The translations under genes and the position numbers were made by a program. The notes beneath the pieces are model-generated. The model had not been told where the DNA came from. It saw only the letters and a list, made by a program, of their open reading frames with translations, and made no database searches. Positions 1 through 64,000 of a stretch of DNA of 64,000 nucleotides are shown in pieces. Origin of the DNA: Isurus oxyrinchus (lineage: Eukaryota); NCBI GenBank assembly GCA_026770705.1, contig JANJGN010000041.1, forward strand, positions 5,022,001-5,086,000, written 5' to 3'. How positions within the stretch are numbered: position 1 is the first letter of the stretch; each line of letters opens with the position of its first letter.

Positions 1-507
1 AATACTCTTCTCTCAGTCATGGCATACCACTTGTCTCAATCAGTACATCCTAAAAACATCAGGCATTACCGCCTGTTCCACTCAGTCACTGCCCCCCACT
101 CTGCTCGTTCATTACATCCGGCTCCATTCAATATGTTACTTCATTGATCATATTGTGTGAAGAGTTTTGTAGAATATCTCCTCAAGAATGGAAACTGTTA
201 CATCAGATCCTCTTGGGCTTATTAAGGCAGAAAGGGGGCAGTCACTTGGTACTTTGAGAGAGATGCCGATATTTTGCCTTTTCAAACAGGGGGTTCGGGT
301 AAATATTCCCACGCCACACTTTCCAAAAACCCCTCATCTAATCCAGACAGTAGCTGGAGTGATTTCCCAGTTCACAGTCTATCTCAGAAAGTGGTTGAGG
401 GTGGCTCAGACTGTGTCATGAAGAGTCTGAAAATTCGCCTCGAACTTTGGACCTCCTGTAAACAGTGGGGGTCGGAAAGATTATGAGGAGTGAGAGTCCT
501 CAGCTCC

Positions 508-1389
508 GCATTGAATGAGTTTTAAAATTGTAGTGAAGGGGATATTTCAGCTGCTCTCTGAACTTAGCCTGGATTATTGCTTAGAAACAAGTCTTTGTGC
601 AGCAGCTCAGGAGCTGCAGCATGAAGTCTATTTCTCTAATATAAATAGGTGGATTTATAGAACTGCAGCCCAAAGCTACCAATCACCACCACAGGGAAAA
701 CATCGTGAAGACAGCCAATAACAGAATGAAATTGACCGGGATAACGTGCATTAAAATGATGGATCCCTCCCACTCTCTTTCTCTGCGTCTCTGGTAATAA
801 CACCATTGCTGTGAGCCTGTATACTACTGCAGGATCTGCTGCTCACTAAAATATGCCTGACCTTTAAAACATTGAGCACTAGAATGGGGGAAAATTGGAC
901 ACCTGGCGATACAATCCAATGAAACATCTCGATTGCTGCCCATGGACGTGACTTCTGAGCATCTAATATCACAACACAAAACCAGGGGAAATTCATCTTC
1001 CAATACTCCATGGTACACCAAAAATACCAGAACACATTCTTCAAACAGCTCAACAAATACTGCACACAGAAACACATGTGCAGTTTTTTCAGTGTAAGTT
1101 TCGTTCTCAGCTTACTGCAACAAATAGCCACAAATGGGTCGAAAGTAAAATGACAGTGAACCAGACAGAACAGTCTGTGACTGCACAAAGCAGAACAGCA
1201 TGGGAGTTACACACATGCATCTAAAGAAGAAACGTATACTCGAGAGTATAACCAGTTTCAAGGTGCCTCAGTATGAGTTCGATGAAGACGACCAGCAGAT
1301 CTGCCCCTTTCAGGCCACAAAGTAGTAAGTGACACATTTCGAGAGGCCACACATTCCTTGAGAAATGATTACTATCGTCAGTACGTTAA
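508..1389 (-). pseudogene. GPR139-like: GPR139-like GPCR pseudogene, copy A (exon 2: TM1 end to TM7)
   Basis: Minus-strand acceptor (ccccctttgtcgcag), then (V)NVLTIVIISQGMCGLSKCVTYYFVA..ADLLVVFIELILRH..VCNSHAVLLCAVTDCSVWFTV..FTFDPFVAICCSKLRTK..LKNVFWYF..NFPWFC..FMLQLLSCCTKT..KFREQLKYPF. Colinear with the intact copy at 62012-62889. Frameshift/stop near 1310, stop at 1221-1223, further frameshifts near 1150 and 765. Confidence 0.93.
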
Positions 1390-2162
1390 CTGCGACAAAG
1401 GGGGACAAACAGTTCAATTATTCTTCATGCAGGAACGAGTTGCCAGCTGAACAGAATATGGTTGAATATTGCAAATGCCTTGCTGTGCCCAATTATGTCT
1501 TCAAACTCTTGCGTCCATGACACTGCTATCCACTGGAGAATGGTGTTTTCTTTAAATATTATGGAATACTGAATGAGTAATATTATCAACGATGGGATTT
1601 GCCATCAGCACAATTCGCACCTCAAAATGAGTTACGAATGTGGCAAAGATACAGTAATATTTTCTGAACACAAAGAGAAGAGACAAATGCCACTTGGAAG
1701 AATGAAGCCAACCCTCAATCAACTGGTCAGATTAAAGCTCTGCGTTTCTGTAACATCAAATGTTGCGTTAATTAAAAAAACAATCAACTTACCAGAGGAG
1801 GAGGCTGTGCAGTCAGTTACATTCTCAGTGATCTGATCCCACTGCAGGTCAGCACAAAATACCCAACTGCAAGATTTGTAAACATATTCCGACAGAAGGA
1901 CTGAGTGGTTGATCCATCCTCCTCAATTGCCCTGAATCGCCGATGCTTGACATAAGCTACTTCGATTCATATTGGTTATATCAGTGGAGATGTGAGCTCA
2001 CTGGACACAGCAAAAGCCCCAGCGCTGGCTGCATCTCTACCACAGCATTGAGGACTTGTGCCCCAGAATTAGCCGCAGCTCCATCCAAGCTGCTGCAGGG
2101 CAAACAGATGAGAGGCACCTGCTGGGAGAAATGGGCAACTGCCCTGTAATGTCCTGTACAAA

Positions 2163-2571
2163 GACACACGGACACACAAACATATGCACATGCACAAGCG
2201 CACACAAACACACACGCACACGCACACACACACTCCCTTCCCAACATACACACACACTCAAACAGACAGATGCACGCAAACACACACAAATACACACTCA
2301 CACACAGAAACTCGCCACCACACACACTCACACACATTAACAGAAAAACACACACACACACACACGTAGGCACACACACACACACACACAGATACACACG
2401 CAAAGAACGGAAGAATGGGATTGATCCCGTTCATCAGCAATGTGTTGTAATGTGTGACTAACACACACACACAAACGCACAAACACACACTCACACTCAC
2501 CCAAACCCCCTACACACGCACACGCACACTCACATATACACAAACAGACACGCACACACACACTCACATGT
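2163..2571. repeat. Imperfect (CA)n microsatellite running into an assembly gap (N 2572-2753)
   Basis: Seen directly in the sequence. Confidence 0.97.
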
Positions 2572-3029
2572 NNNNNNNNNNNNNNNNNNNNNNNNNNNNN
2601 NNNNNNNNNNNNNNNNNNNNNNNNNNNNNNNNNNNNNNNNNNNNNNNNNNNNNNNNNNNNNNNNNNNNNNNNNNNNNNNNNNNNNNNNNNNNNNNNNNNN
2701 NNNNNNNNNNNNNNNNNNNNNNNNNNNNNNNNNNNNNNNNNNNNNNNNNNNNNTGATCTCAGTCATCAACAATGTGATGGAATGTGTATTTGGCCGGGAA
2801 AGCAGGCGCCAATTGCGCAGTTGAAACCTGGGCACCGAATCTCACTCTGTATTCAGCTAAGATCAGTGGCTGGCAGGCGTCATTGCAGCCATGGCCTTAA
2901 CAGGGCAGAAACAATCAATTCAAGAAAAATGAATGGGAGTGACTGCGCATGACTTTAGGCCGCATTTGACACTATGTGGGCCGGCAGTCCGGAGAAAGGG
3001 AAGTGCTTTACGTTGTTTGAGGCTAAGTA

Positions 3030-3520
3030 ACTGCTCCTGGAGTCCCTCCACTTAGTGCCATAGTCTCAGACATCTTCAACTGCTCCAGCAATGGATTCCC
3101 CTTAATCATAAGGACAGGACTATCGTTGTTCACTGAGCATTGTACATTGCACAGCTCTATTCCTCACTCCTGGAAAACTGAAGTGGAACGTGTGCTCCCA
3201 CAGCACTGCACACGCAAAATTCAGGCTAATTCTGGTCAGTTTCGACAACATTTGCAAGACAAAATTGGCAGGCAACGCCTATCAGTAGCATACGATGATT
3301 ATATGATGTTGAGTGCAGACAGTTAAGGAGGTGTAAGAGTAATGCAGCGAATGGTAGCTTTTGGAATATTTACTAGATACAGAGTCTTACAAGGAACAAC
3401 ATTAACAGTGAAGAGAGGCGCCATTCAATGACAGGGACACCAATAAAATAACATCTGTCTGATAGAAACAATGCTGGGTGCAGAGACTCACCAGCAACTG
3501 CAAGAGCACCGAGCGATGGA
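3030..3520 (+). mobile_element. Decayed LINE (CR1/L2 group) reverse transcriptase fragment
   Basis: Degenerate GVP..S..(G)P.IF.C..N..P.II......LF.(D/E).C motif, resembling the RT GVPQGSVLGP...FADD region. Many mutations. Confidence 0.6.
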
Positions 3521-3727
3521 TAGTAAATTTCTTGAACCACATAGAGGAACATTTCAATCCTCACATCCAGGGAATAACACGGGTGCATTCACTGCCTCTC
3601 TGTGGAGCTCCTGGCCTTGGATAGACGCGGTGCTGTTGTTCACACTGACTGTCTGGAATAACAGTTTGGATTGGTTTTCCCGATTAATATCATTGGAATT
3701 CCTTTGGTGGCACAGTGAGTGTCTTTC

Positions 3728-3832
3728 CGGGGGTTGGTCGGCGGGGGGGGGGTGGGGGGGGTGGGGGGTTTGGGGGGGTTGGTGGGCGGGGGGCGTGGAG
3801 GGCGGCGGTGGGGTGTGGAGGCGGAGGGGGGG
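3728..3832. repeat. G-rich low-complexity tract (G-quadruplex-forming potential)
   Basis: Multiple runs of 3-11 G. Confidence 0.85.
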
Positions 3833-4139
3833 TGATTCTAATTTCTGTTAACATGGATTAGATCAACCCTGTTCAACACTACCTGACTATTTTGCAGAAC
3901 TTACAACTGTATTTAAATTATATTTAACTGGGCGTGAAAAATCTCAAAACACAATCTCCAAAACTCAAGGGCAGTGATTGGTTTGAGTGACAGATATCGC
4001 CTTCACTGACAGACAGTTACAGAGACAGAGAGACGATAAAGTACTAATAAATTGACACAGCACGTCAGCCCCAGTAAACTCAGCCAGCACCCGGAAACGG
4101 TATCAGCTTTAATAAACCGATCTTTCATCTCTACTATGA

Positions 4140-4250
4140 AGAGAGTCGGGCTGAGGAGACAGTTAGTATGGATGGGGCGCTGGTGGTTTTGGGGTGGAGA
4201 GAGAAGAGCCCTGGAGAGAGGGAGCGGGACTCATCATCAGATCTCTCCTT
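4140..4250 (+). pseudogene. Probable C-type lectin CRD middle exon (degraded)
   Basis: With frameshifts it reads VWMG(L)..EREEPWR..(D)GTHHQISP, followed by gtaaa. Resembles WIGL..EG.WRWVDGT. Confidence 0.45.
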
Positions 4251-4859
4251 GTAAAAAATACTTGACTCTCCCACCCACTTCGTCCTTGCGAGTGAATATC
4301 CCGCCTCCAAGCTCCTTTTCTCTCCAAGCCTCTTCAACATGATGTCCACACCATTTCCCCCAAGTCCCATCTTTCCCCAGTGTCCCCTTTACCACATTTC
4401 CTATGCCCACTAACGATGATCTTCCAAACCAAAGAATTTCCTCTTTGGTCAAGCTAACCTAAGCCTCCTATTGGATTCAGATAACTGACTCGGTAACTGA
4501 TGGGAGAAGGATCTGGATGGATGGGCAATAGGTCACGCATGGCATAACATGAATAACAGAGGGCTTGAGGGGTAGGAGAGCACAAGGATGAGCTGCAGGG
4601 TTGCAATGGGGCTGAGGTGGCGTTGCTGATGGGATTGACCAGAACGGGAGGTTTTGACCAGGGTGGAAATAGGCTGATGGTTTGTGGCTACTCTGAAAGG
4701 CGGAGGAAAGGCCTAATAGAGTACGAGGGGTGAGACAGAGGACCGTGGGAATCCTGCTGTGACGCACAGTCGAGGGAGCAGAGCTCACGCTGGGTCAGGA
4801 AAACAAAGGCGGGCATGAAGGTCACTAAATGTGAGGTCGAGGGGATTAGGTGTCACACT

Positions 4860-5690
4860 GCATCAGCGTAAAGCATAGGGTCAGGGGTTAGGTAGTGGAC
4901 CAGGTGTTGACAGAGACCGTTTGGTTAGGCAGAGGGTTAGGGGTTATACAGACTGCCAGTGTAAAGACAGAACCTCATTGGTGGAGCAGTGTCAAGGGGT
5001 AGCCCAAGAGACAGGGTTAGGCCACACATCAGTGGTTAGGCAAAGGATTGAGGTTACGCAAAGGGCGAGGCGTTAGGCAAAGCTGTGGGGTGAAACAGAG
5101 TATGAGCCTAGAGTCAATTTTTGTGCTGAAGGTCAGGGATTAGGCAGACATGAGCAGGGTTAGGCGGAAATTTAGAGGATAGGCAGACTCTCCCGGTTAG
5201 AAAAAAGGTCATGTGTTCGCTAGATGATTAGGCAGAAGCCCATTGGTTAGCCAGAAAGTGAGGGTTTAGGCATTGGGTGTGGGTTAGGTAGAGTTCAGAC
5301 AGATGATCGGGGGGTTAGGCAGGGTGTGAAGCATTAGGTAGGGAGCCAGGGGTACACAGACAGCCAGGTTGAATCTGGGTTTGGCACTGGATCAAAGGAG
5401 CATAGGTCAGACTGAGTAAAATGAACAGAGGCACTGTAATGTGTCATGTTATATGAGCATCAGGGCTCTGGCTGGGTTACATAGAGGTTCAAGGTTCAGG
5501 CAACTTTTCAGAGTTCAGGGAGAGGTCATGCGATTGACATGGTCAGTGGAAATTAGCGTTAAGCAATGAATCAAGAGAGCAGATGTCAAGCTGGGTCAAG
5601 ACAACAGAGGACACTTGAAGGTCACAGGTTATATGATGTTCAGGAGATCAGGGATCAGACTGCATTAGGCAGAAGGTCAGGGGTCAGATA
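4860..5690. repeat. Degenerate GGGTTAGGCAGA-type minisatellite
   Basis: Many dispersed ggttagg(c/t)ag(a) and ggtcaggg units, highly diverged. Confidence 0.7.
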
Positions 5691-5816
5691 ATTTAATTTG
5701 AATGGGGCTGAGTGGTTGCGGGGCTGTTTCTGCTCGGATGAGATAAAGTATCTCAATCCCTCCAGGTGCGCACTGACCACCTTCTTGTTTATTTTTTGCT
5801 TTTTCTTTGCCCGCAG

Positions 5817-5960
5817 AAGGTTCTAGGGGCCGGGACAGCCAGAAAACCCCTGCAACAGGATGTACAGAATGAGGGAAAAGTACGGCCTGATGAGCCTGTT
5901 GGTCTGGTACGACGAGGCCTGAGGGGCGAGGTTCCCGGCCATCTGTGAGAAGAACACCAT
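5817..5960 (+). pseudogene. C-type lectin domain terminal exon (pseudogenised)
   Basis: Branch point cactgac, polypyrimidine tract and cag acceptor (AG at 5815-5816). Then RF*GPGQPENPCNRMYRMREKYGLMSLLVWYDEA*GARFPAICEKN, matching the CTLD pattern FW..GQPDN...W.D..C...F..ICEK. The conserved W and C are mutated to stops. Confidence 0.75.
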
Positions 5961-6369
5961 CTGCCTCCACCTGATCTTCCAGCGAATGATGCAGAGCCGC
6001 CGAGGGAGCTCTGGGCTGGCATCTGCTCCATCATTCCTACCGTTGTCCTTCATCTATGTGGTGGGGGTGGGGGGGGGGGGAACAAAACAGTAGCAATTTG
6101 ATAGATGGAATTTAATGGTGAATAGTGTGAGGTGCTACAATTTGGAAAGAGTGATTTGACACGAAGTACACTATGAACGGCATGGCACGAGCAAGTTCCT
6201 GACAGGAGTTCCGGAGAGGAGTTTCTGAGAGGAGCTCCTGAGACGATTTCCAGAGAGGCAGTGAGTGTGTCTGTTTCCGCTCTTACATCCATCAGTATAC
6301 AATTCTGATCCGCATCTATCTCGATGATTCTGTTATAAATGAACTGTAAACATGATATTCGCACCCTAT

Positions 6370-6900
6370 GGCCTCTGATGGAACAGAGCCATAGAATCAT
6401 ACCATTTGAGGAAGACGCCATCTGTCCCAGGGTGTCCATTTCGATACTTTGCCAGACCTATCTAATCAACCCTTCTCTTCTCCCCTCTATTACCTGTGCA
6501 AATACCCACTGCCTGTGCTCATCCAATTCTATTTTCTCATCTAAAGGTTTATTTGCATTCGCCAACATGTCAGGAAGAACATTCCAAATTTATGCGCACT
6601 AAGAACTCTTCAACCGCTCTGTGCTTCTTTGTCAATCACTTTCAAAGTCCCTGTGCTGGTTACTGACTGATTTTTCAGTGTCACCAATTTCTCGTTATTT
6701 ACTTTATCAAAAACACTCGTGATTTTAAATGACTCTATTAAACCTCCCCTTTGCCTGGTCTGCTCGAAGGAAAACAATCCCAGCCTCTCCAGTTTTTCCA
6801 CAAAATTGAAGGCCCTCATCCCTGTTCCAATTCTTCTGCAAACTATCCAAGGCCCTCACACACTTCCTGACAAAATCCTCGCAGAATTAGACATACCTAC
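6370..6900 (-). mobile_element. CR1 LINE 3' fragment
   Basis: ORF 6610-6819(-) reads EKLERLGLFSFEQTRQRGGLIESFKI, a typical CR1 ORF2 C-terminus. Confidence 0.85.
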
Positions 6901-7206
6901 TTCAGTTGAGCTTTCACCAAGATTGACAAATATATTGTCTCAGTTTCTTACTTTTGTAAATTCTGATTCGGTTTATCAATACAAAATATGATTTTTAATG
7001 TTAATATTCTAAAAGGCTTGCGATGCCTTAATTCCTCCCGATATTTTTCATAAACTCCTCCAACATTTGCCCGATTTTCTGCTTAACACTATTCTCTTTA
7101 CAATATTCCGTCCGTCAGAAAACCTCTTACTTCCCAGCCTGACCAGCTTACTGTTCCAATTTCGTGTTGTGCAAGTGCAATTGGACTGAACGGGTTAGAA
7201 GAGCCT

Positions 7207-7290
7207 GTTTGCTCAGTGGTTGTAATTAACGTCACTCTCCATGATGCTAAATATCTCACTGGGGGTCTTCCCAATGTTGTTAATAAGGCA
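7207..7290 (+). promoter_or_regulatory. Conserved upstream block of GPR139-like copy B
   Basis: Aligns by eye with 58537-58620 (tttg.tcagt..tgtaattaac.tca.tctcc..gat.ctaa...tcac.gg.gg). Confidence 0.55.
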
Positions 7291-7378
7291 GTCGCTACAT
7301 TCCGTTCTCTCATATTGTCAGCGGGGACATCAGCTCCGTGAGGAACAAGAACCCGCGGTTATACGACAGGGAGAGAGG

Positions 7379-7641
7379 ATATCAGAATCTGAGAAGAATA
7401 TATTTGAATGTTCCAACAATGGATCTGATTCTGAGAAAAAATGATTGGAATGTTACAACAATGGATCGGGATCTGAGGACAATAGATCGGAATGTTACAA
7501 CAATGAGTAGGAGTATTTTGGAGGCGCTTTATGAACTTTATAATTGTTATGATTGGATGTGAGTGGAAAGCCGGATCTATCGGGCACTCCATGTTATTCA
7601 GGCGGGTTATTATCCCATCCTCGTTATTATTGGCATCACAG
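7379..7641 (+). pseudogene. GPR139-like: GPR139-like copy B, exon 1
   Basis: About three 14-aa repeats (YQNLRRIYLNVPT, MDLILRKNDWNVTT, MDRDLRTIDRNVTT), then ..DWM*VESRIYRALHVIQAGYYPILVIIGIT and a phase-1 donor G|gtaagt at 7642. In-frame TGA at 7560-7562. Confidence 0.9.
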
Positions 7642-7829
7642 GTAAGTCTCACTGTATGTGGCTGTTAATTTTATATTCCATGTTGAACTTAATTATTTCT
7701 TCTTCAGCGAAATTACAAGTGCTTTGGAGATTGCAAACTTTTTATACAAATTATAGAATCCAGAGGGACAGGATTATGATTAACATCAGAGTTCAGCAAT
7801 TTCAGTTACCCATTTATTGCCACTTAATC

Positions 7830-8266
7830 TCTCTTGTCTTCCACTATATCGGAGACATTGCGGTCTATTATGGCATGAACAATAGTTCCAATACTGCACT
7901 GAATGCAACAAAATATTGAAAAATTTCAGCGCCTTGTGGCAAACTGATACTTGTTATTTGCAAGTAATCAGGTTGTTTATTGGGAATGGTTTCATTTCCT
8001 GTGGGCCATGCGTCTGAGTCATACACATGCCGTACTGCTTTATGCAGCCACTGGCCTTTGTCTGTGATTCTGTGACTTTCACATTTGATCGGTTTGTGGC
8101 CATGTCTTTCCTGAAACTGAAAAGTAAATATTGCACCGTGAAATTGGCTCTGAGAAGAATGACTGTGCTAAGCTTTTTAAAGAATATTTTCTGGTATTTC
8201 ATGTTACCAGATTCTTGTATGCTGATGAGCAATCCATGATTTTGTTTTAGAATATTAAAACTTCAG
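7830..8266 (+). pseudogene. GPR139-like: GPR139-like copy B, exon 2 5' part (TM1-ECL2)
   Basis: LYRRHCGL..EWFHFLWAMRLSHTHAVLLYAATG..VTFTFDRFVAMSFLKLKSKYC..LSFLKNIFWYFML..NP*FC. Frameshifted; 5' boundary uncertain. Confidence 0.85.
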
Positions 8267-11200
8267 ACATAGAGTAATCGAGTCAAATTGGTCTGCAGCA
8301 CAGAAAAGTCGGCCCATCGAGACTGCGCCGGTCAGATAAGTACCTAACTATTCTAATCCCATTTTGCAGCAACAGGTCCATAGCTTTGTGTGCCTGGGCT
8401 TCACAAGTGCAAATCCAAATATTTCTGAAATGATATGAAGTTTTCTGCCCCGAAGACCCTTTTTGACAGTGAGTTCCAGATGCCCAGCACCCTCTGGGTG
8501 AAATAATTCTTCCTCACATTCCCTCTAAACCTCCTGCCCCATACATTAAATCTGTGACCTCTGATTATCGGACACTCCACCAACGGGAAAAGTTCCATCC
8601 CGTCTACCCTACCTATGCCTCTCATATTTTTATACACCTCAATATTGTCCCCTCTCAATCTATTCTGCTCCAGCGAAACTAACCCCAGCATAACCAATCT
8701 CTCCTGATATCTAAACATTTCCAGCTCAGGCAACATGCTGGTAAATCTTCTCTGCGTCTGATCCAAACACATCCTTCCTATAATGCAGATTCCAGAATGC
8801 ACGCAATACACTAGATGTGGCCTAACCAGCGTTTAATACAGTTCAGCAAAACCTTCCTGCTCTTATATTCTATGCCTCCTCTAATAAAAGCAGATATCCC
8901 ATATTTTCTTAATCACCTTATCTACCTGCAATACTACATTAAGGGACCGCTGGACATGAACACCATGATTCACCTGATCCGCGGTACTTCCCAGGATCCT
9001 AACATTCATCATATTCCCGTGTCTTGCTTGTCCTGCCCAAATGCATCACCTCACCCTTATCTGGATTAAATTACATTTGAGAATGATCAGTCCATCTAAT
9101 CAGCCTGTCTCTATATCCCTGAAATCTGAGGCTATCCTTACTATTTACCACCCCACCAATTTCCGTGCTTTCCGCGAACATACTGATCAACCCCCCTTTC
9201 AATCTAATCTAAATAGTTTATGTATTCCAGAAACATCACGTGATCCAAAGCCGACCCATGTGGAACCCCACTGGACACATCTGGCATCCAGTCATAAGAA
9301 ACCCCAATAGACAATCACCATGTGCTTCCTGCTACTCAGCCAATTCTGGGCCCAATGCGCCAAATTGCCTTGGATCCCACGGGCTCTTACCTTCGTTATT
9401 AGTCTCCTGACCAAATCAAAAGCCGTGTTGAAGTCCAAGGTGACTGCATCAAATGCATTGCCATAAATTAGATATCTGATCACCTCTTCGTAAAATACAA
9501 TCAAATTAGTCAGGCATTATATCCCCTTAACCAACCCAAGCTGATGGTCCTTGATTTCCCCTGCCTCTCCTAGTGCAGATAAACTATCGGCCTCAGAATT
9601 ACTTCCAATGATTTACCCACTGATGTTTGACTGACTGGTCTCTACTTCCCACTAAATCACTTCCTCCTTTCTTGAATAACGGTGCCACGTTGGCTCCTCT
9701 GGCAACTTTCCTGTGGTTAGAGACGTGTTGAAAATTATTTCCAGCGCCCCTGTTGTCTCCTCGCTTGCTTCACTCAACAGCCTGGGATCAGCTTCATCGG
9801 GTCCTGGAGATTCATATTATTTTAAGCCTGTCAGACCGCTTAGAACCTCTTACCTATGGTTGCTATTTTTTCTTAATTATCTCACAGCCCATTTGCATAA
9901 TTACTATAAGCCCTCTCAATTGCCAGCACCAATATAATTCATTCATTTAGAATATGACCTGTGTCTTCCGGATCCACAAACAATTTTCCACCTTTCTCCT
10001 TAATGGGCTCCATTCTTTCCCTAGTTATCCTCTTACTCTTACTCAAATTGTAAAATAACATTGTATTTTTCTTTATTTTTCCTGCCAATGATTTTTCATG
10101 CCATCTTTTTGCTCTCCTAATTTCCTTATTAAGTTGTCCCCTTGACACTCTATTCTCTTAAAGGGCTTCCACTGTTTTGGGCTCTCGTTAACTGCCATCA
10201 GCCTCTATTTTTCTCCTTATCCAATCCTGTCTATCCCTCGAAATCCAGGTGTCCCTGGACTTATTGGTCCTGCCCTTTATTGTTATTGCTAAAATTTGGT
10301 CCTGCGCTCTCTATATTTCCATCTTGAATGAGTCACACAGCTTCGAAGCAGTTCCCAGCCCACTCAGGGAAAATCATACCTGATCTTATTGAAATTGGCC
10401 TTCCTTCAATTTTGAACTCTGATTTCTGGCACTCCCTTGTCCTTTTCCATAACAACATTAATCTAATACAGTTATGATCAATAAGCACAAAACGCTCCCC
10501 CAATGATACCTCTGCCACATGCCCGGCTTCATTCCCTAAAATTAAGTCCAGGACCGCCCCTATTTTGTAGGACGTTCGACGTACTGGTTTAAAAAGATAT
10601 CCTGGTTGCAGTGTAAGAATTGATCTCCCTCTAAACGTACCATACTATGGCTAATCCAGTTAATGTTGGGGAAATTGAAATCTCCAACTATTACTACCCT
10701 GTTATTTTTACTGAGCTCTAAGATTTGCCTACATATCTTCTCTTCCATTTCTCTCTGAATGTTTGGCGACCTGCGGTACAATCGCAGAAATGTGATTCCT
10801 CCTGCTTTTTTGTCTTTTTTTTCAGTTCTATCCATATGGCTTCTTTTGAAGAGCCTTCTAGGATGTCATCCCTCTTTACTACTGTCAGTGATTCCTTGAC
10901 CAATATTGTGAAACCACTCCTCTTTTACCTCCTTCCTTGTCTCCCCTGAAGACCCAAAACGCTGGGATTTTGAGCTACCAATCGTGCCCCTCCCTCAGCC
11001 ATGTCTCTGCGGCAGCAAGGATATCATACTTCCATCGTTCAACTTATGCCCTCAAATCTGCCTTATTTGTCATACCCCTTGCATTAAAATAAATGCCATC
11101 CAACCTTGCCAAATTCGCTTCTGCCTTAACTGGCCTATATGTTCTCTGCCTTCAAGCATCATTAGCTCTCTCTTCTAATTTAGGATGTGCAAATGCCCCT

Positions 11201-12478
11201 GCTGAGCAGGCACTCAGGATCCCATCCCCCTGCCAAGTTAGTTCAAACCCTCACCATCAACATCAGCAAACCTCGCAAAAGGATGTTGGTCCCATTGCAC
11301 ATCAGGTACTGCCCATCTGCATTGTACATTTCCTGCTACCCACATAAATCGTCTCAATATGCTTGAAATAGAATGTCTTCTCTCCTTCACCATTTATCCA
11401 GCCACGAGTTCAGCTGGACAGATCTCCAACGTCAATACTCACCAGTGCATGCCAGTGGAAGAAGTTCAGTGATCACTAAATTTGACGTCCTGTTTTTTAG
11501 GCTGCTTCCTGGATCCCAAAATTCTGTCTGTAGGAACTCATCTGTCTTTGCAGCGATGTCGTTGGTACAAGTATGTACCACAATCTCCCTCTGTTTGCCC
11601 TTCCACTTTAGAATGCCCTTCAGTGTCATCCTTCATCCTGGCACCAGGGAAGCAACATACCATCCTGGAGTCACTACAATGGCCTAAGAGACGGCTCTCT
11701 GTTCGCATTATTATGGACCCTCCAGCAACACTGATAATTCGCCTCTTTTTCCTTCCCTGTTGTGCAGCTGAGCCACTCAGTGCCATGAGCGTGGCTGCAC
11801 TCCCCTGTCGAACCATCACTCTCACCACTTTCCAACACAGAAATATGGTTCTCGAGTGAGATGTGCACTCGGGATTTCCTGACTACCTGCCTGACACATC
11901 TCTTCAGACTGCTGGTTAGCAATCCATCTTTGTCGGCTTTGGGGTCACCATGCCAAAAACCGTTCCAGCCACCAAACTCTTAGCCTTGCCAGTGCGCTTC
12001 AGCGCCTCCAGCTGCCGGTTCAGCTCTGACACTCGGAGCTCCTTTCGCTTTTGTTGATGGCAATGCCTGCAAACGTGGTTGGTCAGAGAGTAAGGAGCGT
12101 CTAAGACTTCTCAAATGTTCAACGCAGTACAGAACATTGGACTGAGTTGCCCTGCCATGTCTCTAGCTTGAAAAAACAGCCGTTATTTACTTTAAGTTAA
12201 ATAGAGTAAAAAAGGAACCTGATGTTATTTATGTAGTTTAAGTAAATAAATCTCTTACCTTTCCTTAGCTTAACCTGGGGAAAACACTTCCCCGTGACTC
12301 ACCATACAGCTCTCACCTTTGTACTGTCATGACTTTTTCAAGCATCCTCACACTCGCACTGGTTCTGATCTCTCCATCGCTCCCTCACACGTTTTTGATG
12401 TCAATATTCTTCTTCTCAAAAATATCTGCAAGCTACTCTTTCTAGACAGTTTCTCCGTGATGCTGACTGCAGGGCACT
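8267..12478 (-). mobile_element. Near full-length CR1 LINE (5'UTR, ORF1 zinc finger/esterase, ORF2 endonuclease-RT), degenerate
   Basis: ORF1 from ATG at 12158: MAGQLSPMFC..NHVCRHCHQ..ELRVSELNRQLEAL, then DSRMVCCFPGAR and IVVHTCTNDI. ORF2: EAIWIELK, NRVVIVGDFNFPNINW, LDFNTAFD, RLRGDNIEVYK..FTQRVLGIWNSL. 3' tail near 8270. Confidence 0.93.
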
Positions 12479-12480
12479 GT

Positions 12481-12533
12481 TTCAAAAACCATCTCCTATT
12501 TGGACAGCTGTCGAGCTCCTACATCACATTCTT
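12481..12533 (+). pseudogene. GPR139-like: GPR139-like copy B, residual exon-2 island between two insertions
   Basis: QKPSPIWTAVELLHHIL corresponds to SPVWVTIEFTHHIL in the intact copy. Confidence 0.8.
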
Positions 12534-12875
12534 GTTTTATCCACTCAACGTTGGCATCGCTGGCAAGGCTGGCATTTATTGCCCAGCCCGAATTGCCCTT
12601 GTTCAGAGGGTAGTGAAGAGTCAACCAAATTACTGTAGTTCTGGAGGAACATGTTGCCAAGCAGATTCCCTTCCCTAAAGGGCATTAGTGAACCAGGTGG
12701 TATATTGCAACGATCGACAATGGTTTCATCGTCATCATTGTGCTTTTTATTCCAGATTTTTATTGAATTCAAATTCTACCATCTGCCACGGTGGGTTTCG
12801 AAAACCTGTTCCTGGAGCATGTTGCTGGGTTTCAGGTCCATGGACAATCCCTCTACACCATCGCCCCACTGAATT
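12534..12875 (-). mobile_element. SINE-like interspersed repeat
   Basis: ggcatcgctggcaaggctggcatttattgccc...aaattctaccatctgccacggtggg. Related copies at ~23855-24110, ~25020-25090 and, in the opposite orientation, ~44460-44830. Confidence 0.75.
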
Positions 12876-13280
12876 TGCACCCTATGTGTCACAATTGTCC
12901 CTATTGTATTGCTCAATGTTATTACCATCACAAACATTTTAGTGAACAGCCGAGCCCGCAGGAGACTCCAGGCTCACAGCAGTGGGGAGAGCCCCAGAGA
13001 CACAGAGGCGGAGAGTCAGATGAAATCCATAATTTTACTGGTTATTATCACAGCCAATTTCAACCTGTTGTGTGCAATGTTAATATTGTTTTCTTTGTGG
13101 AGACGGATATCGTGCTCTGGGAAATTGCACGTTGATCTAGATTATATTGTGATGGAATTTGGCTTCACACTACAGATACCGAGTTGCTGTACAAACATTG
13201 GGATTTACGCCGTGACCGAGGATAAGTTCAGGGAGCAGTTGAAGAATGTACAGAGATATAAATTTACTCCAGTTGTTTAA
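12876..13280 (+). pseudogene. GPR139-like: GPR139-like copy B, exon 2 3' part (TM5-TM7)
   Basis: LLNVITITNILVNSRARRRLQAHSSGESPRDTEAESQMKSIILL..EFGFTLQIPSCCTNIGIYAVTEDKFREQLKNV. Confidence 0.92.
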
Positions 13281-13879
13281 TCCACCTGTGAACTTGAACA
13301 CTGACTGATTGATAATGTCCATTCCTTTTCCGTTTTATTTTTTCTTTCCATCAGCAGAGGAGATGTTTGCTGGGCTGACAGCAGTCAGAGGGCAGAGTGG
13401 GAGTGATTGCGACAGTTTTGGTGACAGAACAATTGAAAGAGTCTGTTCCATAAGCTGTTAATTGCCAGCGCTGCACGGAGACCCATACAGAATGGAGAAC
13501 AGAGGGAAGGGGAGCCTCATCAGTGGTCCCGCAAATCCCTGCTTGTGATAGCAATCAGGCCATCAACAAAAGCAGCAGCAGTAAGGAGGGATGATGTTTC
13601 CTGCTGGTAGGGGGAGGGATAATACAGGTTGGGATTAATCCAGGCACACCAGGGCAGGAGGTTAATGGAGCAGCTACAGTTGGGGATTTACCTTTCCCTC
13701 ATGCACCGTGGAAGTGAGAAAATATAATAGGTGCTACGTGCGAGTGTGGGTGAGATTCCAGGATCAGGATTGTGGAAGGCTGTTATGCCAAGTACACCAG
13801 CAGCTGGGCTGCGCCGATATGATATACCAGATTGACAGAGGGAGGAAAGGCGATATATCAGGCTTTTAACTCAGGACTG

Positions 13880-14140
13880 GCCCTCTGACAGCGTAGCACA
13901 CCGTCAGTACTGATTCTCCAACAATGCACCGGTCCCTCAGTACCAAACCTCCGACAATGCGGCATTCATTCTATGCTGAATCACTGACAGCTCAGTGCTA
14001 ACTCCGTGCTGGTACTTCTATAGTGGAACAATTCCTCAGTACTGACCCTCAGACAGTGCAGAGCTCCCTCTGTACTGCCCCTCTGACAGTGCAGCGTTCC
14101 CTATGTGCTGACCCTCGGACAATGCGGCACTCCCTCAGAA
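13880..14140. repeat. ~33-bp minisatellite (cagtactgaccctc.gacagtgcagc.ctccct)
   Basis: About 7-8 degenerate tandem units visible. Confidence 0.85.
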
Positions 14141-16017
14141 ATCAACATCTGAGTGTCCTCTTCCAATACCCCACATTTACCAACCGCACCCCATCTCCCG
14201 CATGCCGAATTTAACACACAACATTGAGGTGTGTCCAATAAATTGCTCTCACTGTCGAAAGCTTGGATGCGTGAAGGTAAACTCAGGGTCACAGATTGAC
14301 GGAATTCCCATGGTGCAGAAGGAGGCCATTCTGCCCATCGTGACCAGGCTGGCTTTCCAAAAGCGCTATCTTGTTCAGTGCCATTTTCCTGGCGTATCCC
14401 CATAACCCTACTCATTGTTTCTATTCAAATTTTCATCCAACGTACCTTTGATTGTCTTGATTGTACATGCCTCCACCACTATTCCAGACAGTGCACTCCA
14501 GCCCAGAACAATCTGCCATATGAAAGACGCTTTCTTTCCTCTCAGGCCAAATTTAACTGGCCGGATTAGAAAGGTAAGAGGCACAAAGCAGCAGGTACAA
14601 ACAATGGATGACTTCTCCTTGGCTTTTTTTTTGTAGAAATGTTGCTTACCATCATTTCACTCTGGACCGATGGTCGAGAAGTTTTTTTTTTAAGGAATTA
14701 GATCTAAATTAGTTCAAGCATAATCCATGAAGAAGGCAGGTCTGTAGGATCTATGTATTGCTTCATATCAGTGAAATATTTTCCATTTAAGGAAACATAA
14801 ACTAAAGGTCTAGTTGAGAAGACACCTGAAGATCCCCCTCGGAGATGTGTGCATTTTTGTGAGAATCTCTGGTTTCTATTGATCTGCTTGTTTTTTTGAG
14901 ATTGTTTAGCTGCAACTGGGACAGGTGCCTTCGATAGTTCACTGTGAGAAATTAACCAGTTGATGACACTTATTTATGCCTGCACAGTGAGCAGCGAAAA
15001 CTCTAAGCCCAAGATCCATCACTTGGAATGCAAGTAAGGTTAATCTCAGACTGGATTGCATGAGGAAAAATAATCTAGAACGTTTTCTGGTTTGAAAATA
15101 AAAAAAAAATCGACAGCGGTGGTCATTGAGCCTACTGACAAAATATAGCCAATCGTGGATTAATATGGAAATATTGAAGAGAAAAGAGCGCAATGGAATG
15201 AGTCGCCTAAATATATGTTAATTGAAAGTCTTAAGGTTGAGGAAGGTTGGAACAGAGAAAATATAAAGCAAACGACATAGCACTGGCTTTCTATGTGATC
15301 CCTGAAGAAGTACATGGCTTCAAACGTTTTTTTAAGTACTAAGATAATTGTCTGGGGAAAGGAGCAAATTTTAGCGTGTAGCAAATCTGTTTATAAACTG
15401 TAGCATTCAGGCAATTGTGCTTGAGTTGCTGAACCATCTGTTATTATTTCCCAACAAAAACGATAATTGGCACGTGGTCATTCTTAGTCCGTATAGTTAA
15501 CAAAAAACACACTTTCATCATCAACTCTACCTGCTACTTCATTAACTTATGGCAATCGAGTTTGTCAGAGGCATTTACTTTCATTATTGTGTCTTCTGGC
15601 TACTACTTAGAAACCCATGTTTTCTAATCAACAAGCTCATTTTACCCTAAATTATTGAGTCTCTCTTATGACAGCTCTTTGAATTATTGGCAGATACAAG
15701 TTTATTCTTCTGCCCTACGATAAACAGGAAGCAATATTGACAACAGTTTGGGAATAGTCCGATATGCAAGGAGGATTGAAGGATAGTGGTTAGTGTGTCC
15801 ATGATTTCCGCCATTCCTTCCCTCGTAAGACCTCAGACATCCACATGAAAGCTGTAAAAAAAGCTGCTTCATTAGGGTAAAATAGAAAGGTGTTACGTTA
15901 ATATTATATATTATGGCATAATAATAAAAGTCGCCATGGACCTTAATTATGTCAATAGAGCTAACACCTCTTCAATTAAAATGCTAATCCTTCCAATAAG
16001 CCATCTCATCCTATAAC

Positions 16018-16711
16018 ATGGATAATCAGTGTGGCACTGTCAGGGGGCAGCAGCTCCAATGCGAAGGAGAATATATATTAAAAACGGAGGACAATACATT
16101 GGACTATTATAATGATCTGTCCGAATCAAGAGCTGCAGCTTGGAATCTATCCATAATGGATCAGGATCTGAGAACAATAGATTGGAATGTAACAACAATG
16201 GATCAGAAACTGAGAACAATGAATTGGAATGTTACAAAAATAGATCAGAATCTGAGAACAATGGATTGGAATATTCCAAAACTGAATCAGAATCTGAGAA
16301 AAATATTTTGGAATATGACAAAAATGGATCAGAATCTGAGAAAGATAGCCAGGAATATTACAAAAATGGATCAGCAACTGAGATCAATACATTGGAATAT
16401 TACAAAAATGGTTTAGAATCTGAGAACAATACTTTGGGATATTTCAAAAATGGATCAGAATCTGAGAACAATACTTTGGAATTTTACAAACATGGATCAG
16501 AATCTGAGAACAGTAGGTTGGAAAGTTTGAACAATGGATTAGGACCTGAAAACAGTCGACTGGCATCATACAAGAGGCAGGAGGTTACCCTGGTATGTTC
16601 ATTATATGTTGACTATTTATTGTGGAATCACATTCAAATATCGGGTCGCAATGCTACTTCAGGTTATTTAATGTTCTTGCTATCCAATGCTCGCTTTTGT
16701 TGGTGTGCATC
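16018..16711 (+). pseudogene. GPR139-like: GPR139-like copy C, exon 1 with expanded N-terminal repeat; no exon 2 found
   Basis: Ten 14-aa repeats, then ..YRVAMLLQVI*CSCYPMLAFVGVH and a phase-1 donor C|gtaagt at 16712. Four in-frame stops, the first at 16414-16416. Confidence 0.88.
16156..16575 (+). repeat. 42-bp coding tandem repeat x10 (consensus ATGGATCAGAATCTGAGAACAATAGATTGGAATGTTACAAAA)
   Basis: Units start exactly 42 bp apart: 16156, 16198, 16240, 16282, 16324, 16366, 16408, 16450, 16492, 16534. Confidence 0.97.
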
Positions 16712-16914
16712 GTAAGTCTTCCTCTCTCCAGTTTTTAAGTATGTAAAGAATGTTCAATTGTAATGTTGTGCTTGAAATTCAAATTTGTATCTTTGGTTCA
16801 GTTGATATCACTGGATGTCTCTCTATCTAGCTATTATATCTGAAAGCCACATTTCACTGATTAGCTGCACTTTTTTCTTATTTTTCAGTTGAGCCTAGTG
16901 TGGATCGAAGCCAG

Positions 16915-17440
16915 TGTCACATGACTGCATCCGAAATTTTGTCCTCCGTCCACACATCCTCCACCGGCCACAGACCCCACCCCCTCCACATATCGCAACC
17001 CAGCCCAATGCCTTATGTTCATCCAGAACGTTTGCTGATGGCCTGAGCTCAGTTCATACCCAATTCACACCTTTCCGAAAGACTTTCCAGGACCACCGTC
17101 CTAATAACACATATCTCCGATCCTACCTCGACCCATCTGCTGCAGAAGTACACAATCAGGGCATTCTTTTTCAACTTGAGACACATCTACTCATCTTAAT
17201 ACCATGCCATCCGAGCCAGAATCGCCTCCTGCCACTCACCACCCATCAGCTCCACTCCGCCCACCGCCCCACACCACCACCTTGCTCAAACTTCACCTCC
17301 TGCTTGCAAACCTTGATAATACTGAACAGGTTCTGCTGCCTGTAAACTAAGTGAAATCAAATCCCACTTAACCACCGTTCCTGTGCTCAGAGAGTTACAT
17401 GGGCTAGTAGTCCAAAAGAGAATATTTTCATTCTTATATT
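16915..17440 (+). mobile_element. Old L2-type LINE RT C-terminal fragment in the intron of copy C
   Basis: Degenerate ..YLDPSAAE..(H)..K(S)..T.VPVLRELHGLVV.KR, resembling L2 PITPVLADLHWLPV. Confidence 0.55.
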
Positions 17441-17699
17441 GCTGCCCCTCACCACTTTAGAGAGTTTTACGCCTTCGAATGTTTAACAAATGCATGTTTG
17501 AAATGCAATAACAGAACAGGCAGCACCGCATTAGTGGCCAGTGTATATAAAATGAGACGTCTGCTCCTTCGGCCAATCAGATTAGATCAGAGCCACATGT
17601 TTACCACCCATGCAGCAAACGGAAAAAGAACTGCATCTTTCATAAATTTCTCTAAACTAGTCAAAATGCTGAACCCTTAATGTTAATTTCTCAGCACAC

Positions 17700-18255
17700 A
17701 ATTGTGACACTGGTACAGAGTGATCTGTAGGTACATGCCTGTGAATCAGTGAAGGTGGGAGGTTGGGTTGAGACAGTGGTTCATTAATCTTCCCGCATCC
17801 TGGGCATTATGAGGAGACACATAGAGTACGAAAGGAACATGCAGGTGTTAAACCTCCATAAAACGCAATTTCATCCTCAGCTGGAGCATTGTGCGCAGCT
17901 CTGGAAATCACATTTTAAACAGAATTTTAAGGCACCAAAGATGTTACTGAAAAGATAGATGACAATTTTAACTAAGATGATTAATCCAAGTTGTGTAGAT
18001 GATTTGGAAAAGTTGTAGCTGTTCTCCGAGGAAAACACAAGGTTGAGGGGCAGCATGAAGAGATATTTAAAATTATAAACGGTCTGGAAAAAGTAGGCTT
18101 GTAGAAACCATTTCATTGTTGGAAGGATCGAGAATCAGAGGGCACGGATATAAGGTAATTGGAAAAAGATACGATGTCCCCCGGAGGAAAGCATTTATTA
18201 CAAAACTTAATCTGGAATGTGGTGGATGAGAGTGTGGTTGAGCCAGGCCCAAGCG
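17700..18255 (+). mobile_element. CR1 LINE 3' fragment
   Basis: cctcagctggagcattgtgcgcagctctgg (PQLEHCAQLW), followed by typical CR1 C-terminal sequence. Confidence 0.8.
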
Positions 18256-18279
18256 ACGAAAAAGGGCATTGGTTTAGTC

Positions 18280-21200
18280 TCTCCCTCGTTCCTTAAATTA
18301 TATTCCTCCACAATTTAGAAACTGGGTTGCTCTGTCTCTTTTGTTAATGCCGTTCTATTTCTACTTGTGCACTGGCTTGCTCTCGTTCGAGTTTAATGCA
18401 TGTGTTCCTCCTGGTTTTGCACGCTGTGCAGCTCTCCATCTCTCTTTAATTTTTTAAATGCATTCCTCCCCTATTTGCACACTGGATTCCTCTCGCTCTC
18501 TCCATAATTTACTAATTAGATTCTAAATCTATTTTGACAGCAGGTTGATCTCTCAAATTCATTATTTGCATTCCTCCTCCATTTGCACCCTAGGCTGCTC
18601 TCTCTCTAAAGTATTAATCATATTCCTCCTTTATTTGCACACTCTGTTGCTCCCTCTGTAAATTAATAATTGTATTCCTCGTCTTCTTGTTAATGGGGTT
18701 GCTTTCTCTCTCTCTCTCTCTGTCTCTTTCGTTGATTACATTCTTCCGAACTTCATAAACTCGGAAGCCCTGTCTAATTTATTCATTCATTTCTTCCTCC
18801 CTTTGATCGCTTGTTTATTCTCTCTCTGATTTAATAATTGCATCCCTCCTCGATTTGCATGCTGTATAGCTCTCCACTCTCCCTCTAACTTATTAATTAC
18901 CTTCCTACCGGATTTGCACCTTGGGCTGCTTTCTCTGTCTTTCTTCAAAGTGAATCACAAATCCAACACGTGTTATTCAGGTTTTCAGTTGCACGGACCG
19001 GCCAGGCTGACGAGGGCCTATTAACGCCTTTTAAAAACTAATTAAAGTAATAAACTGAGCTAGGCGTTCAGACTTAATGTTGGCATCAGGCGATCAGCCC
19101 GGGCGGTCTTCACATTTTTAATGGAACCTCATTTGCTTGTGGGATGAGTATTGTTGAAGTGTTTAAAAATTCAATGAAACATTTTTTTGAAAATTATTGA
19201 CATTTCCCAGCTCAAGAGACACTGTCTCACGAGAGGAGATGCATTATCTGTGTTTTCAGTGCATTCATTTTTAAAGCTGAGTGTTATTGCACATTGGGTT
19301 GCTCTCTCCTACTCTAAACTGTGTTAATTGCATTCTGTCTCGCTTTGCCCACTTTGTTTTTCTCTCCACAATGTATCATTTCCATTCCTCCTCTATTTGA
19401 ACACTGGATTGCTCTCGCTAGTTTATTAATTACGTTCCCTGACTATTTGTGCACTGATTCGCTCTCGCTAATTTATAAATTACATTGCCTCCCTAATTGC
19501 ATGGTTGGTTGCTTTTGCTAGTTTATTAATTACATTCCATGCCTACTTGCACAAAGTGTAGCTCTCCCTAATTTGGTAATTAGAATCACTGCCTGTTTGC
19601 AAACTGGGCTGCTGTCACTAACTTATTAAGTACATTCACTGCCTATTTGCAACATGGGTTGTTCTCGCTGGTTTATGAATTTGATTCCCAGCCTATTTAT
19701 ATATTGGGTTGCTGTCGCTATTTTATCAATTACATTCCCTGCCTACTTGCCAGCTGGGTTACTCTCGCTAGTTTAATAATTACATTCCCTGCCGACTTGC
19801 CAACCGAGTTACTCTTGCTAGTTTATTATTTACATTTCCTGCATACTTGCACACCGGGTTACACTTGCTAGTTTATTAATTAAATGCCCTGCCTATTTGC
19901 AGCATGGGTTGCTCTCACTAGTTTATTAATTACATTCACTGCCTATTTGCAACATGTATTCCTCTTGGTAGTTAATTAATTACATACAATGCCTGCTTTC
20001 AACATGGGTTCCTCTCACTGTTGAATTAAATACATTCCCTGCCTCTTTAAACGCTGGGTTGCTCTCGCTAGATTATTAAATATATTCCCTCCCTATTTAC
20101 AACTGGGTTACTTTCGCTAGTTTATTAATTACATTCCCTGCCAATTTGCACACTGGGCTGCTCTCGCTAGTTAATTAATTACATTCCAACCCTATTTGCA
20201 TACTGGGTTGCTCTCGATAATTTATTAATTACATTCATTGTCTATTGGCACACTGGGAGTCTATCGCAAGTTTATTAATTGCATTCCCTGCCTATTTTCA
20301 CAAGGGGCTGCTCTCGCTAATTTAATTAATATAACCCCTGCCTTTTAGCACACTGGGTTGCCTTCGCTAGTTTATTAAGTACTTTCCCTGCCTATTTGCA
20401 CACTGGGTTGCTCTCGCTAGTTCATTAATTACATTCCCTGCCTATTTGCACACTGGGTTGTTCTCGCTCATTTATTAATTAAATTCCCTGCCCAATTACA
20501 CACTGTGCTGCTTTCCATAGTTTATTAATTACTTTCCCTGCCTACTTGCAAACCGCGTTACTCTCGCTAGTTGTGTAATTATTCTCCCTGGCCTAGCTGT
20601 ACCCTGGGTTGCTCTCACCAGTTAATTATATTCCCTGCCTATTGCCGCACTAGGTTGTTTTTGCTGGATTATTAATTAAATTCCCTGCCTATTGGCACAC
20701 TGGGTTGCTTTCCCTAGTTTATGAGTTACATTCCACCTCTAGTTGCACACTGGTTTGATTTTGCTAGTTTATTAATAACCTTCCCTGTCTAGTTGCTCTG
20801 GATACTTTATTAATTACATTCTCTGCCTATGTGCGCACTACGTTTTCTCGCTAGTTCATTAATTCAATTCCCCTTCTATTTGCACACTGGTCTGTTTTGG
20901 CTCATTTATTAATTACATTCCCTGCCGATTTGCACACTGGATGCCTCTCGCTCATTTATTTACTTACATTCTCGTCCTATTTGCACACTGGATTCCTCTC
21001 GTTAGTTGATTAATTACTTTCCCTGCCTGTTTACACACTGTGTTGCTCTTGCAAGTTTATTAATTACAGACCCTGCCTATTTGCACCCTGTGTTGCACTC
21101 GTTAGATTAATACCTGCATGCGTTGCTTAGGTGGACACTGGGTTGCTTTCGCTGCTTTATTTTTTATATTCCCTACCTATTTGCACACTGGGTTTCTCTC

Positions 21201-22600
21201 GCCAATTTATTAAATAAATTCCCTGCCTATTTGCACATTGTGTTGCTCTCACTAGTTTATTAATTACATTCCCTCCCTATTTACACACTGGGTTGCTCTC
21301 CCTAATTTATTAATTACATTCCCTCCCTATTGGCTCACTGCGTTGCTCTCGCTAGTTTACTAATTAGATTCCCTACCTATTTGCACAATGGGTTGCTCTC
21401 GATAGTTTATTAATTAAAGTTGCTGCCTATTTGTACACTGAGTTGCACTTCCTAGTTAATTAATTCCATGCTCTGTTTATGTTGACACTGGCTTGCTTTC
21501 GTTAGCTTATTAATTACATTAGCTGCTTATTTGTACATTACGTTGCTTTCGCTATTTTATTAATTGCATTCCCTGTCTGTTTGCTAACGATTTTCCTCTA
21601 GGTAGTTTATTAATTGCACTTGTTGCCTATTTGCATCATAGGTGGCTCTCACTAGTATATTCATTACATTCCCTACCTATTTGCACACGGGTTGGCTCTC
21701 CCTTGCTTGCTAATTACATTCCCTCCCTATTTGAAAACTGGCTTGCTCTCTGTTGTTCATTAATTTCATTAACTTTCTATTTGCACACTGATTTGCTCTG
21801 GTTCGTTTCGCAGTTCTATTCATTCACGATTTGTGCACAGGTTTGCTCTATCTACCTCGACTTTATTTGTTGACCACTTACATCCTTTATGTGCACACTA
21901 GGTTGCTCTTTGCATCTCATTTTCTAATGTATTATTTGCAAAACACTAATTGCACACTTGTTTACTCTCACTCTCTAAATTATAATTGCATATCACCTCA
22001 ATTTTTACACTGGCTCTCTCTCTCGCTCTCTTTTTCTGTAATTAATTAATTACATTCCTCCTCTATTTGGTCACTAGGTTGACCTCACTCTTTCTCTCTA
22101 ATTCATTAATTGAGTTGATTCGATTTTTCCACCCTGCGAGGCTCTCTCTATAATTCAGGAATTGTATTCCTTCTCTATTTTCATACAGTGTTGTTCTCTC
22201 TCTCACTTCCCAATTTATGAATTACATTTTTGTCCACTATTTGAACACTGGGTTGTTCTCTCTCACTCTAATTTATTAATTGCATTCTACCTTTATTTGC
22301 ACACTGCGTTGCTCTCCCTCTCCAACTCAAATAAATTAATTACATTCCCCTTCATTTGAACACTGAGTTGCATCTCATTCTCTAATTTATTAATTGCATT
22401 CCTCCTCCATTTGCACTATGCGTTTCTCCCGCTAGTTTATTAGTTACATTCCCTAACTATTTAGACACTGGGTTGCTCTCGCTAGGTCATGATTTACATT
22501 CCCTGCCTATTTACAGAGTGTTTGCTCTCGCTAGTTTATTAATGAAATTCCCTACGTGATTGTGCACTGCGTTGGTCCCGCAAGTGTTTCAACTATATCC
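18280..22600. repeat. 50-bp satellite array (ctagtttattaattacattccctgcctatttgcacactgggttgctctcg), roughly 75-80 copies, interrupted at ~18960-19290
   Basis: 50-bp period checked (cactgggttg at 20401 and 20451). Homogeneous core ~19400-21700, with CT-richer divergent flanks. Confidence 0.96.
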
Positions 22601-22689
22601 TTCCTGTGTTTGTGCAAAGGTGTGAAAAATTGGCCGGGTCGATAACAGAAAATTTCTGTGTCTTGGACGACAGGAATTTTTAAACGTGA

Positions 22690-23505
22690 TGGTAAAATTT
22701 GCAGATAATTGGCAGTTGGATTTCGACATGAAAAAGTGTCAGGTGATACAATTTGGAAGGAGTTTTTTGACTAGGAAGTATTCAATGAATGGCACGACAC
22801 TAGAAAGTCAGAGGAATAAAGGGACCATGGCATGAATGTCCAGAGATCCCTGAAGGCGGAAAAGAATGTTAGTTGGGTGTTGAAATAGGAAATTGGGACA
22901 CCTGCCTTCATGAATCGATGCATGGATTATAAAGTACAGAGTTCATGCTGGAGTTGTAAAGAACATTGTTGAGACCAAAGCTGTGTGTATATAGATTGGC
23001 GCATCTAGAGCTGGTGCAGAGGAGATTCACCAGGATGCCGCCTGGGCTGAAACATGCTAGTTCTGATGAAAGGTTGGATAGTCGTGGGTTACCTTGGTTG
23101 GAGCAGAGAAGACTGAGGTGCGACCTGATCGAAGTTTTCAAGATTATGAGGGGCATGGAAAGATTTGATAGTGAGCAGCTGAGCCCTTAGTTGAAGGAAC
23201 AGTGACGAGGGGTCACATGTTTAAGCTGATGGGCTGCAGGTTGAGGGGTGATGTGAGGAAAATCTTTTGTTTACCCAGTGGGAGTTCATGGTCTGAAATG
23301 CAATGACTGGGAGTGTCCTGGCAGCGGATTGTTTCACATCCTTTTAGAAAGGACGTGTATGAGCAGTTGGCATGTCGTAACATTCAAGGCTAGGGGCCAA
23401 GTGCTGGTAAATGGGATTGGGTACGTAGGTCAACTGTTTCTTAAATCTCAGTGAAGACTCAATGTGCCGAAGTGCCTCTTCTGTTTTGTGTGATTCTCTG
23501 ATTCA
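22690..23505 (+). mobile_element. CR1 LINE 3' fragment
   Basis: LELVQRRFTRMPPGLK..LEQRRLRCDLIEVFKIMRG, plus CR1 3' tail. Confidence 0.88.
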
Positions 23506-25589
23506 ATAAAGGTGTGTGTGTGATTAGGAGACCATCCAGCAGAGTTTCGCACTTGTATTTATACCAGCAACCCCGTATAATCTGAGGACCCATTGAAGGG
23601 CTGCATGTCAATTCTTACATCGGCAGTATTCTGGTGGTCAGATTCGAAACCCCAGAATAAACAGAAAAATTCCTTCTTTTTAATTATACTTCAGGAACAA
23701 GCAGGTTCGAAACATCCTTTACAAATCATTGGTTCTGGAAAGCTTTGTTTTGTTTTCACTCAGATTGTTTTTGGTGCATAGAACTCCTCCCTAAAATGGT
23801 AGCTGAATAAGCAACATTCAAATGGTTAACACTTATTTTCTACTTTACTCTCCCGTGGGAAATGGCGTCACTGGCAAGGCAAGTACTTGTTGCTCATCCT
23901 AAATTGCACTAAATTTAAACGGTTTGTTTGCCCCACCAATGAAAGGTTCGGAATCAAGCACATTGCTCTGGCTCTCGTGTAACACAGAGGCCACACGACG
24001 TTTGAACGGCAGATTTATTTCCCCAAAGACCATTTTTGAAGCTGATGCGTTTATTTGTTTTTCATTGTGCAGCAATTGTTATGACGCAACAGTTGCTACT
24101 GGCTGAGATTTTTAAATCCCGAAGGAAATCTTGAACAGCTCTCATAAGCTTTGTTTACAATTTGTATATTTGAGTTTCAGCTCTGAAATCAGGAATAAGA
24201 CCAACAAGCCTCAGAAGTACTTTTTTTATATATAATTGAGCAACAAATTACGCGCGTTCAATAATAATTTTTAAATAAATCCCTAAACTAATGACCATGT
24301 GATAAATCTTCACCAAGGCAACAATAACCCATAGACTTAACGCAGAACCAGGCAAATCACATTTCACTTTACACATTTAAATTGAGGACCCTTTGCAGGC
24401 TCACTTGTGGGGTTACAGGCTTGTTAGATGTAATGCCTCTGTTTGACACAAACACACTCCTTTTTGTTTATATTTAGCTTCCACTTTGAATTTAAATGTT
24501 CCACAGCATTACTAAGATATTCTTTAAAGTTATTCCTCTCCCAAAAATAATCATTTTATTCCAATTATTTTACTAGTAATATCAACACATCCCTTGGCTT
24601 CTCCCATGTAACTCTTTCGAGTACAAACACGTTTCCATCTGTTCGTATTCAGATGAAGTTACATAGTTTGTCATTGTGAGATTTGAACTCTTGATCTTGG
24701 GGTTACAAACCCAGTACCATAACCTCTCCAATGTAGCTGCAGGATTTTAACCTACTTTTGAGTGGTTCACTTATAATGCAAGTTGAAATTTATCTGTTTA
24801 ATTGCTTACAGTTACATAAATACCCTCTCCAAATCACTCTTCGTCAAAACAGCCAGATCAGCTGGATTTAATCCAATTAAGCCAGGTACATTTCATTTCA
24901 ATTTTGAAACAATTTCACGTAACTTCATAGGCACTAATGGCTTTATGAAAAAACTAACAATGCTTTTTATGGTCACCATTACTGCAATGTGTTTCTCAAT
25001 TACATATAATTAATTGCAAGTAATTTCCACCAGCTGCCCTGATGGGGTTTGAACCCGCGTCACCAGAACGTCAAACTGGGCTAGTGGATTCTGAATCACG
25101 TTAGCTGTGCATGCACATCAAACTACTTCATCTGCAGGCCTCATTGCTAAATGCTTCAAAGTCAGATAACGGTGATTGGTTCATGTTATCACTCGACACA
25201 AGCACGATGGGTTAAGTGATATCCATGTGTGTGCAAACATTTGTAGTATATGATTCTATGATCAAAATTTTAGCATCAGTAATCGTGGTTTACCAATGGG
25301 TAGATCACAGACATTAAAAACAGAAATTGAGACCCTCTGTTCGGTCACGTAGCACGATTAACAACAACATTTACTCACACACATTTTGTTCTTCATGATT
25401 TGTGCAACGAATTCTTTTGGAGGGATCTTGCTGAGCAAACACTGAGTTCCGCACTTTTTCCTTTTCGGCATTTCAGCACATAACCAGTTCGACATGGGCT
25501 TCAAAGTTTTTTGTTTTCTCTGAGATTTTGTAAGTTTCTTAAACGTTCAAGTATTTATTTATTTTCTATCTCTCTCTTACTCTCACGCG

Positions 25590-26560
25590 ACATGTGTTTC
25601 CAACAGTTCATCCTGGAGCGGGTGCCAACTGCATTTCCGGGGCTTGTTATCCATTTGGAAAGAGTGACGGTCAATGTTACAAAATCTGTCTTCATGATTC
25701 TTAACCACTTGCAGGCCAACCCACACCCACAACCCCCAACTCACCACCCCCCCCACCCCACGCCCGATCCCACCCCCCCCCCCCCCCCCGCCCGCCCCCC
25801 ACACACACATACACATTGTACCCGCCGGAAACGAGAGGATATCAGGAAATTTCAGTACCTTGGTCTGCAATTTGCGGTGCTATTTTGGAGTCAGCCACAT
25901 TGCTGTGCATGTGGAATCATGTGTCTGCAAGGCAGATTGAGGTCGACAGGTTCCCTCCCTTAACGAATATGATTTTTCCAATGTATTTCTTTAGGAAAAT
26001 CCGTTTTTTTACGTCATTGCTGGTGAAAATGTTTTTATCGTCCCACATGTAAATAATTAACTACATTTAAAATGCACCACCGTTTATGTGTAGGATTTGA
26101 ACAAGTCTATTTATGAACTTTCTAGACCTCTAGGAAGCTTGTTCAGTAAAATGACCGATCACCGCCGCTCAAGTCATTGGCGTAGAGATGATTATCAGGA
26201 ATTGGCTTTCATTCCTGATTCTGTGATTTTGACTATGTTGGAGTCGTTCGTGAGTCCAGGACCATTTCTAGCTTCACCTTCCTCCGTGTAAATATGTCGA
26301 AAATCTGATTCGAATGAGAAATGATCCATGCAATAGAGGCGATTGCTAAAAGGGCCTGTTTTGTTCGCCTGATTTATAAAGCATTTCATCAGGAGTCAGG
26401 ATTCATGAGTCCTCCGCAATCAAACAAACCATGAATTGAAGTTAGATTCTGTCGAAGCCTTGGACAGAATCACATTTATATACATTATTGTCGTTCGTTT
26501 ATTCTTGCAACATTAATCGCCCAAATAATACGACTAAAGCCTCATCGAAACACTTTAGCA
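25590..26560 (+). pseudogene. Heavily decayed intronless class A GPCR (P2Y/HCAR/chemoattractant-like; not GPR139 family)
   Basis: Ordered remnants across frameshifts: TM1 FIL(G).GANCIS; TM2 SVFMILN; ECL1/TM3 KFSTLVCNL..IEVDRF; TM5 EMIIRNWLSFLIL*F(C)YVGVVR; TM6 MIHAI.AI...CFV; TM7 LLSFVYSC.IN.PII..SSKHF. A C-rich/CA tract is inserted at 25711-25815. Confidence 0.55.
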
Positions 26561-27759
26561 GTTTGAACGAGAGATTTGCGTTTCAAAATTACAAATGAAA
26601 TCTAGCAATGAATATATCACAGGAGATTGTTTCTCTGACCTAAATAGCATCAGCATATCAGAACATTACCTGTTGACTTTTCTGAAAGTGTTAGACTGAC
26701 GTCAGGTACATCATGGAGCCTGTGCTATTGCATAAAAGTGAATGTCTCCTTGATGTGTTTATCCCTGTAGGCAAAATAAGTAATGAAGACATGAGTAAAA
26801 TATTTTCTTTTCCAGCGGTGAGTCTGGAAGTCTGGAACCAGCTGCCTGAGTGTCTAAGGAAAGCAGCTGCAATCAAAACATTTAGAAGGGAATTTCGACC
26901 ACAGGTATGTTTCAACAGCAAAGCACCAATTAGAACCTGCATTCAGTATATTACTAAATCCTGACCTGCAGTGTTGAACTATGGAAAATAACGTTATTTC
27001 GAAACTCGATACTGGAGGGCCTGCACAGAGACTAGCCATGAGTTGGCCATGAATCGTATCCCGGGTTACTGACTACGGCAGGAATCTCAGACATTGATCA
27101 GACTGTCAGAATGGTTACTGCCGGCCGATCAGTTGCATATTCCCGTTACATATTAAAATGACTAATATGCTGCTTATAACAAAGGAGGTCTCTTACAATT
27201 CAGTTGATTAGGTGTGTAATCCTTGTGCAAATATTATGTGTTTTTTACAGTCAACGCAATGATCAACACTTCAAACTTACATTCCGATGTATCCCAATAT
27301 AGACGTTGCAGTTTAACATGGTCGTTGAGGGTGGTCTCGGTATTTCTTGTCATCCACGAATCCAAACCATAGAGACAATATGTCAGAGACACCAGCTATG
27401 TTTTAGAATATTCGAGACAGCCAGAGAGAAAAAAAGCGATGGGAGTATTTGATTTATTCTTTCACAATTTAATGATGGCTGCTGGGATGTTGAGCGTATA
27501 TTGTCCATTCATAATTGGCAATGTTGATCAGCTTGATAATGCCAGGCTTCCTGGTTCAAGGCAGAGATCAGTCTTAATGAGGTGGCAGTGGACGCAGGGC
27601 CACATGTTCGAGATACTGACCTCTGCTTTGGGAAAGAGTGAGGAAATTAAAACGTAGATCCAAAAACGAAAGAACAAGGAGCTAATTTGACATCTGACCA
27701 TGGGGTACATAATTAAGAAGTTTGAGCCCGAGTGTTGCAGGGCAGGCGTTGCCCAGGAC

Positions 27760-29050
27760 GTTACATTTTGTGCGCACTGGAGAGCTGCTTTGTGCTGCAG
27801 TAGAGTTCTTCAGTTGGAGTTTGGTGACTGACTGAATTATAGGTTTAAATAAAGCGTAAGATGAGGTCTAAATTGTAGTATTTGTATCATAGATCAATTA
27901 ACGAAAAGTGGCTCTTAGAGGTGGAAAAAGATCAGTTTTAGTCCAGCATTAAAATAGGGCGCATACAGGCTCTGCTTGTAACTGCAACTAGCTAAACAGG
28001 TAACCAGCTGAATGAGTTTTTCGGAAGCCATGTTAAGAGAGAATAAAAGTAAGGTCTCTTATAGTGCTCTCCTTTGTCTGCACTGGCGAGCAGAATTGGC
28101 TACTGTAGAGTGCTTCAGTTGGAGGTTGGTGACTGAGGGAGTTTGGTGAGAAGGTACGACGGCCCCTTTCTTTTTCTACCGTTCCTGAAAAAATAGGTAC
28201 AGCAGCTTTGGCAAGTACGACCTGGTGAGTAAATTAGAAACATGTCTTCCATTTTTAAACAAGTATATATGGTTGGATATAACCAGGAAGAACCAGGGAT
28301 AAGTGAAAATTAACACCAATATAATACAGTAATTTAATATATAAAGTGCAAAGTAGAATAAAGTTATTGTATGTGACGTGGATTTAAAATTTGGCAGAGC
28401 AGTTCAGTTGAGTGGAATGCGTTTCTTGTAATATGTGCTAACTCATGTATGCTACCAGTGCCTTAGATGACGACATGTGCAGGAATTACTGCCAGCTGCA
28501 TTAACCTGCGCTCGAGTTTCAGAGCCCGAGTGATGGTTACAGTCTTTGTGGCGCATCGACGAGTCTGAGAAATAAGTAGTTAAGCTCCAACTCTGCCAGA
28601 GACAGAGGCGGAATGTGTGACCAATAGGCTGTCCAAGAGAAGTAGGCAGGGAGTGCAGGAGGCCTCAGAGGTTCCATTCACAAATTGATTTTCTATTTGG
28701 AAAGTCGGCGAGGGCGCTCAGACGGCTGTAGTCCGAGTGATGTTTGAGGCACCATGAGCAGCTCAACTGTAAAGGAGGTGGGGAGAAAGACAGGAAGTGC
28801 AATGTTGACATGGGATTGATTGGGTAGGGGAAGAGACTGTTGTTCATGGAGTCGTAGACGTGACTCCAGGATTGTATGGCGCCTCCATGTTGTGAGTTTC
28901 AAGGGTGTCACCGAATGGCTGCAGTAGATTCTTGTGAGGAGGGTGATCAGCCAGAGGTCGTTGTCTACTTTTAACCAATGCATTAGATAAGAAGAGCTTG
29001 TCGTCCTGCAACGATAATTTGTTGAGCAAGGTAGAAAAATAGCAAGCAGG
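27760..29050 (+). mobile_element. CR1 LINE 5' part (5'UTR and degenerate ORF1)
   Basis: AEQFS*VECVSCNM..DDMCRNYCQL zinc-finger region and RRRDSRIV esterase region; truncated near 29050. Confidence 0.75.
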
Positions 29051-30870
29051 TTCTCAGGCAGAATTTTCCGATCCCTCTGGTGGCGGGCGTCATGGCTGGC
29101 ATGTGTGGAAACGATGGCAGGACCCATTTTACCACAGCAGTAAGGCAGCTCGCGATCTTCCATTCAGCACGCCATGTTTCACACCAACAGTTGGTGGGGG
29201 TCTATTTGCAATATATCAACAAACAATTAAAAAGGCCAACCTGGCTGGCTCTTGGAACGCTGTCATGTCGCCCGTCCACGTCGGCCATAAGGCACGCTGA
29301 CACCTCTTGTCTGTGTCTCAATTCTTTCTCAGATCACTGTGCCTCCATATTCACAGGGAGGGAAACGAGGTCAAATAATGGCAGGGTCACAGTGGCATGT
29401 TATAACTCCAATGTAGACATACATACAGAAACATTGAGTTAAGGCGATGCGCAAATCGCGTCCCCAACATTCCCCGGGTGTCCCGTGACCCTCTGGCAGG
29501 TCTGTCCCTTCCATGAGCTGCACATCTTTCCGCCTTCGCCCAGACCGGATCTTCAGCAGCAAATCCATCTTAGGCGTTGTTAAGAGTCCGACGCCATGTT
29601 CGGCACGGGGTCCAAATCCATTTGCTCAAACAGGCGTCATCACAACTCAGTCACTGTTGGGCTGCTCGATCATATTGGGCACCTTCTAGGGGTCGCTTGG
29701 GCGATACGAGACCTTGGTCATTGGCATTTTGCAACACGCTCCCTTGCCTGGAGGAGCGGAGTGGGAGAGGAGGTGTGAGCAGGACTAGTGGCAACAACTG
29801 ATGCTGAGAGAGAGACGCAGGAGTGTGAGGCAGTGCCCTTGGCACTCCTCCGTTCAGGGCATACTTCATCCTATGTAGCTTACCCACCAGTACCTGCACT
29901 GCTCTGTACGAGAGGCTGCCCACCAATCCCTTACTCTGAGAAGCATCCGGCATTGTACTGCTGTGAGCCAGGCTGCCCACCGCCAACGCTCTGTGGAAGT
30001 GGACATGAGGAGCCCACATAGGTGATCCACATGGAAATTGCCTCTGTTACAATTGAGCTTTAAATGTGAAGCTTTATCTTTTTGGGTATCTCCAGGCAAG
30101 TTCCAATTTTGGTCATCACAAATTAGGGCCACATGAGAAACGGACCTTTAGCGCCTGCACTCACCCTCACCCTGAATCCCACCCGCAGTGTCTACCCATT
30201 GGACAGTTGACAATCTGAGTATGGTCGACCCAGACATGTGTCAGCTGTTGGATCCTATAGTGGGCTGATTCATCCCTGTCAGATGCTCACACCTTGTTCA
30301 AGAGTGGCAGACGGGATGACACTTGCTGTCCGTTCAGTTCCATGTTCCAGGGAAATATGTAACAGGCCGGTAATCTGCACAAAGTGACAGATGTTCGCCA
30401 AAACTCTGATGACTGTCATGGAGTTCTTTATACACTCATTGCATTCCAGACATCCCCAGACTTTTATCCCATTCCTGGAATAAGGAGCCTAGTTTAGTGA
30501 CCAGCTGATGCCCAGGGAGACAATTAAAGACCCATTGAATGGAGATTAAAAGAGTCATCACGGCTCAGAAAGACACGCGGACCATCCCAACCCATGCGGA
30601 GAGAAAGTCCAGAGTGTGCAATGCTGTCAGGTGCACTGGGAAGCCGGAATGGATAGAGGATTGTTGGAATGAGGTAATGAAGAGGAGCTTTATCAGGGTT
30701 GGAGCTACCGATTTGGGAGACAATCAAGATGTCAGGGAGTGGGTGTAAGATGAGTTAGGGGCGTTAAATGGACGGGTGAAGACTGTATCTCTGGGTGTGT
30801 TCAGTCACACCAGAGAAGTGCCAGGGTCTCACTGTAAGTAGTGAGTGATACACTGACACTAGCATGGATG

Positions 30871-31115
30871 GGCCACACTAGAAGCACAGCTCACATTTTC
30901 GGTCTCCATATTTACTTGCCGTGGCCACACTGGGAACACCGTGCGCTATTCTGGTCTCCATATCCATCAGATTGACCATACTTGGAGCACCATGCATAGC
31001 TCTGGTCTCGATAACCCTTGGTTAGACGATACTTGGAACACAATGTACAGCTTTGCTCTTAATATCTCTTGGTCTAGCCACACCTGGAGCATTATGCACA
31101 GTTCTGGCCTCCCAT
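30871..31115 (+). repeat. ~51-bp tandem repeat x5 derived from a CR1 RT segment
   Basis: Units (ggccacacttggagcac.gtgcacagttctggtctcca) start near 30871, 30923, 30974, 31025 and 31076. They encode the CR1 motif RPHLE.C.QFWSP. Confidence 0.8.
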
Positions 31116-31454
31116 GACTTTCATCAGGATTATGGTGAAACTTGTGGATGAAACAACACTCGAAGACTCGGTAACCAGTGAGGACCAAAGATATCGATGG
31201 AAGAAGGAAGTAGAAAGGAGGGCAGAATGAGCAGTAAAGTGGCAGATGGAATTTTGTAGAGAGAGCTATGAGATAATCCACTTTGACAGAAGGGATACGA
31301 AGAGGCATTATTGGCGTCATGACACATTGTTTAAAAGCATTGAGAGGCTCAAAGATATGAGGTGTTCTGACCTAATATCTTTGATATTTGGAAGGGGAGG
31401 ATGAGAGAGCAGTTAGTGCAGCTTGGAAGTTACTGAGTTTCAACGTTTAAAAAT

Positions 31455-32190
31455 CACTCATGGGATGTGGGCATCGCTGGCTAGGCCAGCATTAAATTCA
31501 ATCCCCCCACTCCCCCAACTGAACCTTGAGAAGGCAGCGGTGAGCCGCTGCAGGCCCTCTGGTATAGGTACAACGACAGGGCTGTGAGGGAGGGAGTTCC
31601 AAGGTTTCCACCCAGCGACAGTGAAGGAACAGCCGATATATTTCCATGTCAGGAAAGTGAGAGGCTCGAAGGAGAAATTCCTGGTAGTACTGATCAATGT
31701 GTCTGCTGCGCTTGTCCTTCTAGATAGTGTATGTCGCGGGTTTGGAACGTGCTTTCGATGGAGCGTTGGTCAGTTGCTGCACTGCAAATTCTAGATGGTG
31801 CACACTGCTGCTACTATGCATCGGTGGTGGAGCGAGTGAATGTTAGTGGATGGGATGCCGATTAACTGAGTCTGCTTTGTTCTGCAAGTTGTTTGAGTGT
31901 TGTTGGAGCTGCACTCATCCAGGCAATTTATAAGTATTTTATCACACTCCTGACTTGTGCCTTGTAAATAGTGGACATGCTTTGGGGAGTCTGATTGTGG
32001 GTCACTTTCCGAAGTATTGCCAGCCTCTGACCTGCTCTTGCAGCCACAGTATTGATATGCCTGGTCCAGTAGAGTTGTTGCGCAATGGCAACCCCAGGAT
32101 GTTGAATGTGGGAGATTCAGAAAAGATAATGGCATAGAATGTCAAGGGGAGATGTTTAGGTTCTCTCTTACTGGAGATGATAATTACCAG
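31455..32190 (-). mobile_element. LINE 3' part (L2/CR1 group)
   Basis: ESPTFNILG..HSLHHRCIVAAVCTI..LTWKYI..FTVAG.K.WNSLP on the minus strand. Same family occurs on the plus strand at ~40590-41300. Confidence 0.8.
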
Positions 32191-32279
32191 ACACATAAAT
32201 ACAGATATTATATACAAAATAATGGGAATTTATTCTGAACAGTTATAAATCCCTGGTTAGGTCACAGCCGGATTACAAA

Positions 32280-32760
32280 CCCCTATGTTTCTTCCCCCTT
32301 CCTTTTGCTTTTATCCAATGAATTATATAGATTTTTCTTTTTTCCCTCCTATTTCCATTATTTTTTAAATATTTTAAAATCATTTCTGCTCCCTCCACCT
32401 ACACTAGAGCTATATCTTGAGTGCCCTACCATCCACTTTAATTAGCACATTCGTTCAGATAATATCACCAACTTCGACACCTATGTGTTCTTTTGTTCTG
32501 CCGTCTGTGACATTTTTTGATGATCTGCTTCTATCATTGCTTTTGCCTACATCCACACCACTCCCCTCCACTTCTCTCCCCCTCCCAACCCGCCCCCCCG
32601 CACCCCCACCAATCTTAAACCAGCTTATATTTCAACCCAGCCTGTGATTCAACCATTTCTGTCGAAGGGTCATGAGCACTCGAAATGTCAACTCTTTTCT
32701 TCTCCGCCAATTCTGCCAGAACTGCTGAGTTTTTCCAGGTAATTCTGTTTTGTTTTGTTA
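32280..32760 (+). mobile_element. Non-coding 3' tail of the Penelope-like family
   Basis: Closely similar to 38590-39070 (ctagagct...ttaattagcacattcg...ctgctgagtttttccaggtaattctg). Confidence 0.85.
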
Positions 32761-33974
32761 TTAATCACTGTTACATTGAAATACAGGCTGCCATTTTTGA
32801 TCATCCGGAGTGCTAATCCAACAAATTACCTCTCCCAGCACCCTTTCATTCGCCTGTGATAATGACCCTCACAGCCTAACTGACCATGGTTACTAACCAA
32901 CTTTTAGTGACCGTGGAGGGGAGGTGGTGCTTTATTTACGCACTGCTGCCGTGCTCTATGTCGCTTTCTGGTCATCCTGAATGTCCCAATGGTGACTTTT
33001 GTGAGGATTTCAGGAGAGGGCAGCCGTGGATTATCCCTGTAAAATTACATTTGGAACGATTTCCCTCTGTCAGGAAGCAGGAAATGATACCTGACATTTC
33101 AAATAGTCTCCAGTCTCCCGATGAGGAATATCCGGGACTGGTTGCTGTCCTGTTCTTTAGATCATTTCAAACAATGAAAATAAATGGACCTTTATATATT
33201 CTTGTGCCATGCAGGTCTGCTAATTCATATATCGATTCTTCTCTGTTAAAGTGGGTAGATTTTAGGGTTGAATGGAATTGGGAGCGCGCTATAGGCCAGC
33301 ATATGGAATAAATTAAAAAAGTTGGAGACAGACAGTCAAAAGAAAGGGAGTGTCCTCCAAACGTCCGTATGTCTCTGAAAGTGGTAACCCAGGATCTCTT
33401 CTGCAGCCTCAGCTGCCAGCTCAGTAAAATGCACATACAATATGCTCCAGCATGGAGCTTTATATCAAAGATTGTTAGTGGCATTCAGCGAGATGCTGAC
33501 CAAATTATCGAGATCTGTGTGGAAAATTGGAAAGGTGCTTTTATTGAGCTAACTGGTTCGCAAATCTTTGACAGTACAGGCAAAGCTTGAGAGAGCGGGG
33601 CCCATTCACATACGCAATAGATAATAACTAGGTTATTCTAGGAAAGGTAATCAACTACGAGAAGGGTGTTGTGCCCATGGCTAACTCAGCAAGACAAGTG
33701 CCTTTTACCTGGAAAGAACGGTGTACAATGAAGCCAAAATTAGCACTAGGCCAGGTAACTGAGAAAATGTTGGCACATGCTAAACAGTTCCCAAAGACAA
33801 TTCAGTTGGAGACATTAGGATATGCCTGGCAAGAAATGTGGCAACATGCATAAAAAGAGCCTTCAAACAATCATGAAGCAAAAGAGGAACTAAATGTTAG
33901 TCACATAGTGGGCGAGCTTTGGGAATTAAGCGGGGGGTGGGGGGGTGCATGGGGAAATTGCAGACGATTATATT

Positions 33975-34325
33975 TTAAACAGCGCAAAATCCCACTCAGG
34001 TATCACCAATCTGGCGAAAGTATTATAACAAGCACCAATTTTATGCACTGATCAACACTCTGTTCATTGTATTTTAATGAGCAATAAATCCCACTCATAT
34101 ATTACCACTACACTGAATGTACTTTAACTAGCACTAAATCCCATTCATTTATCAATACCCCGCTGAATGTATTTTAACCAGCACTAAATCCCATTCAATT
34201 ATCACCACTCTGCTGAATGTATTGTAGCCAGATCAAAATCCACTCACACTGCTGCATGTATTAACCAGCTGTAAATTCAAATCACTTATCAACAATTTCT
34301 GAATGTATTTTAACCAACAATAAAT
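33975..34325. repeat. 50-bp minisatellite x~7 (aaatcccattcatttatcaccactctgctgaatgtattttaaccagcact)
   Basis: aatccca recurs at 34087, 34137 and 34187. Confidence 0.9.
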
Positions 34326-34539
34326 AAAATCTATGGTCGGGGAATCTTAAAAAAATTGTATATAATAAAATTAGGGAATTAGTTTACTAAACATATCCTA
34401 AATATATGTCAACATGACGATTTTATGCTGATGATTTAAAGTTGCTGCACAAACGCGTAACTTTATGTGGTTAGTTAATCCAAAATCAGACAGCAGTTAA
34501 AGATATTGCTGAAGGATTGGTTACACATATCAGTCAGAG

Positions 34540-34880
34540 ACTCAGCCAATCCAGGAGCTCTGTCCGCTGGCTGGCAGGTAGCACAGCCAATCCGGAGCTT
34601 CACGCAGTGACTCACACACCCACTACCCCAAACCATATTTCCACAGCGACTCTATTAATTCACCCACCCCGTGATTGAAAGCCTCTTCATTCAATCGGAA
34701 AGCTTCATCAATCAGCCTATTAGGTATTCCGTTGACTTCACCTGACACAATCGGAAAAATCCGGCCAGTGACCAATACCTACCTCAGCCAATCTGGTAGC
34801 ATCATTTGAAGGTTAAAGGACGCAACAGCCAATCTGGGAATACATTTGGTAACTTGGGGCCGCCTTCAACAATCAGGCAG
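34540..34880 (+). promoter_or_regulatory. Cluster of CCAAT-box-like motifs
   Basis: agccaatc near 34544, 34585, 34787 and 34827, accaatac near 34771, plus four caatc variants. Function not shown. Confidence 0.4.
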
Positions 34881-35149
34881 CCGTTTGCAGCACTTCACAG
34901 ACGTTACAGCTGATTAGCAAGTTTGATTTGCAGGCTGACATAGATAAGGCACCCTTGGCTGCATGGATGACCAGATATGCAGAACGTGGCACCCGGATAA
35001 CGCGCTTGAGAAACGGGTTTTGGAGTTCAACCGTCAGCTGAATGCACAGTGGTGCTCTGCGGAGGCGGAGGCTTTTATACATAGCATGTTTACTTTATTA
35101 CACACAGTTATCACACGTTGTAAGTAAGTGCAGTCAGAGAAGAAATGGG

Positions 35150-37600
35150 TGATCAAAATCAGAACAAGGGAAGCAACCAGGTAGTCAGGAAAGGGTTAGA
35201 GTGTTTCTTATTTAAGAACGATTTCTTTTTCTGTGTTGAAAATTGGTGAAAGTGTTTATTCCTATGGGGAATACAGCCAGAGCCCAGCTGAACAATCTTG
35301 GCGATGGAGAAGGCGTGGAAGAACAATAGTGTAGGACACTCAAAATTGTGTGTCAGAGTCAGGTGCATCAGCGGCCATAGGCGTGACTCCAGGATGGTGT
35401 CCTGCTTCCCTGGAGCCAGGGTCAAGGCTGTCATTGAACTGCTGCAAGGAATTTTGAATGGGGAGGGCGAGCAGCCAAATGCCGTGGTTCACATTCATCC
35501 TAAAGGCATATGTACAAAGGGGGATGAGGAACTGCAACAAGAATTTAAGGAGCAAGGTAGCAGCTTGAGAAGCAAGTCGTCGAAGAATGTAATTTCTGGA
35601 TTAATTCTGATGTCACGTGCTTTTTTAAATAGGAATAGGCGCGTAGAGTAAATTAATTTGTGGCTGAAGGTTTGGTGCAGGAGGACTGCTCGACGTTCCT
35701 GGGTCACTGGGACTGCTTCTATTAGAGGTGGGATGTCAGGAAGTCCGAGATGTATGACCTGAACCGTAAATGCAGCACAATTATTTTTTGGAAGGTCAGG
35801 GGGTCGGGGTGTTGGTGGGGGGTGGGGCGGGCGGGTTGATGGGTGTTGCTGAGTATTGGAGGTTTGCTCGTGTTGTAAGTGAGGGTTTAAACTTATTAGG
35901 CCATCGGATAGGATACACAGCGGAGGTAAAGTAAAATGTGATTTATAGGCAAGTATAGAAGAAAAAACAATTCAGTTGGTACGGCAGAAAATATATAGTC
36001 ACGTTAAAGCACCAGGGAGTTTCACAAGGATGGATGCCAATTATTCTATTCCCAGGAGTCCTGTGAGTCGGGCAGATGAATTGAGGGTGTTGACTAACAA
36101 AGGGGAATATGATACTTTTCCACCCACAGAGATCTGGTGAAGGAGAGAACAGGGCTGGTAGTTGGATCTACTGAGTATGGAATCCTCAGTCGAGACAAGG
36201 CTGGCGTTGAGGGGAGGGTGGTCACAATAGAGGAGTTGATTCAAAACATTGATAAGTGAGTCAATTGCTGCAAAGAGGAAGGATGGTATCTTAGAATTTT
36301 CCTCAGATAAGGCCATGTGGTTCGACCTTAAATTCAAAAAGGGGCTAATCACTTTGCCACCCCAAAGAGCCAAAGAGATAGAAAGGGTGGCATATAGGCA
36401 AGTCTGAGAGAATTGTAAAAATAACAAAGCAAAAATAGTAGGAGGTTTCCACTTCCCCCTAATAACCTTAATATACCAAGTGTGGAAGGCTTAGAGGTGG
36501 CAGAATTTTCAAAATATACGCAGGTGAGTTTTTCAAATCTGGCAAGTATGAATCCCACAAGAAAGGGAGTGCTGCCGGACCTATTATTTTGGGTACAAAG
36601 CTGGGCTAATGGTAGAGGTCTTAATGGGGGAGAATTTCGCTGATTATGTCCATAATTCAGTAAGATGTAAGGTAGATATTGAGAAGCATAAAATGTAGCA
36701 GATATAAAGCTCCTGAATTGGGGTGAGGCTGTTTTTTTAATAATTTAATACACGATCCTGGCAAAGTGGACTGGGAGCAGCCACTTGTCCAAATACGTGC
36801 ATCAGAGCAGAGGGACTCTGGCAAAAATGAACTAGTGAGAGTGCTGCGACAAAATATTCCACAGAGCCAGGGATTTCGAGGAAAGTAATGGATTGGATTA
36901 GGAAAACACAGGAAACTCCTCGTGGAAGCCGAGAAATCAAAAGAGCGGATGTCCAAGAGGAATATGGAAAGTGTGTGTGGTTACTTAAATAAGAAAATTA
37001 GGAGAACGAAGGAGGGGATTTGGAAAACACTGGCAAGTAAAATAAACTAATGCTAAAAGGTCTTTTATAAGTATTTTATGGTCCAGTGGATGACCAGGGA
37101 AAACGCAGTGTGCATTAGGGGAAAACAAATAGCCATTTGTATGCGGACTTGGGACACGGAGCTGGGAATTTAAATGTGCTCTGTGCATCTTTATTTAGTG
37201 TAGAAAAGGGTGATGGAGGTATAGAAATCAGGGACGGGGACTGTCATGCACCTGAACAACTTAAGATTGCAAGGGAGGAGATATTAGATATTATAGCAGA
37301 CTTTGAAGTAGATATATCCCCAGATCTAGATGAGTTGTTTTCCAGGCTACTGTGCAAGGCAAGGAAGGAGAACATATGTTCCCTGAAATTAATTTCAAAA
37401 TCCAGCTTCGCCACAGGGGGGTCCGAGATGATTGAATGCCAGCGAATGGGGTATCATAATTCAAAATAAGTGCCGGTAAATAAGGGATCTCTCAGCTAGA
37501 GAATCTAAAATCAGTGGTGTGGAACATTTTGGGGAAAAATGATCAGTCGGAGAGGCTTAAACTCCCGTTGGCGAAAGTTATTAATGAGGGATAGTCAGTA
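35150..37600 (+). mobile_element. Degenerate CR1 LINE (ORF1 esterase and 5' ORF2)
   Basis: GHRRDSRMVSCFPGARVK..VVHIH..VISGLILMSRA..RNRRVE, then endonuclease and EEILDII..VDISPDLDELFSRLL. Confidence 0.88.
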
Positions 37601-37619
37601 TTATTAATCTTCTTTGCTA

Positions 37620-40560
37620 TTGAACATTTTCGCAGCTAGTCTAAATATTCTGTTTCAATTAATTCGTGCAAGGTCTCTTGCAGAATTTTGATCCCGTTTG
37701 TAAACTTTATTTCCAAGAATGAGATCCAGCAGGATCTCATTTCTCTTGGAAGTGGAAACACACTGCTGTAGAAATGTTTTTGAGCAGAATTCAGGAACTG
37801 TTACCATCACTGTCTGCATGAGAGAAATTGGACTCCCTCATTTTAAGTTTTCTACAATGTTTGCAACTCACTGTGATGTCCGTGCCAAATTCTTCCAACA
37901 CATCATTCTCACTTATTGGTGACCTATAGACCACACCAAGAAATTTAATCAGACCTATTTTGTTTCTTACCTCTACACAAATAGCTGGTGCCCTTACCAA
38001 TTTGAGTTAGCCTCTCTCTACTGCACAGCAGCACTCTTTTTAAACAGTTCCATCAACCCTCTCCATTTCCTGCTTAACTAAATTTCCCGAATATTTTGAA
38101 TCCAGGAGTATTCCAGAGACAGTGCAGGCCTTCATCCAACCAGCTCCTTTGGCACCACCCCATGCCCACGCAAAAGATGTAACACCTGCCCCTTCACTTC
38201 CTCTCTCCTCACCGTCCAAGGGCCCAAACATTCCTTTCAAGTGAAGCAGCATTTCACTTGCATTTCCCCCAACTTAGTCTACTGCATTCGTTGCTCCCAA
38301 TGTGGTCTCCTCTACATTGGAGAGACCAAACGTAAACTGGGCGACCGCTTTGCAGAACACCTTCGGTCTGTCCGCAAGAATGACCCAAACCTCCCTGTCG
38401 CTTGCCATTTTAACACTCCACCCTGCTCTCTTGTCCACATGTCTGTCCTTGGCTTACTGCATTGTTCCAGTGAAGCCCAACGCAAACTGGAGGAACAACA
38501 CCTCATCTTCCGAATAGGCACCTTACAGCCTTCCGGTCTGAATATTGAATTCAATAACTTTAGGTCGTGAGCTCCCTCCCCCATCCCCACCCCCTTTCTG
38601 TTTCCCCCTTTTCCCCCCCTTTTTTTTCCCTATAAATTTTATAGATTTTTCTTTTCCCACCTATTTCCATTATTTTTAAATATTTTAAAATCTTTTATGC
38701 TCCCCCCACCCCCACTAGAGCTGTACCTTGAGTGCCCTACCATCCATTCTTAATTAGCACATTCGTTTAGATAATATCACCAACTTTAACTTTAACACCT
38801 ATGTGTTCTTTTGTACCATTGTCACTGACATCTTTTGATGATCTGTTTCTATCACTGCTTGTTTGTCTACACAAGCACCTCTGTCTCTCTCTCTCTCTCC
38901 GCCCCCCCACACACACACCTTAAACCAGCTTATATTTCAACTCTTTCTTGGACTCGAAATCAAGTTCTGTCGAAGGGTCATGAAGACTCGAAACGTCAAC
39001 TCTTTTCTTCTCCGCCGATGGTGCCAGACCTGCTGAGTTTTTCCAGGTAATTCTGTTTTTGTTTTGGATTTCCAGCATCCGCAGTTTTCTTTGTTTTTAG
39101 CTCCTTTTTATGCCCACCAAATGATACTTCCACACTGAAACCTGTTTGTGTAATTCACCAACCTTAGATACCACAGCCTGAACATTCACGCTAAAATACA
39201 ATAGCCCACAATTAGATTTTATTACTTTCTAGTTAACGTGGCCTTTCCTATTAATGTTCTATTCCATACAGAAGTGCCATATATCCCTCACAATTTTCTG
39301 CAGACATTGTCATTTATCTATGTTACTGTTTATTGGTTCCCACTTCACAATTCACGTTAATTCAAATGCTCCACAGTTACACAGCTCGAACGCCCAAAAG
39401 AAGCTCTATGTTGGTGCAAATATAACGGCCTATGCGGAACCCTTCTCTTCCAGAACCAGCCTCAATGTCACAACAATGTAAAACCCTTTCTCAACTTGCA
39501 TCTTCCTCGAAACACATTCATTTTTTTGATCCGTCAATTTTGTAACTTCCTTGCACGTGACACTTGGAGTAATCTAGAATTTAAAATATTTGAACCCCTG
39601 CTTGCGAAATGCCAACCAGGAACCCTAAATGCAGACTGCTGGGCCACAGCACTCCTCCTACCGACGGCATTGGAACCATTGTATTTTCTGTTGTTGAGAA
39701 CTTCCCTTTGAGAATGCATTTGTAGCCGAACACAGACAGCGATCTTGGCGCCTAGGAGGGAACACAACTCCCTGGACTGAAAGTACCACAGTAATGCTTG
39801 CCTACTTCCTATCGCTGGAAACAACTAACACTAATGCTCTTCAATGCTTCATTTTTAACCCACTTTATAGATATGCAATCAATTATGCCATAACCCTACC
39901 TCCTGTTGCGCTTCTCAGAGAAACCAGATTGTCATTAGTATTGCATTCTGAAACCTCCTTCTGGAATATGTGGCAAGCAGACTGCCTGCAACTTATCTTT
40001 CCTTATTTGAATGGTGGATCGACATCTATTCTCAATGTCAACGCATAGACATAAGCTGGAAGGTGACTACATCTATCAATGCAAAGCCCACAAATCTGTC
40101 AAAAACCTGGATTAAATGTATTCATGCCAGCTGCCGATGTACTTCCAAAACCCAGAGCTCAATATGTTGCTTTCGATGGCAATTCCTGCAGAAATTATTG
40201 TCCAGGACGCAGGGTACATTTTGGAGTCCCACATTTCACATAACGTACACTCCATCAGTTGGAGAATTTGTCATTCTTCCGTGTCTTCATTAAGCTTACT
40301 GATGCAAATAAACCAACACAACACGAATAAAACTTCCTAATACTATTAGATCTGTGTGCTATGAATTCAGCTTACTGAAACTGCTAAATAGGGATGATTC
40401 TTAAGACACCTTACTTAGGCGCAGAGTTTATTCACTGGTTACTCATTGTTAATAAATAACAGTTTTACTGCTTTGAGGCTGCAAGTTATGTTGGGTTGAG
40501 TCCGTAAATTTCAATACTCATCGGCCATAACTTACTCATGCCCTTCAATTTCCCACCTTG
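37620..40560 (-). mobile_element. Degenerate CR1 LINE 5' half (ORF1 and endonuclease), interrupted by a Penelope-like element
   Basis: Minus strand: ECTLCEMWD..NNFCRNCHRKQHIELWVLEV; FQSRELCSLLGAK; ILNSRLLQVSRA..RIKKMN; AICVEVRNKIG..LGVVYRSP. Confidence 0.8.
38151..39098 (+). mobile_element. 5'-truncated Penelope-like element with intact GIY-YIG endonuclease C-terminus
   Basis: ORF 38241-38570: HFTCISPNLVYCIRCSQCGLLYIGETKRKLGDRFAEHLRSV..VACHFN..RKLEEQHLIFRIGTLQPSGLN. Flanked by the direct repeat agctccttt (38142-38150 and 39099-39107). Confidence 0.93.
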
Positions 40561-40589
40561 CGTTTTGCCTCTGAACATTCGCTCTACAT

Positions 40590-41300
40590 AATTGCCTGTC
40601 AATGACCATCTCCAAGTAGGGAGCACCTCATTATCCCCAACTGGAATTCCGCAATGTTACAGTCAGTGAATCCCCAAATATCAACATCCTGGAGGTTACC
40701 ATTGAACTGAACACACCACATAAATACTGTGGAATTAAAGCCAGTGCAGAGGTTGGGAATCTGCAGAGAGTAACTCAGCCCATCACACCACAAAGCTGGT
40801 CCAAGATTTACAAAGAGCAAGTTAGGATTGTCTGGTATAACCTCCACTTGCCTACATGACTGCAGCACCAACAACACTGAAGAAGCTGTATGCCATCCAT
40901 GATAAAGAATCCCTCTTCATTGGTACCATATGCACCACTTTTAGAATTCGCTCCTTCATCCACAGAAGCACAATGCCATCAGTTTTTTCATCAATGATCT
41001 GCACATCGTCAACTCACGAAGTGTCCTTACAACCCCTCGGCCGCGAATACGCAAAAGCCCATGAACAGCAGCTACATGAGAACAGCACCGCGAGGAAGTT
41101 CACAGCAAAGCCCCTCACCATCCAGACCTCGAAAAACGTTGTCGCCTCATCATTGTCTCGTGGCTAAAGTCAAGGAATCCCAACAGCACTTAGAGTACAC
41201 TTACACCACATGGACTGTCGCCATATAAGAAAGAAGCCACACTTGGGCAGTAAAAATGTTGGTCTAGCTAGCGATTTGCATGTCCATGATAGAATAACTA
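40590..41300 (+). mobile_element. LINE 3' fragment (same family as 31455-32190)
   Basis: ESPNINILEVTI..HINTV..AAPTTLKKL.AIHDK. Confidence 0.75.
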
Positions 41301-41319
41301 AACATTGTGCCCCAGTCGA

Positions 41320-41690
41320 GATTCTCAGAGAAGCACCATCAATGTATTTTATAGAGAACAAATGATTCTCTCTAGTAACCACATGCAGGGCAGTCGCAGC
41401 ACGGGGTTCTATACAGAGAAAATCTCCCTGTAACATTTTTCCAATGAACACTCCCAGGAAGGGGTAAAGCATTGGGCGACTCACAGAGCAAAGCTCCCCC
41501 TGCACTGCCCCCAGTAATCAATCCCAGCAAATTAATGGCACGGGCTAAATGTAACTTAAATCTCTCTGTATACTGTCCCAAATACTCACCAACAGGACAG
41601 TTGAAGCATTTGGTTTGATACCGAGTGAAGCACCCTCTACAATGTCCCAATCAAAAACTTTCAGGAGAGGGCAGCGTCCCTGACAAAAGG
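41320..41690. repeat. Degenerate ~65-bp minisatellite (acactcccaggacagg..cagcacgggg.tagatacagag.aaagctccc)
   Basis: About 5 diverged units. Confidence 0.65.
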
Positions 41691-44117
41691 TCCTGCTGTA
41701 GCTGCATCTCAGCGGGAGTTGCAAAGCATTTTAATGCGGTGTTGTTTGGCAGGGGAAGAGATGGTGAGTTACTGGAGAATAGTACCTCCTAGTAATGCTG
41801 GTATAATGAATGGAGTCACATTACCTTCGGGTGGAGTCTGGACGGAGTCATTCTTAAGGCACCACACATAAATGGCAGTATCACGGGTATGGAAGTAGTT
41901 ATTAGCAATCATCAGTTCATACAAGTCTCGACGGCACCTCCAGGAGTCACCTAATAAGACTTTGCCACATCCCGGCAGCGAAATGAATTATGCTAGAATC
42001 TCAAACTAGCTGGCATAACTCCATGGATTCCAATGGTGTGACCAGTCATAACTTGTCAACATTGCTGGTGAAGTTAGAGATAGTTTCACAAAATGAAAAC
42101 AGAAGACACAAGTCAAATATGCTAAGGTTGAAGCTTCCTTTGAGATTTAGAGGGCGAAGGACTGCAACTGAGCATGTGGATGTCCAATGCCAGGCTGGTC
42201 AAAAGTGCGTAAGTGCAGAATCGAGGAACATGCGCTTATCACAAAAACACAGTGCAAATTCGCACACAAACAGAAGAAATGAAAAAGGATGACAGATGTA
42301 TCAATTTTAGGGGAAATCCGCTTTGATGAGGAGAAAGACCTGAGTGAGGCAGAATCCATAGACCTGGCCAAATCACTAAAGACTGAGCAAAATACAAAAT
42401 TAAGTGTTAGGTTTGTTTTAAAGTAGGCGGCACACTCAGGGCTTAGCACATCAAGGCGGCAGATGGAGGAAAGCTGCAGCAACAGCTGGCAAAATTCAAC
42501 CAGGTGGCGCAGCTGAAGTGAACCTAAGTTTTATTTAAACAATTAATGCAGTTAACTTAAATGACAGGCAGATTGGAAAGAAACCTGAAGCATTAGATTA
42601 AAAATAAATCGTCCTTTCTTTTGAACCCTTGGTTCTTGCTTTACAAAACATGAATGTTGGTTTAACAGGCCTAACCTTTTGAACGCAAATGCAATGGTCG
42701 CAGACCAATACCGTCAAATACTAAACAGTGAGGGAATTCACAGCTGCATTAATAACAGCTGCAGAGCCATCGTGACCTGAAATGGACAGAAAAAGGGATG
42801 TGGCACAGAGAGCCTTAAATGTGCAACAACATTTAAAATAATTAAATTGGGAAATGAAAAATAAATGGCCATGGATCGGCCATTCCAACAGAGCCCCATG
42901 TTTGCTTCTGCAAGGGCTGAAGGGATACATTTCTTTACTTAAATTATTGGATTAATCAGGATTAAGCACAATATCTGGAGACGTCCGGGCCTGCCCGACC
43001 TGAACTTGCACGCCCAGTAATCCCAATGTAGTAGATTGATAAAATCTCAACCACCTTCAATGCAACATTAAATGCCGTTCAAGAATCTTTGAAACATGAA
43101 GTTCACTACTCTGTAGTGATTACAAGTTGCTTTGAGCACCCGTAACAAATTGCAAAACGGCGAAATTACGTCCTTGAACACGTTATATGAGGCACCAGGA
43201 AAGTCAAAAGTTCCTTAAACTCCCAGGAATCTGTCTTTATGGGGAACCTGATGCATGATTCCTAATTTATTTCCCTTTCAAGGACACATTATTGCTTCCA
43301 GGATTGTACAAGCAGCCATAGGGTAATGAATAAAAATAGCGATGTGGAATGTGGAGGAGAAGAAACAACAAAAAAAAAACACATTGCTTGTCTCAAAGCT
43401 GATCTGGATAATTGGAAGTGTCAGATTCAGGCTGCGCATGTAGATTTTAAAAAGCACTGCACAACGCAGTATTAAATGAGGCAGAAACTTCGAGGCTTGA
43501 AGAAACAGAATTTCAGGTAAAGCAAAGCAAGCAGGGGTTATAAGCATCCTAAGTTCCACAGGTGACAAATCAAACTGAGAGTTAGAAAATGTCATCCATA
43601 TATACAGCCAGGCAAAACAATAGGGAATAAACAGAATCACAAACCTGCAAAATTGAAAGGGTCTCTGCAGGATGAACCTATATTCGTCATCAAAATCATC
43701 AAAAAACAAGATGGTGAATATTATTTGAGGGAAGAAGTACTGCATTGGAACTATCAGTAAAATCAAAGGAATGTACTGAAGCTCAGGGTGCGTTGGCATT
43801 AGTTGGCCAAGAAAATAAAGAGTCGGAACAGAGCTGATTATCCAGCTTGTTCAAAAAGCAAAAATGAGGTCATTACTCCTCAGCAGCATGAATGCAATAA
43901 AATCTCTCCTGCACAGCAGAAGGGAAGAAGAGCAGAGTTAAATCGAGGAGCCCCTGCTGAATAAAAGGAAAGTGAAGATGAAGCAATTATAACTTCAGAG
44001 CGCAAAGGAAAGCCTAGTGAAGAATCTTGACACATTACAGATGTCCCTGAGGCCAAGTCATGTTTTTAGGTTAAACGCCGAAGAGAAGCAGCATGAATTT
44101 TAAATGAGTCTGAACAT

Positions 44118-44183
44118 GAAAACAAAAACAGAATTACCTGGAAAAACTCAGCAGGTCTAGCAGCATCGGCGGAGAAGAAAAAA
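44118..44183 (-). mobile_element. Short Penelope-like tail fragment
   Basis: Reverse complement of ~39003-39066. Confidence 0.8.
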
Positions 44184-46249
44184 ACGCAGTTTGCAGGGAA
44201 GACTCCACAATTTCTAATATTATAGAAATACGTTTAATCTGCTAGGAAAAAAAGACAGAAAAGGGAATGAAACAACTGACATTGAAAAGAAAAGTCCAAG
44301 CTCTTTCCAAAGCTGAGAGCAGGTATTGAATTTATGAGAAGCACGTTTGGAAAACTGAAATAATTTAATCTTTCACCGGAGACAGGCCTAGCCAACAGTG
44401 AAACCCACATGAAGGGCAAGGACAAAGCTCTGCTGCAGGCAGAGAGGGGAAGGGGCAGTGGCAAAATGGCAATGTCGCTGCATTGGCAACCCAGAGACCC
44501 AGACTACTGCTCTGGGGACATGGAGGCAACATCCATCATGGCTGCTCTAGGCATTAGAATTCAACTCTTAAAGATGCAAGTGAAAGCTAGCCCCAGTGGT
44601 GGGCACCACCAAAATATCATCGATTATCATAAAATCCCATCACTTCACGAATCTAAGTTAAAGATGGAAACCTGCCATTCCAAATTCTTTTGACCGACAA
44701 ATGACTCCAGAAACACAGCAATGCAGCCGACTCTAAACAGCTCTCAGCAGTAACCAGTAAGATCAGTTCAACAGCAATTCCGTATGGGCAAATAAATGCC
44801 AGTTTCCAGCTACGCCCACACCCTGTGGAAGAATCAGGAAGAAAGATTGAAAAAACATTGTAATTTGAGAATCTGATACTGAATCTCAAGAGACAAGGAG
44901 GAAAAATCACTGGATTCCTCAAACGGACTGAGAGGCATTTAGTTGTTAAAAATAACTTGCTCAAATGGAAATCAAGAAGCGGGAACATGAACAAAATGGT
45001 GAGCAGGTGCAAGGAGAAGTCAACTTTCTCACAGAATAGCGCGAGGCTTCTCATCTACAAATAGGATAAGTAAGCATATAGAATGTGGCACTCACGAAAA
45101 AAACGCTGCTAAGCGAAAAGTGGTCAGTGTAGAGAACTGACTTTGACGTACAGAGGCTGTGCTTGCTGAGATGTTGGATCTTCAAAATGAAAATTCGCGA
45201 AAAACTTTCCAACCGCCATCCAATGTGAAGAAGTTGGAGAATGTGATGCGTCATATGGGAGAGGGAAGCTAGACTTTGAAGACTCGAACAAGCAGTTTCA
45301 GGATTTAACGAACAGTCAGTGGGCATGTAAAAAACCTGAAAGGAACTGACTGCACATGTCAACGTAACCCTGTATAAAGATTTCACTGATAAATCTGAAG
45401 GAAAAGCAGCTCAACTTCCAGACCAATTGCTGCGCTACAGGAAAATGTTCAGATGTGTGCAAAAAGATTTGAAAGGAAAAGAGCAATCACAACTTTGGCT
45501 GATGTTGCAAAACAAGTGGAAATTAATGTTCTGTTTGTAAAACAACAACATCCAGCTAGATCATGGGGGAGCCAGCGGAAATAGAAAATCCCAGTCCACT
45601 CCAGAATTAGCTCGGAGTGCATATTCCCCTCAAAAGAATGGCACAAACACACGATGCCCGAGCAGATCAAATGGGATGTTGTTAATCAAAAAGGGAACTC
45701 AAAGGAGCACAAAAATCCAATCAAGTGGAGAGAAACAAGTGCGAGAAATGCGGAGCATCACAATCACAAGCTCAAACTGAAAACATCAGCCCGAAGAAGC
45801 TACTTAAACCGTTCATCCACACCGAACACACAAGAATGTGGAAGAATTGTCAAATATCCAGACACCTGAATTCATGATGTAATAGTGTTAGCCAGGTGCG
45901 CAAGGGTTGGGAGTGGAGAGGGGGGAGTGGGGGTGCTGTGGGGGTTTGATGCTGGGCGGCAGAATTGGTGTCGGAAAAATTTAGCAAACAATGGTTTTAT
46001 TTTAAACAACTATAGTCAGATGGAAGGGAGGATTGGTCGCTTTTAAATGATGGGCCTATTTTATCAGGTAGCAGCATGGCCATTGTAATGGAAAGGTTTT
46101 CGTCAGAGGAAGATTGAATGTGGTTTGGGGAATAATGCCGCGAATGGTATGATGCATAGGTTTACATGAATGTTGAATTAGAAGCAAAGTATGAAGCAAC
46201 TATTAAAGTCGTTGAACCCATGCATGTGGAACATCGGATATGTACATTG

Positions 46250-46890
46250 TTATGGGTTAACAATTAATAGTTCATGTTTAAAATTGCAAGTCAGGACACC
46301 TCTCAGTGGGAGATCAAAGGAACATTTTCAACAATTCCCAGGGCAGGGCAGGAGGCTACGCTGTCCAAACAAACACCGCCATGATATGTATAGCATATGG
46401 TTATATATAGATTAATGCCGCTTCTAAGCCGCCGAATCACATAATCCAAAAACTAGTATTTCACATGTTTTGATGCAGAGAAATTTCCAACTACAGACAG
46501 CAAACACTCTAATGGAAGGTACAACAATAGATGATATATAGAACCAATCCGCCTATTCAATGTGCCCATCATACCCATCTCAGCGCTGGTACAGCAAAGT
46601 TTAGATACGGATAACTCTCTGTCAGCAATGCCCCCGTGGATCTTTACAATGGGTATTATAGCAATGGCTTAGATAGACAGCAGGTCTTTCCCAATTAAAC
46701 CTTCCAACAGCTGGTTAAATACGGGGCTTGATGCATATGTCTATTTATTCATGGCAGGCATATCCCACTAATAGTATTTCACACTTGGCCGAAACATCTG
46801 CCAATGTTCTCCGAGGTGTGTTTTCCCAGATATGGCATCCCAATTGCCGATAAGCCTGAGCTGATTTCGAGTAGCATTTCTTTTCCTTAA
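46250..46890 (+). mobile_element. Retroviral/Gypsy-type integrase-core fragment
   Basis: GLDAY..SWQAYPTNSISHLAE..(F)PRYGIP.., resembling VD.FSRW.EAYPT...A..L...FPRYGIP..I.SD. Confidence 0.5.
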
Positions 46891-49800
46891 GCCTTGTATT
46901 TTCTAACTAACTTGCAGCCAAAGCAGCCTGTCCTGCTGCCACAGTGCTGTGCATAATTGGATGTGACTGTTGCTGCTCTTTTAGATGCTTCCGTTCACTG
47001 AATTTATGAGAAGGAAAAAGGAACAAAGACACTTCTCTTAGGTTCTGGGTTGTTATGTCAGGTGTGTCATGACTGGAGGTAATGAAGCGAATAATAATTA
47101 ATCTGTGTGGATATTATTTGTATCTTCGTTTGTCTACGTGTGTGTGTGTGTGTGTGTGCGTTTTAGTGCAAGTTTATGTTTGTGTGTATGTTTNNNNNNN
47201 NNNNNNNNNNNNNNNNNNNNNNNNNNNNNNNNNNNNNNNNNNNNNNNNNNNNNNNNNNNNNNNNNNNNNNNNNNNNNNNNNNNNNNNNNNNNNNNNNNNN
47301 NNNNNNNNNNNNNNNNNNNNNNNNNNNCTTCCCTGAACTTCAATTTGGTAGAGAAGCCTCAGCACTATGAAAACGGAATAGTTTAATCAGTCATATTAAA
47401 GGAAAGCGCAATGTAGAGTACATGTTTCAAGTTATAAGTTTTGAACTGAACATTCTGGCCAAAAATCAAAACCTGAGCATGTTTATGAGCACGTGGGACT
47501 TTTAACCTACATACAAATTCACCCACGGGGAAATGGAGTGTATTTTAATGTTTCACAGTTTAACTTGGAACTTTGATACAGATGATTCTCAGTTGAATTT
47601 ATCCTGGTCAGAAACCTCTTTAAACCGTTGAAGAACTCAGGTTTGGCTCCTGACAAAGTTGCCAAAGGAGGAAAATAATTTTTATGGACATTTGTAAACA
47701 TTTGGCATTAATTTAAAATGCTTCAAGTTTCTGTGCAGAAATAATATTTTAAAATGTACCTGTAGAAGATTGAAAATGTCAGTTCGGCCTTACAATAAAA
47801 AGATAAGCCTGAAGCCTGGAATAATTTTGACAAAAATCCAATTTGGACAGTTCAAATAGAACTATGTTAAATGTTAAAAAGAACTATGAAAATTCAAATT
47901 GCAGACTCTTTCTTTCAAATCAGGTAAAAGCAGCGAACAGCGATACATTAATCCTGTCTTCAAGGAGAAAACGCTTATACACGAGAGATATCAGGTGAGA
48001 AATGCATTACAAAAAGCTGAAAGGCTTCAAAATAATAGAAATTGGATATATAGTTTGGGCACAACTGAAGAAAAGCTAATGGAAAACTTTAATAAAGCAA
48101 GTTTCACTTTTGATTGGGGAAGATTTTTTCGAAATCCGATGAAGTGAAGCAATTGTGTGCAAAGTTATTTCCGCTCCCACGACCAAACCCCACAACCACC
48201 AAACGCGCAGTGGAGTTAATCAGGTTGTGCTTATTGCTGCTTCCGTTTTACTTCATGATATAACCTTCGGATTTCCAGATTTATATTGGCACTCATGAGA
48301 TTTCAAGTTTCCAAATTCACAGACGTGAGTGAACATATCAACCCATTGAACTGTGGGTCATAGGCATGATGGATGGCTTGCGTTTGTGAACAAAGAGTTT
48401 TGTGAATTAAAGATAGAGCAACAAGTCATATTGGTCCAGCGAACTGGCCTCACCAGATCAGGCTGCTTGTTGCTATTAGTTATCTTTCGAGACAGAGTGC
48501 TAGAGAACGGGACTTCTGAGCAAACACACCGAACAATGAAAATGGGATTTCTCAACATCAGCTTTGTAAACCAGCAAGCCTGAAAACAATTGTTTCTGAA
48601 AGCGAAATTCATAAAGGAAACTGGACATCAGCTTCTATTCACCCATTTCAAAGGGAAATGTACCTGACGTTTAAGGGGATAAACAAATTCCAACTTTCAA
48701 AAGAAGAATGCTAATCGGAAACAATTCAGGCGGCTCCTTGAAAAAAACATGTTTTTTTTTGGAAGAAATAAATTGAACACTAAATTCAACATGGAGCAAC
48801 ATTAAAAATCGGACACAGCTAAAAGGTTACTTCTGTCAAACCAAAATTATACCTGAAGAAAGAACAAACAGGGCAAAACATGCTAATAACTGGAGTCAAG
48901 CGTTTGATTCCAATTTCAAAGATATTATCAAAACTTTTCCTTTTCAGCGCATTCGACCATGACTCAGTGCTAATGGCGCTCTAATTTGAAAACAAAATGC
49001 AGAACAATAATCACAAAATCGGTCAAACCTTCTCTGTCAGGCTTCAAGGCCATGCTGCCACCAGTGTATTACTCAGGGGTGCAAAATAAACTGGAAGTTT
49101 TGGCAGATCAAAAATGACTTGCGGTCGCCCAGGACACAGTTTGAAGAACATCACATGCTATCATCATGCCATTACAAGCCAACAAGCTATTACTAAATGA
49201 TATTCAGAGGTCTGTTAAATCCTGCCATCTTGTTATTGCATTGAGAATACTGCCTTTTCCGGTACGTAAGCATTAACCAAGCCCTCCAGTTTCTTGCCCT
49301 TCTTAATGTGAAAAACATCAAACTCCATCACTTTCAGCAGTTCAGCCTCTGCTTCAGTCTTTCCCTCCATCCCTGCCTCCACATTCTCTTGTTGTTCTGA
49401 AACGTGACCTTTCTGTTTCGAAGGCTTGTGAGCTGACCTCGAGGTACACCTGCCACGTTCCCGGTCTCGATCTTATGACCTTGAGCGGCCATGTCACCTG
49501 GCTCCCCTCACTTTGCCCTACAGTATTTCCCCAGGCCTCATGAACGAGGTGAGGTATTCAGTATTGCAACTGTATGAGGATCCGAGGAAAGGATTGAGGG
49601 TAAGATCTAGAAGTAGGGTAAAAAGGCAAACATCAGTTGTGAATTGGCAGAACCCACCTCCGGTGTCGTTCAATGTAACACATCAATTTCGTGTCCATGT
49701 ACGTTCTACTGAATGTAAAGAGTAGATTAATGGAATAACGTTAGATTGTTCTCTTTGATATAAGTTTCTCTTTGCCTACAAGCTTTTTATGAGAATTGAA

Positions 49801-49949
49801 ATTGATCATTTGGCCGCCGGTTGAGACATTGGGACCGTAGAGGAGTAGAAAAACAAAGAGCTTGAGATAACTACCCCCCTTTTATCGTTTTGGAAGTTAC
49901 CTGGAAAAAACAGAATGAATTATTGATTGGCGCATCCTTTTAAACATAT

Positions 49950-50480
49950 GAAATCCCAGATTGAAGTTGATTGGCAGAATCCTGTATCCCCAGATTCAGA
50001 TCTCCAGCCTCCAGTAAGACGGATATTTTGGAAACGAATTTAAATTATATGTCCCCTGATTAGGATCTCCAGCCGACAGTAACAATTATGTTTTGGAGAT
50101 GAATTTAAAACCTGTGCACAATGATTCAGATCTCCAGTCTGCAGGAACAGGGATTTGTTGGAGGAGGTTTTGAATCTTGTCTCCACTTTTCCAGATCTCT
50201 ATCCTGGGGTACGTGGGAAGTTGTGGAGTTGAAAGTGAGTACTGTAGCCGCTGATCCAGATTTGGAGTCTGGAGTCAACAGCCATGGTTAGAGATGGACT
50301 TCAATCCTGTATCCATGGGTCCAGGTATGCTTTCAGACGTTCATGGGATGTTCTGGAGAAGGTTTTAAATCCTCTATGCATTGGTCCAGATCTGCAGTCT
50401 GCAGTCACTGGCATGTTGCTGAGGTGAATGTGAATCATGCACCCCCTGATCCAGATCTTCAGTCTGAAGCTTCAACGATG
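49950..50480. repeat. 65-bp minisatellite x~8
   Basis: ccagatctccag-like motif recurs near 49998, 50062, 50127, 50192, 50257, 50322, 50387 and 50452. Confidence 0.9.
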
Positions 50481-51804
50481 GTATGTAGTTGTAGCTGAAA
50501 ACGATATCCATTGACTCACTTTTCAAGATTCTCCGTCAGGAACTTGGTGTCCATACATTGATGGTTTTCTGATTTAATCAACAAGAATGGACAAGCTTAG
50601 ATTTCTGTCTGTACGGCATTATACACTCCCTTAAAGCCCTCCCACAAATAATTCAGAATTAAAATATTATGAGGGACCAAGAGACAGTGAATATTAAGAA
50701 CATTTCCCATGGGCAGGGAGGGCAACGTCCAGGTTAAATATAATCAGTGAAACTGTTGGAAAAGTTACACTGAAATTGAGTCCTTTTTTCACCCAGAGGC
50801 TGGTGGGTGTTTGGCTCTCGCTGTCCCAAAAGGGAATAGAGTGAAAGACACTCTCACATTTAATTCAAAATAACTCGGGTATGAAGTTTAAATGCAGTTA
50901 CTGCCAATAGCAGAACGGGTAAAACGTTTTGTGACTAAATTTAATCCGTTTAAATCATTGAACGTTTACAGGAGACAGGGAGTCCATTCAGCTCTTCACA
51001 CCTGTATTAACTGCCTGCAAATGTTATTCATCTGGTCCCCGTGCTCCGCCCTTCCCTGCAGACAGGTAAATATACCTCTTTCAAGCTCAATACCAATTGC
51101 CTCTTGAAAACCATAATCAAAATTCCCTCAATCACATCCGAGAACATTCCTGCAGGCTGTATTAACTCCCCCATCCTCACTCTCTTCCCGCTTTTTATAA
51201 ACCATTTCCTGACTACTTAGAATATAAATCTGTTTTCCAGGCCCTTGGCTTTAAAGCTTCCGTTTCTGCCGGGGGTTTCTTAATCTAAGTCCACTTCATG
51301 CATTTATAAAAACAGACGCTTGCCCAGGGGTAAAATAATTTGCAACATCACCCCGGTGTTATTAACCACCGTTTGTCACCGTTTTTGTTATGATTTTTAC
51401 CGCCAGCCTAGCATTAGGCTATATTAGCCAACGCCCCCTCCCAGATTAAATCACCATTGAACCTAACCCCAGACCACCCTGTTGCTTATCAGACCCTCAC
51501 TGGAGATTAAGGATCCAGCCCCCGCTTCGCAGAGTTTTCAAACAGTTTGCTCTCTATCAGGGTTCACAACGTTGCCCCCTCTCTCACAGTTTTTATTAAT
51601 GAGAACAATCCCGTCGTTGAATACTAATATCAGCCCCTAACCAGCATTCAGGGATTTGCCACCCTTACCTGCTGCTCTTCGTATGCCGCTTGCACCCAGC
51701 GCATTTTATTAAAACGCTCCCATAAACTGAGTCTATTGATCCAAATGTTCTTCTTATGGTTGAAACAAGGGTCTAGCCCAAAGGGGTATGTAAGTTGGTG
51801 CTCT

Positions 51805-51833
51805 TCTTTCTTTCTTTTTTTCTATTTTTCTTT

Positions 51834-51865
<32 letters not shown>

Positions 51866-51880
51866 TTTATTTTTTCATTT
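51805..51880. repeat. (TTTC)n microsatellite
   Basis: Seen directly in the sequence. Confidence 0.9.
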
Positions 51881-52562
51881 CTTGCTTTCTTTCTCAGCAG
51901 TTTTCTCTCCACGTTTCATATGGGGTCTTCACCTCCTGTACCCTCCTCCCGGTGTGTAATTATCCTCCCCCTCGTCCTCAGTTTCATTAACCCCAACCAC
52001 CCCCTCCCCACACTCAAATCACCCAGCACACCGCCCCGCACCCAATCGACCACCACGACCCCATTAGTGCCATGGATGAAAAGGCCCAGCTTGCTGGCAG
52101 GTCTTAGTAAGAGTTTCTGATGGCCCGGGTGTATTTAGAGACTCATTAACCAACAGCTCCTGCACATGTGTTTTTTGAAAATCCTCCCTCAGCTCAATTT
52201 ACAGGTCAATTGCCATCTCATTCCCCAAGGCTTAGTGAACCGTTGGTGGCACCTGGGCTACAAACCATCCCTTTCCTTGAGCATTTGCAAACCAATACAC
52301 TAGGCCCTTTTTGCAATATACTCAAAGCTCCACCAAGATTACTAACTCTCTCCCTACCAAGGCATATTAAACCTGTCCCTCTTCAACTGTTATGATCTTG
52401 CTAAGTAATTTATAATTCTCTTCTTAGAGCGATAGTGGTGAAATTATTCCGAGACGGTCCAAATACTTTCAAATTCTTGTAAAAGTGCTGTGTCCAGTAC
52501 TGAAAACAATATCTCTTTGATGGCTTGATGTTCTGCATTTTGGAAATCTAGTTAAACCATAT

Positions 52563-55500
52563 TGTGACGAATGTATAATATTTCTTGTGATATTATTCTG
52601 TAATTAGGTTAATATTGGGTTTCAGAAAGTTTCAGTGCATGTGTGTGTGTGACTTAATTTAAATGCAGACATAATTAAATTGATAATTTTCGGGGCCTTC
52701 ATCAATAAAATAAGGAAGTTCTGAAATGCAAAATATGTAAACATGGCTGCAGATTTGGAATGTGAGATGAGTAAAGTATGCATTTTAGGTAAATTTGGGT
52801 AGTTTGAGTTTCAAAGAGGATGTAACACCCAGCCTGTGAAGCCTAGCAAAGCGGTGTGTTTATATTGGATTCAAAAAGGTTAACAATAACATTAGCACCA
52901 TGTAATGATTTTTTGTAGGGGAAAAAGTAATGTTCGATAGCCATATTGGGAAAATGAAATTTTCAATAAAAGGGAAAAAACATGTTACATGGATGTAGAA
53001 GTTCTTTATTAGAGGAGACATAGCAAAATCTAACATAAATGGGAAAATCCCCCATCGATTCAGCATTAAGCCTCTGTCTACAGAAATCAAAGCTGTGAAA
53101 AACGCCACTTTGAATTCTTCTATGCAGGGTGTTGTATTGACTAGCCTGGATGTGATTCAGGTTTTACTGTTACTGTAATGAGGGTGTAAATGGAAATCAC
53201 ATTAATTAGGCTTTCTGGGCTTTATTATTGTATTAATTTGTACACCTATGAATTTGCTTTAAATCTTAATTGTTGTTATTAAATGTTTAATCTAATTTTT
53301 CGAAATCTTGGTGGTCTTCTTACCACTCAATTCAGGGCATGCATCTCGAAACAAACACATAATGCAAAACCGTTGTGACTGCTTTATCAGGTATTTTTTT
53401 GCAGGATTCTTCCACCTAGCACACATCACCTGCCGCATCATAAAAAGCGTTGGTCGTTGCTATAGGTTTGAAAATATTTGTGTGGCTTGGAGTAGCTGAA
53501 CTTTAACGTTGCAAATACGAGAAGCACTTTGAATTAAGGAGTTGGTGTGAAATGTTGTTTTTAAAAAGTCGGGAGACTGCAAGATGCCCGTATCAATGGC
53601 TAAATCGTTGTTGGAAATAGCAGGAATAACTGTGATTTGTTTACCAGAATAAAAGCTAAGTGTAAACAACAGGTCTGTTGGTTAAGTTGCTTTTGAGGTT
53701 AAATGTGAGAGCAAAGAAAGCAGACATAGTTGAAGTGATAGCGCAGCATTTTAAGTTGGAAGTGAAAACTGAAAGTAATGAGTCAACTCTGGTGGTAGCG
53801 AAACTCCAGTTGGAATTGAGGAGGCATTAATTTCAATGAGCAAAGGAACTGGAAAACCTTGAACTGGATGCAAAGGAAAAACGAAAGAGAGATTGTTCCA
53901 AAAATATATTGGAAATGTGAAAACTCCAGAGGAAAACATTAACAATTCACGAGAGAGTCAAGGAAAGAGACAGAGAGTTCTGACTTTAATACGTTAGAGT
54001 TGACAAAGAGAGACATATGATGCAGATAAATGTTGTGATAATGAAAAACCTATAACCCGTGGGTAAGATATCTAAACTTGTGCAAGCTTTTCCAAAGATT
54101 GAAGAAAGAGTTGTGAAGTCGCACTCTGTTACATTTGAGAACATAATACAGAGATGAAAAGGCCAGAAGTAAACTTGACACTGTAGTTACGGTATAGATA
54201 ATTGGGTAGAGCTCATTTCGGTTATGTTTCACTGTCAGCAGGAAGGTCAGTGGACTTTGACGTGATAAAATACATATTTTGAGTGCATATGAGTTGGATC
54301 TTGAGGCAGAAATGAAGAAATTTAGGAGTATAAGAAAGTAGCCTGGGAACATGTAACCTGAGTTTAGGAGAATGTAACACAGTAATTTCGACTGATAAAT
54401 CCAGGAATTAAATGCAGAGACAACATATGCTGCTTTACAGAATCAATTATTTTAGATTAACTAAAGTGAGATCTCATGTTGATGGACAGAGGGTTACAAC
54501 AGTAAGACATGCCGCAGAAATAGATGATCATTAAATGTTATCTCGTACACCTAATCATTTTTTTGCACTCTTTTAAATAAGGGAGGCAGACAAAATAGGA
54601 AGGACTGCGTGTAATCAGGGGAGGGAGGGAGTAGTTGCAAATTCCATGGCATTCAGTGTTTTTGACCTGATATTTGGTTTCATAAAGATGTTTTTAGTTT
54701 CTGCCAGACATGACATACATGCCAATTTTGGCGAAACCACAATCAGCAATTAAAGCACACCCTTTATTCATTCCAATACCAGCTTGTAGAGAACCATTTA
54801 GCACTTCCTTAATAGATTGTTTTGGACCCTCAGCTGAAGCAGAAGTGGGAAACAGTGTCTTTCAAAAATTATGGTAGCTCTAACAACATTTCCAGCGGCA
54901 GTGCATTTCGGGAAGATCATAGTGAAAATTGCAGGGGAAAAGCCATTTCACGTCTTCGCAATATGTTGGTTACCTCTGGAAAAGCAATTAGATCAAGGCT
55001 CAAATTTTATGTCACAAATATTCAAATAAAAAAAATGGAAAGTTTGGGAAAGGAGAAAAAAATCAGCCTTCAGCATAATACTCACAATCATAAGGAACTT
55101 TAGCAAGTTGAAATCTAATGTTAAAGAGCACGATTAAAGTTTATTGAAAATGATGTTCCATTTTTGGGATAAAGTCCCTCCATTTGCATTTCTAAGGGAT
55201 GCCCAAAGGGAGTCCATGGCATTCAGTGTTTTTGACCTGATATTTGAGGTAGTGGCGGGAGATGCAGTGAAATTAATTAAAGAAAAAGTTATCAGTCAAG
55301 GTTCCGAGACTTCACATTAGACCAAAATGTCAGATCACTGGGAAAGACTAAGCAAGGCTTGCGGGTCGTCCAAAAAACATATAAAAATAGAAATGCTCCG
55401 GAATACTGAAGGCAAGAGCAGATATCTCTTCTTAAGATCGGAGTTTTCTTGCTGGAGGAAATATGTGATTGTGGTGACTTTTCGCTGGGAACAAGAGAAA

Positions 55501-58350
55501 AGCAAGGTTCACGGGCCTTCGCTAAATCAAAAAGAAACTCAATTCTGTGAATAATATAGTGAACAGTCCAAGCAGCTGGAAATTCAACTGAATGTTTCCC
55601 GTTAAATTGTTAATTCCATATAATGGCTGGGAAGGTAACCAGGAGAGGAACTTGTTTGCATTAGTGAAAGGAGAAAGTGGAGAACTTAATATCTCAAACA
55701 TTTGAAGAATGAAACATAAATGGGATATTGTAAACTCGACCCTCCAGTAGTTAAATTGAACAGTTCAGAGGCGGTTAAAATTTAGATGAGAGCATAAGAA
55801 ATAACAACAGGGGTAGAACATTCGGTCCCTTGAACCTGCTCCGCCATTCAATAAGATAATATTTGATCTTCCAGTGTTTAGATTTCCATATAGCAATGTA
55901 ACCCGGATAACCCTTGATTCCCCTGCGATGTTACACTAAATTCCAGAAAATAATTTCGAGATGCCTTATGAAAGTTATTACAAACTCATGAAAGTTAATG
56001 TACAGATCGACCAAGGAAAACGGCTTTGGCTTTATATGTTGCAATGTTGGGGATGTCACCAATAAAGCAACATCTACTCATTCTCAATCCATGGACGTTA
56101 ATCCAAGCGAAGGAAGCAATAACGTTTATGTTCGAGGATGACATTATAAAACAGAGTAACAACATATGGAGCTCATCTCCTATAAAGGCACCTAAACCAG
56201 ATGGGTCACAATGATTGTATATAGTTTATGGCAACGTTAATGCATTCACATATGCAGATCCATATCTTATTCCACGATTGGAAAACTGTATTGAAAAGAT
56301 TGGGCAAGCAAGTTTCCTGTTAGAAAAATGATTTATTGTAGGGGTATTAAAAGTCCCGTTAACTGAAGAGGCCAAAGTAACATCAGATTTTGTAACCACG
56401 AATGGGCTTTTTCAACTGAATGTCATGCCTTTCGGAAAGAAGAACACAACAGTAACATTTCAATGATTAAGCAAAACGTTATTGAAGGATTATTTAATTG
56501 TTGTACATATGTAGTGAGACTTTCGTTGCTTTCAGCTGAGCTTGGGGGGAAGTTTACAACTATACAATGATGTGTTTGGTCATTTAGAAAGATACAATTT
56601 AGTCATAAACTTTGCATAAAGTGAATTTTCCAAAATGAAGTTGATTGATTTGCGCCAAACTATGGAGAAAAGGCAAAGTGATCTCCAGAAAAGCAAAAAA
56701 TGAGGGTCATCTAGTATTGAAAGTGCTTAAGAATACTGGAGAGATGTTATGGTCTATTAGCATACGTGGATTTTTTCGGAAGTTTGTCCTGAATTTCAGC
56801 AGGGCAGTGTTTCCCCTGACAACTCAGTAAAGAAAAGCAAAAATATTTGAATGGAAAAAGGATTGTCTAAGTGCCTTTAGCAGCCGGAATGCTGTACTCA
56901 CCACTCCCACGTTTTTCACAGCATCAAAATATGTGAAGCCATTTAAGCTGACTTTTTATGCTAGTGAATGTTGGATCAGTTTTATCAGAGGGCAACGAGA
57001 CGGGAATTGAACGGCCAGTCTGTTACGTTACTGGCAATATTTTTTTTTTCCCCCAGGGAAAATACTCAGAAGTGAGAAAGATAACCTAAATATAGTGCTG
57101 GCTGCAGAACATGTTGTAGTTCACTCATCCTAAAATTCTGCAGAAATTATTATATTCTAACGACCAGAATCCATTATCCTTCCTAGAAATGTTTCAGAAC
57201 AAGAATGTGATACTATGCTTTTTAAGTTTAATGCTATTCCCTTAAAAGTTAAACCTCAGCCATGTCGCTGGAAATTACTTTATCTAGAGCAAATATGGAG
57301 GACGAAGAAAACCATAATTAAAATGGGCCTGCGTAGATTACGTTTCTTATGGAAAATACTAGCATATTTGCTGTAAGAACATAGTTAAAGTCGTAAGATA
57401 AGATAAATGTAGTGAAGAGACGAGATGCTAACAGGAAATGTAAATGCCTCTTAAAGCTACCTTTTCAATTCTTATCCTGTTACGGGGTAAGTGATGGGAA
57501 CTAGATGTAATTTTAGACAAGCTACAAATGTATTTATAATGTGAAGCCTGGGTTTGGTTTCAGTTTGGACTTTTGCAACATTCAGCGGGCCAGCCTGGAG
57601 CACTGCTTGGATGTTTACATTTTAATGAATGCTTTACTAATCTTCAAATGAAGAGATTGGCTTCGATAGGATTTGGTGATTTAGGCAAATTGAAACTAAA
57701 ACAAGAAGTAAGAAATAAAACTGCGTTGTTGACTCACAACTGGTGATCCCGGGGATGTGCAGAGATCCATAAAGACAAGGAGCCTATCACCTTGTAGTTT
57801 CAGTTGGTGTTAGAGTGCCAACGAGTCAAGACCCGACGAAAAGGCCTCAGTCTCTTTCCAACTGGGCATGATGCCAGATTCTTGAGGAACTCGTGGATAA
57901 CCCTCTAAGGGTAAAGTATAGGTGAATTTGAGCGTTCTGGATATCTTAAGGGAGATACCAATTGTGCAATTGCTTCTAGTGAATGGTCGGAAGACTACTG
58001 GAAAACCAAATTCTTTACCACTGAACAAGCGTTATTCTTGGTCCAGAACTAATCGTGCCTTATCACTGGGGTCCTGGGTTAATAAGGGCATTAGTAGGAT
58101 GAAAGGGGCAGTGTGAGTTTCTGTCACTTATTTCGTGTTCTCTGTAATGAAAACTTACCAAGTGTTTGGTTGCCTGGTGTAATATGATCATGATTAATTA
58201 AACTTTTTTTGCGACTCATGCAAAGTCAAATAAGACTCCTGTGAACCTTCTTCACTAAGGAACACACGGTTTCAAAATAAATGATTTCTTAAAATAGGCC
58301 ATCAATCCAGGTTGCATTCTGCTGTGTAACTCTGTTTTTATAAACAGCGT
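52563..58350 (+). mobile_element. Degenerate Gmr1-like Gypsy LTR retrotransposon (gag, integrase, RT, RNase H order)
   Basis: Gag: ILSAYELDLEAEMKKFRSIRK (~54270-54340). Integrase: CQT.HTCQ..IPIPACREPFS..LIDCFGP..WDK..RDA..ES..FS.F.LIF (54690-55250). RT: WSSSPIKAPKPDGSQ..DPYLIPRLENCIEKIGQA..VPLTEEAK..FVTTNGLFQLNVMPFG (56000-56600). RNase H: KPFKL..AS..GIERPVCY (56930-57030). LTR-like flanks at ~52563-53444 and ~57490-58350 do not match obviously. Confidence 0.85.
55792..55925 (-). mobile_element. CR1 3'-tail fragment inserted in the Gypsy element
   Basis: cataagaaata..cagg.gtag..cattcgg.ccct.ga.cctgctccgccattcaataagat. Confidence 0.7.
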
Positions 58351-58536
58351 GAAAAACTTATAACCCTCCAGTCCTCGGATATCACTCCAAGGTGCACTTA
58401 CATGTCATGGTCAGTCAAACCCCTACTGGCAGCCTTCCATCCATTAGCGACCCACATACATCCGATAGAGGGCAGGTAATGTTCTATTCTGTTGTGATAA
58501 AAAAAATGTTGGATAGCAAGACGTTAACTGAACCAC

Positions 58537-58620
58537 TTTGTTCAGTCCCTGTAATTAACTTCAATCTCCCTGGATCCTAATTGTGTCACAGGAGGGTTCC
58601 ACTCTGCTATTTATATGGGG
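58537..58620 (+). promoter_or_regulatory. Putative proximal promoter of GPR139-like copy D (TAATTA site and TATTTATA box)
   Basis: Block conserved with 7207-7290. TATTTATA at ~58608-58615, about 140 bp upstream of the ATG. Confidence 0.55.
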
Positions 58621-58751
58621 CTCATTTCAATGTGCCTTCCCCTAATGTCAGAGGGACAGTCGCATTCAGCACTCACAAGGATCAACGACTCCATAGAGAG
58701 GGGGAGAAACAATATCAGAACCTGAGAATAATAGATTGGAATTTCACAACA

Positions 58752-58926
58752 ATGAATCAGAATCTTAGAAGAAAGTCTTGGAATGTTACAAAAATGGACA
58801 GGAGTTTATCCTCGGGGCTTTATTACCTTTCTCCAGATCGGATATCATTAGCTGATAGGATCCTGGGTGTAATTTCGTTAATCCAAGTGGGTTACTTTCC
58901 CATCCTGGCTCTTTTCGGTGTCACCG
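58752..58926 (+). CDS. GPR139-like: GPR139-like GPCR copy D, coding exon 1
   Basis: MNQNLRRKSWNVTKMDRSLSSGLYYLSPDRISLADRILGVISLIQVGYFPILALFGVT, then a phase-1 donor G|gtaaga at 58927. No stops. Confidence 0.88.
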
Positions 58927-58999
58927 GTAAGAACCTATATGCAACAATCTGTTATTTGAACCAGATTGACTGCATTGCCTTTACTGTCTTTTACATTTC

Positions 59000-59460
59000 A
59001 GGAAGATGGAAGTCATTTGCTACTGTTCCCATTTTAATGACCGTTCCCTATCCAGTCGCTCCACCCACGTACCACGCCACTATCTAAGTCTGATCCATAG
59101 TGTCGTCGACCCCGAGGCCCCATTTGGCCCTGAGCTGATTTCTGAGCCCATACCCTTTCCATCCATAAGCCTGTCTTCGACAAGATCTGCAGCCTCACCC
59201 ACGATCCTCACAGCAGTAGCACATCACCGGAATGCTCCCTCAGCTGTGCATTTGTCAAAGTCAGACTCGGCTTTTAAAATGTTAATCTGGCCATACAATT
59301 GCAGTTATAAACCTTCTTGAAACATACCATGTACAAAACTCTGCTTTCTGTAAACTAACCCATGCCAAATCTCATTCCACCATCATCCCTGCGCTCACGG
59401 GCCAACATTGCTTCCAGGTCTTTCAGCTAGTCAATTTCAAAATTCCAATCCTGTCACCTG
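59000..59460 (+). mobile_element. Old L2-type LINE RT C-terminal fragment in the intron of copy D
   Basis: GKMEVICYCSHF..FGPELISEP..NSAFCKLTHAKSHSTIIPALTGQHCFQV..NFKIPIL, resembling L2 GKTEAIVFG..FDPELSF..NSAARILTRTKSRSPITPVLADLHWLPV..FKILIL. Confidence 0.7.
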
Positions 59461-59979
59461 ATTACTCTTTAATCTCATTTCTCCAATCACTCCCATGCCC
59501 AGAAACTCAGACATGGTGCCCCTTGTTGTGCAGGGGTTTTCAGCATGTTTGACACTTGCCTTTTAAACACTGTCTGTACCTGCCCACCGAAAGCCTGTGT
59601 TAATCACTCTCAGCTAAATGCTTGTTAAACAACACGAGGCACCCTCTCCAATTTAATTGAAACGGGCCGGACATCTGTCAGCTGAAGGGCTTTTGACTGA
59701 CTTCTGTTATTGCAGGGTCCATTGAGGTGCTGTAGATGGTTTTCATGGTGCTGTGCTGTGAGGGGCTGCATACATTGAGAGAGGAAAGAGGATTTATAGG
59801 CCATACCTTGGAAGAGTTTTTGGGCCTGTAATTACAGTGCATCTGGACCTCTACCATGACTAGCGAAAGAAGTGGAGTGAAGAGGGAGCGGAACGCCTGT
59901 TAACATTTGGGTGTCGGGGGGTGGGGGTTGCTTTGGGGGGCGGGTGAGGGGGGTTGCACTGCCCTAAGCACCGCGGGAT

Positions 59980-60930
59980 TTTCAGGGACACTTTAGAAAC
60001 CTATACTTAAAACATGGGCAGAGACAGATATAACTCAGCCACGACACTAGGGTGTTACAGAGCCATCTCATCTCCTTTAACAACACTTGGGGCCGCACAC
60101 CAGGTTGAGAGAGCTGCAGTCTTTGGACACGAATTTCACAAGATCAGTGAAACTTCTATGGATTCGGAAGATTCCAGGCAGGGGAATAGTTGTTGTTATA
60201 TTCATTATCTCCCAGTATTTTGCCTAACTATGTATTCACTAGCCGACAGAGAACATCTATGCTGGGTGCCACGTTTATACCGGTGCTCCCTCAACAGGGA
60301 GAAGCATAATGATTGGTCTCATGGCCTCCTAGGGTAGAGGGATTCCCGATGGCATGAGTGATTCCGCTGTGGCCAATTAGAATTGACAGAGAAAAGGCTC
60401 TGAAAGAACTATCACTGTATTGACGTGCATTTGATGTATGTTTATGCACAGTACATCATGTTGGTGAATAGCCACTATCCTGACTAGAGCCGCAATCCCT
60501 TCATTATGAAGCACTCGGACATTTACAGCATCTTTGATGCTCCATAGAGAACCACAAAGTGGATATTCGGAGTTGAAGGCTGCCCCGTCGGTACATGGAT
60601 CAAAAAACTTTACTTTGCCATTCTGTAACTCCAACCAAGCAGGTGAACATAGCATGTCAATGCCAAAAGCGATGGAGTTGCATAGAGTATTGTGGATCAG
60701 CCTGCCAGAGTGGCAAAGAAACGCTTCTGATTCCTGCGCCGTTTGGAGTGAACCCTCCAGTACACACTGGAGCAGCTGATCATTTTCATAGTGTTCTGCT
60801 TGATCCTTCATATCATCACCATCATAAGGATACAGGCAATGTCACCAAGAATCCAGAGGGCAACGAAGGTGAAGAGGAGATTGTGTTAAGATATATCGTG
60901 GATGCTTTCGCCTTTGACAGGTTGTCTAGA
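59980..60930 (+). mobile_element. Harbinger/PIF transposase (HARBI1-like, DDE_Tnp_4) relic
   Basis: NFYGFGRFQAG..KNYHCIDVHLM..IMLVNSHYP..PFIMKHS..WIFGVEGCPVGTWI..KRF..LQYTLEQLIIFIVFCLILH, resembling NFYASGSFQ..KGFHSLNVQLV..NARYPGSSHDAFIL..WLLGDKGYP..LQYSP..VVCCMLHN. Confidence 0.8.
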
Positions 60931-62011
60931 TGTGCCCGCTAAGAATCCTGTTTGCACAAAACTTCCTTTTCTGAAGTTGTACTGAACGTAAATTTAAATG
61001 TTTACACAATGGAAATCCAACAGCAAGATCAAAGGACAGGGACACTGTTGCTAATAAATGAAACACTTCAAAATTAGATAAGCTAAGAGACATTTTTGAA
61101 GATTTCACGCATTAAAAGAGGCTGATAGGCTTTACATGTTGGTACATTTCTTCAATACAGAGGCTCCGCCACACTGTAGACTAAAAGCCAAATATTTACA
61201 AAATCCATTTGTCTTCAATCACGGAGGAACGAACAATTCAGTCCTGCAACGTTTTCAACCAACACATTAAGCAATTTAAGAAATGAGCTGTTCCTCTTCT
61301 ACACTCCTAATAATTTAAGTATGTGTTGCATTTCTGCAAATCATCATGCTTTGTGTGAGGGTGTATGAGTGTTTGTGTTGTACATGATCGTTATTATTTG
61401 TGTTTGTGCATTTTGTAAGAAACGGACGTTTATTCTTTCATTTGAAATGATAATTCGCAAGATAGCTCGCTTCGAAATTCTTAAAATACCATCTGTGGAG
61501 AAAAGAAACATTCTTTCTGATAACCGCTGAGCATTCCTGTCAGGAAGATATGTTGAGCAAAATATTAAATTAACCCATTTCTCTTCTTTATCCTTAATGG
61601 AATCATCACCTCTGGCGCCTCTCAATCAACTGCGTCTCCCCTCTCACTTATGGATTCCACACTCACCCATGGGTACCACCCGTAATACGCACGCTGACCT
61701 GGCACTCCGTAAGCCTCAATCACGGCTAAGTGTAACTATTATCCCCCGATTACTCCTTTACTCCCTTGTCTCTTAAATATTCCCGGTCTCCTGCAACTCT
61801 CATCTCCACTCCATTTCCACCTCCTTATTTAAACTATTCAATGTATTCTTCCTTCCATGGAATAACAGACATTTTTTATACCTTCTTTCAGGGCCGTTCA
61901 TTTCAATACACCAGAGGATGCTGTAATACATCTCCATCGCATCTCAATCATACTGGCAACTTTGGTACCAGAGTGTTAAATCATTTTACTATTTATTACC
62001 TTTCCTTGCAG

Positions 62012-62889
62012 TGAACCTATTCACGATTGTGATATTGAGGCGCCAGAGGTGCGGTCTCTCCAATTGTGTTACCCGTTACCTGGTGGCCATGGCAGTGGCT
62101 GATCTACTGGTCATTATCCTCGACCTGATACTGAGGCATATTCCAATTGTGTTTGATAAGTATTTTATTTTCCTGCAATCAGTCCCAGTGTGTAATATCC
62201 ACGCCGTCCTGCTCTATGCAGCCACTGACTGTTCTGTGTGGTTCACCGTCACTTTTACCTTGGATCGATTTGTGGCCATTTGTTGCCCGAAACTGAAAAC
62301 TAAATATTGCAATGAAAAAACGGCAGCTGTGATTCTGGGAACCGTGATTGCACTGAGCTGTTCAAAGAACATTTTCTGGTATTTTTTACTCACAGGTCAG
62401 TACTGGCTGGTAAACTTCCCCTGGTTTTGTGGTTACACAAAAGAGGTTCTGTTCTCTCCTGTCTGGGTGACAATCGAGTTCACCCATCACATTCTAACAC
62501 CTTGTGTCCCATTTGTACTGATCCTGCTCATCAATATTTTGACAGTCGAGTATATTTTAGTGACCAGCATGACCCGCAGGAGCCTTCGGTCTCATAGGAG
62601 AGGGGAGAGCCCCAGAGACCCAGAGATGGACAATCGAAAGAAATCGATCATGTTACTGTTTTATATTTCAGCCAATTTCATTGTTTTATGGGCAATGTTA
62701 ATGTTTTATTCCATATGGGTTCGAATGTATGATTTTGGCTTTAATTCACTGTATCTACATTTTTTTGTTCTGCAATTGGGTTTCATGCTGCAGCTCCTGA
62801 GTTGCTGCACAAACACTTGGATTTATGCTGTGACACAGACTAAGTTTCGGGAGCAGTTTTGGAAAATGTTGAAATATCCCTTCAATTAA
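62012..62889 (+). CDS. GPR139-like: GPR139-like GPCR copy D, coding exon 2 (spliced product 350 aa, 7TM class A)
   Basis: Acceptor tttccttgcag (AG at 62010-62011) joins exon 1 in frame (G+TG = Val; 175+878 = 1053 nt). Open 7TM frame with YLVAMAVADLLV, SVWFTVTFTLDRFVAICC, LFYISANFIVLW and MLQLLSCCTNTWIY..KFREQ, motifs shared with vertebrate GPR139/GPR142. Confidence 0.95.
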
Positions 62890-64000
62890 ATTTTTAATTA
62901 GTTCAATGATTGGAAGAGCTGAATATCTGACATTTCTAGGACATAATTTCACAATTCCAGCACTGCATAACGGTCTGTCACTGGGTGGAATGAATCAATG
63001 CAAACTTCCTGAATTTTAACATTGAACTTAACGTTTTCAGTGGATAGGGGTGGAAACTGGGGTGGGGCTGTTGGGGTGGAGGGACTGCTTTAAGTTGGAA
63101 TTGAGAAGTCTTAAATTACTAGGAGTTTCCTGAGTTCTCTCAATGAATTTAACATTTCCAGCTGGCACGGGGGAATGGGGGTAGGATGGGGGTGTCTTGT
63201 GCATTCAATGGGTCCGTTTCAATGGAACCGAATCACTCAAAGCTTCCAGTATTTTCTCCTTTCATTGCTTTTGAATTGAGGAAAATTCTTCTCATTGGGA
63301 GAACAAATACACCACGATTTTCCAGAATTAAAGCATTTTCTCTTATTTATAGCTGTGGGGGTGGAGTGGTGGAGGGAGGGGGCGAGGGGAGGCCGTGAAT
63401 GTTACCTCACTGACCAACTACTCCCATCCAATTGGCCGATTGTAAAGCCTATCGTCCCCTCCGCCACACAGGAACGGAAGGTAATAAAGCTCAAGCCATT
63501 TGCACACTTCCATTGCCCACAAGACATGTCCATTATCCTTCTCTCTCGTACTGATTGAACAGAAAACTAAGCCACTGATAGCCTACTTCCAAAATCGCCG
63601 ATGCAACTGTCCACTGTTTCTCATTGATTGGACAGGAATCCTCCATCCAACACGTGATTGGAAGCCAAAATGGAATGCCGGAGTGGAACGTGGTGAGGTC
63701 TTGTCAGAGGAGGACTCGTCGCAGCATACAATTCAAGTAACCAACAACGGCAGTAGGAACACAAACTGAAAGTGAGGTATCAGCAGAAATTAGTGCATGG
63801 CAGCAGCACAGCTCACACTGAATTCTATTGTTTATAAAGGAAGTGGGTATCAATTCATCTGCAGAAAGAGAGCGGCGTTGTAGTGGATTTGGTGTGTGTG
63901 TGTGCGGGGCAAGACGGCACAACTGGACCTCGATCTCCCTAAAAGAAATGCAGATTGACATACAAAAAGAGGGAGCGAGAGAGAGGCATGTTGCTTAACA

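Follow-up and report, generated by a model that had tools for sequence, protein, structure and literature searches.

Within 64 kb of the genome of the shark Isurus oxyrinchus (the window), four paralogous genes for G protein-coupled receptors (GPCRs) of class A, one intact and three decayed, lie in both orientations, which raises the question of what kind of receptor family they represent, from which lineage it arose and what it may sense. The arrangement had been described in an earlier note on this DNA, together with a phase-1 intron just before the Asn of TM1, and our analysis confirms it: a phase-1 GT donor precedes this Asn in all four copies, with acceptors visible only in A and D (Table 1). 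The matches are far above chance (nhmmer E-values of 1e-96, 2e-48 and 2e-26), and chance or artefact is ruled out as the source of the four copies. The conserved motifs that had been listed for the cluster are kept only in part by the dead copies (copy A reads DPFVA, TRDAE and SCCTK, and copy B has no match to CGLS), and SCCTN, which had been taken for an intracellular motif, is located in TM7 rather than in a loop.

Table 1. Positions of the receptor gene copies and their parts in the window.
Feature	Position	Strand	Remarks
Copy A, exon 2	500..1389	-	Pseudogene: 5 frameshifting deletions, one 12-nt deletion, 3 stops
Copy A, exon 1	3492..3590 (approximate at the upper end)	-	Phase-1 GT donor at 3491; 14-aa repeat not apparent
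Copy B, 5' flank	7101..7352	+	Homology to D flank
Copy B, exon 1	7381..7641	+	Three 42-bp repeats, one in-frame stop, phase-1 GT donor
Copy B, exon 2, first remaining piece	7969..8260	+	ECL1 to ECL2
Copy B, exon 2, middle piece	12486..12533	+	Top of TM5; weak alone (E=0.3), but collinear; between two insertions
Copy B, exon 2, last piece	12867..13280	+	TM5 to stop
Copy C, 5' flank	15769..16061	+	Homology to D flank
Copy C, exon 1	16112..16711	+	About 9 in-frame 42-bp repeats, 4 stops, phase-1 GT donor
Exon 2 remnant	34401..34520	+	TM7 and helix 8; 3 stops; profile E=2.8e-8
Copy D, 5' flank	58390..58700	+	Homologous to B and C flanks (nhmmer E=1.9e-13 and 7.9e-6, and alignment)
Copy D, exon 1	58752..58926	+	Met-led repeats of 14 aa carrying N-glycosylation sequons, juxtamembrane segment, first half of TM1
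Copy D, intron	58927..62011	+	GT...AG, 3085 bp, phase 1; GT donor at 58927
Copy D, exon 2	62012..62889	+	Remainder of TM1 through helix 8, and stop; frame open

Copy D, the sole intact copy, encodes 350 amino acids in two exons, and its intron interrupts the codon preceding Asn 1.50 of TM1. The protein is a class A (rhodopsin-like) GPCR with the seven-helix fold: Pfam 7tm_1 matches with an E-value of 1.2e-13 (51.6 bits against a curated cut-off of 30.5), and for the structure model (pLDDT 91.3) the top 50 Foldseek hits are class A GPCRs throughout, with GPR15 at rank 1 and GPR139 at rank 2, so that this search could not tell class A receptors apart. From the homology of the 5' flanks of B, C and D, we infer a putative common promoter or 5' UTR. 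Exon 1 of copy A also matches homologous proteins (blastp E=2e-8). In copy B, exon 2 has no match to codons 2–43 and contains three stops; two insertions, of ~4.2 kb and ~0.3 kb, break it into pieces. The exon 2 remnant at 34401–34520 is assumed, by its position only, to belong to copy C; between 16.7 and 34.7 kb, nhmmer detected no further exon 2 remnant at E<0.4. A profile scan of the window yielded no fifth copy, only weak extra matches (E>0.2) and two shifted-frame matches over D. For other genes in the window, 14 long open reading frames of the 34 listed were scanned, and the single Pfam match was to GIY-YIG.

The gene units, each consisting of 5' flank, exon 1, intron and exon 2, duplicate and die as wholes. 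Synonymous divergence between the copies (dS 0.72–0.88) makes them old relatives and rules out recent local tandem duplication; the 'rapid' pseudogenisation that the earlier note had proposed is, for the same reason, not what the window shows. Judged by sequence comparison, the four copies are members of a large elasmobranch GPCR family. The search returned 1630 clusters at E<=1e-5 from 2435 candidates, which is an upper bound on the size of the family, and among the best 120 of the 1630, which were examined, 118 are named shark proteins from 10 species carrying the database label 'probable GPR139'. Horn shark alone contributed 55 matches, which collapse to 51 types at 97% and 44 types at 90% core identity, counts that possibly include haplotypes or several assemblies. 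Subfamilies are common to different shark orders, and several of the whale-shark and sevengill matches come from contigs of identical length. With its many paralogues, clustered and accompanied by pseudogenes, the family has the organization of a receptor repertoire, and the large number of copies supports the proposed lineage-specific birth-and-death evolution.

The distribution of variable and fixed sites points in the same direction. Across 116 family sequences, extracellular sites evolve 4.8 times as fast as intracellular ones; the ratio is 4.05 and 4.39 within single species (horn shark and whale shark, respectively) and 3.0–3.8 in three family subsamples of 21 sequences, compared with 0.79 (60 sequences) and 0.57 (21 sequences) in two related vertebrate receptors, designated here paralogues A and B. 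The predicted excess divergence of the extracellular loops is thus borne out, and it falls on the ligand-facing side, as in receptor repertoires. The cytoplasmic face shows strong conservation. Hypervariability in the D subfamily falls on the juxtamembrane segment of the N-terminus, on ECL1 and ECL2 and on the TM6-ECL3-TM7 rim. The deep pocket differs between old subfamilies but hardly varies within this one: its 23 positions have a relative rate of 0.32 within the D subfamily versus 1.36 across 49 subfamily representatives. D2.57, R2.61, D3.37, W5.35 and W6.48 are invariant in 115 D-subfamily sequences, and H3.28, H5.42 and R6.59 are 97–99% conserved. Positions were placed in the deep pocket or the rim by class A numbering rather than by measurement on the model; the rate of 3.29 obtained for the rim is partly post hoc because its 10 positions were picked after inspection of the entropy table. 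At the fast codons, dN/dS in three pairs of copies is 1.31, 1.76 and 1.77 versus 0.40–0.46 elsewhere, in pairs that are not independent and involve pseudogenes; the excess over 1 is not significant, with bootstrap intervals that span zero (fraction <=0 of 0.148, 0.043 and 0.069), and in two of the three pairs these codons have an elevated local pS as well. A similar rate pattern could arise if the cytoplasmic parts underwent gene conversion or if constraint on the loops were relaxed. On balance, we lean towards reading the window as a slice of an elasmobranch birth-and-death repertoire directed at diverse, probably peptide-like ligands through a common signalling face.

The ancestry of this repertoire differs from what the automatic label suggests. 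Copy D scores 36.2 bits against human GPR139, versus 100.6 bits against paralogue A of coelacanth and 93.0 bits against paralogue B of newt. Both paralogues are apparently single-copy, A being found in coelacanth, sharks, sturgeon, teleosts, amphibians and reptiles, and B in amphibians and sturgeon. In a tree of 36 rows that includes neither true GPR139 nor GPR142 and is rooted on five rows that appear invertebrate-like by eye, the family groups with paralogue B (support 93/95), paralogue A falls outside, and all three are separated from the outgroup with 100/100 support; the family is thus placed with single-copy, non-mammalian relatives of GPR139 in a tree without GPR139 itself. The outgroup protein P0256 had no PDB match at E<=1e-12, which made that comparison uninformative, and the ESM Atlas returned the family's own clusters and no match for the N-terminal repeat. 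Since two vertebrate paralogue lineages are closer, one of them with its own conserved shark orthologue, the derivation from GPR139 put forward in the earlier note is unsupported, and the shark family is probably not derived from that receptor. Its likely source is a GPR139-related yet separate vertebrate paralogue lineage, probably the orphan clade provisionally named GPR210. GPR210A/B was described as an orphan near GPR139 and GPR142, present in coelacanth, gar and fishes and without a human orthologue (Rinne et al. 2019, PMC6504862); the available parts of that article contain neither 'shark' nor 'cartilaginous' and report no expansion. Paralogues A and B match GPR210A/B by description, and they are unlike the shark family in being apparently single-copy with conserved extracellular faces.

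The same comparisons bear on the proposal that these receptors descend from GPR139 and detect free amino acids or other small odorants of that kind, which we consider improbable. Among receptors of solved structure, human GPR139 is the best match by sequence (E=4e-8 with a single sequence and 2e-40 with a profile; 5e-27 for the next family), and three of the five agonist-site positions of GPR139 (F3.33, H5.42, W6.48, R6.51, N7.39) are kept in the D subfamily, where 3.33 (Y 76%, F 23%), 5.42 (H 97%) and 6.48 (W 100%) match F109, H187 and W241. A pocket that differs between subfamilies would also be expected for classes of small ligands. Amino-acid sensing of the GPR139 type is nevertheless weakened because the other two positions are replaced throughout the subfamily: N271 (7.39), whose Ala mutant has greatly reduced responses to Trp and Phe, aligns to F in 91% of sequences, and R244 (6.51) to L or F in 96%. 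The variation within the subfamily is concentrated at the rim, presumably above the place of a single amino acid, and, as noted, closer paralogues than GPR139 exist. GPR139 likewise has two exons, and its human and zebrafish proteins are 70% identical, according to the portions available of PMC7318219. Copy D is about 21% identical to GPR139 in the structural alignment and lacks the high identity that would mark an orthologue, and GPR139 is not its closest bony-vertebrate relative; the shark family, in many copies rather than one, lacks P6.50 as well as R6.51 and N7.39, and it has Cys3.25 and the ECL2 Cys, whereas the GPR139 chain in the alignment has neither.

An equally improbable alternative is that each subfamily binds one conserved endogenous ligand in its fixed pocket and that the outer surface diversifies to escape docking pathogens, parasites or toxins. 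A fixed deep pocket beneath a hypervariable exposed surface fits escape from an external binder too, and the variable glycosylated stalk could shield the receptor, but for escape a genome would not have to retain copies by the dozen, and the pockets differ between subfamilies. Least probable is copy-number drift of a duplication-prone unit in repeat-rich shark genomes, with loops under relaxed constraint and most copies dying, which agrees with three dead copies out of four and with a dN/dS not significantly above 1 at fast codons, but not with a dN/dS of about 0.4 outside them even in pairs with pseudogenes, a pocket and cytoplasmic face near-invariant over 115 sequences, subfamilies common to different shark orders or the opposite rate pattern of the single-copy paralogues.

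In the repertoire that we favor, every member would couple to one common G protein, and the polar and aromatic deep pocket of each subfamily would anchor a shared ligand group, most likely a peptide end, with the variable rim reading the variable remainder of the ligand. An anchoring pocket combined with such a rim would enable the family to discriminate many related, fast-changing peptide-like ligands. These would not be among the cell's own hormones but be of conspecific, prey or microbial origin, and the N-terminal stalk would be built of glycosylated 14-aa repeats that vary in number. The available sections of PMC8557429 place the protostome MIP/sex-peptide, proctolin, FMRFamide and myosuppressin receptors as the sister group of deuterostome GPR139/142 and describe protostome relatives of this receptor group as responding to peptides whose C-termini are aromatic and amidated; those ligands, however, are the animal's own neuropeptides.

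The OR, TAAR, ORA/V1R, V2R and T2R repertoires of vertebrates form clusters, contain pseudogenes and have diversified ligand-facing surfaces. The shark family resembles them in all three respects but has no homology to them beyond class A membership. The mammalian FPR and MRGPR families are class A expansions from peptide receptors that serve immune and somatosensory or vomeronasal sensing; their likeness to the shark family is a functional analogy, the lineage being different. MAS1 and its relatives are reported as absent in cartilaginous fishes, for which a 'relative paucity' of GPCRs is also stated, in the parts available of PMC8455134. The six chemosensory families surveyed in catshark, totaling 65 genes of which 40 are V2R or V2R-like, do not include this family in the available portions of PMC6368271. 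In the literature searched, a scope from which most subscription journals were excluded, no published account of the family expansion was found, and GPR139 terms are absent from 12 of the 24 supplementary files of PMC8455134, which were the ones searched, and from the supplements of PMC11057056, PMC11406177 and PMC13188829.

A bolder version of the repertoire reading, which we put forward tentatively and rate as rather unlikely, is that these genes constitute an additional chemosensory family of sharks and rays, of independent neuropeptide-receptor origin, larger than all known olfactory and taste families together, sparsely expressed in nose or skin and reading peptide cues. In a catshark olfactory library, no GPCR appears among the 50 most specific genes in the available part of the report (PMC11979771), which is weak evidence either way. 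Since the outer surface evolves fast over a fixed inner face, as in receptors of smell and immunity, sharks may sense chemicals with an overlooked receptor set. At least 44 distinct horn-shark types from one subfamily alone are hidden behind one automatic name, and, be it sensory or immune, the family would represent a diversified receptor repertoire that originated independently. Attention is also drawn to two conserved orphan receptors, as yet unstudied, in fishes, amphibians and reptiles. Existing RNA-seq now makes it testable how sharks, with so few odorant receptors, tell chemicals apart, and the chemosensory reading, if true, would overturn the view of a small, V2R-dominated repertoire and of few GPCRs in cartilaginous fishes.

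The cluster of GPR139-like class A receptor genes is real, and the feature is larger than the window alone suggests. Searches with tblastn, nhmmer and a family profile located four related genes (copies A–D) and bore out the earlier note's description of one intact and three broken paralogues with a common phase-1 intron, the donor being in phase 1 in all four. The intact gene, copy D, encodes 350 aa with a Pfam 7tm_1 match and a confidently predicted seven-helix receptor fold (pLDDT 91.3). In copy B, exon 1 carries a stop and exon 2 is shortened and split by two insertions; exon 1 of copy C contains four stops, and a TM7–helix 8 remnant 18 kb beyond it is assumed to belong to the same gene. 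Synonymous distances of 0.72–0.88 between A, B and D make these copies old neighbours; on the speed of gene death the window carries no information, and it does not show the "rapid" pseudogenisation proposed earlier. A 5' flank of ~250–300 bp is homologous between B, C and D, and the duplication therefore took in whole gene units. The flanks of D and B have in common the word TAATTAAC, a candidate site that resembles those bound by homeodomains.

Features of the window and their coordinates
Feature	Position	Strand	Remark
Copy D exon 1	58752-58926	+	intact gene
Copy D intron	3085 bp, between exons 58752-58926 and 62012-62889	+	GT-AG, phase 1
Copy D exon 2	62012-62889	+	intact gene
Copy A exon 1	end at 3492	-	
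Copy A exon 2	1389-500	-	five frameshifts, three stops
5' flanks	58390-58700 (D), 7101-7352 (B), 15769-16061 (C)		homologous
42-bp repeats, beginning of exon 1	7381-7505 (B), 16140-16523 (C), 58714-58796 (D)		N-glycosylation sequons
50-bp minisatellite array	19393-21799		48.5 copies; degenerate to about 22550 and 18416
Second, different 50-bp minisatellite array	33971-34231		5.2 copies
GIY-YIG fragment	38100-38570		Pfam E=7e-5
Second GIY-YIG copy	32292-32757		80% identity to first
Insertions dividing copy B exon 2	8260-12480, 12545-12865		
Assembly gaps (runs of N)	2572-2753 (within copy A intron), 47194-47327		

Exon 1 also contains in-frame 42-bp (14-aa) repeats, absent from the earlier note: about three in B, nine in C and two in D, mostly Met-led and with N-x-T sequons. 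By a simple pattern, at least one unit is present in 53 of the best 120 homologues listed, and the unit had no match in the ESM Atlas; the repeat reads as a putative glycosylated stalk of variable length. Both minisatellite arrays sit between the two pieces assigned to copy C. The two GIY-YIG fragments are presumably a Penelope-type retroelement, and an ORF in a copy B insertion (8401-8832, minus strand), which has no Pfam match, resembles a CR1-type LINE 3' end.

With copy D exon 2 as query, 1630 of 2435 candidate clusters passed E<=1e-5; this number is an upper bound, since non-shark relatives may be among them. Named shark proteins make up 118 of the best 120 matches, almost all of them annotated as "probable G-protein coupled receptor 139" (horn shark 55, sevengill 24, whale shark 13, zebra shark 7, small-spotted catshark 6, others 13). 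The 55 horn-shark proteins collapse to 51 types when grouped at 97% core identity and to 44 when grouped at 90%, counts possibly inflated by haplotypes or several assemblies. Since the top identity among these 120 is 73%, D itself is absent from the matches. A 50%-identity library holds 110 representatives at E<=1e-30, fragments counted. Because one skate protein nests inside the family, and D's own branch, its subfamily (support 100/100), includes sevengill, sawshark and galeomorph members, the expansion would predate the shark–skate split.

The database name reflects human GPR139 being the best solved-structure match to D, yet at only 36.2 bits, versus 100.6 for a coelacanth and 93.0 for a newt protein, which argues against the derivation from GPR139 that was proposed earlier. 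These two proteins belong to separate orphan receptor genes of vertebrates, paralogues A and B (distinct from copies A and B), which score 70.4 and 53.2 bits, respectively, against GPR139, whereas GPR139 itself shows 70% identity between human and zebrafish (PMC7318219). Paralogue A, an orphan GPCR that is conserved and apparently present as a single copy in sharks, fishes, amphibians and reptiles, occurs in coelacanth, three sharks, sturgeon, teleosts, amphibians, turtles, lizards and snakes; the named rows of the best 120 of 145 matches include neither birds nor mammals. In zebra shark and one tree frog it is annotated as an isoform of TMEM183A, which suggests that it adjoins or overlaps that gene and that TMEM183A could serve as a synteny marker. 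Paralogue B was seen only in amphibians and sturgeon in a word-limited search, whose 25 matches included 20 clusters from amphibians and one from sturgeon; it retains W6.48, P6.50, a basic 6.51 and N7.39, as in GPR139. The family and paralogue B group together in a 36-row maximum-likelihood tree (support 93/95), with paralogue A outside, and a 69-row quick tree is concordant (support 87), both trees being without true GPR139; paralogue B appears to be the nearest bony-vertebrate relative of the shark family. The GPR139 chain in the alignment lacks Cys3.25 and the ECL2 Cys, whereas the family and both paralogues have them. Paralogues A and B probably correspond to GPR210A/B, orphan receptors of coelacanth, gar and fishes that Rinne et al., working without shark genomes, named as a clade close to GPR139/142 (accessible portion of PMC6504862); the literature searched contains no further relevant paper on "GPR210", the other three of four matches being unrelated.

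Site rates were estimated from D and 115 of the 120 matches (excluding two unnamed models and three that look chimeric), 60 named matches chosen by hand from the best 120 for paralogue A and 21 of 25 for paralogue B, with regions assigned from the secondary structure of the predicted model. For the shark subfamily the extracellular/intracellular rate ratio reaches 4.8 (p=1e-7), versus 0.79 and 0.57 in paralogues A and B, and it remains at 3.0–4.4 when single species or subsamples of 21 are taken. The divergent extracellular loops noticed earlier are therefore real, and their variability is not a general property of such receptors. The 45 fastest sites include 11 in ECL2, nine in the N-terminal juxtamembrane segment, six in ECL3, five in outer TM6 and four in ECL1. 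A finer pattern, which is new, is that the deep pocket is as conserved in the subfamily as in single-copy genes: 23 classical positions have a rate of 0.32, versus 0.39 and 0.35, and D2.57, R2.61, H3.28, D3.37, H5.42 and W6.48 (numbering placed by anchor residues) are conserved at 97–100%. Positions were labelled deep or rim by class A convention, those of the rim being picked after inspecting alignment variability. Over 49 subfamily representatives the deep pocket diversifies (relative rate 1.36; ratio 1.78). The dN/dS comparison proposed earlier, made on pairs within the window, gave 1.31, 1.76 and 1.77 at the protein family's fast codons (27, 22 and 22 comparable codons) against 0.40–0.46 at the remaining codons; the bootstrap intervals of this excess span zero and local synonymous divergence at fast codons is also higher in two pairs. 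The values above 1 are only suggestive of selection.

Agonist action at GPR139 requires F109, H187, W241 and N271, and R244 makes a polar contact in a model (PMC5430874). In the profile alignment, D's subfamily retains Y/F, H and W at the first three positions, but has F in place of N271 in 91% of members and L or F in place of R244 in 96%, whereas paralogue B has N and K there. These replacements weaken the earlier suggestion of amino-acid sensing: paralogue B is a likelier sensor of free amino acids in the manner of GPR139 than the expanded family is. Protostome members of the wider receptor group are activated by aromatic amidated peptides (PMC8557429). A rim that varies around an unchanging anchor would fit peptide ligands that share one end and vary in the rest.

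No account of the elasmobranch expansion was found in the literature searched, mostly outside subscription journals: in the portions available, "GPR" is absent from the main text of the catshark sensory atlas (PMC11979771) and from the zebra-shark genome paper (PMC10620051), and sharks go unmentioned in a review of GPR139 (PMC12208981). As RefSeq annotations are public, the copy number may already have caught the attention of specialists. Elasmobranchs possess an apparently undescribed GPCR repertoire that stems from a lineage sister to GPR139 and bears a clear signature of diversification in its sequences, from whose pattern we infer a role in sensing. Expression of the family in nasal or skin sensory tissue seems less likely than not.

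Follow-up and report, generated by a model that had tools for sequence, protein, structure and literature searches.

A 42-bp repeat at the start of a shark receptor gene is best explained as a slippage-prone, in-frame module for a probably flexible, glycosylated N-terminal tail that is largely tolerated rather than tuned and in which the succession of ATGs cushions a gene against losing its first start codon; we give this explanation a probability of roughly 0.65. The repeat lies in a window of 64,000 nucleotides from Isurus oxyrinchus (assembly GCA_026770705.1, contig JANJGN010000041.1, forward-strand positions 5,022,001 to 5,086,000), by which we mean the whole stretch of DNA analysed. Positions below are those of the window.

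Repeat arrays among four copies of a receptor gene

A class A receptor gene with two exons is present in the window in four copies (A, B, C, and D). In exon 1 of copy C (plus strand), the stretch 16156-16575 consists of ten units that keep an exact 42-bp register, as delimited by Tandem Repeats Finder, a register count, and the positions of stops. The unit spans 14 codons, has the sequence MDQNLRTIDWNVTT, and is the usual N-terminal module of a receptor family expanded in sharks. Tandem Repeats Finder assigned the copy C array a period of 42 (8.8 copies, 83% matches, 0 indels, score 472) and also a period of 21 at 57%. Within the consensus, the two 21-bp halves share 14 of 21 bases, suggesting that the unit is probably an old doublet. 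An ATG opens 8 of the 10 units, and 6 of the 10 carry an N-x-T sequon. Two decayed units precede the array and were recognized by consensus match (16073-16155, plus strand): one at 16073 agrees with the consensus at 30 of 42 bases, lies 1 base out of register, and has no ATG, and a weaker one at 16114 agrees at 18 of 42 bases.

The remainder of copy C exon 1 (16576-16711, plus strand) encodes the linker and the start of TM1 and ends at a phase-1 donor GT at 16712. In-frame stops interrupt this exon at 16414 (unit 7), 16528 (unit 9), 16540 (unit 10), and 16669 (TM1). The three stops within the array, compared with 2.1 expected under neutral decay, are what such decay gives. The sole trace of exon 2 between copies C and D is a decayed TM7 remnant of 117 nt at 34401-34517 (plus strand; profile match, E = 7.5e-08), which we infer to belong to copy C. 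Neither an open frame nor a complete pair of exons, as a functional gene would have, is found in copy C. It is a pseudogene with four stops, a surviving phase-1 donor, and no exon 2 save the remnant; since the gene is dead, its ten units have no present function, and its array would be decaying neutrally. Diversifying selection or DNA-level constraint in this array was considered and rejected, as a codon-level deficit of synonymous changes (1 versus 7.6 expected, P = 0.002) was gone once shared variants were collapsed (5 versus 6.2 to 7.2 expected, P = 0.20 to 0.34).

Copy B exon 1 (7377-7641, plus strand) begins with three units at 7377-7502, the first without an ATG, followed by a linker with a stop at 7560, the TM1 start, and a phase-1 donor. 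Tandem Repeats Finder reported a period of 42 and 3.0 copies at 7381-7505; 2 of the 3 units open with an ATG, and 2 of 3 carry an N-x-T sequon. Exon 2 of copy B (7951-13277, plus strand) is broken by a frameshift, stops, and inserted DNA into pieces at 7951-8263, 12492-12533, and 12867-13277. Copy A (518-3552, minus strand) is likewise a pseudogene, with exon 1 at 3552-3492 lacking any unit and exon 2 at about 1396-518 split into four frame pieces with stops.

Copy D is the only intact copy in the window. Its exon 1 (58710-58926, plus strand) comprises unit 1 at 58710-58751, which has no ATG, unit 2 from an ATG at 58752, the linker, the TM1 start, and a phase-1 donor at 58927. The period is again 42 (Tandem Repeats Finder, 2.0 copies, 58714-58796), with an ATG opening 1 of the 2 units and an N-x-T sequon in both. 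Exon 2 (62012-62889, plus strand) is open to its stop and scores 51.4 bits against Pfam 7tm_1, whose curated cut-off is 30.5. Joined, the two exons predict a receptor of 350 residues with one in-frame unit and one sequon; the other unit precedes the first in-frame ATG (58752). The repeat reported by the first-pass annotation, with ten units in copy C, three in copy B, and two in copy D, was therefore recovered as described, as was its statement that most units are led by an ATG and bear a sequon.

Several other features lie near the arrays or elsewhere in the window. The first half of the unit holds an 11-bp near-palindrome (5+1+5; 16159-16171 and other units), which, judged by the protein change, is absent from the Heptranchias-type unit. 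Upstream of copy D are a TATA-like stretch at about 58608-58615 and a 36-codon open frame in another phase (58615-58725), which ends inside unit 1, 5' of the main ATG; the relevance of this frame hinges on where transcription starts. Downstream of copy C exon 1, a 50-bp satellite (about 48 copies, 72% match) occupies 19393-21799 and is flanked by 52- to 58-bp variants at 18280-18950 and 22239-22554. Degenerate minisatellites have periods of 50 (33971-34231), 65 (49993-50497), 33 (14034-14136), and 51 (30974-31111), and two N runs adjoin CA/GT microsatellites (2572-2753 and 47194-47327). A 156-codon open frame at 38100-38570 reads like what we take to be the GIY-YIG endonuclease of a Penelope-type retroelement.

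Unit number across predicted shark receptors

A search with copy D exon 2 retrieved 1506 proteins at an E value of 1e-10 or less among 1980 candidates. Among the best 120 of these 1506 relatives, 118 were named from ten shark species, 2 carried no name, and 55 came from one species; no ray or chimaera appeared among the named matches in this set. Searching with the repeat alone gave 71 matches among 8000 candidates scored, all of them shark-named. Pfam 7tm_1 is present in 70 of the 71, and the remaining protein is a truncated family member.

Units were counted in 197 proteins, of which 161 contain the TM1 anchor and 143 also the TM3 and TM7 motifs. The numbers of these 143 full-7TM models with 0, 1, 2, 3, 4, 5, 6, 7, and 8 units are 25, 31, 33, 29, 15, 7, 2, 0, and 1, in a set that is enriched for repeats and consists entirely of gene predictions chosen as open frames; the unit parser errs by about one unit in some rows, and some count gaps reflect the start site of the model. 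At least three units occur in 54 of the 143. The model with eight is P0126 from Pristiophorus, which has eight sequons and a complete 7TM region. Taken alone, the window, where expansion is seen only in pseudogenes, would fit the case that the first-pass annotation had named against itself, namely that intact genes never carry more than one or two units. The family does not bear that case out, and the central proposal, that a coding minisatellite sets predicted tail length and sequon number for each paralogue, holds across the 143 models.

The units have the properties of a coding variable-number repeat: they stand head to tail without indels, in multiples of three bases and in frame with TM1, and their number differs between homologous genes. 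Exon 1 frames taken from genomic contigs are likewise open from one to four units through TM1 into the intron.

Gain and loss of units

Unit number changes readily between close relatives. Among 121 same-species pairs at least 95% identical in the receptor body, 66 differ in unit count, some of them owing to model starts; a clean pair, P0002 and P0047, has five and four units with an identical linker. In a Scyliorhinus cluster with a 13-residue unit, protein lengths step by 13 residues. This is one of several lineage-specific unit variants, and the unit lengths seen (42, 39, and 21 bases) are all multiples of three. Units are homogenized within each gene, with 83% identity within and 58% between genes (19 genes). 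On a FastTree phylogeny of 138 family rows, from which 24 partial rows had been removed, the state switches between fewer than three and at least three units at least 27 times.

Contigs from four public runs point to near-copies of copy D. Several run across the intron, and at 58714 and 58778 there are loose ends that read as further upstream units, with orthologues and paralogues indistinguishable; among the joints listed for these contigs there is no splice joint. None of the sequencing runs listed as containing copy D exon 1 is an RNA run. In run X4 (57800-63000), some contigs are near-identical to copy D and others are about 87 to 90% identical through the intron, indicating that whole-locus duplicates of copy D exist. 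The small run X5 also covers the copy D intron and looks like shallow DNA.

These patterns are consistent with the following mechanism. The unit would be the family's ordinary N-terminal segment, consisting of a start codon and 13 further codons with one N-glycosylation sequon, built as a doublet of two related 21-bp halves. Whole units would be gained and lost by slippage or unequal exchange, independently in many genes. Extra units would be tolerated because the unit is in frame and located in the extracellular tail, so that the tails of paralogues come to differ in 14-residue steps and in the number of glycan sites. Selection on the number of units would then be close to neutral.

Alternatively, the number of units may work as an adaptive dial of the kind suggested for coding repeats in mucins; tail length and glycan load would then be selected in each paralogue to adjust the level of receptor at the surface, the access of ligand, or protection against proteases or pathogens. 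Such selection could explain the repeated switches on the tree, the sequons of P0126 (8 of 8 retained), and the variability of the adjoining linker and the extracellular loops, where column identity in the family is 0.50 to 0.67 versus 0.88 to 0.96 in TM2 to TM4. Neutral slippage, however, also yields frequent change, near-identical paralogues differ in count, and of the four arrays seen to reach at least eight units, three belong to genes that are broken or truncated (copy C, P0001, and P0127). Extra sequons are also often lost, with 55 of 91 kept in genes with two to four units. We therefore consider selection of this kind unlikely. Separately, we note that the most variable parts of the family, the N-terminal linker and the extracellular loops, recall chemosensory or immune receptor repertoires.

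Retention of sequons

If glycosylation matters to these receptors, about one site seems to be needed, with the others largely redundant. Of the 17 representatives with a single unit, 15 have a sequon, compared with 72 of the 110 units in representatives with several (P = 0.09). Four of the 55 representatives, one of them through an error of the parser, have no sequon in any unit, where 7.6 would be expected (P = 0.058). Both statistics are suggestive only. The sequon Asn itself is retained in 17 of 17 single-unit receptors. Over 178 distinct units, by comparison, retention is 0.87 for the sequon Asn versus 0.88 for the other Asn, and 0.61 for the sequon Thr versus 0.77 and 0.68 for the other Thr. 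These sequence comparisons suggest that single sequons are not specially conserved, yet that receptors tend to retain at least one.

Serial start codons

The first unit lacks a Met in 15 of 55 family representatives, and 56 of 72 non-first units begin with one. Loss of the first ATG appears to be buffered in such genes, the next unit supplying the start as in copy D; since each unit has its own ATG, the loss would shorten the tail by just one unit. This milder form of rescue is what stands of the earlier suggestion that serial ATGs could restore translation after an upstream stop. In copy C, the ATG of the last unit meets a stop two codons on and exon 2 is missing, and in copy B the stop at 7560 lies 3' of the last ATG.

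In the window, most unit ATGs are preceded by A at -3 and followed by G at +4, a strong context that favours use of the first ATG. Under the scanning model, the first ATG in a strong context is used, and nested isoforms would therefore need alternative transcription starts. A conserved leader runs into the units in one phase in 11 proteins and in another phase in 2, so the leader is probably noncoding. An ATG-less first unit, as in copies B and D, is probably 5' untranslated. The proposal that the units form the receptor N terminus probably does not extend to the first units of these two copies.

These observations bear on a further possibility, that most of the array is a 5' untranslated or promoter-proximal minisatellite, in frame by chance, with proteins starting at the last one or two ATGs. 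It would accommodate the ATG-less first units of copies B, C, and D, the differing phases of the leader, and a sequon that shows no extra conservation when all units are taken together. Against it, the unit-length variants seen are all multiples of three and the single-unit receptors all keep the sequon Asn, and with Met at the head of most non-first units and mostly strong ATGs in the window, any transcript that includes them would be expected to start early. We consider an untranslated array quite improbable and the units of the relatives to be putatively translated.

Structure of the predicted tail

In an AlphaFold2 model of P0126 built from 105 sequences, the 7TM region has pLDDT values mostly of 80 to 92, and the repeat (residues 1 to 112) stays below 50, a level that, with little covariation in the repeat, does not prove disorder. 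Compared with opioid, somatostatin, angiotensin, and GPR139 chains, the model gives target-normalized TM-scores of about 0.8. The 7tm_1 score of copy D and this match to the seven-helix fold place the family among class A (rhodopsin-like) GPCRs. A flexible tail is the simplest reading of the repeat in these models.

The repeat might instead form a rod that supports the receptor or brings it into oligomers, built either as a coiled coil in which each unit supplies two heptads or as a 14-residue beta-solenoid. Unit positions 1, 5, 8, and 12 are hydrophobic in a heptad-like pattern; units 1 to 6 of copy C resemble coiled coils of designed proteins in the PDB (best E = 1e-09) and, below the curated cut-offs, Pfam families of coiled coils. 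A single-sequence model places strands of period 14 in the repeat, at a pLDDT of about 55 or less. The two models conflict, however, as the alignment-based one shows no structure there. The 13-residue variant and lone half-units, both found in full-length receptors, would disrupt the heptad register, and many receptors have one unit only, making a rod very unlikely.

We give almost no credence to the re-use of copy C in another frame (acidic N-G-S-E-S-E-N, open for 199 codons at 16116-16715), as its 0 stops across ten units versus 3.5 expected (P = 0.02) come from one of six frames tested, its synonymous changes (6 versus 8.1 expected) are not in excess, and it has neither an ATG 5' of the array nor a Pfam match. 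The chimeric model P0127 ends in this same alternative frame.

Significance

A variable, putatively glycosylated tail is a family-wide trait of predicted shark receptors, and it is more probably tolerated than tuned. Repeats in coding sequence that determine glycan load are already known; our searches turned up no account of one that opens a class A receptor, includes the start codon, and recurs throughout a gene family. The family provides a natural series of zero to eight units on one scaffold, with which two questions could be addressed: how the surface delivery of a GPCR depends on its glycan number and the length of its tail, and what tail length is possible when no signal peptide is present. 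A length limit exists for the translocation of an N-terminal tail that lacks a signal peptide.

A broader scenario, which we hold to be doubtful, is that the family is an undescribed, GPR139-related shark repertoire with loops diversified like those of a chemosensory or immune family. The minisatellite would then be its dial, with genes, alleles, and alternative starts yielding ladders of receptors that bear zero to eight glycan units and are adjusted by them in surface delivery or in access to ligand, and with the longest tails capped by the translocation limit. The receptor family itself may matter more than the repeat. A whale shark genome paper describes GPCRs as relatively scarce in cartilaginous fishes, and the family was not found in 12 of its 24 supplement files (PMC8455134). 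In the literature searched, neither the repeat nor the expansion of the family is described, although subscription papers and unseen supplements, including that of a bioRxiv tandem-cluster survey, may contain an account. An ESM Atlas search with the repeat gave no usable match, which shows neither novelty nor absence; with copy D exon 2, the same resource returned clusters named GPR139.

Relation to GPR139 and to known coding repeats

The shark family is GPR139-related, GPR139 being its nearest characterized receptor by sequence, yet the relationship is distant and not one of orthology. GPR139 was the top match among 177,635 PDB sequences for copy D exon 2 (E = 7e-08) and the top match among PDB sequences for the family profile (E = 1.1e-14). 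In structural alignment, P0126 is 22% identical to GPR139, which ranks 39th by fold. Identification as a GPR139 orthologue was rejected, since this value is far below the 70% identity between human and zebrafish GPR139 stated in PMC7318219; the "GPR139" of the databases, and of the earlier annotation, is a best-hit label.

The shark receptors resemble GPR139 (human; PDB 7vug and 9m42) and GPR142 in being class A receptors, and GPR139 further in having two coding exons (PMC7318219). They differ from GPR139 in having many paralogues per genome and in the repeat: the match of GPR139, whose construct is a chimera, to the shark profile starts at TM1 and leaves the repeat uncovered.

Among coding repeats, the closest parallels named in PMC12776774 are the exonic VNTRs of MUC1, MUC7, MUC5AC, and ACAN, where in-frame copy number likewise sets length and glycan sites; these repeats mostly carry O-glycans or chondroitin, belong to single-copy genes, and vary between alleles. 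The shark repeat, in contrast, has an N-sequon in each unit, stands at the extreme N terminus of a 7TM receptor, includes the start codon, and varies between paralogues. The stalk repeats of GP1BA and SELPLG are comparable in-frame VNTRs of glycoproteins. Zebrafish NLR-B30.2 proteins also combine variable N-terminal peptide repeats with a large lineage-specific fish gene family, but these repeats are about 30 residues long, each has its own exon, and the proteins are NLRs (PMC4852459). Shark units are 14 residues long, share one exon, and are predicted to be extracellular. The VNTR of DRD4, confined to a single gene, repeats a 48-bp unit within the third intracellular loop and includes neither a glycan site nor a start codon. 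It is nevertheless like the shark repeat in being a coding VNTR within a class A GPCR, as listed in PMC12776774.
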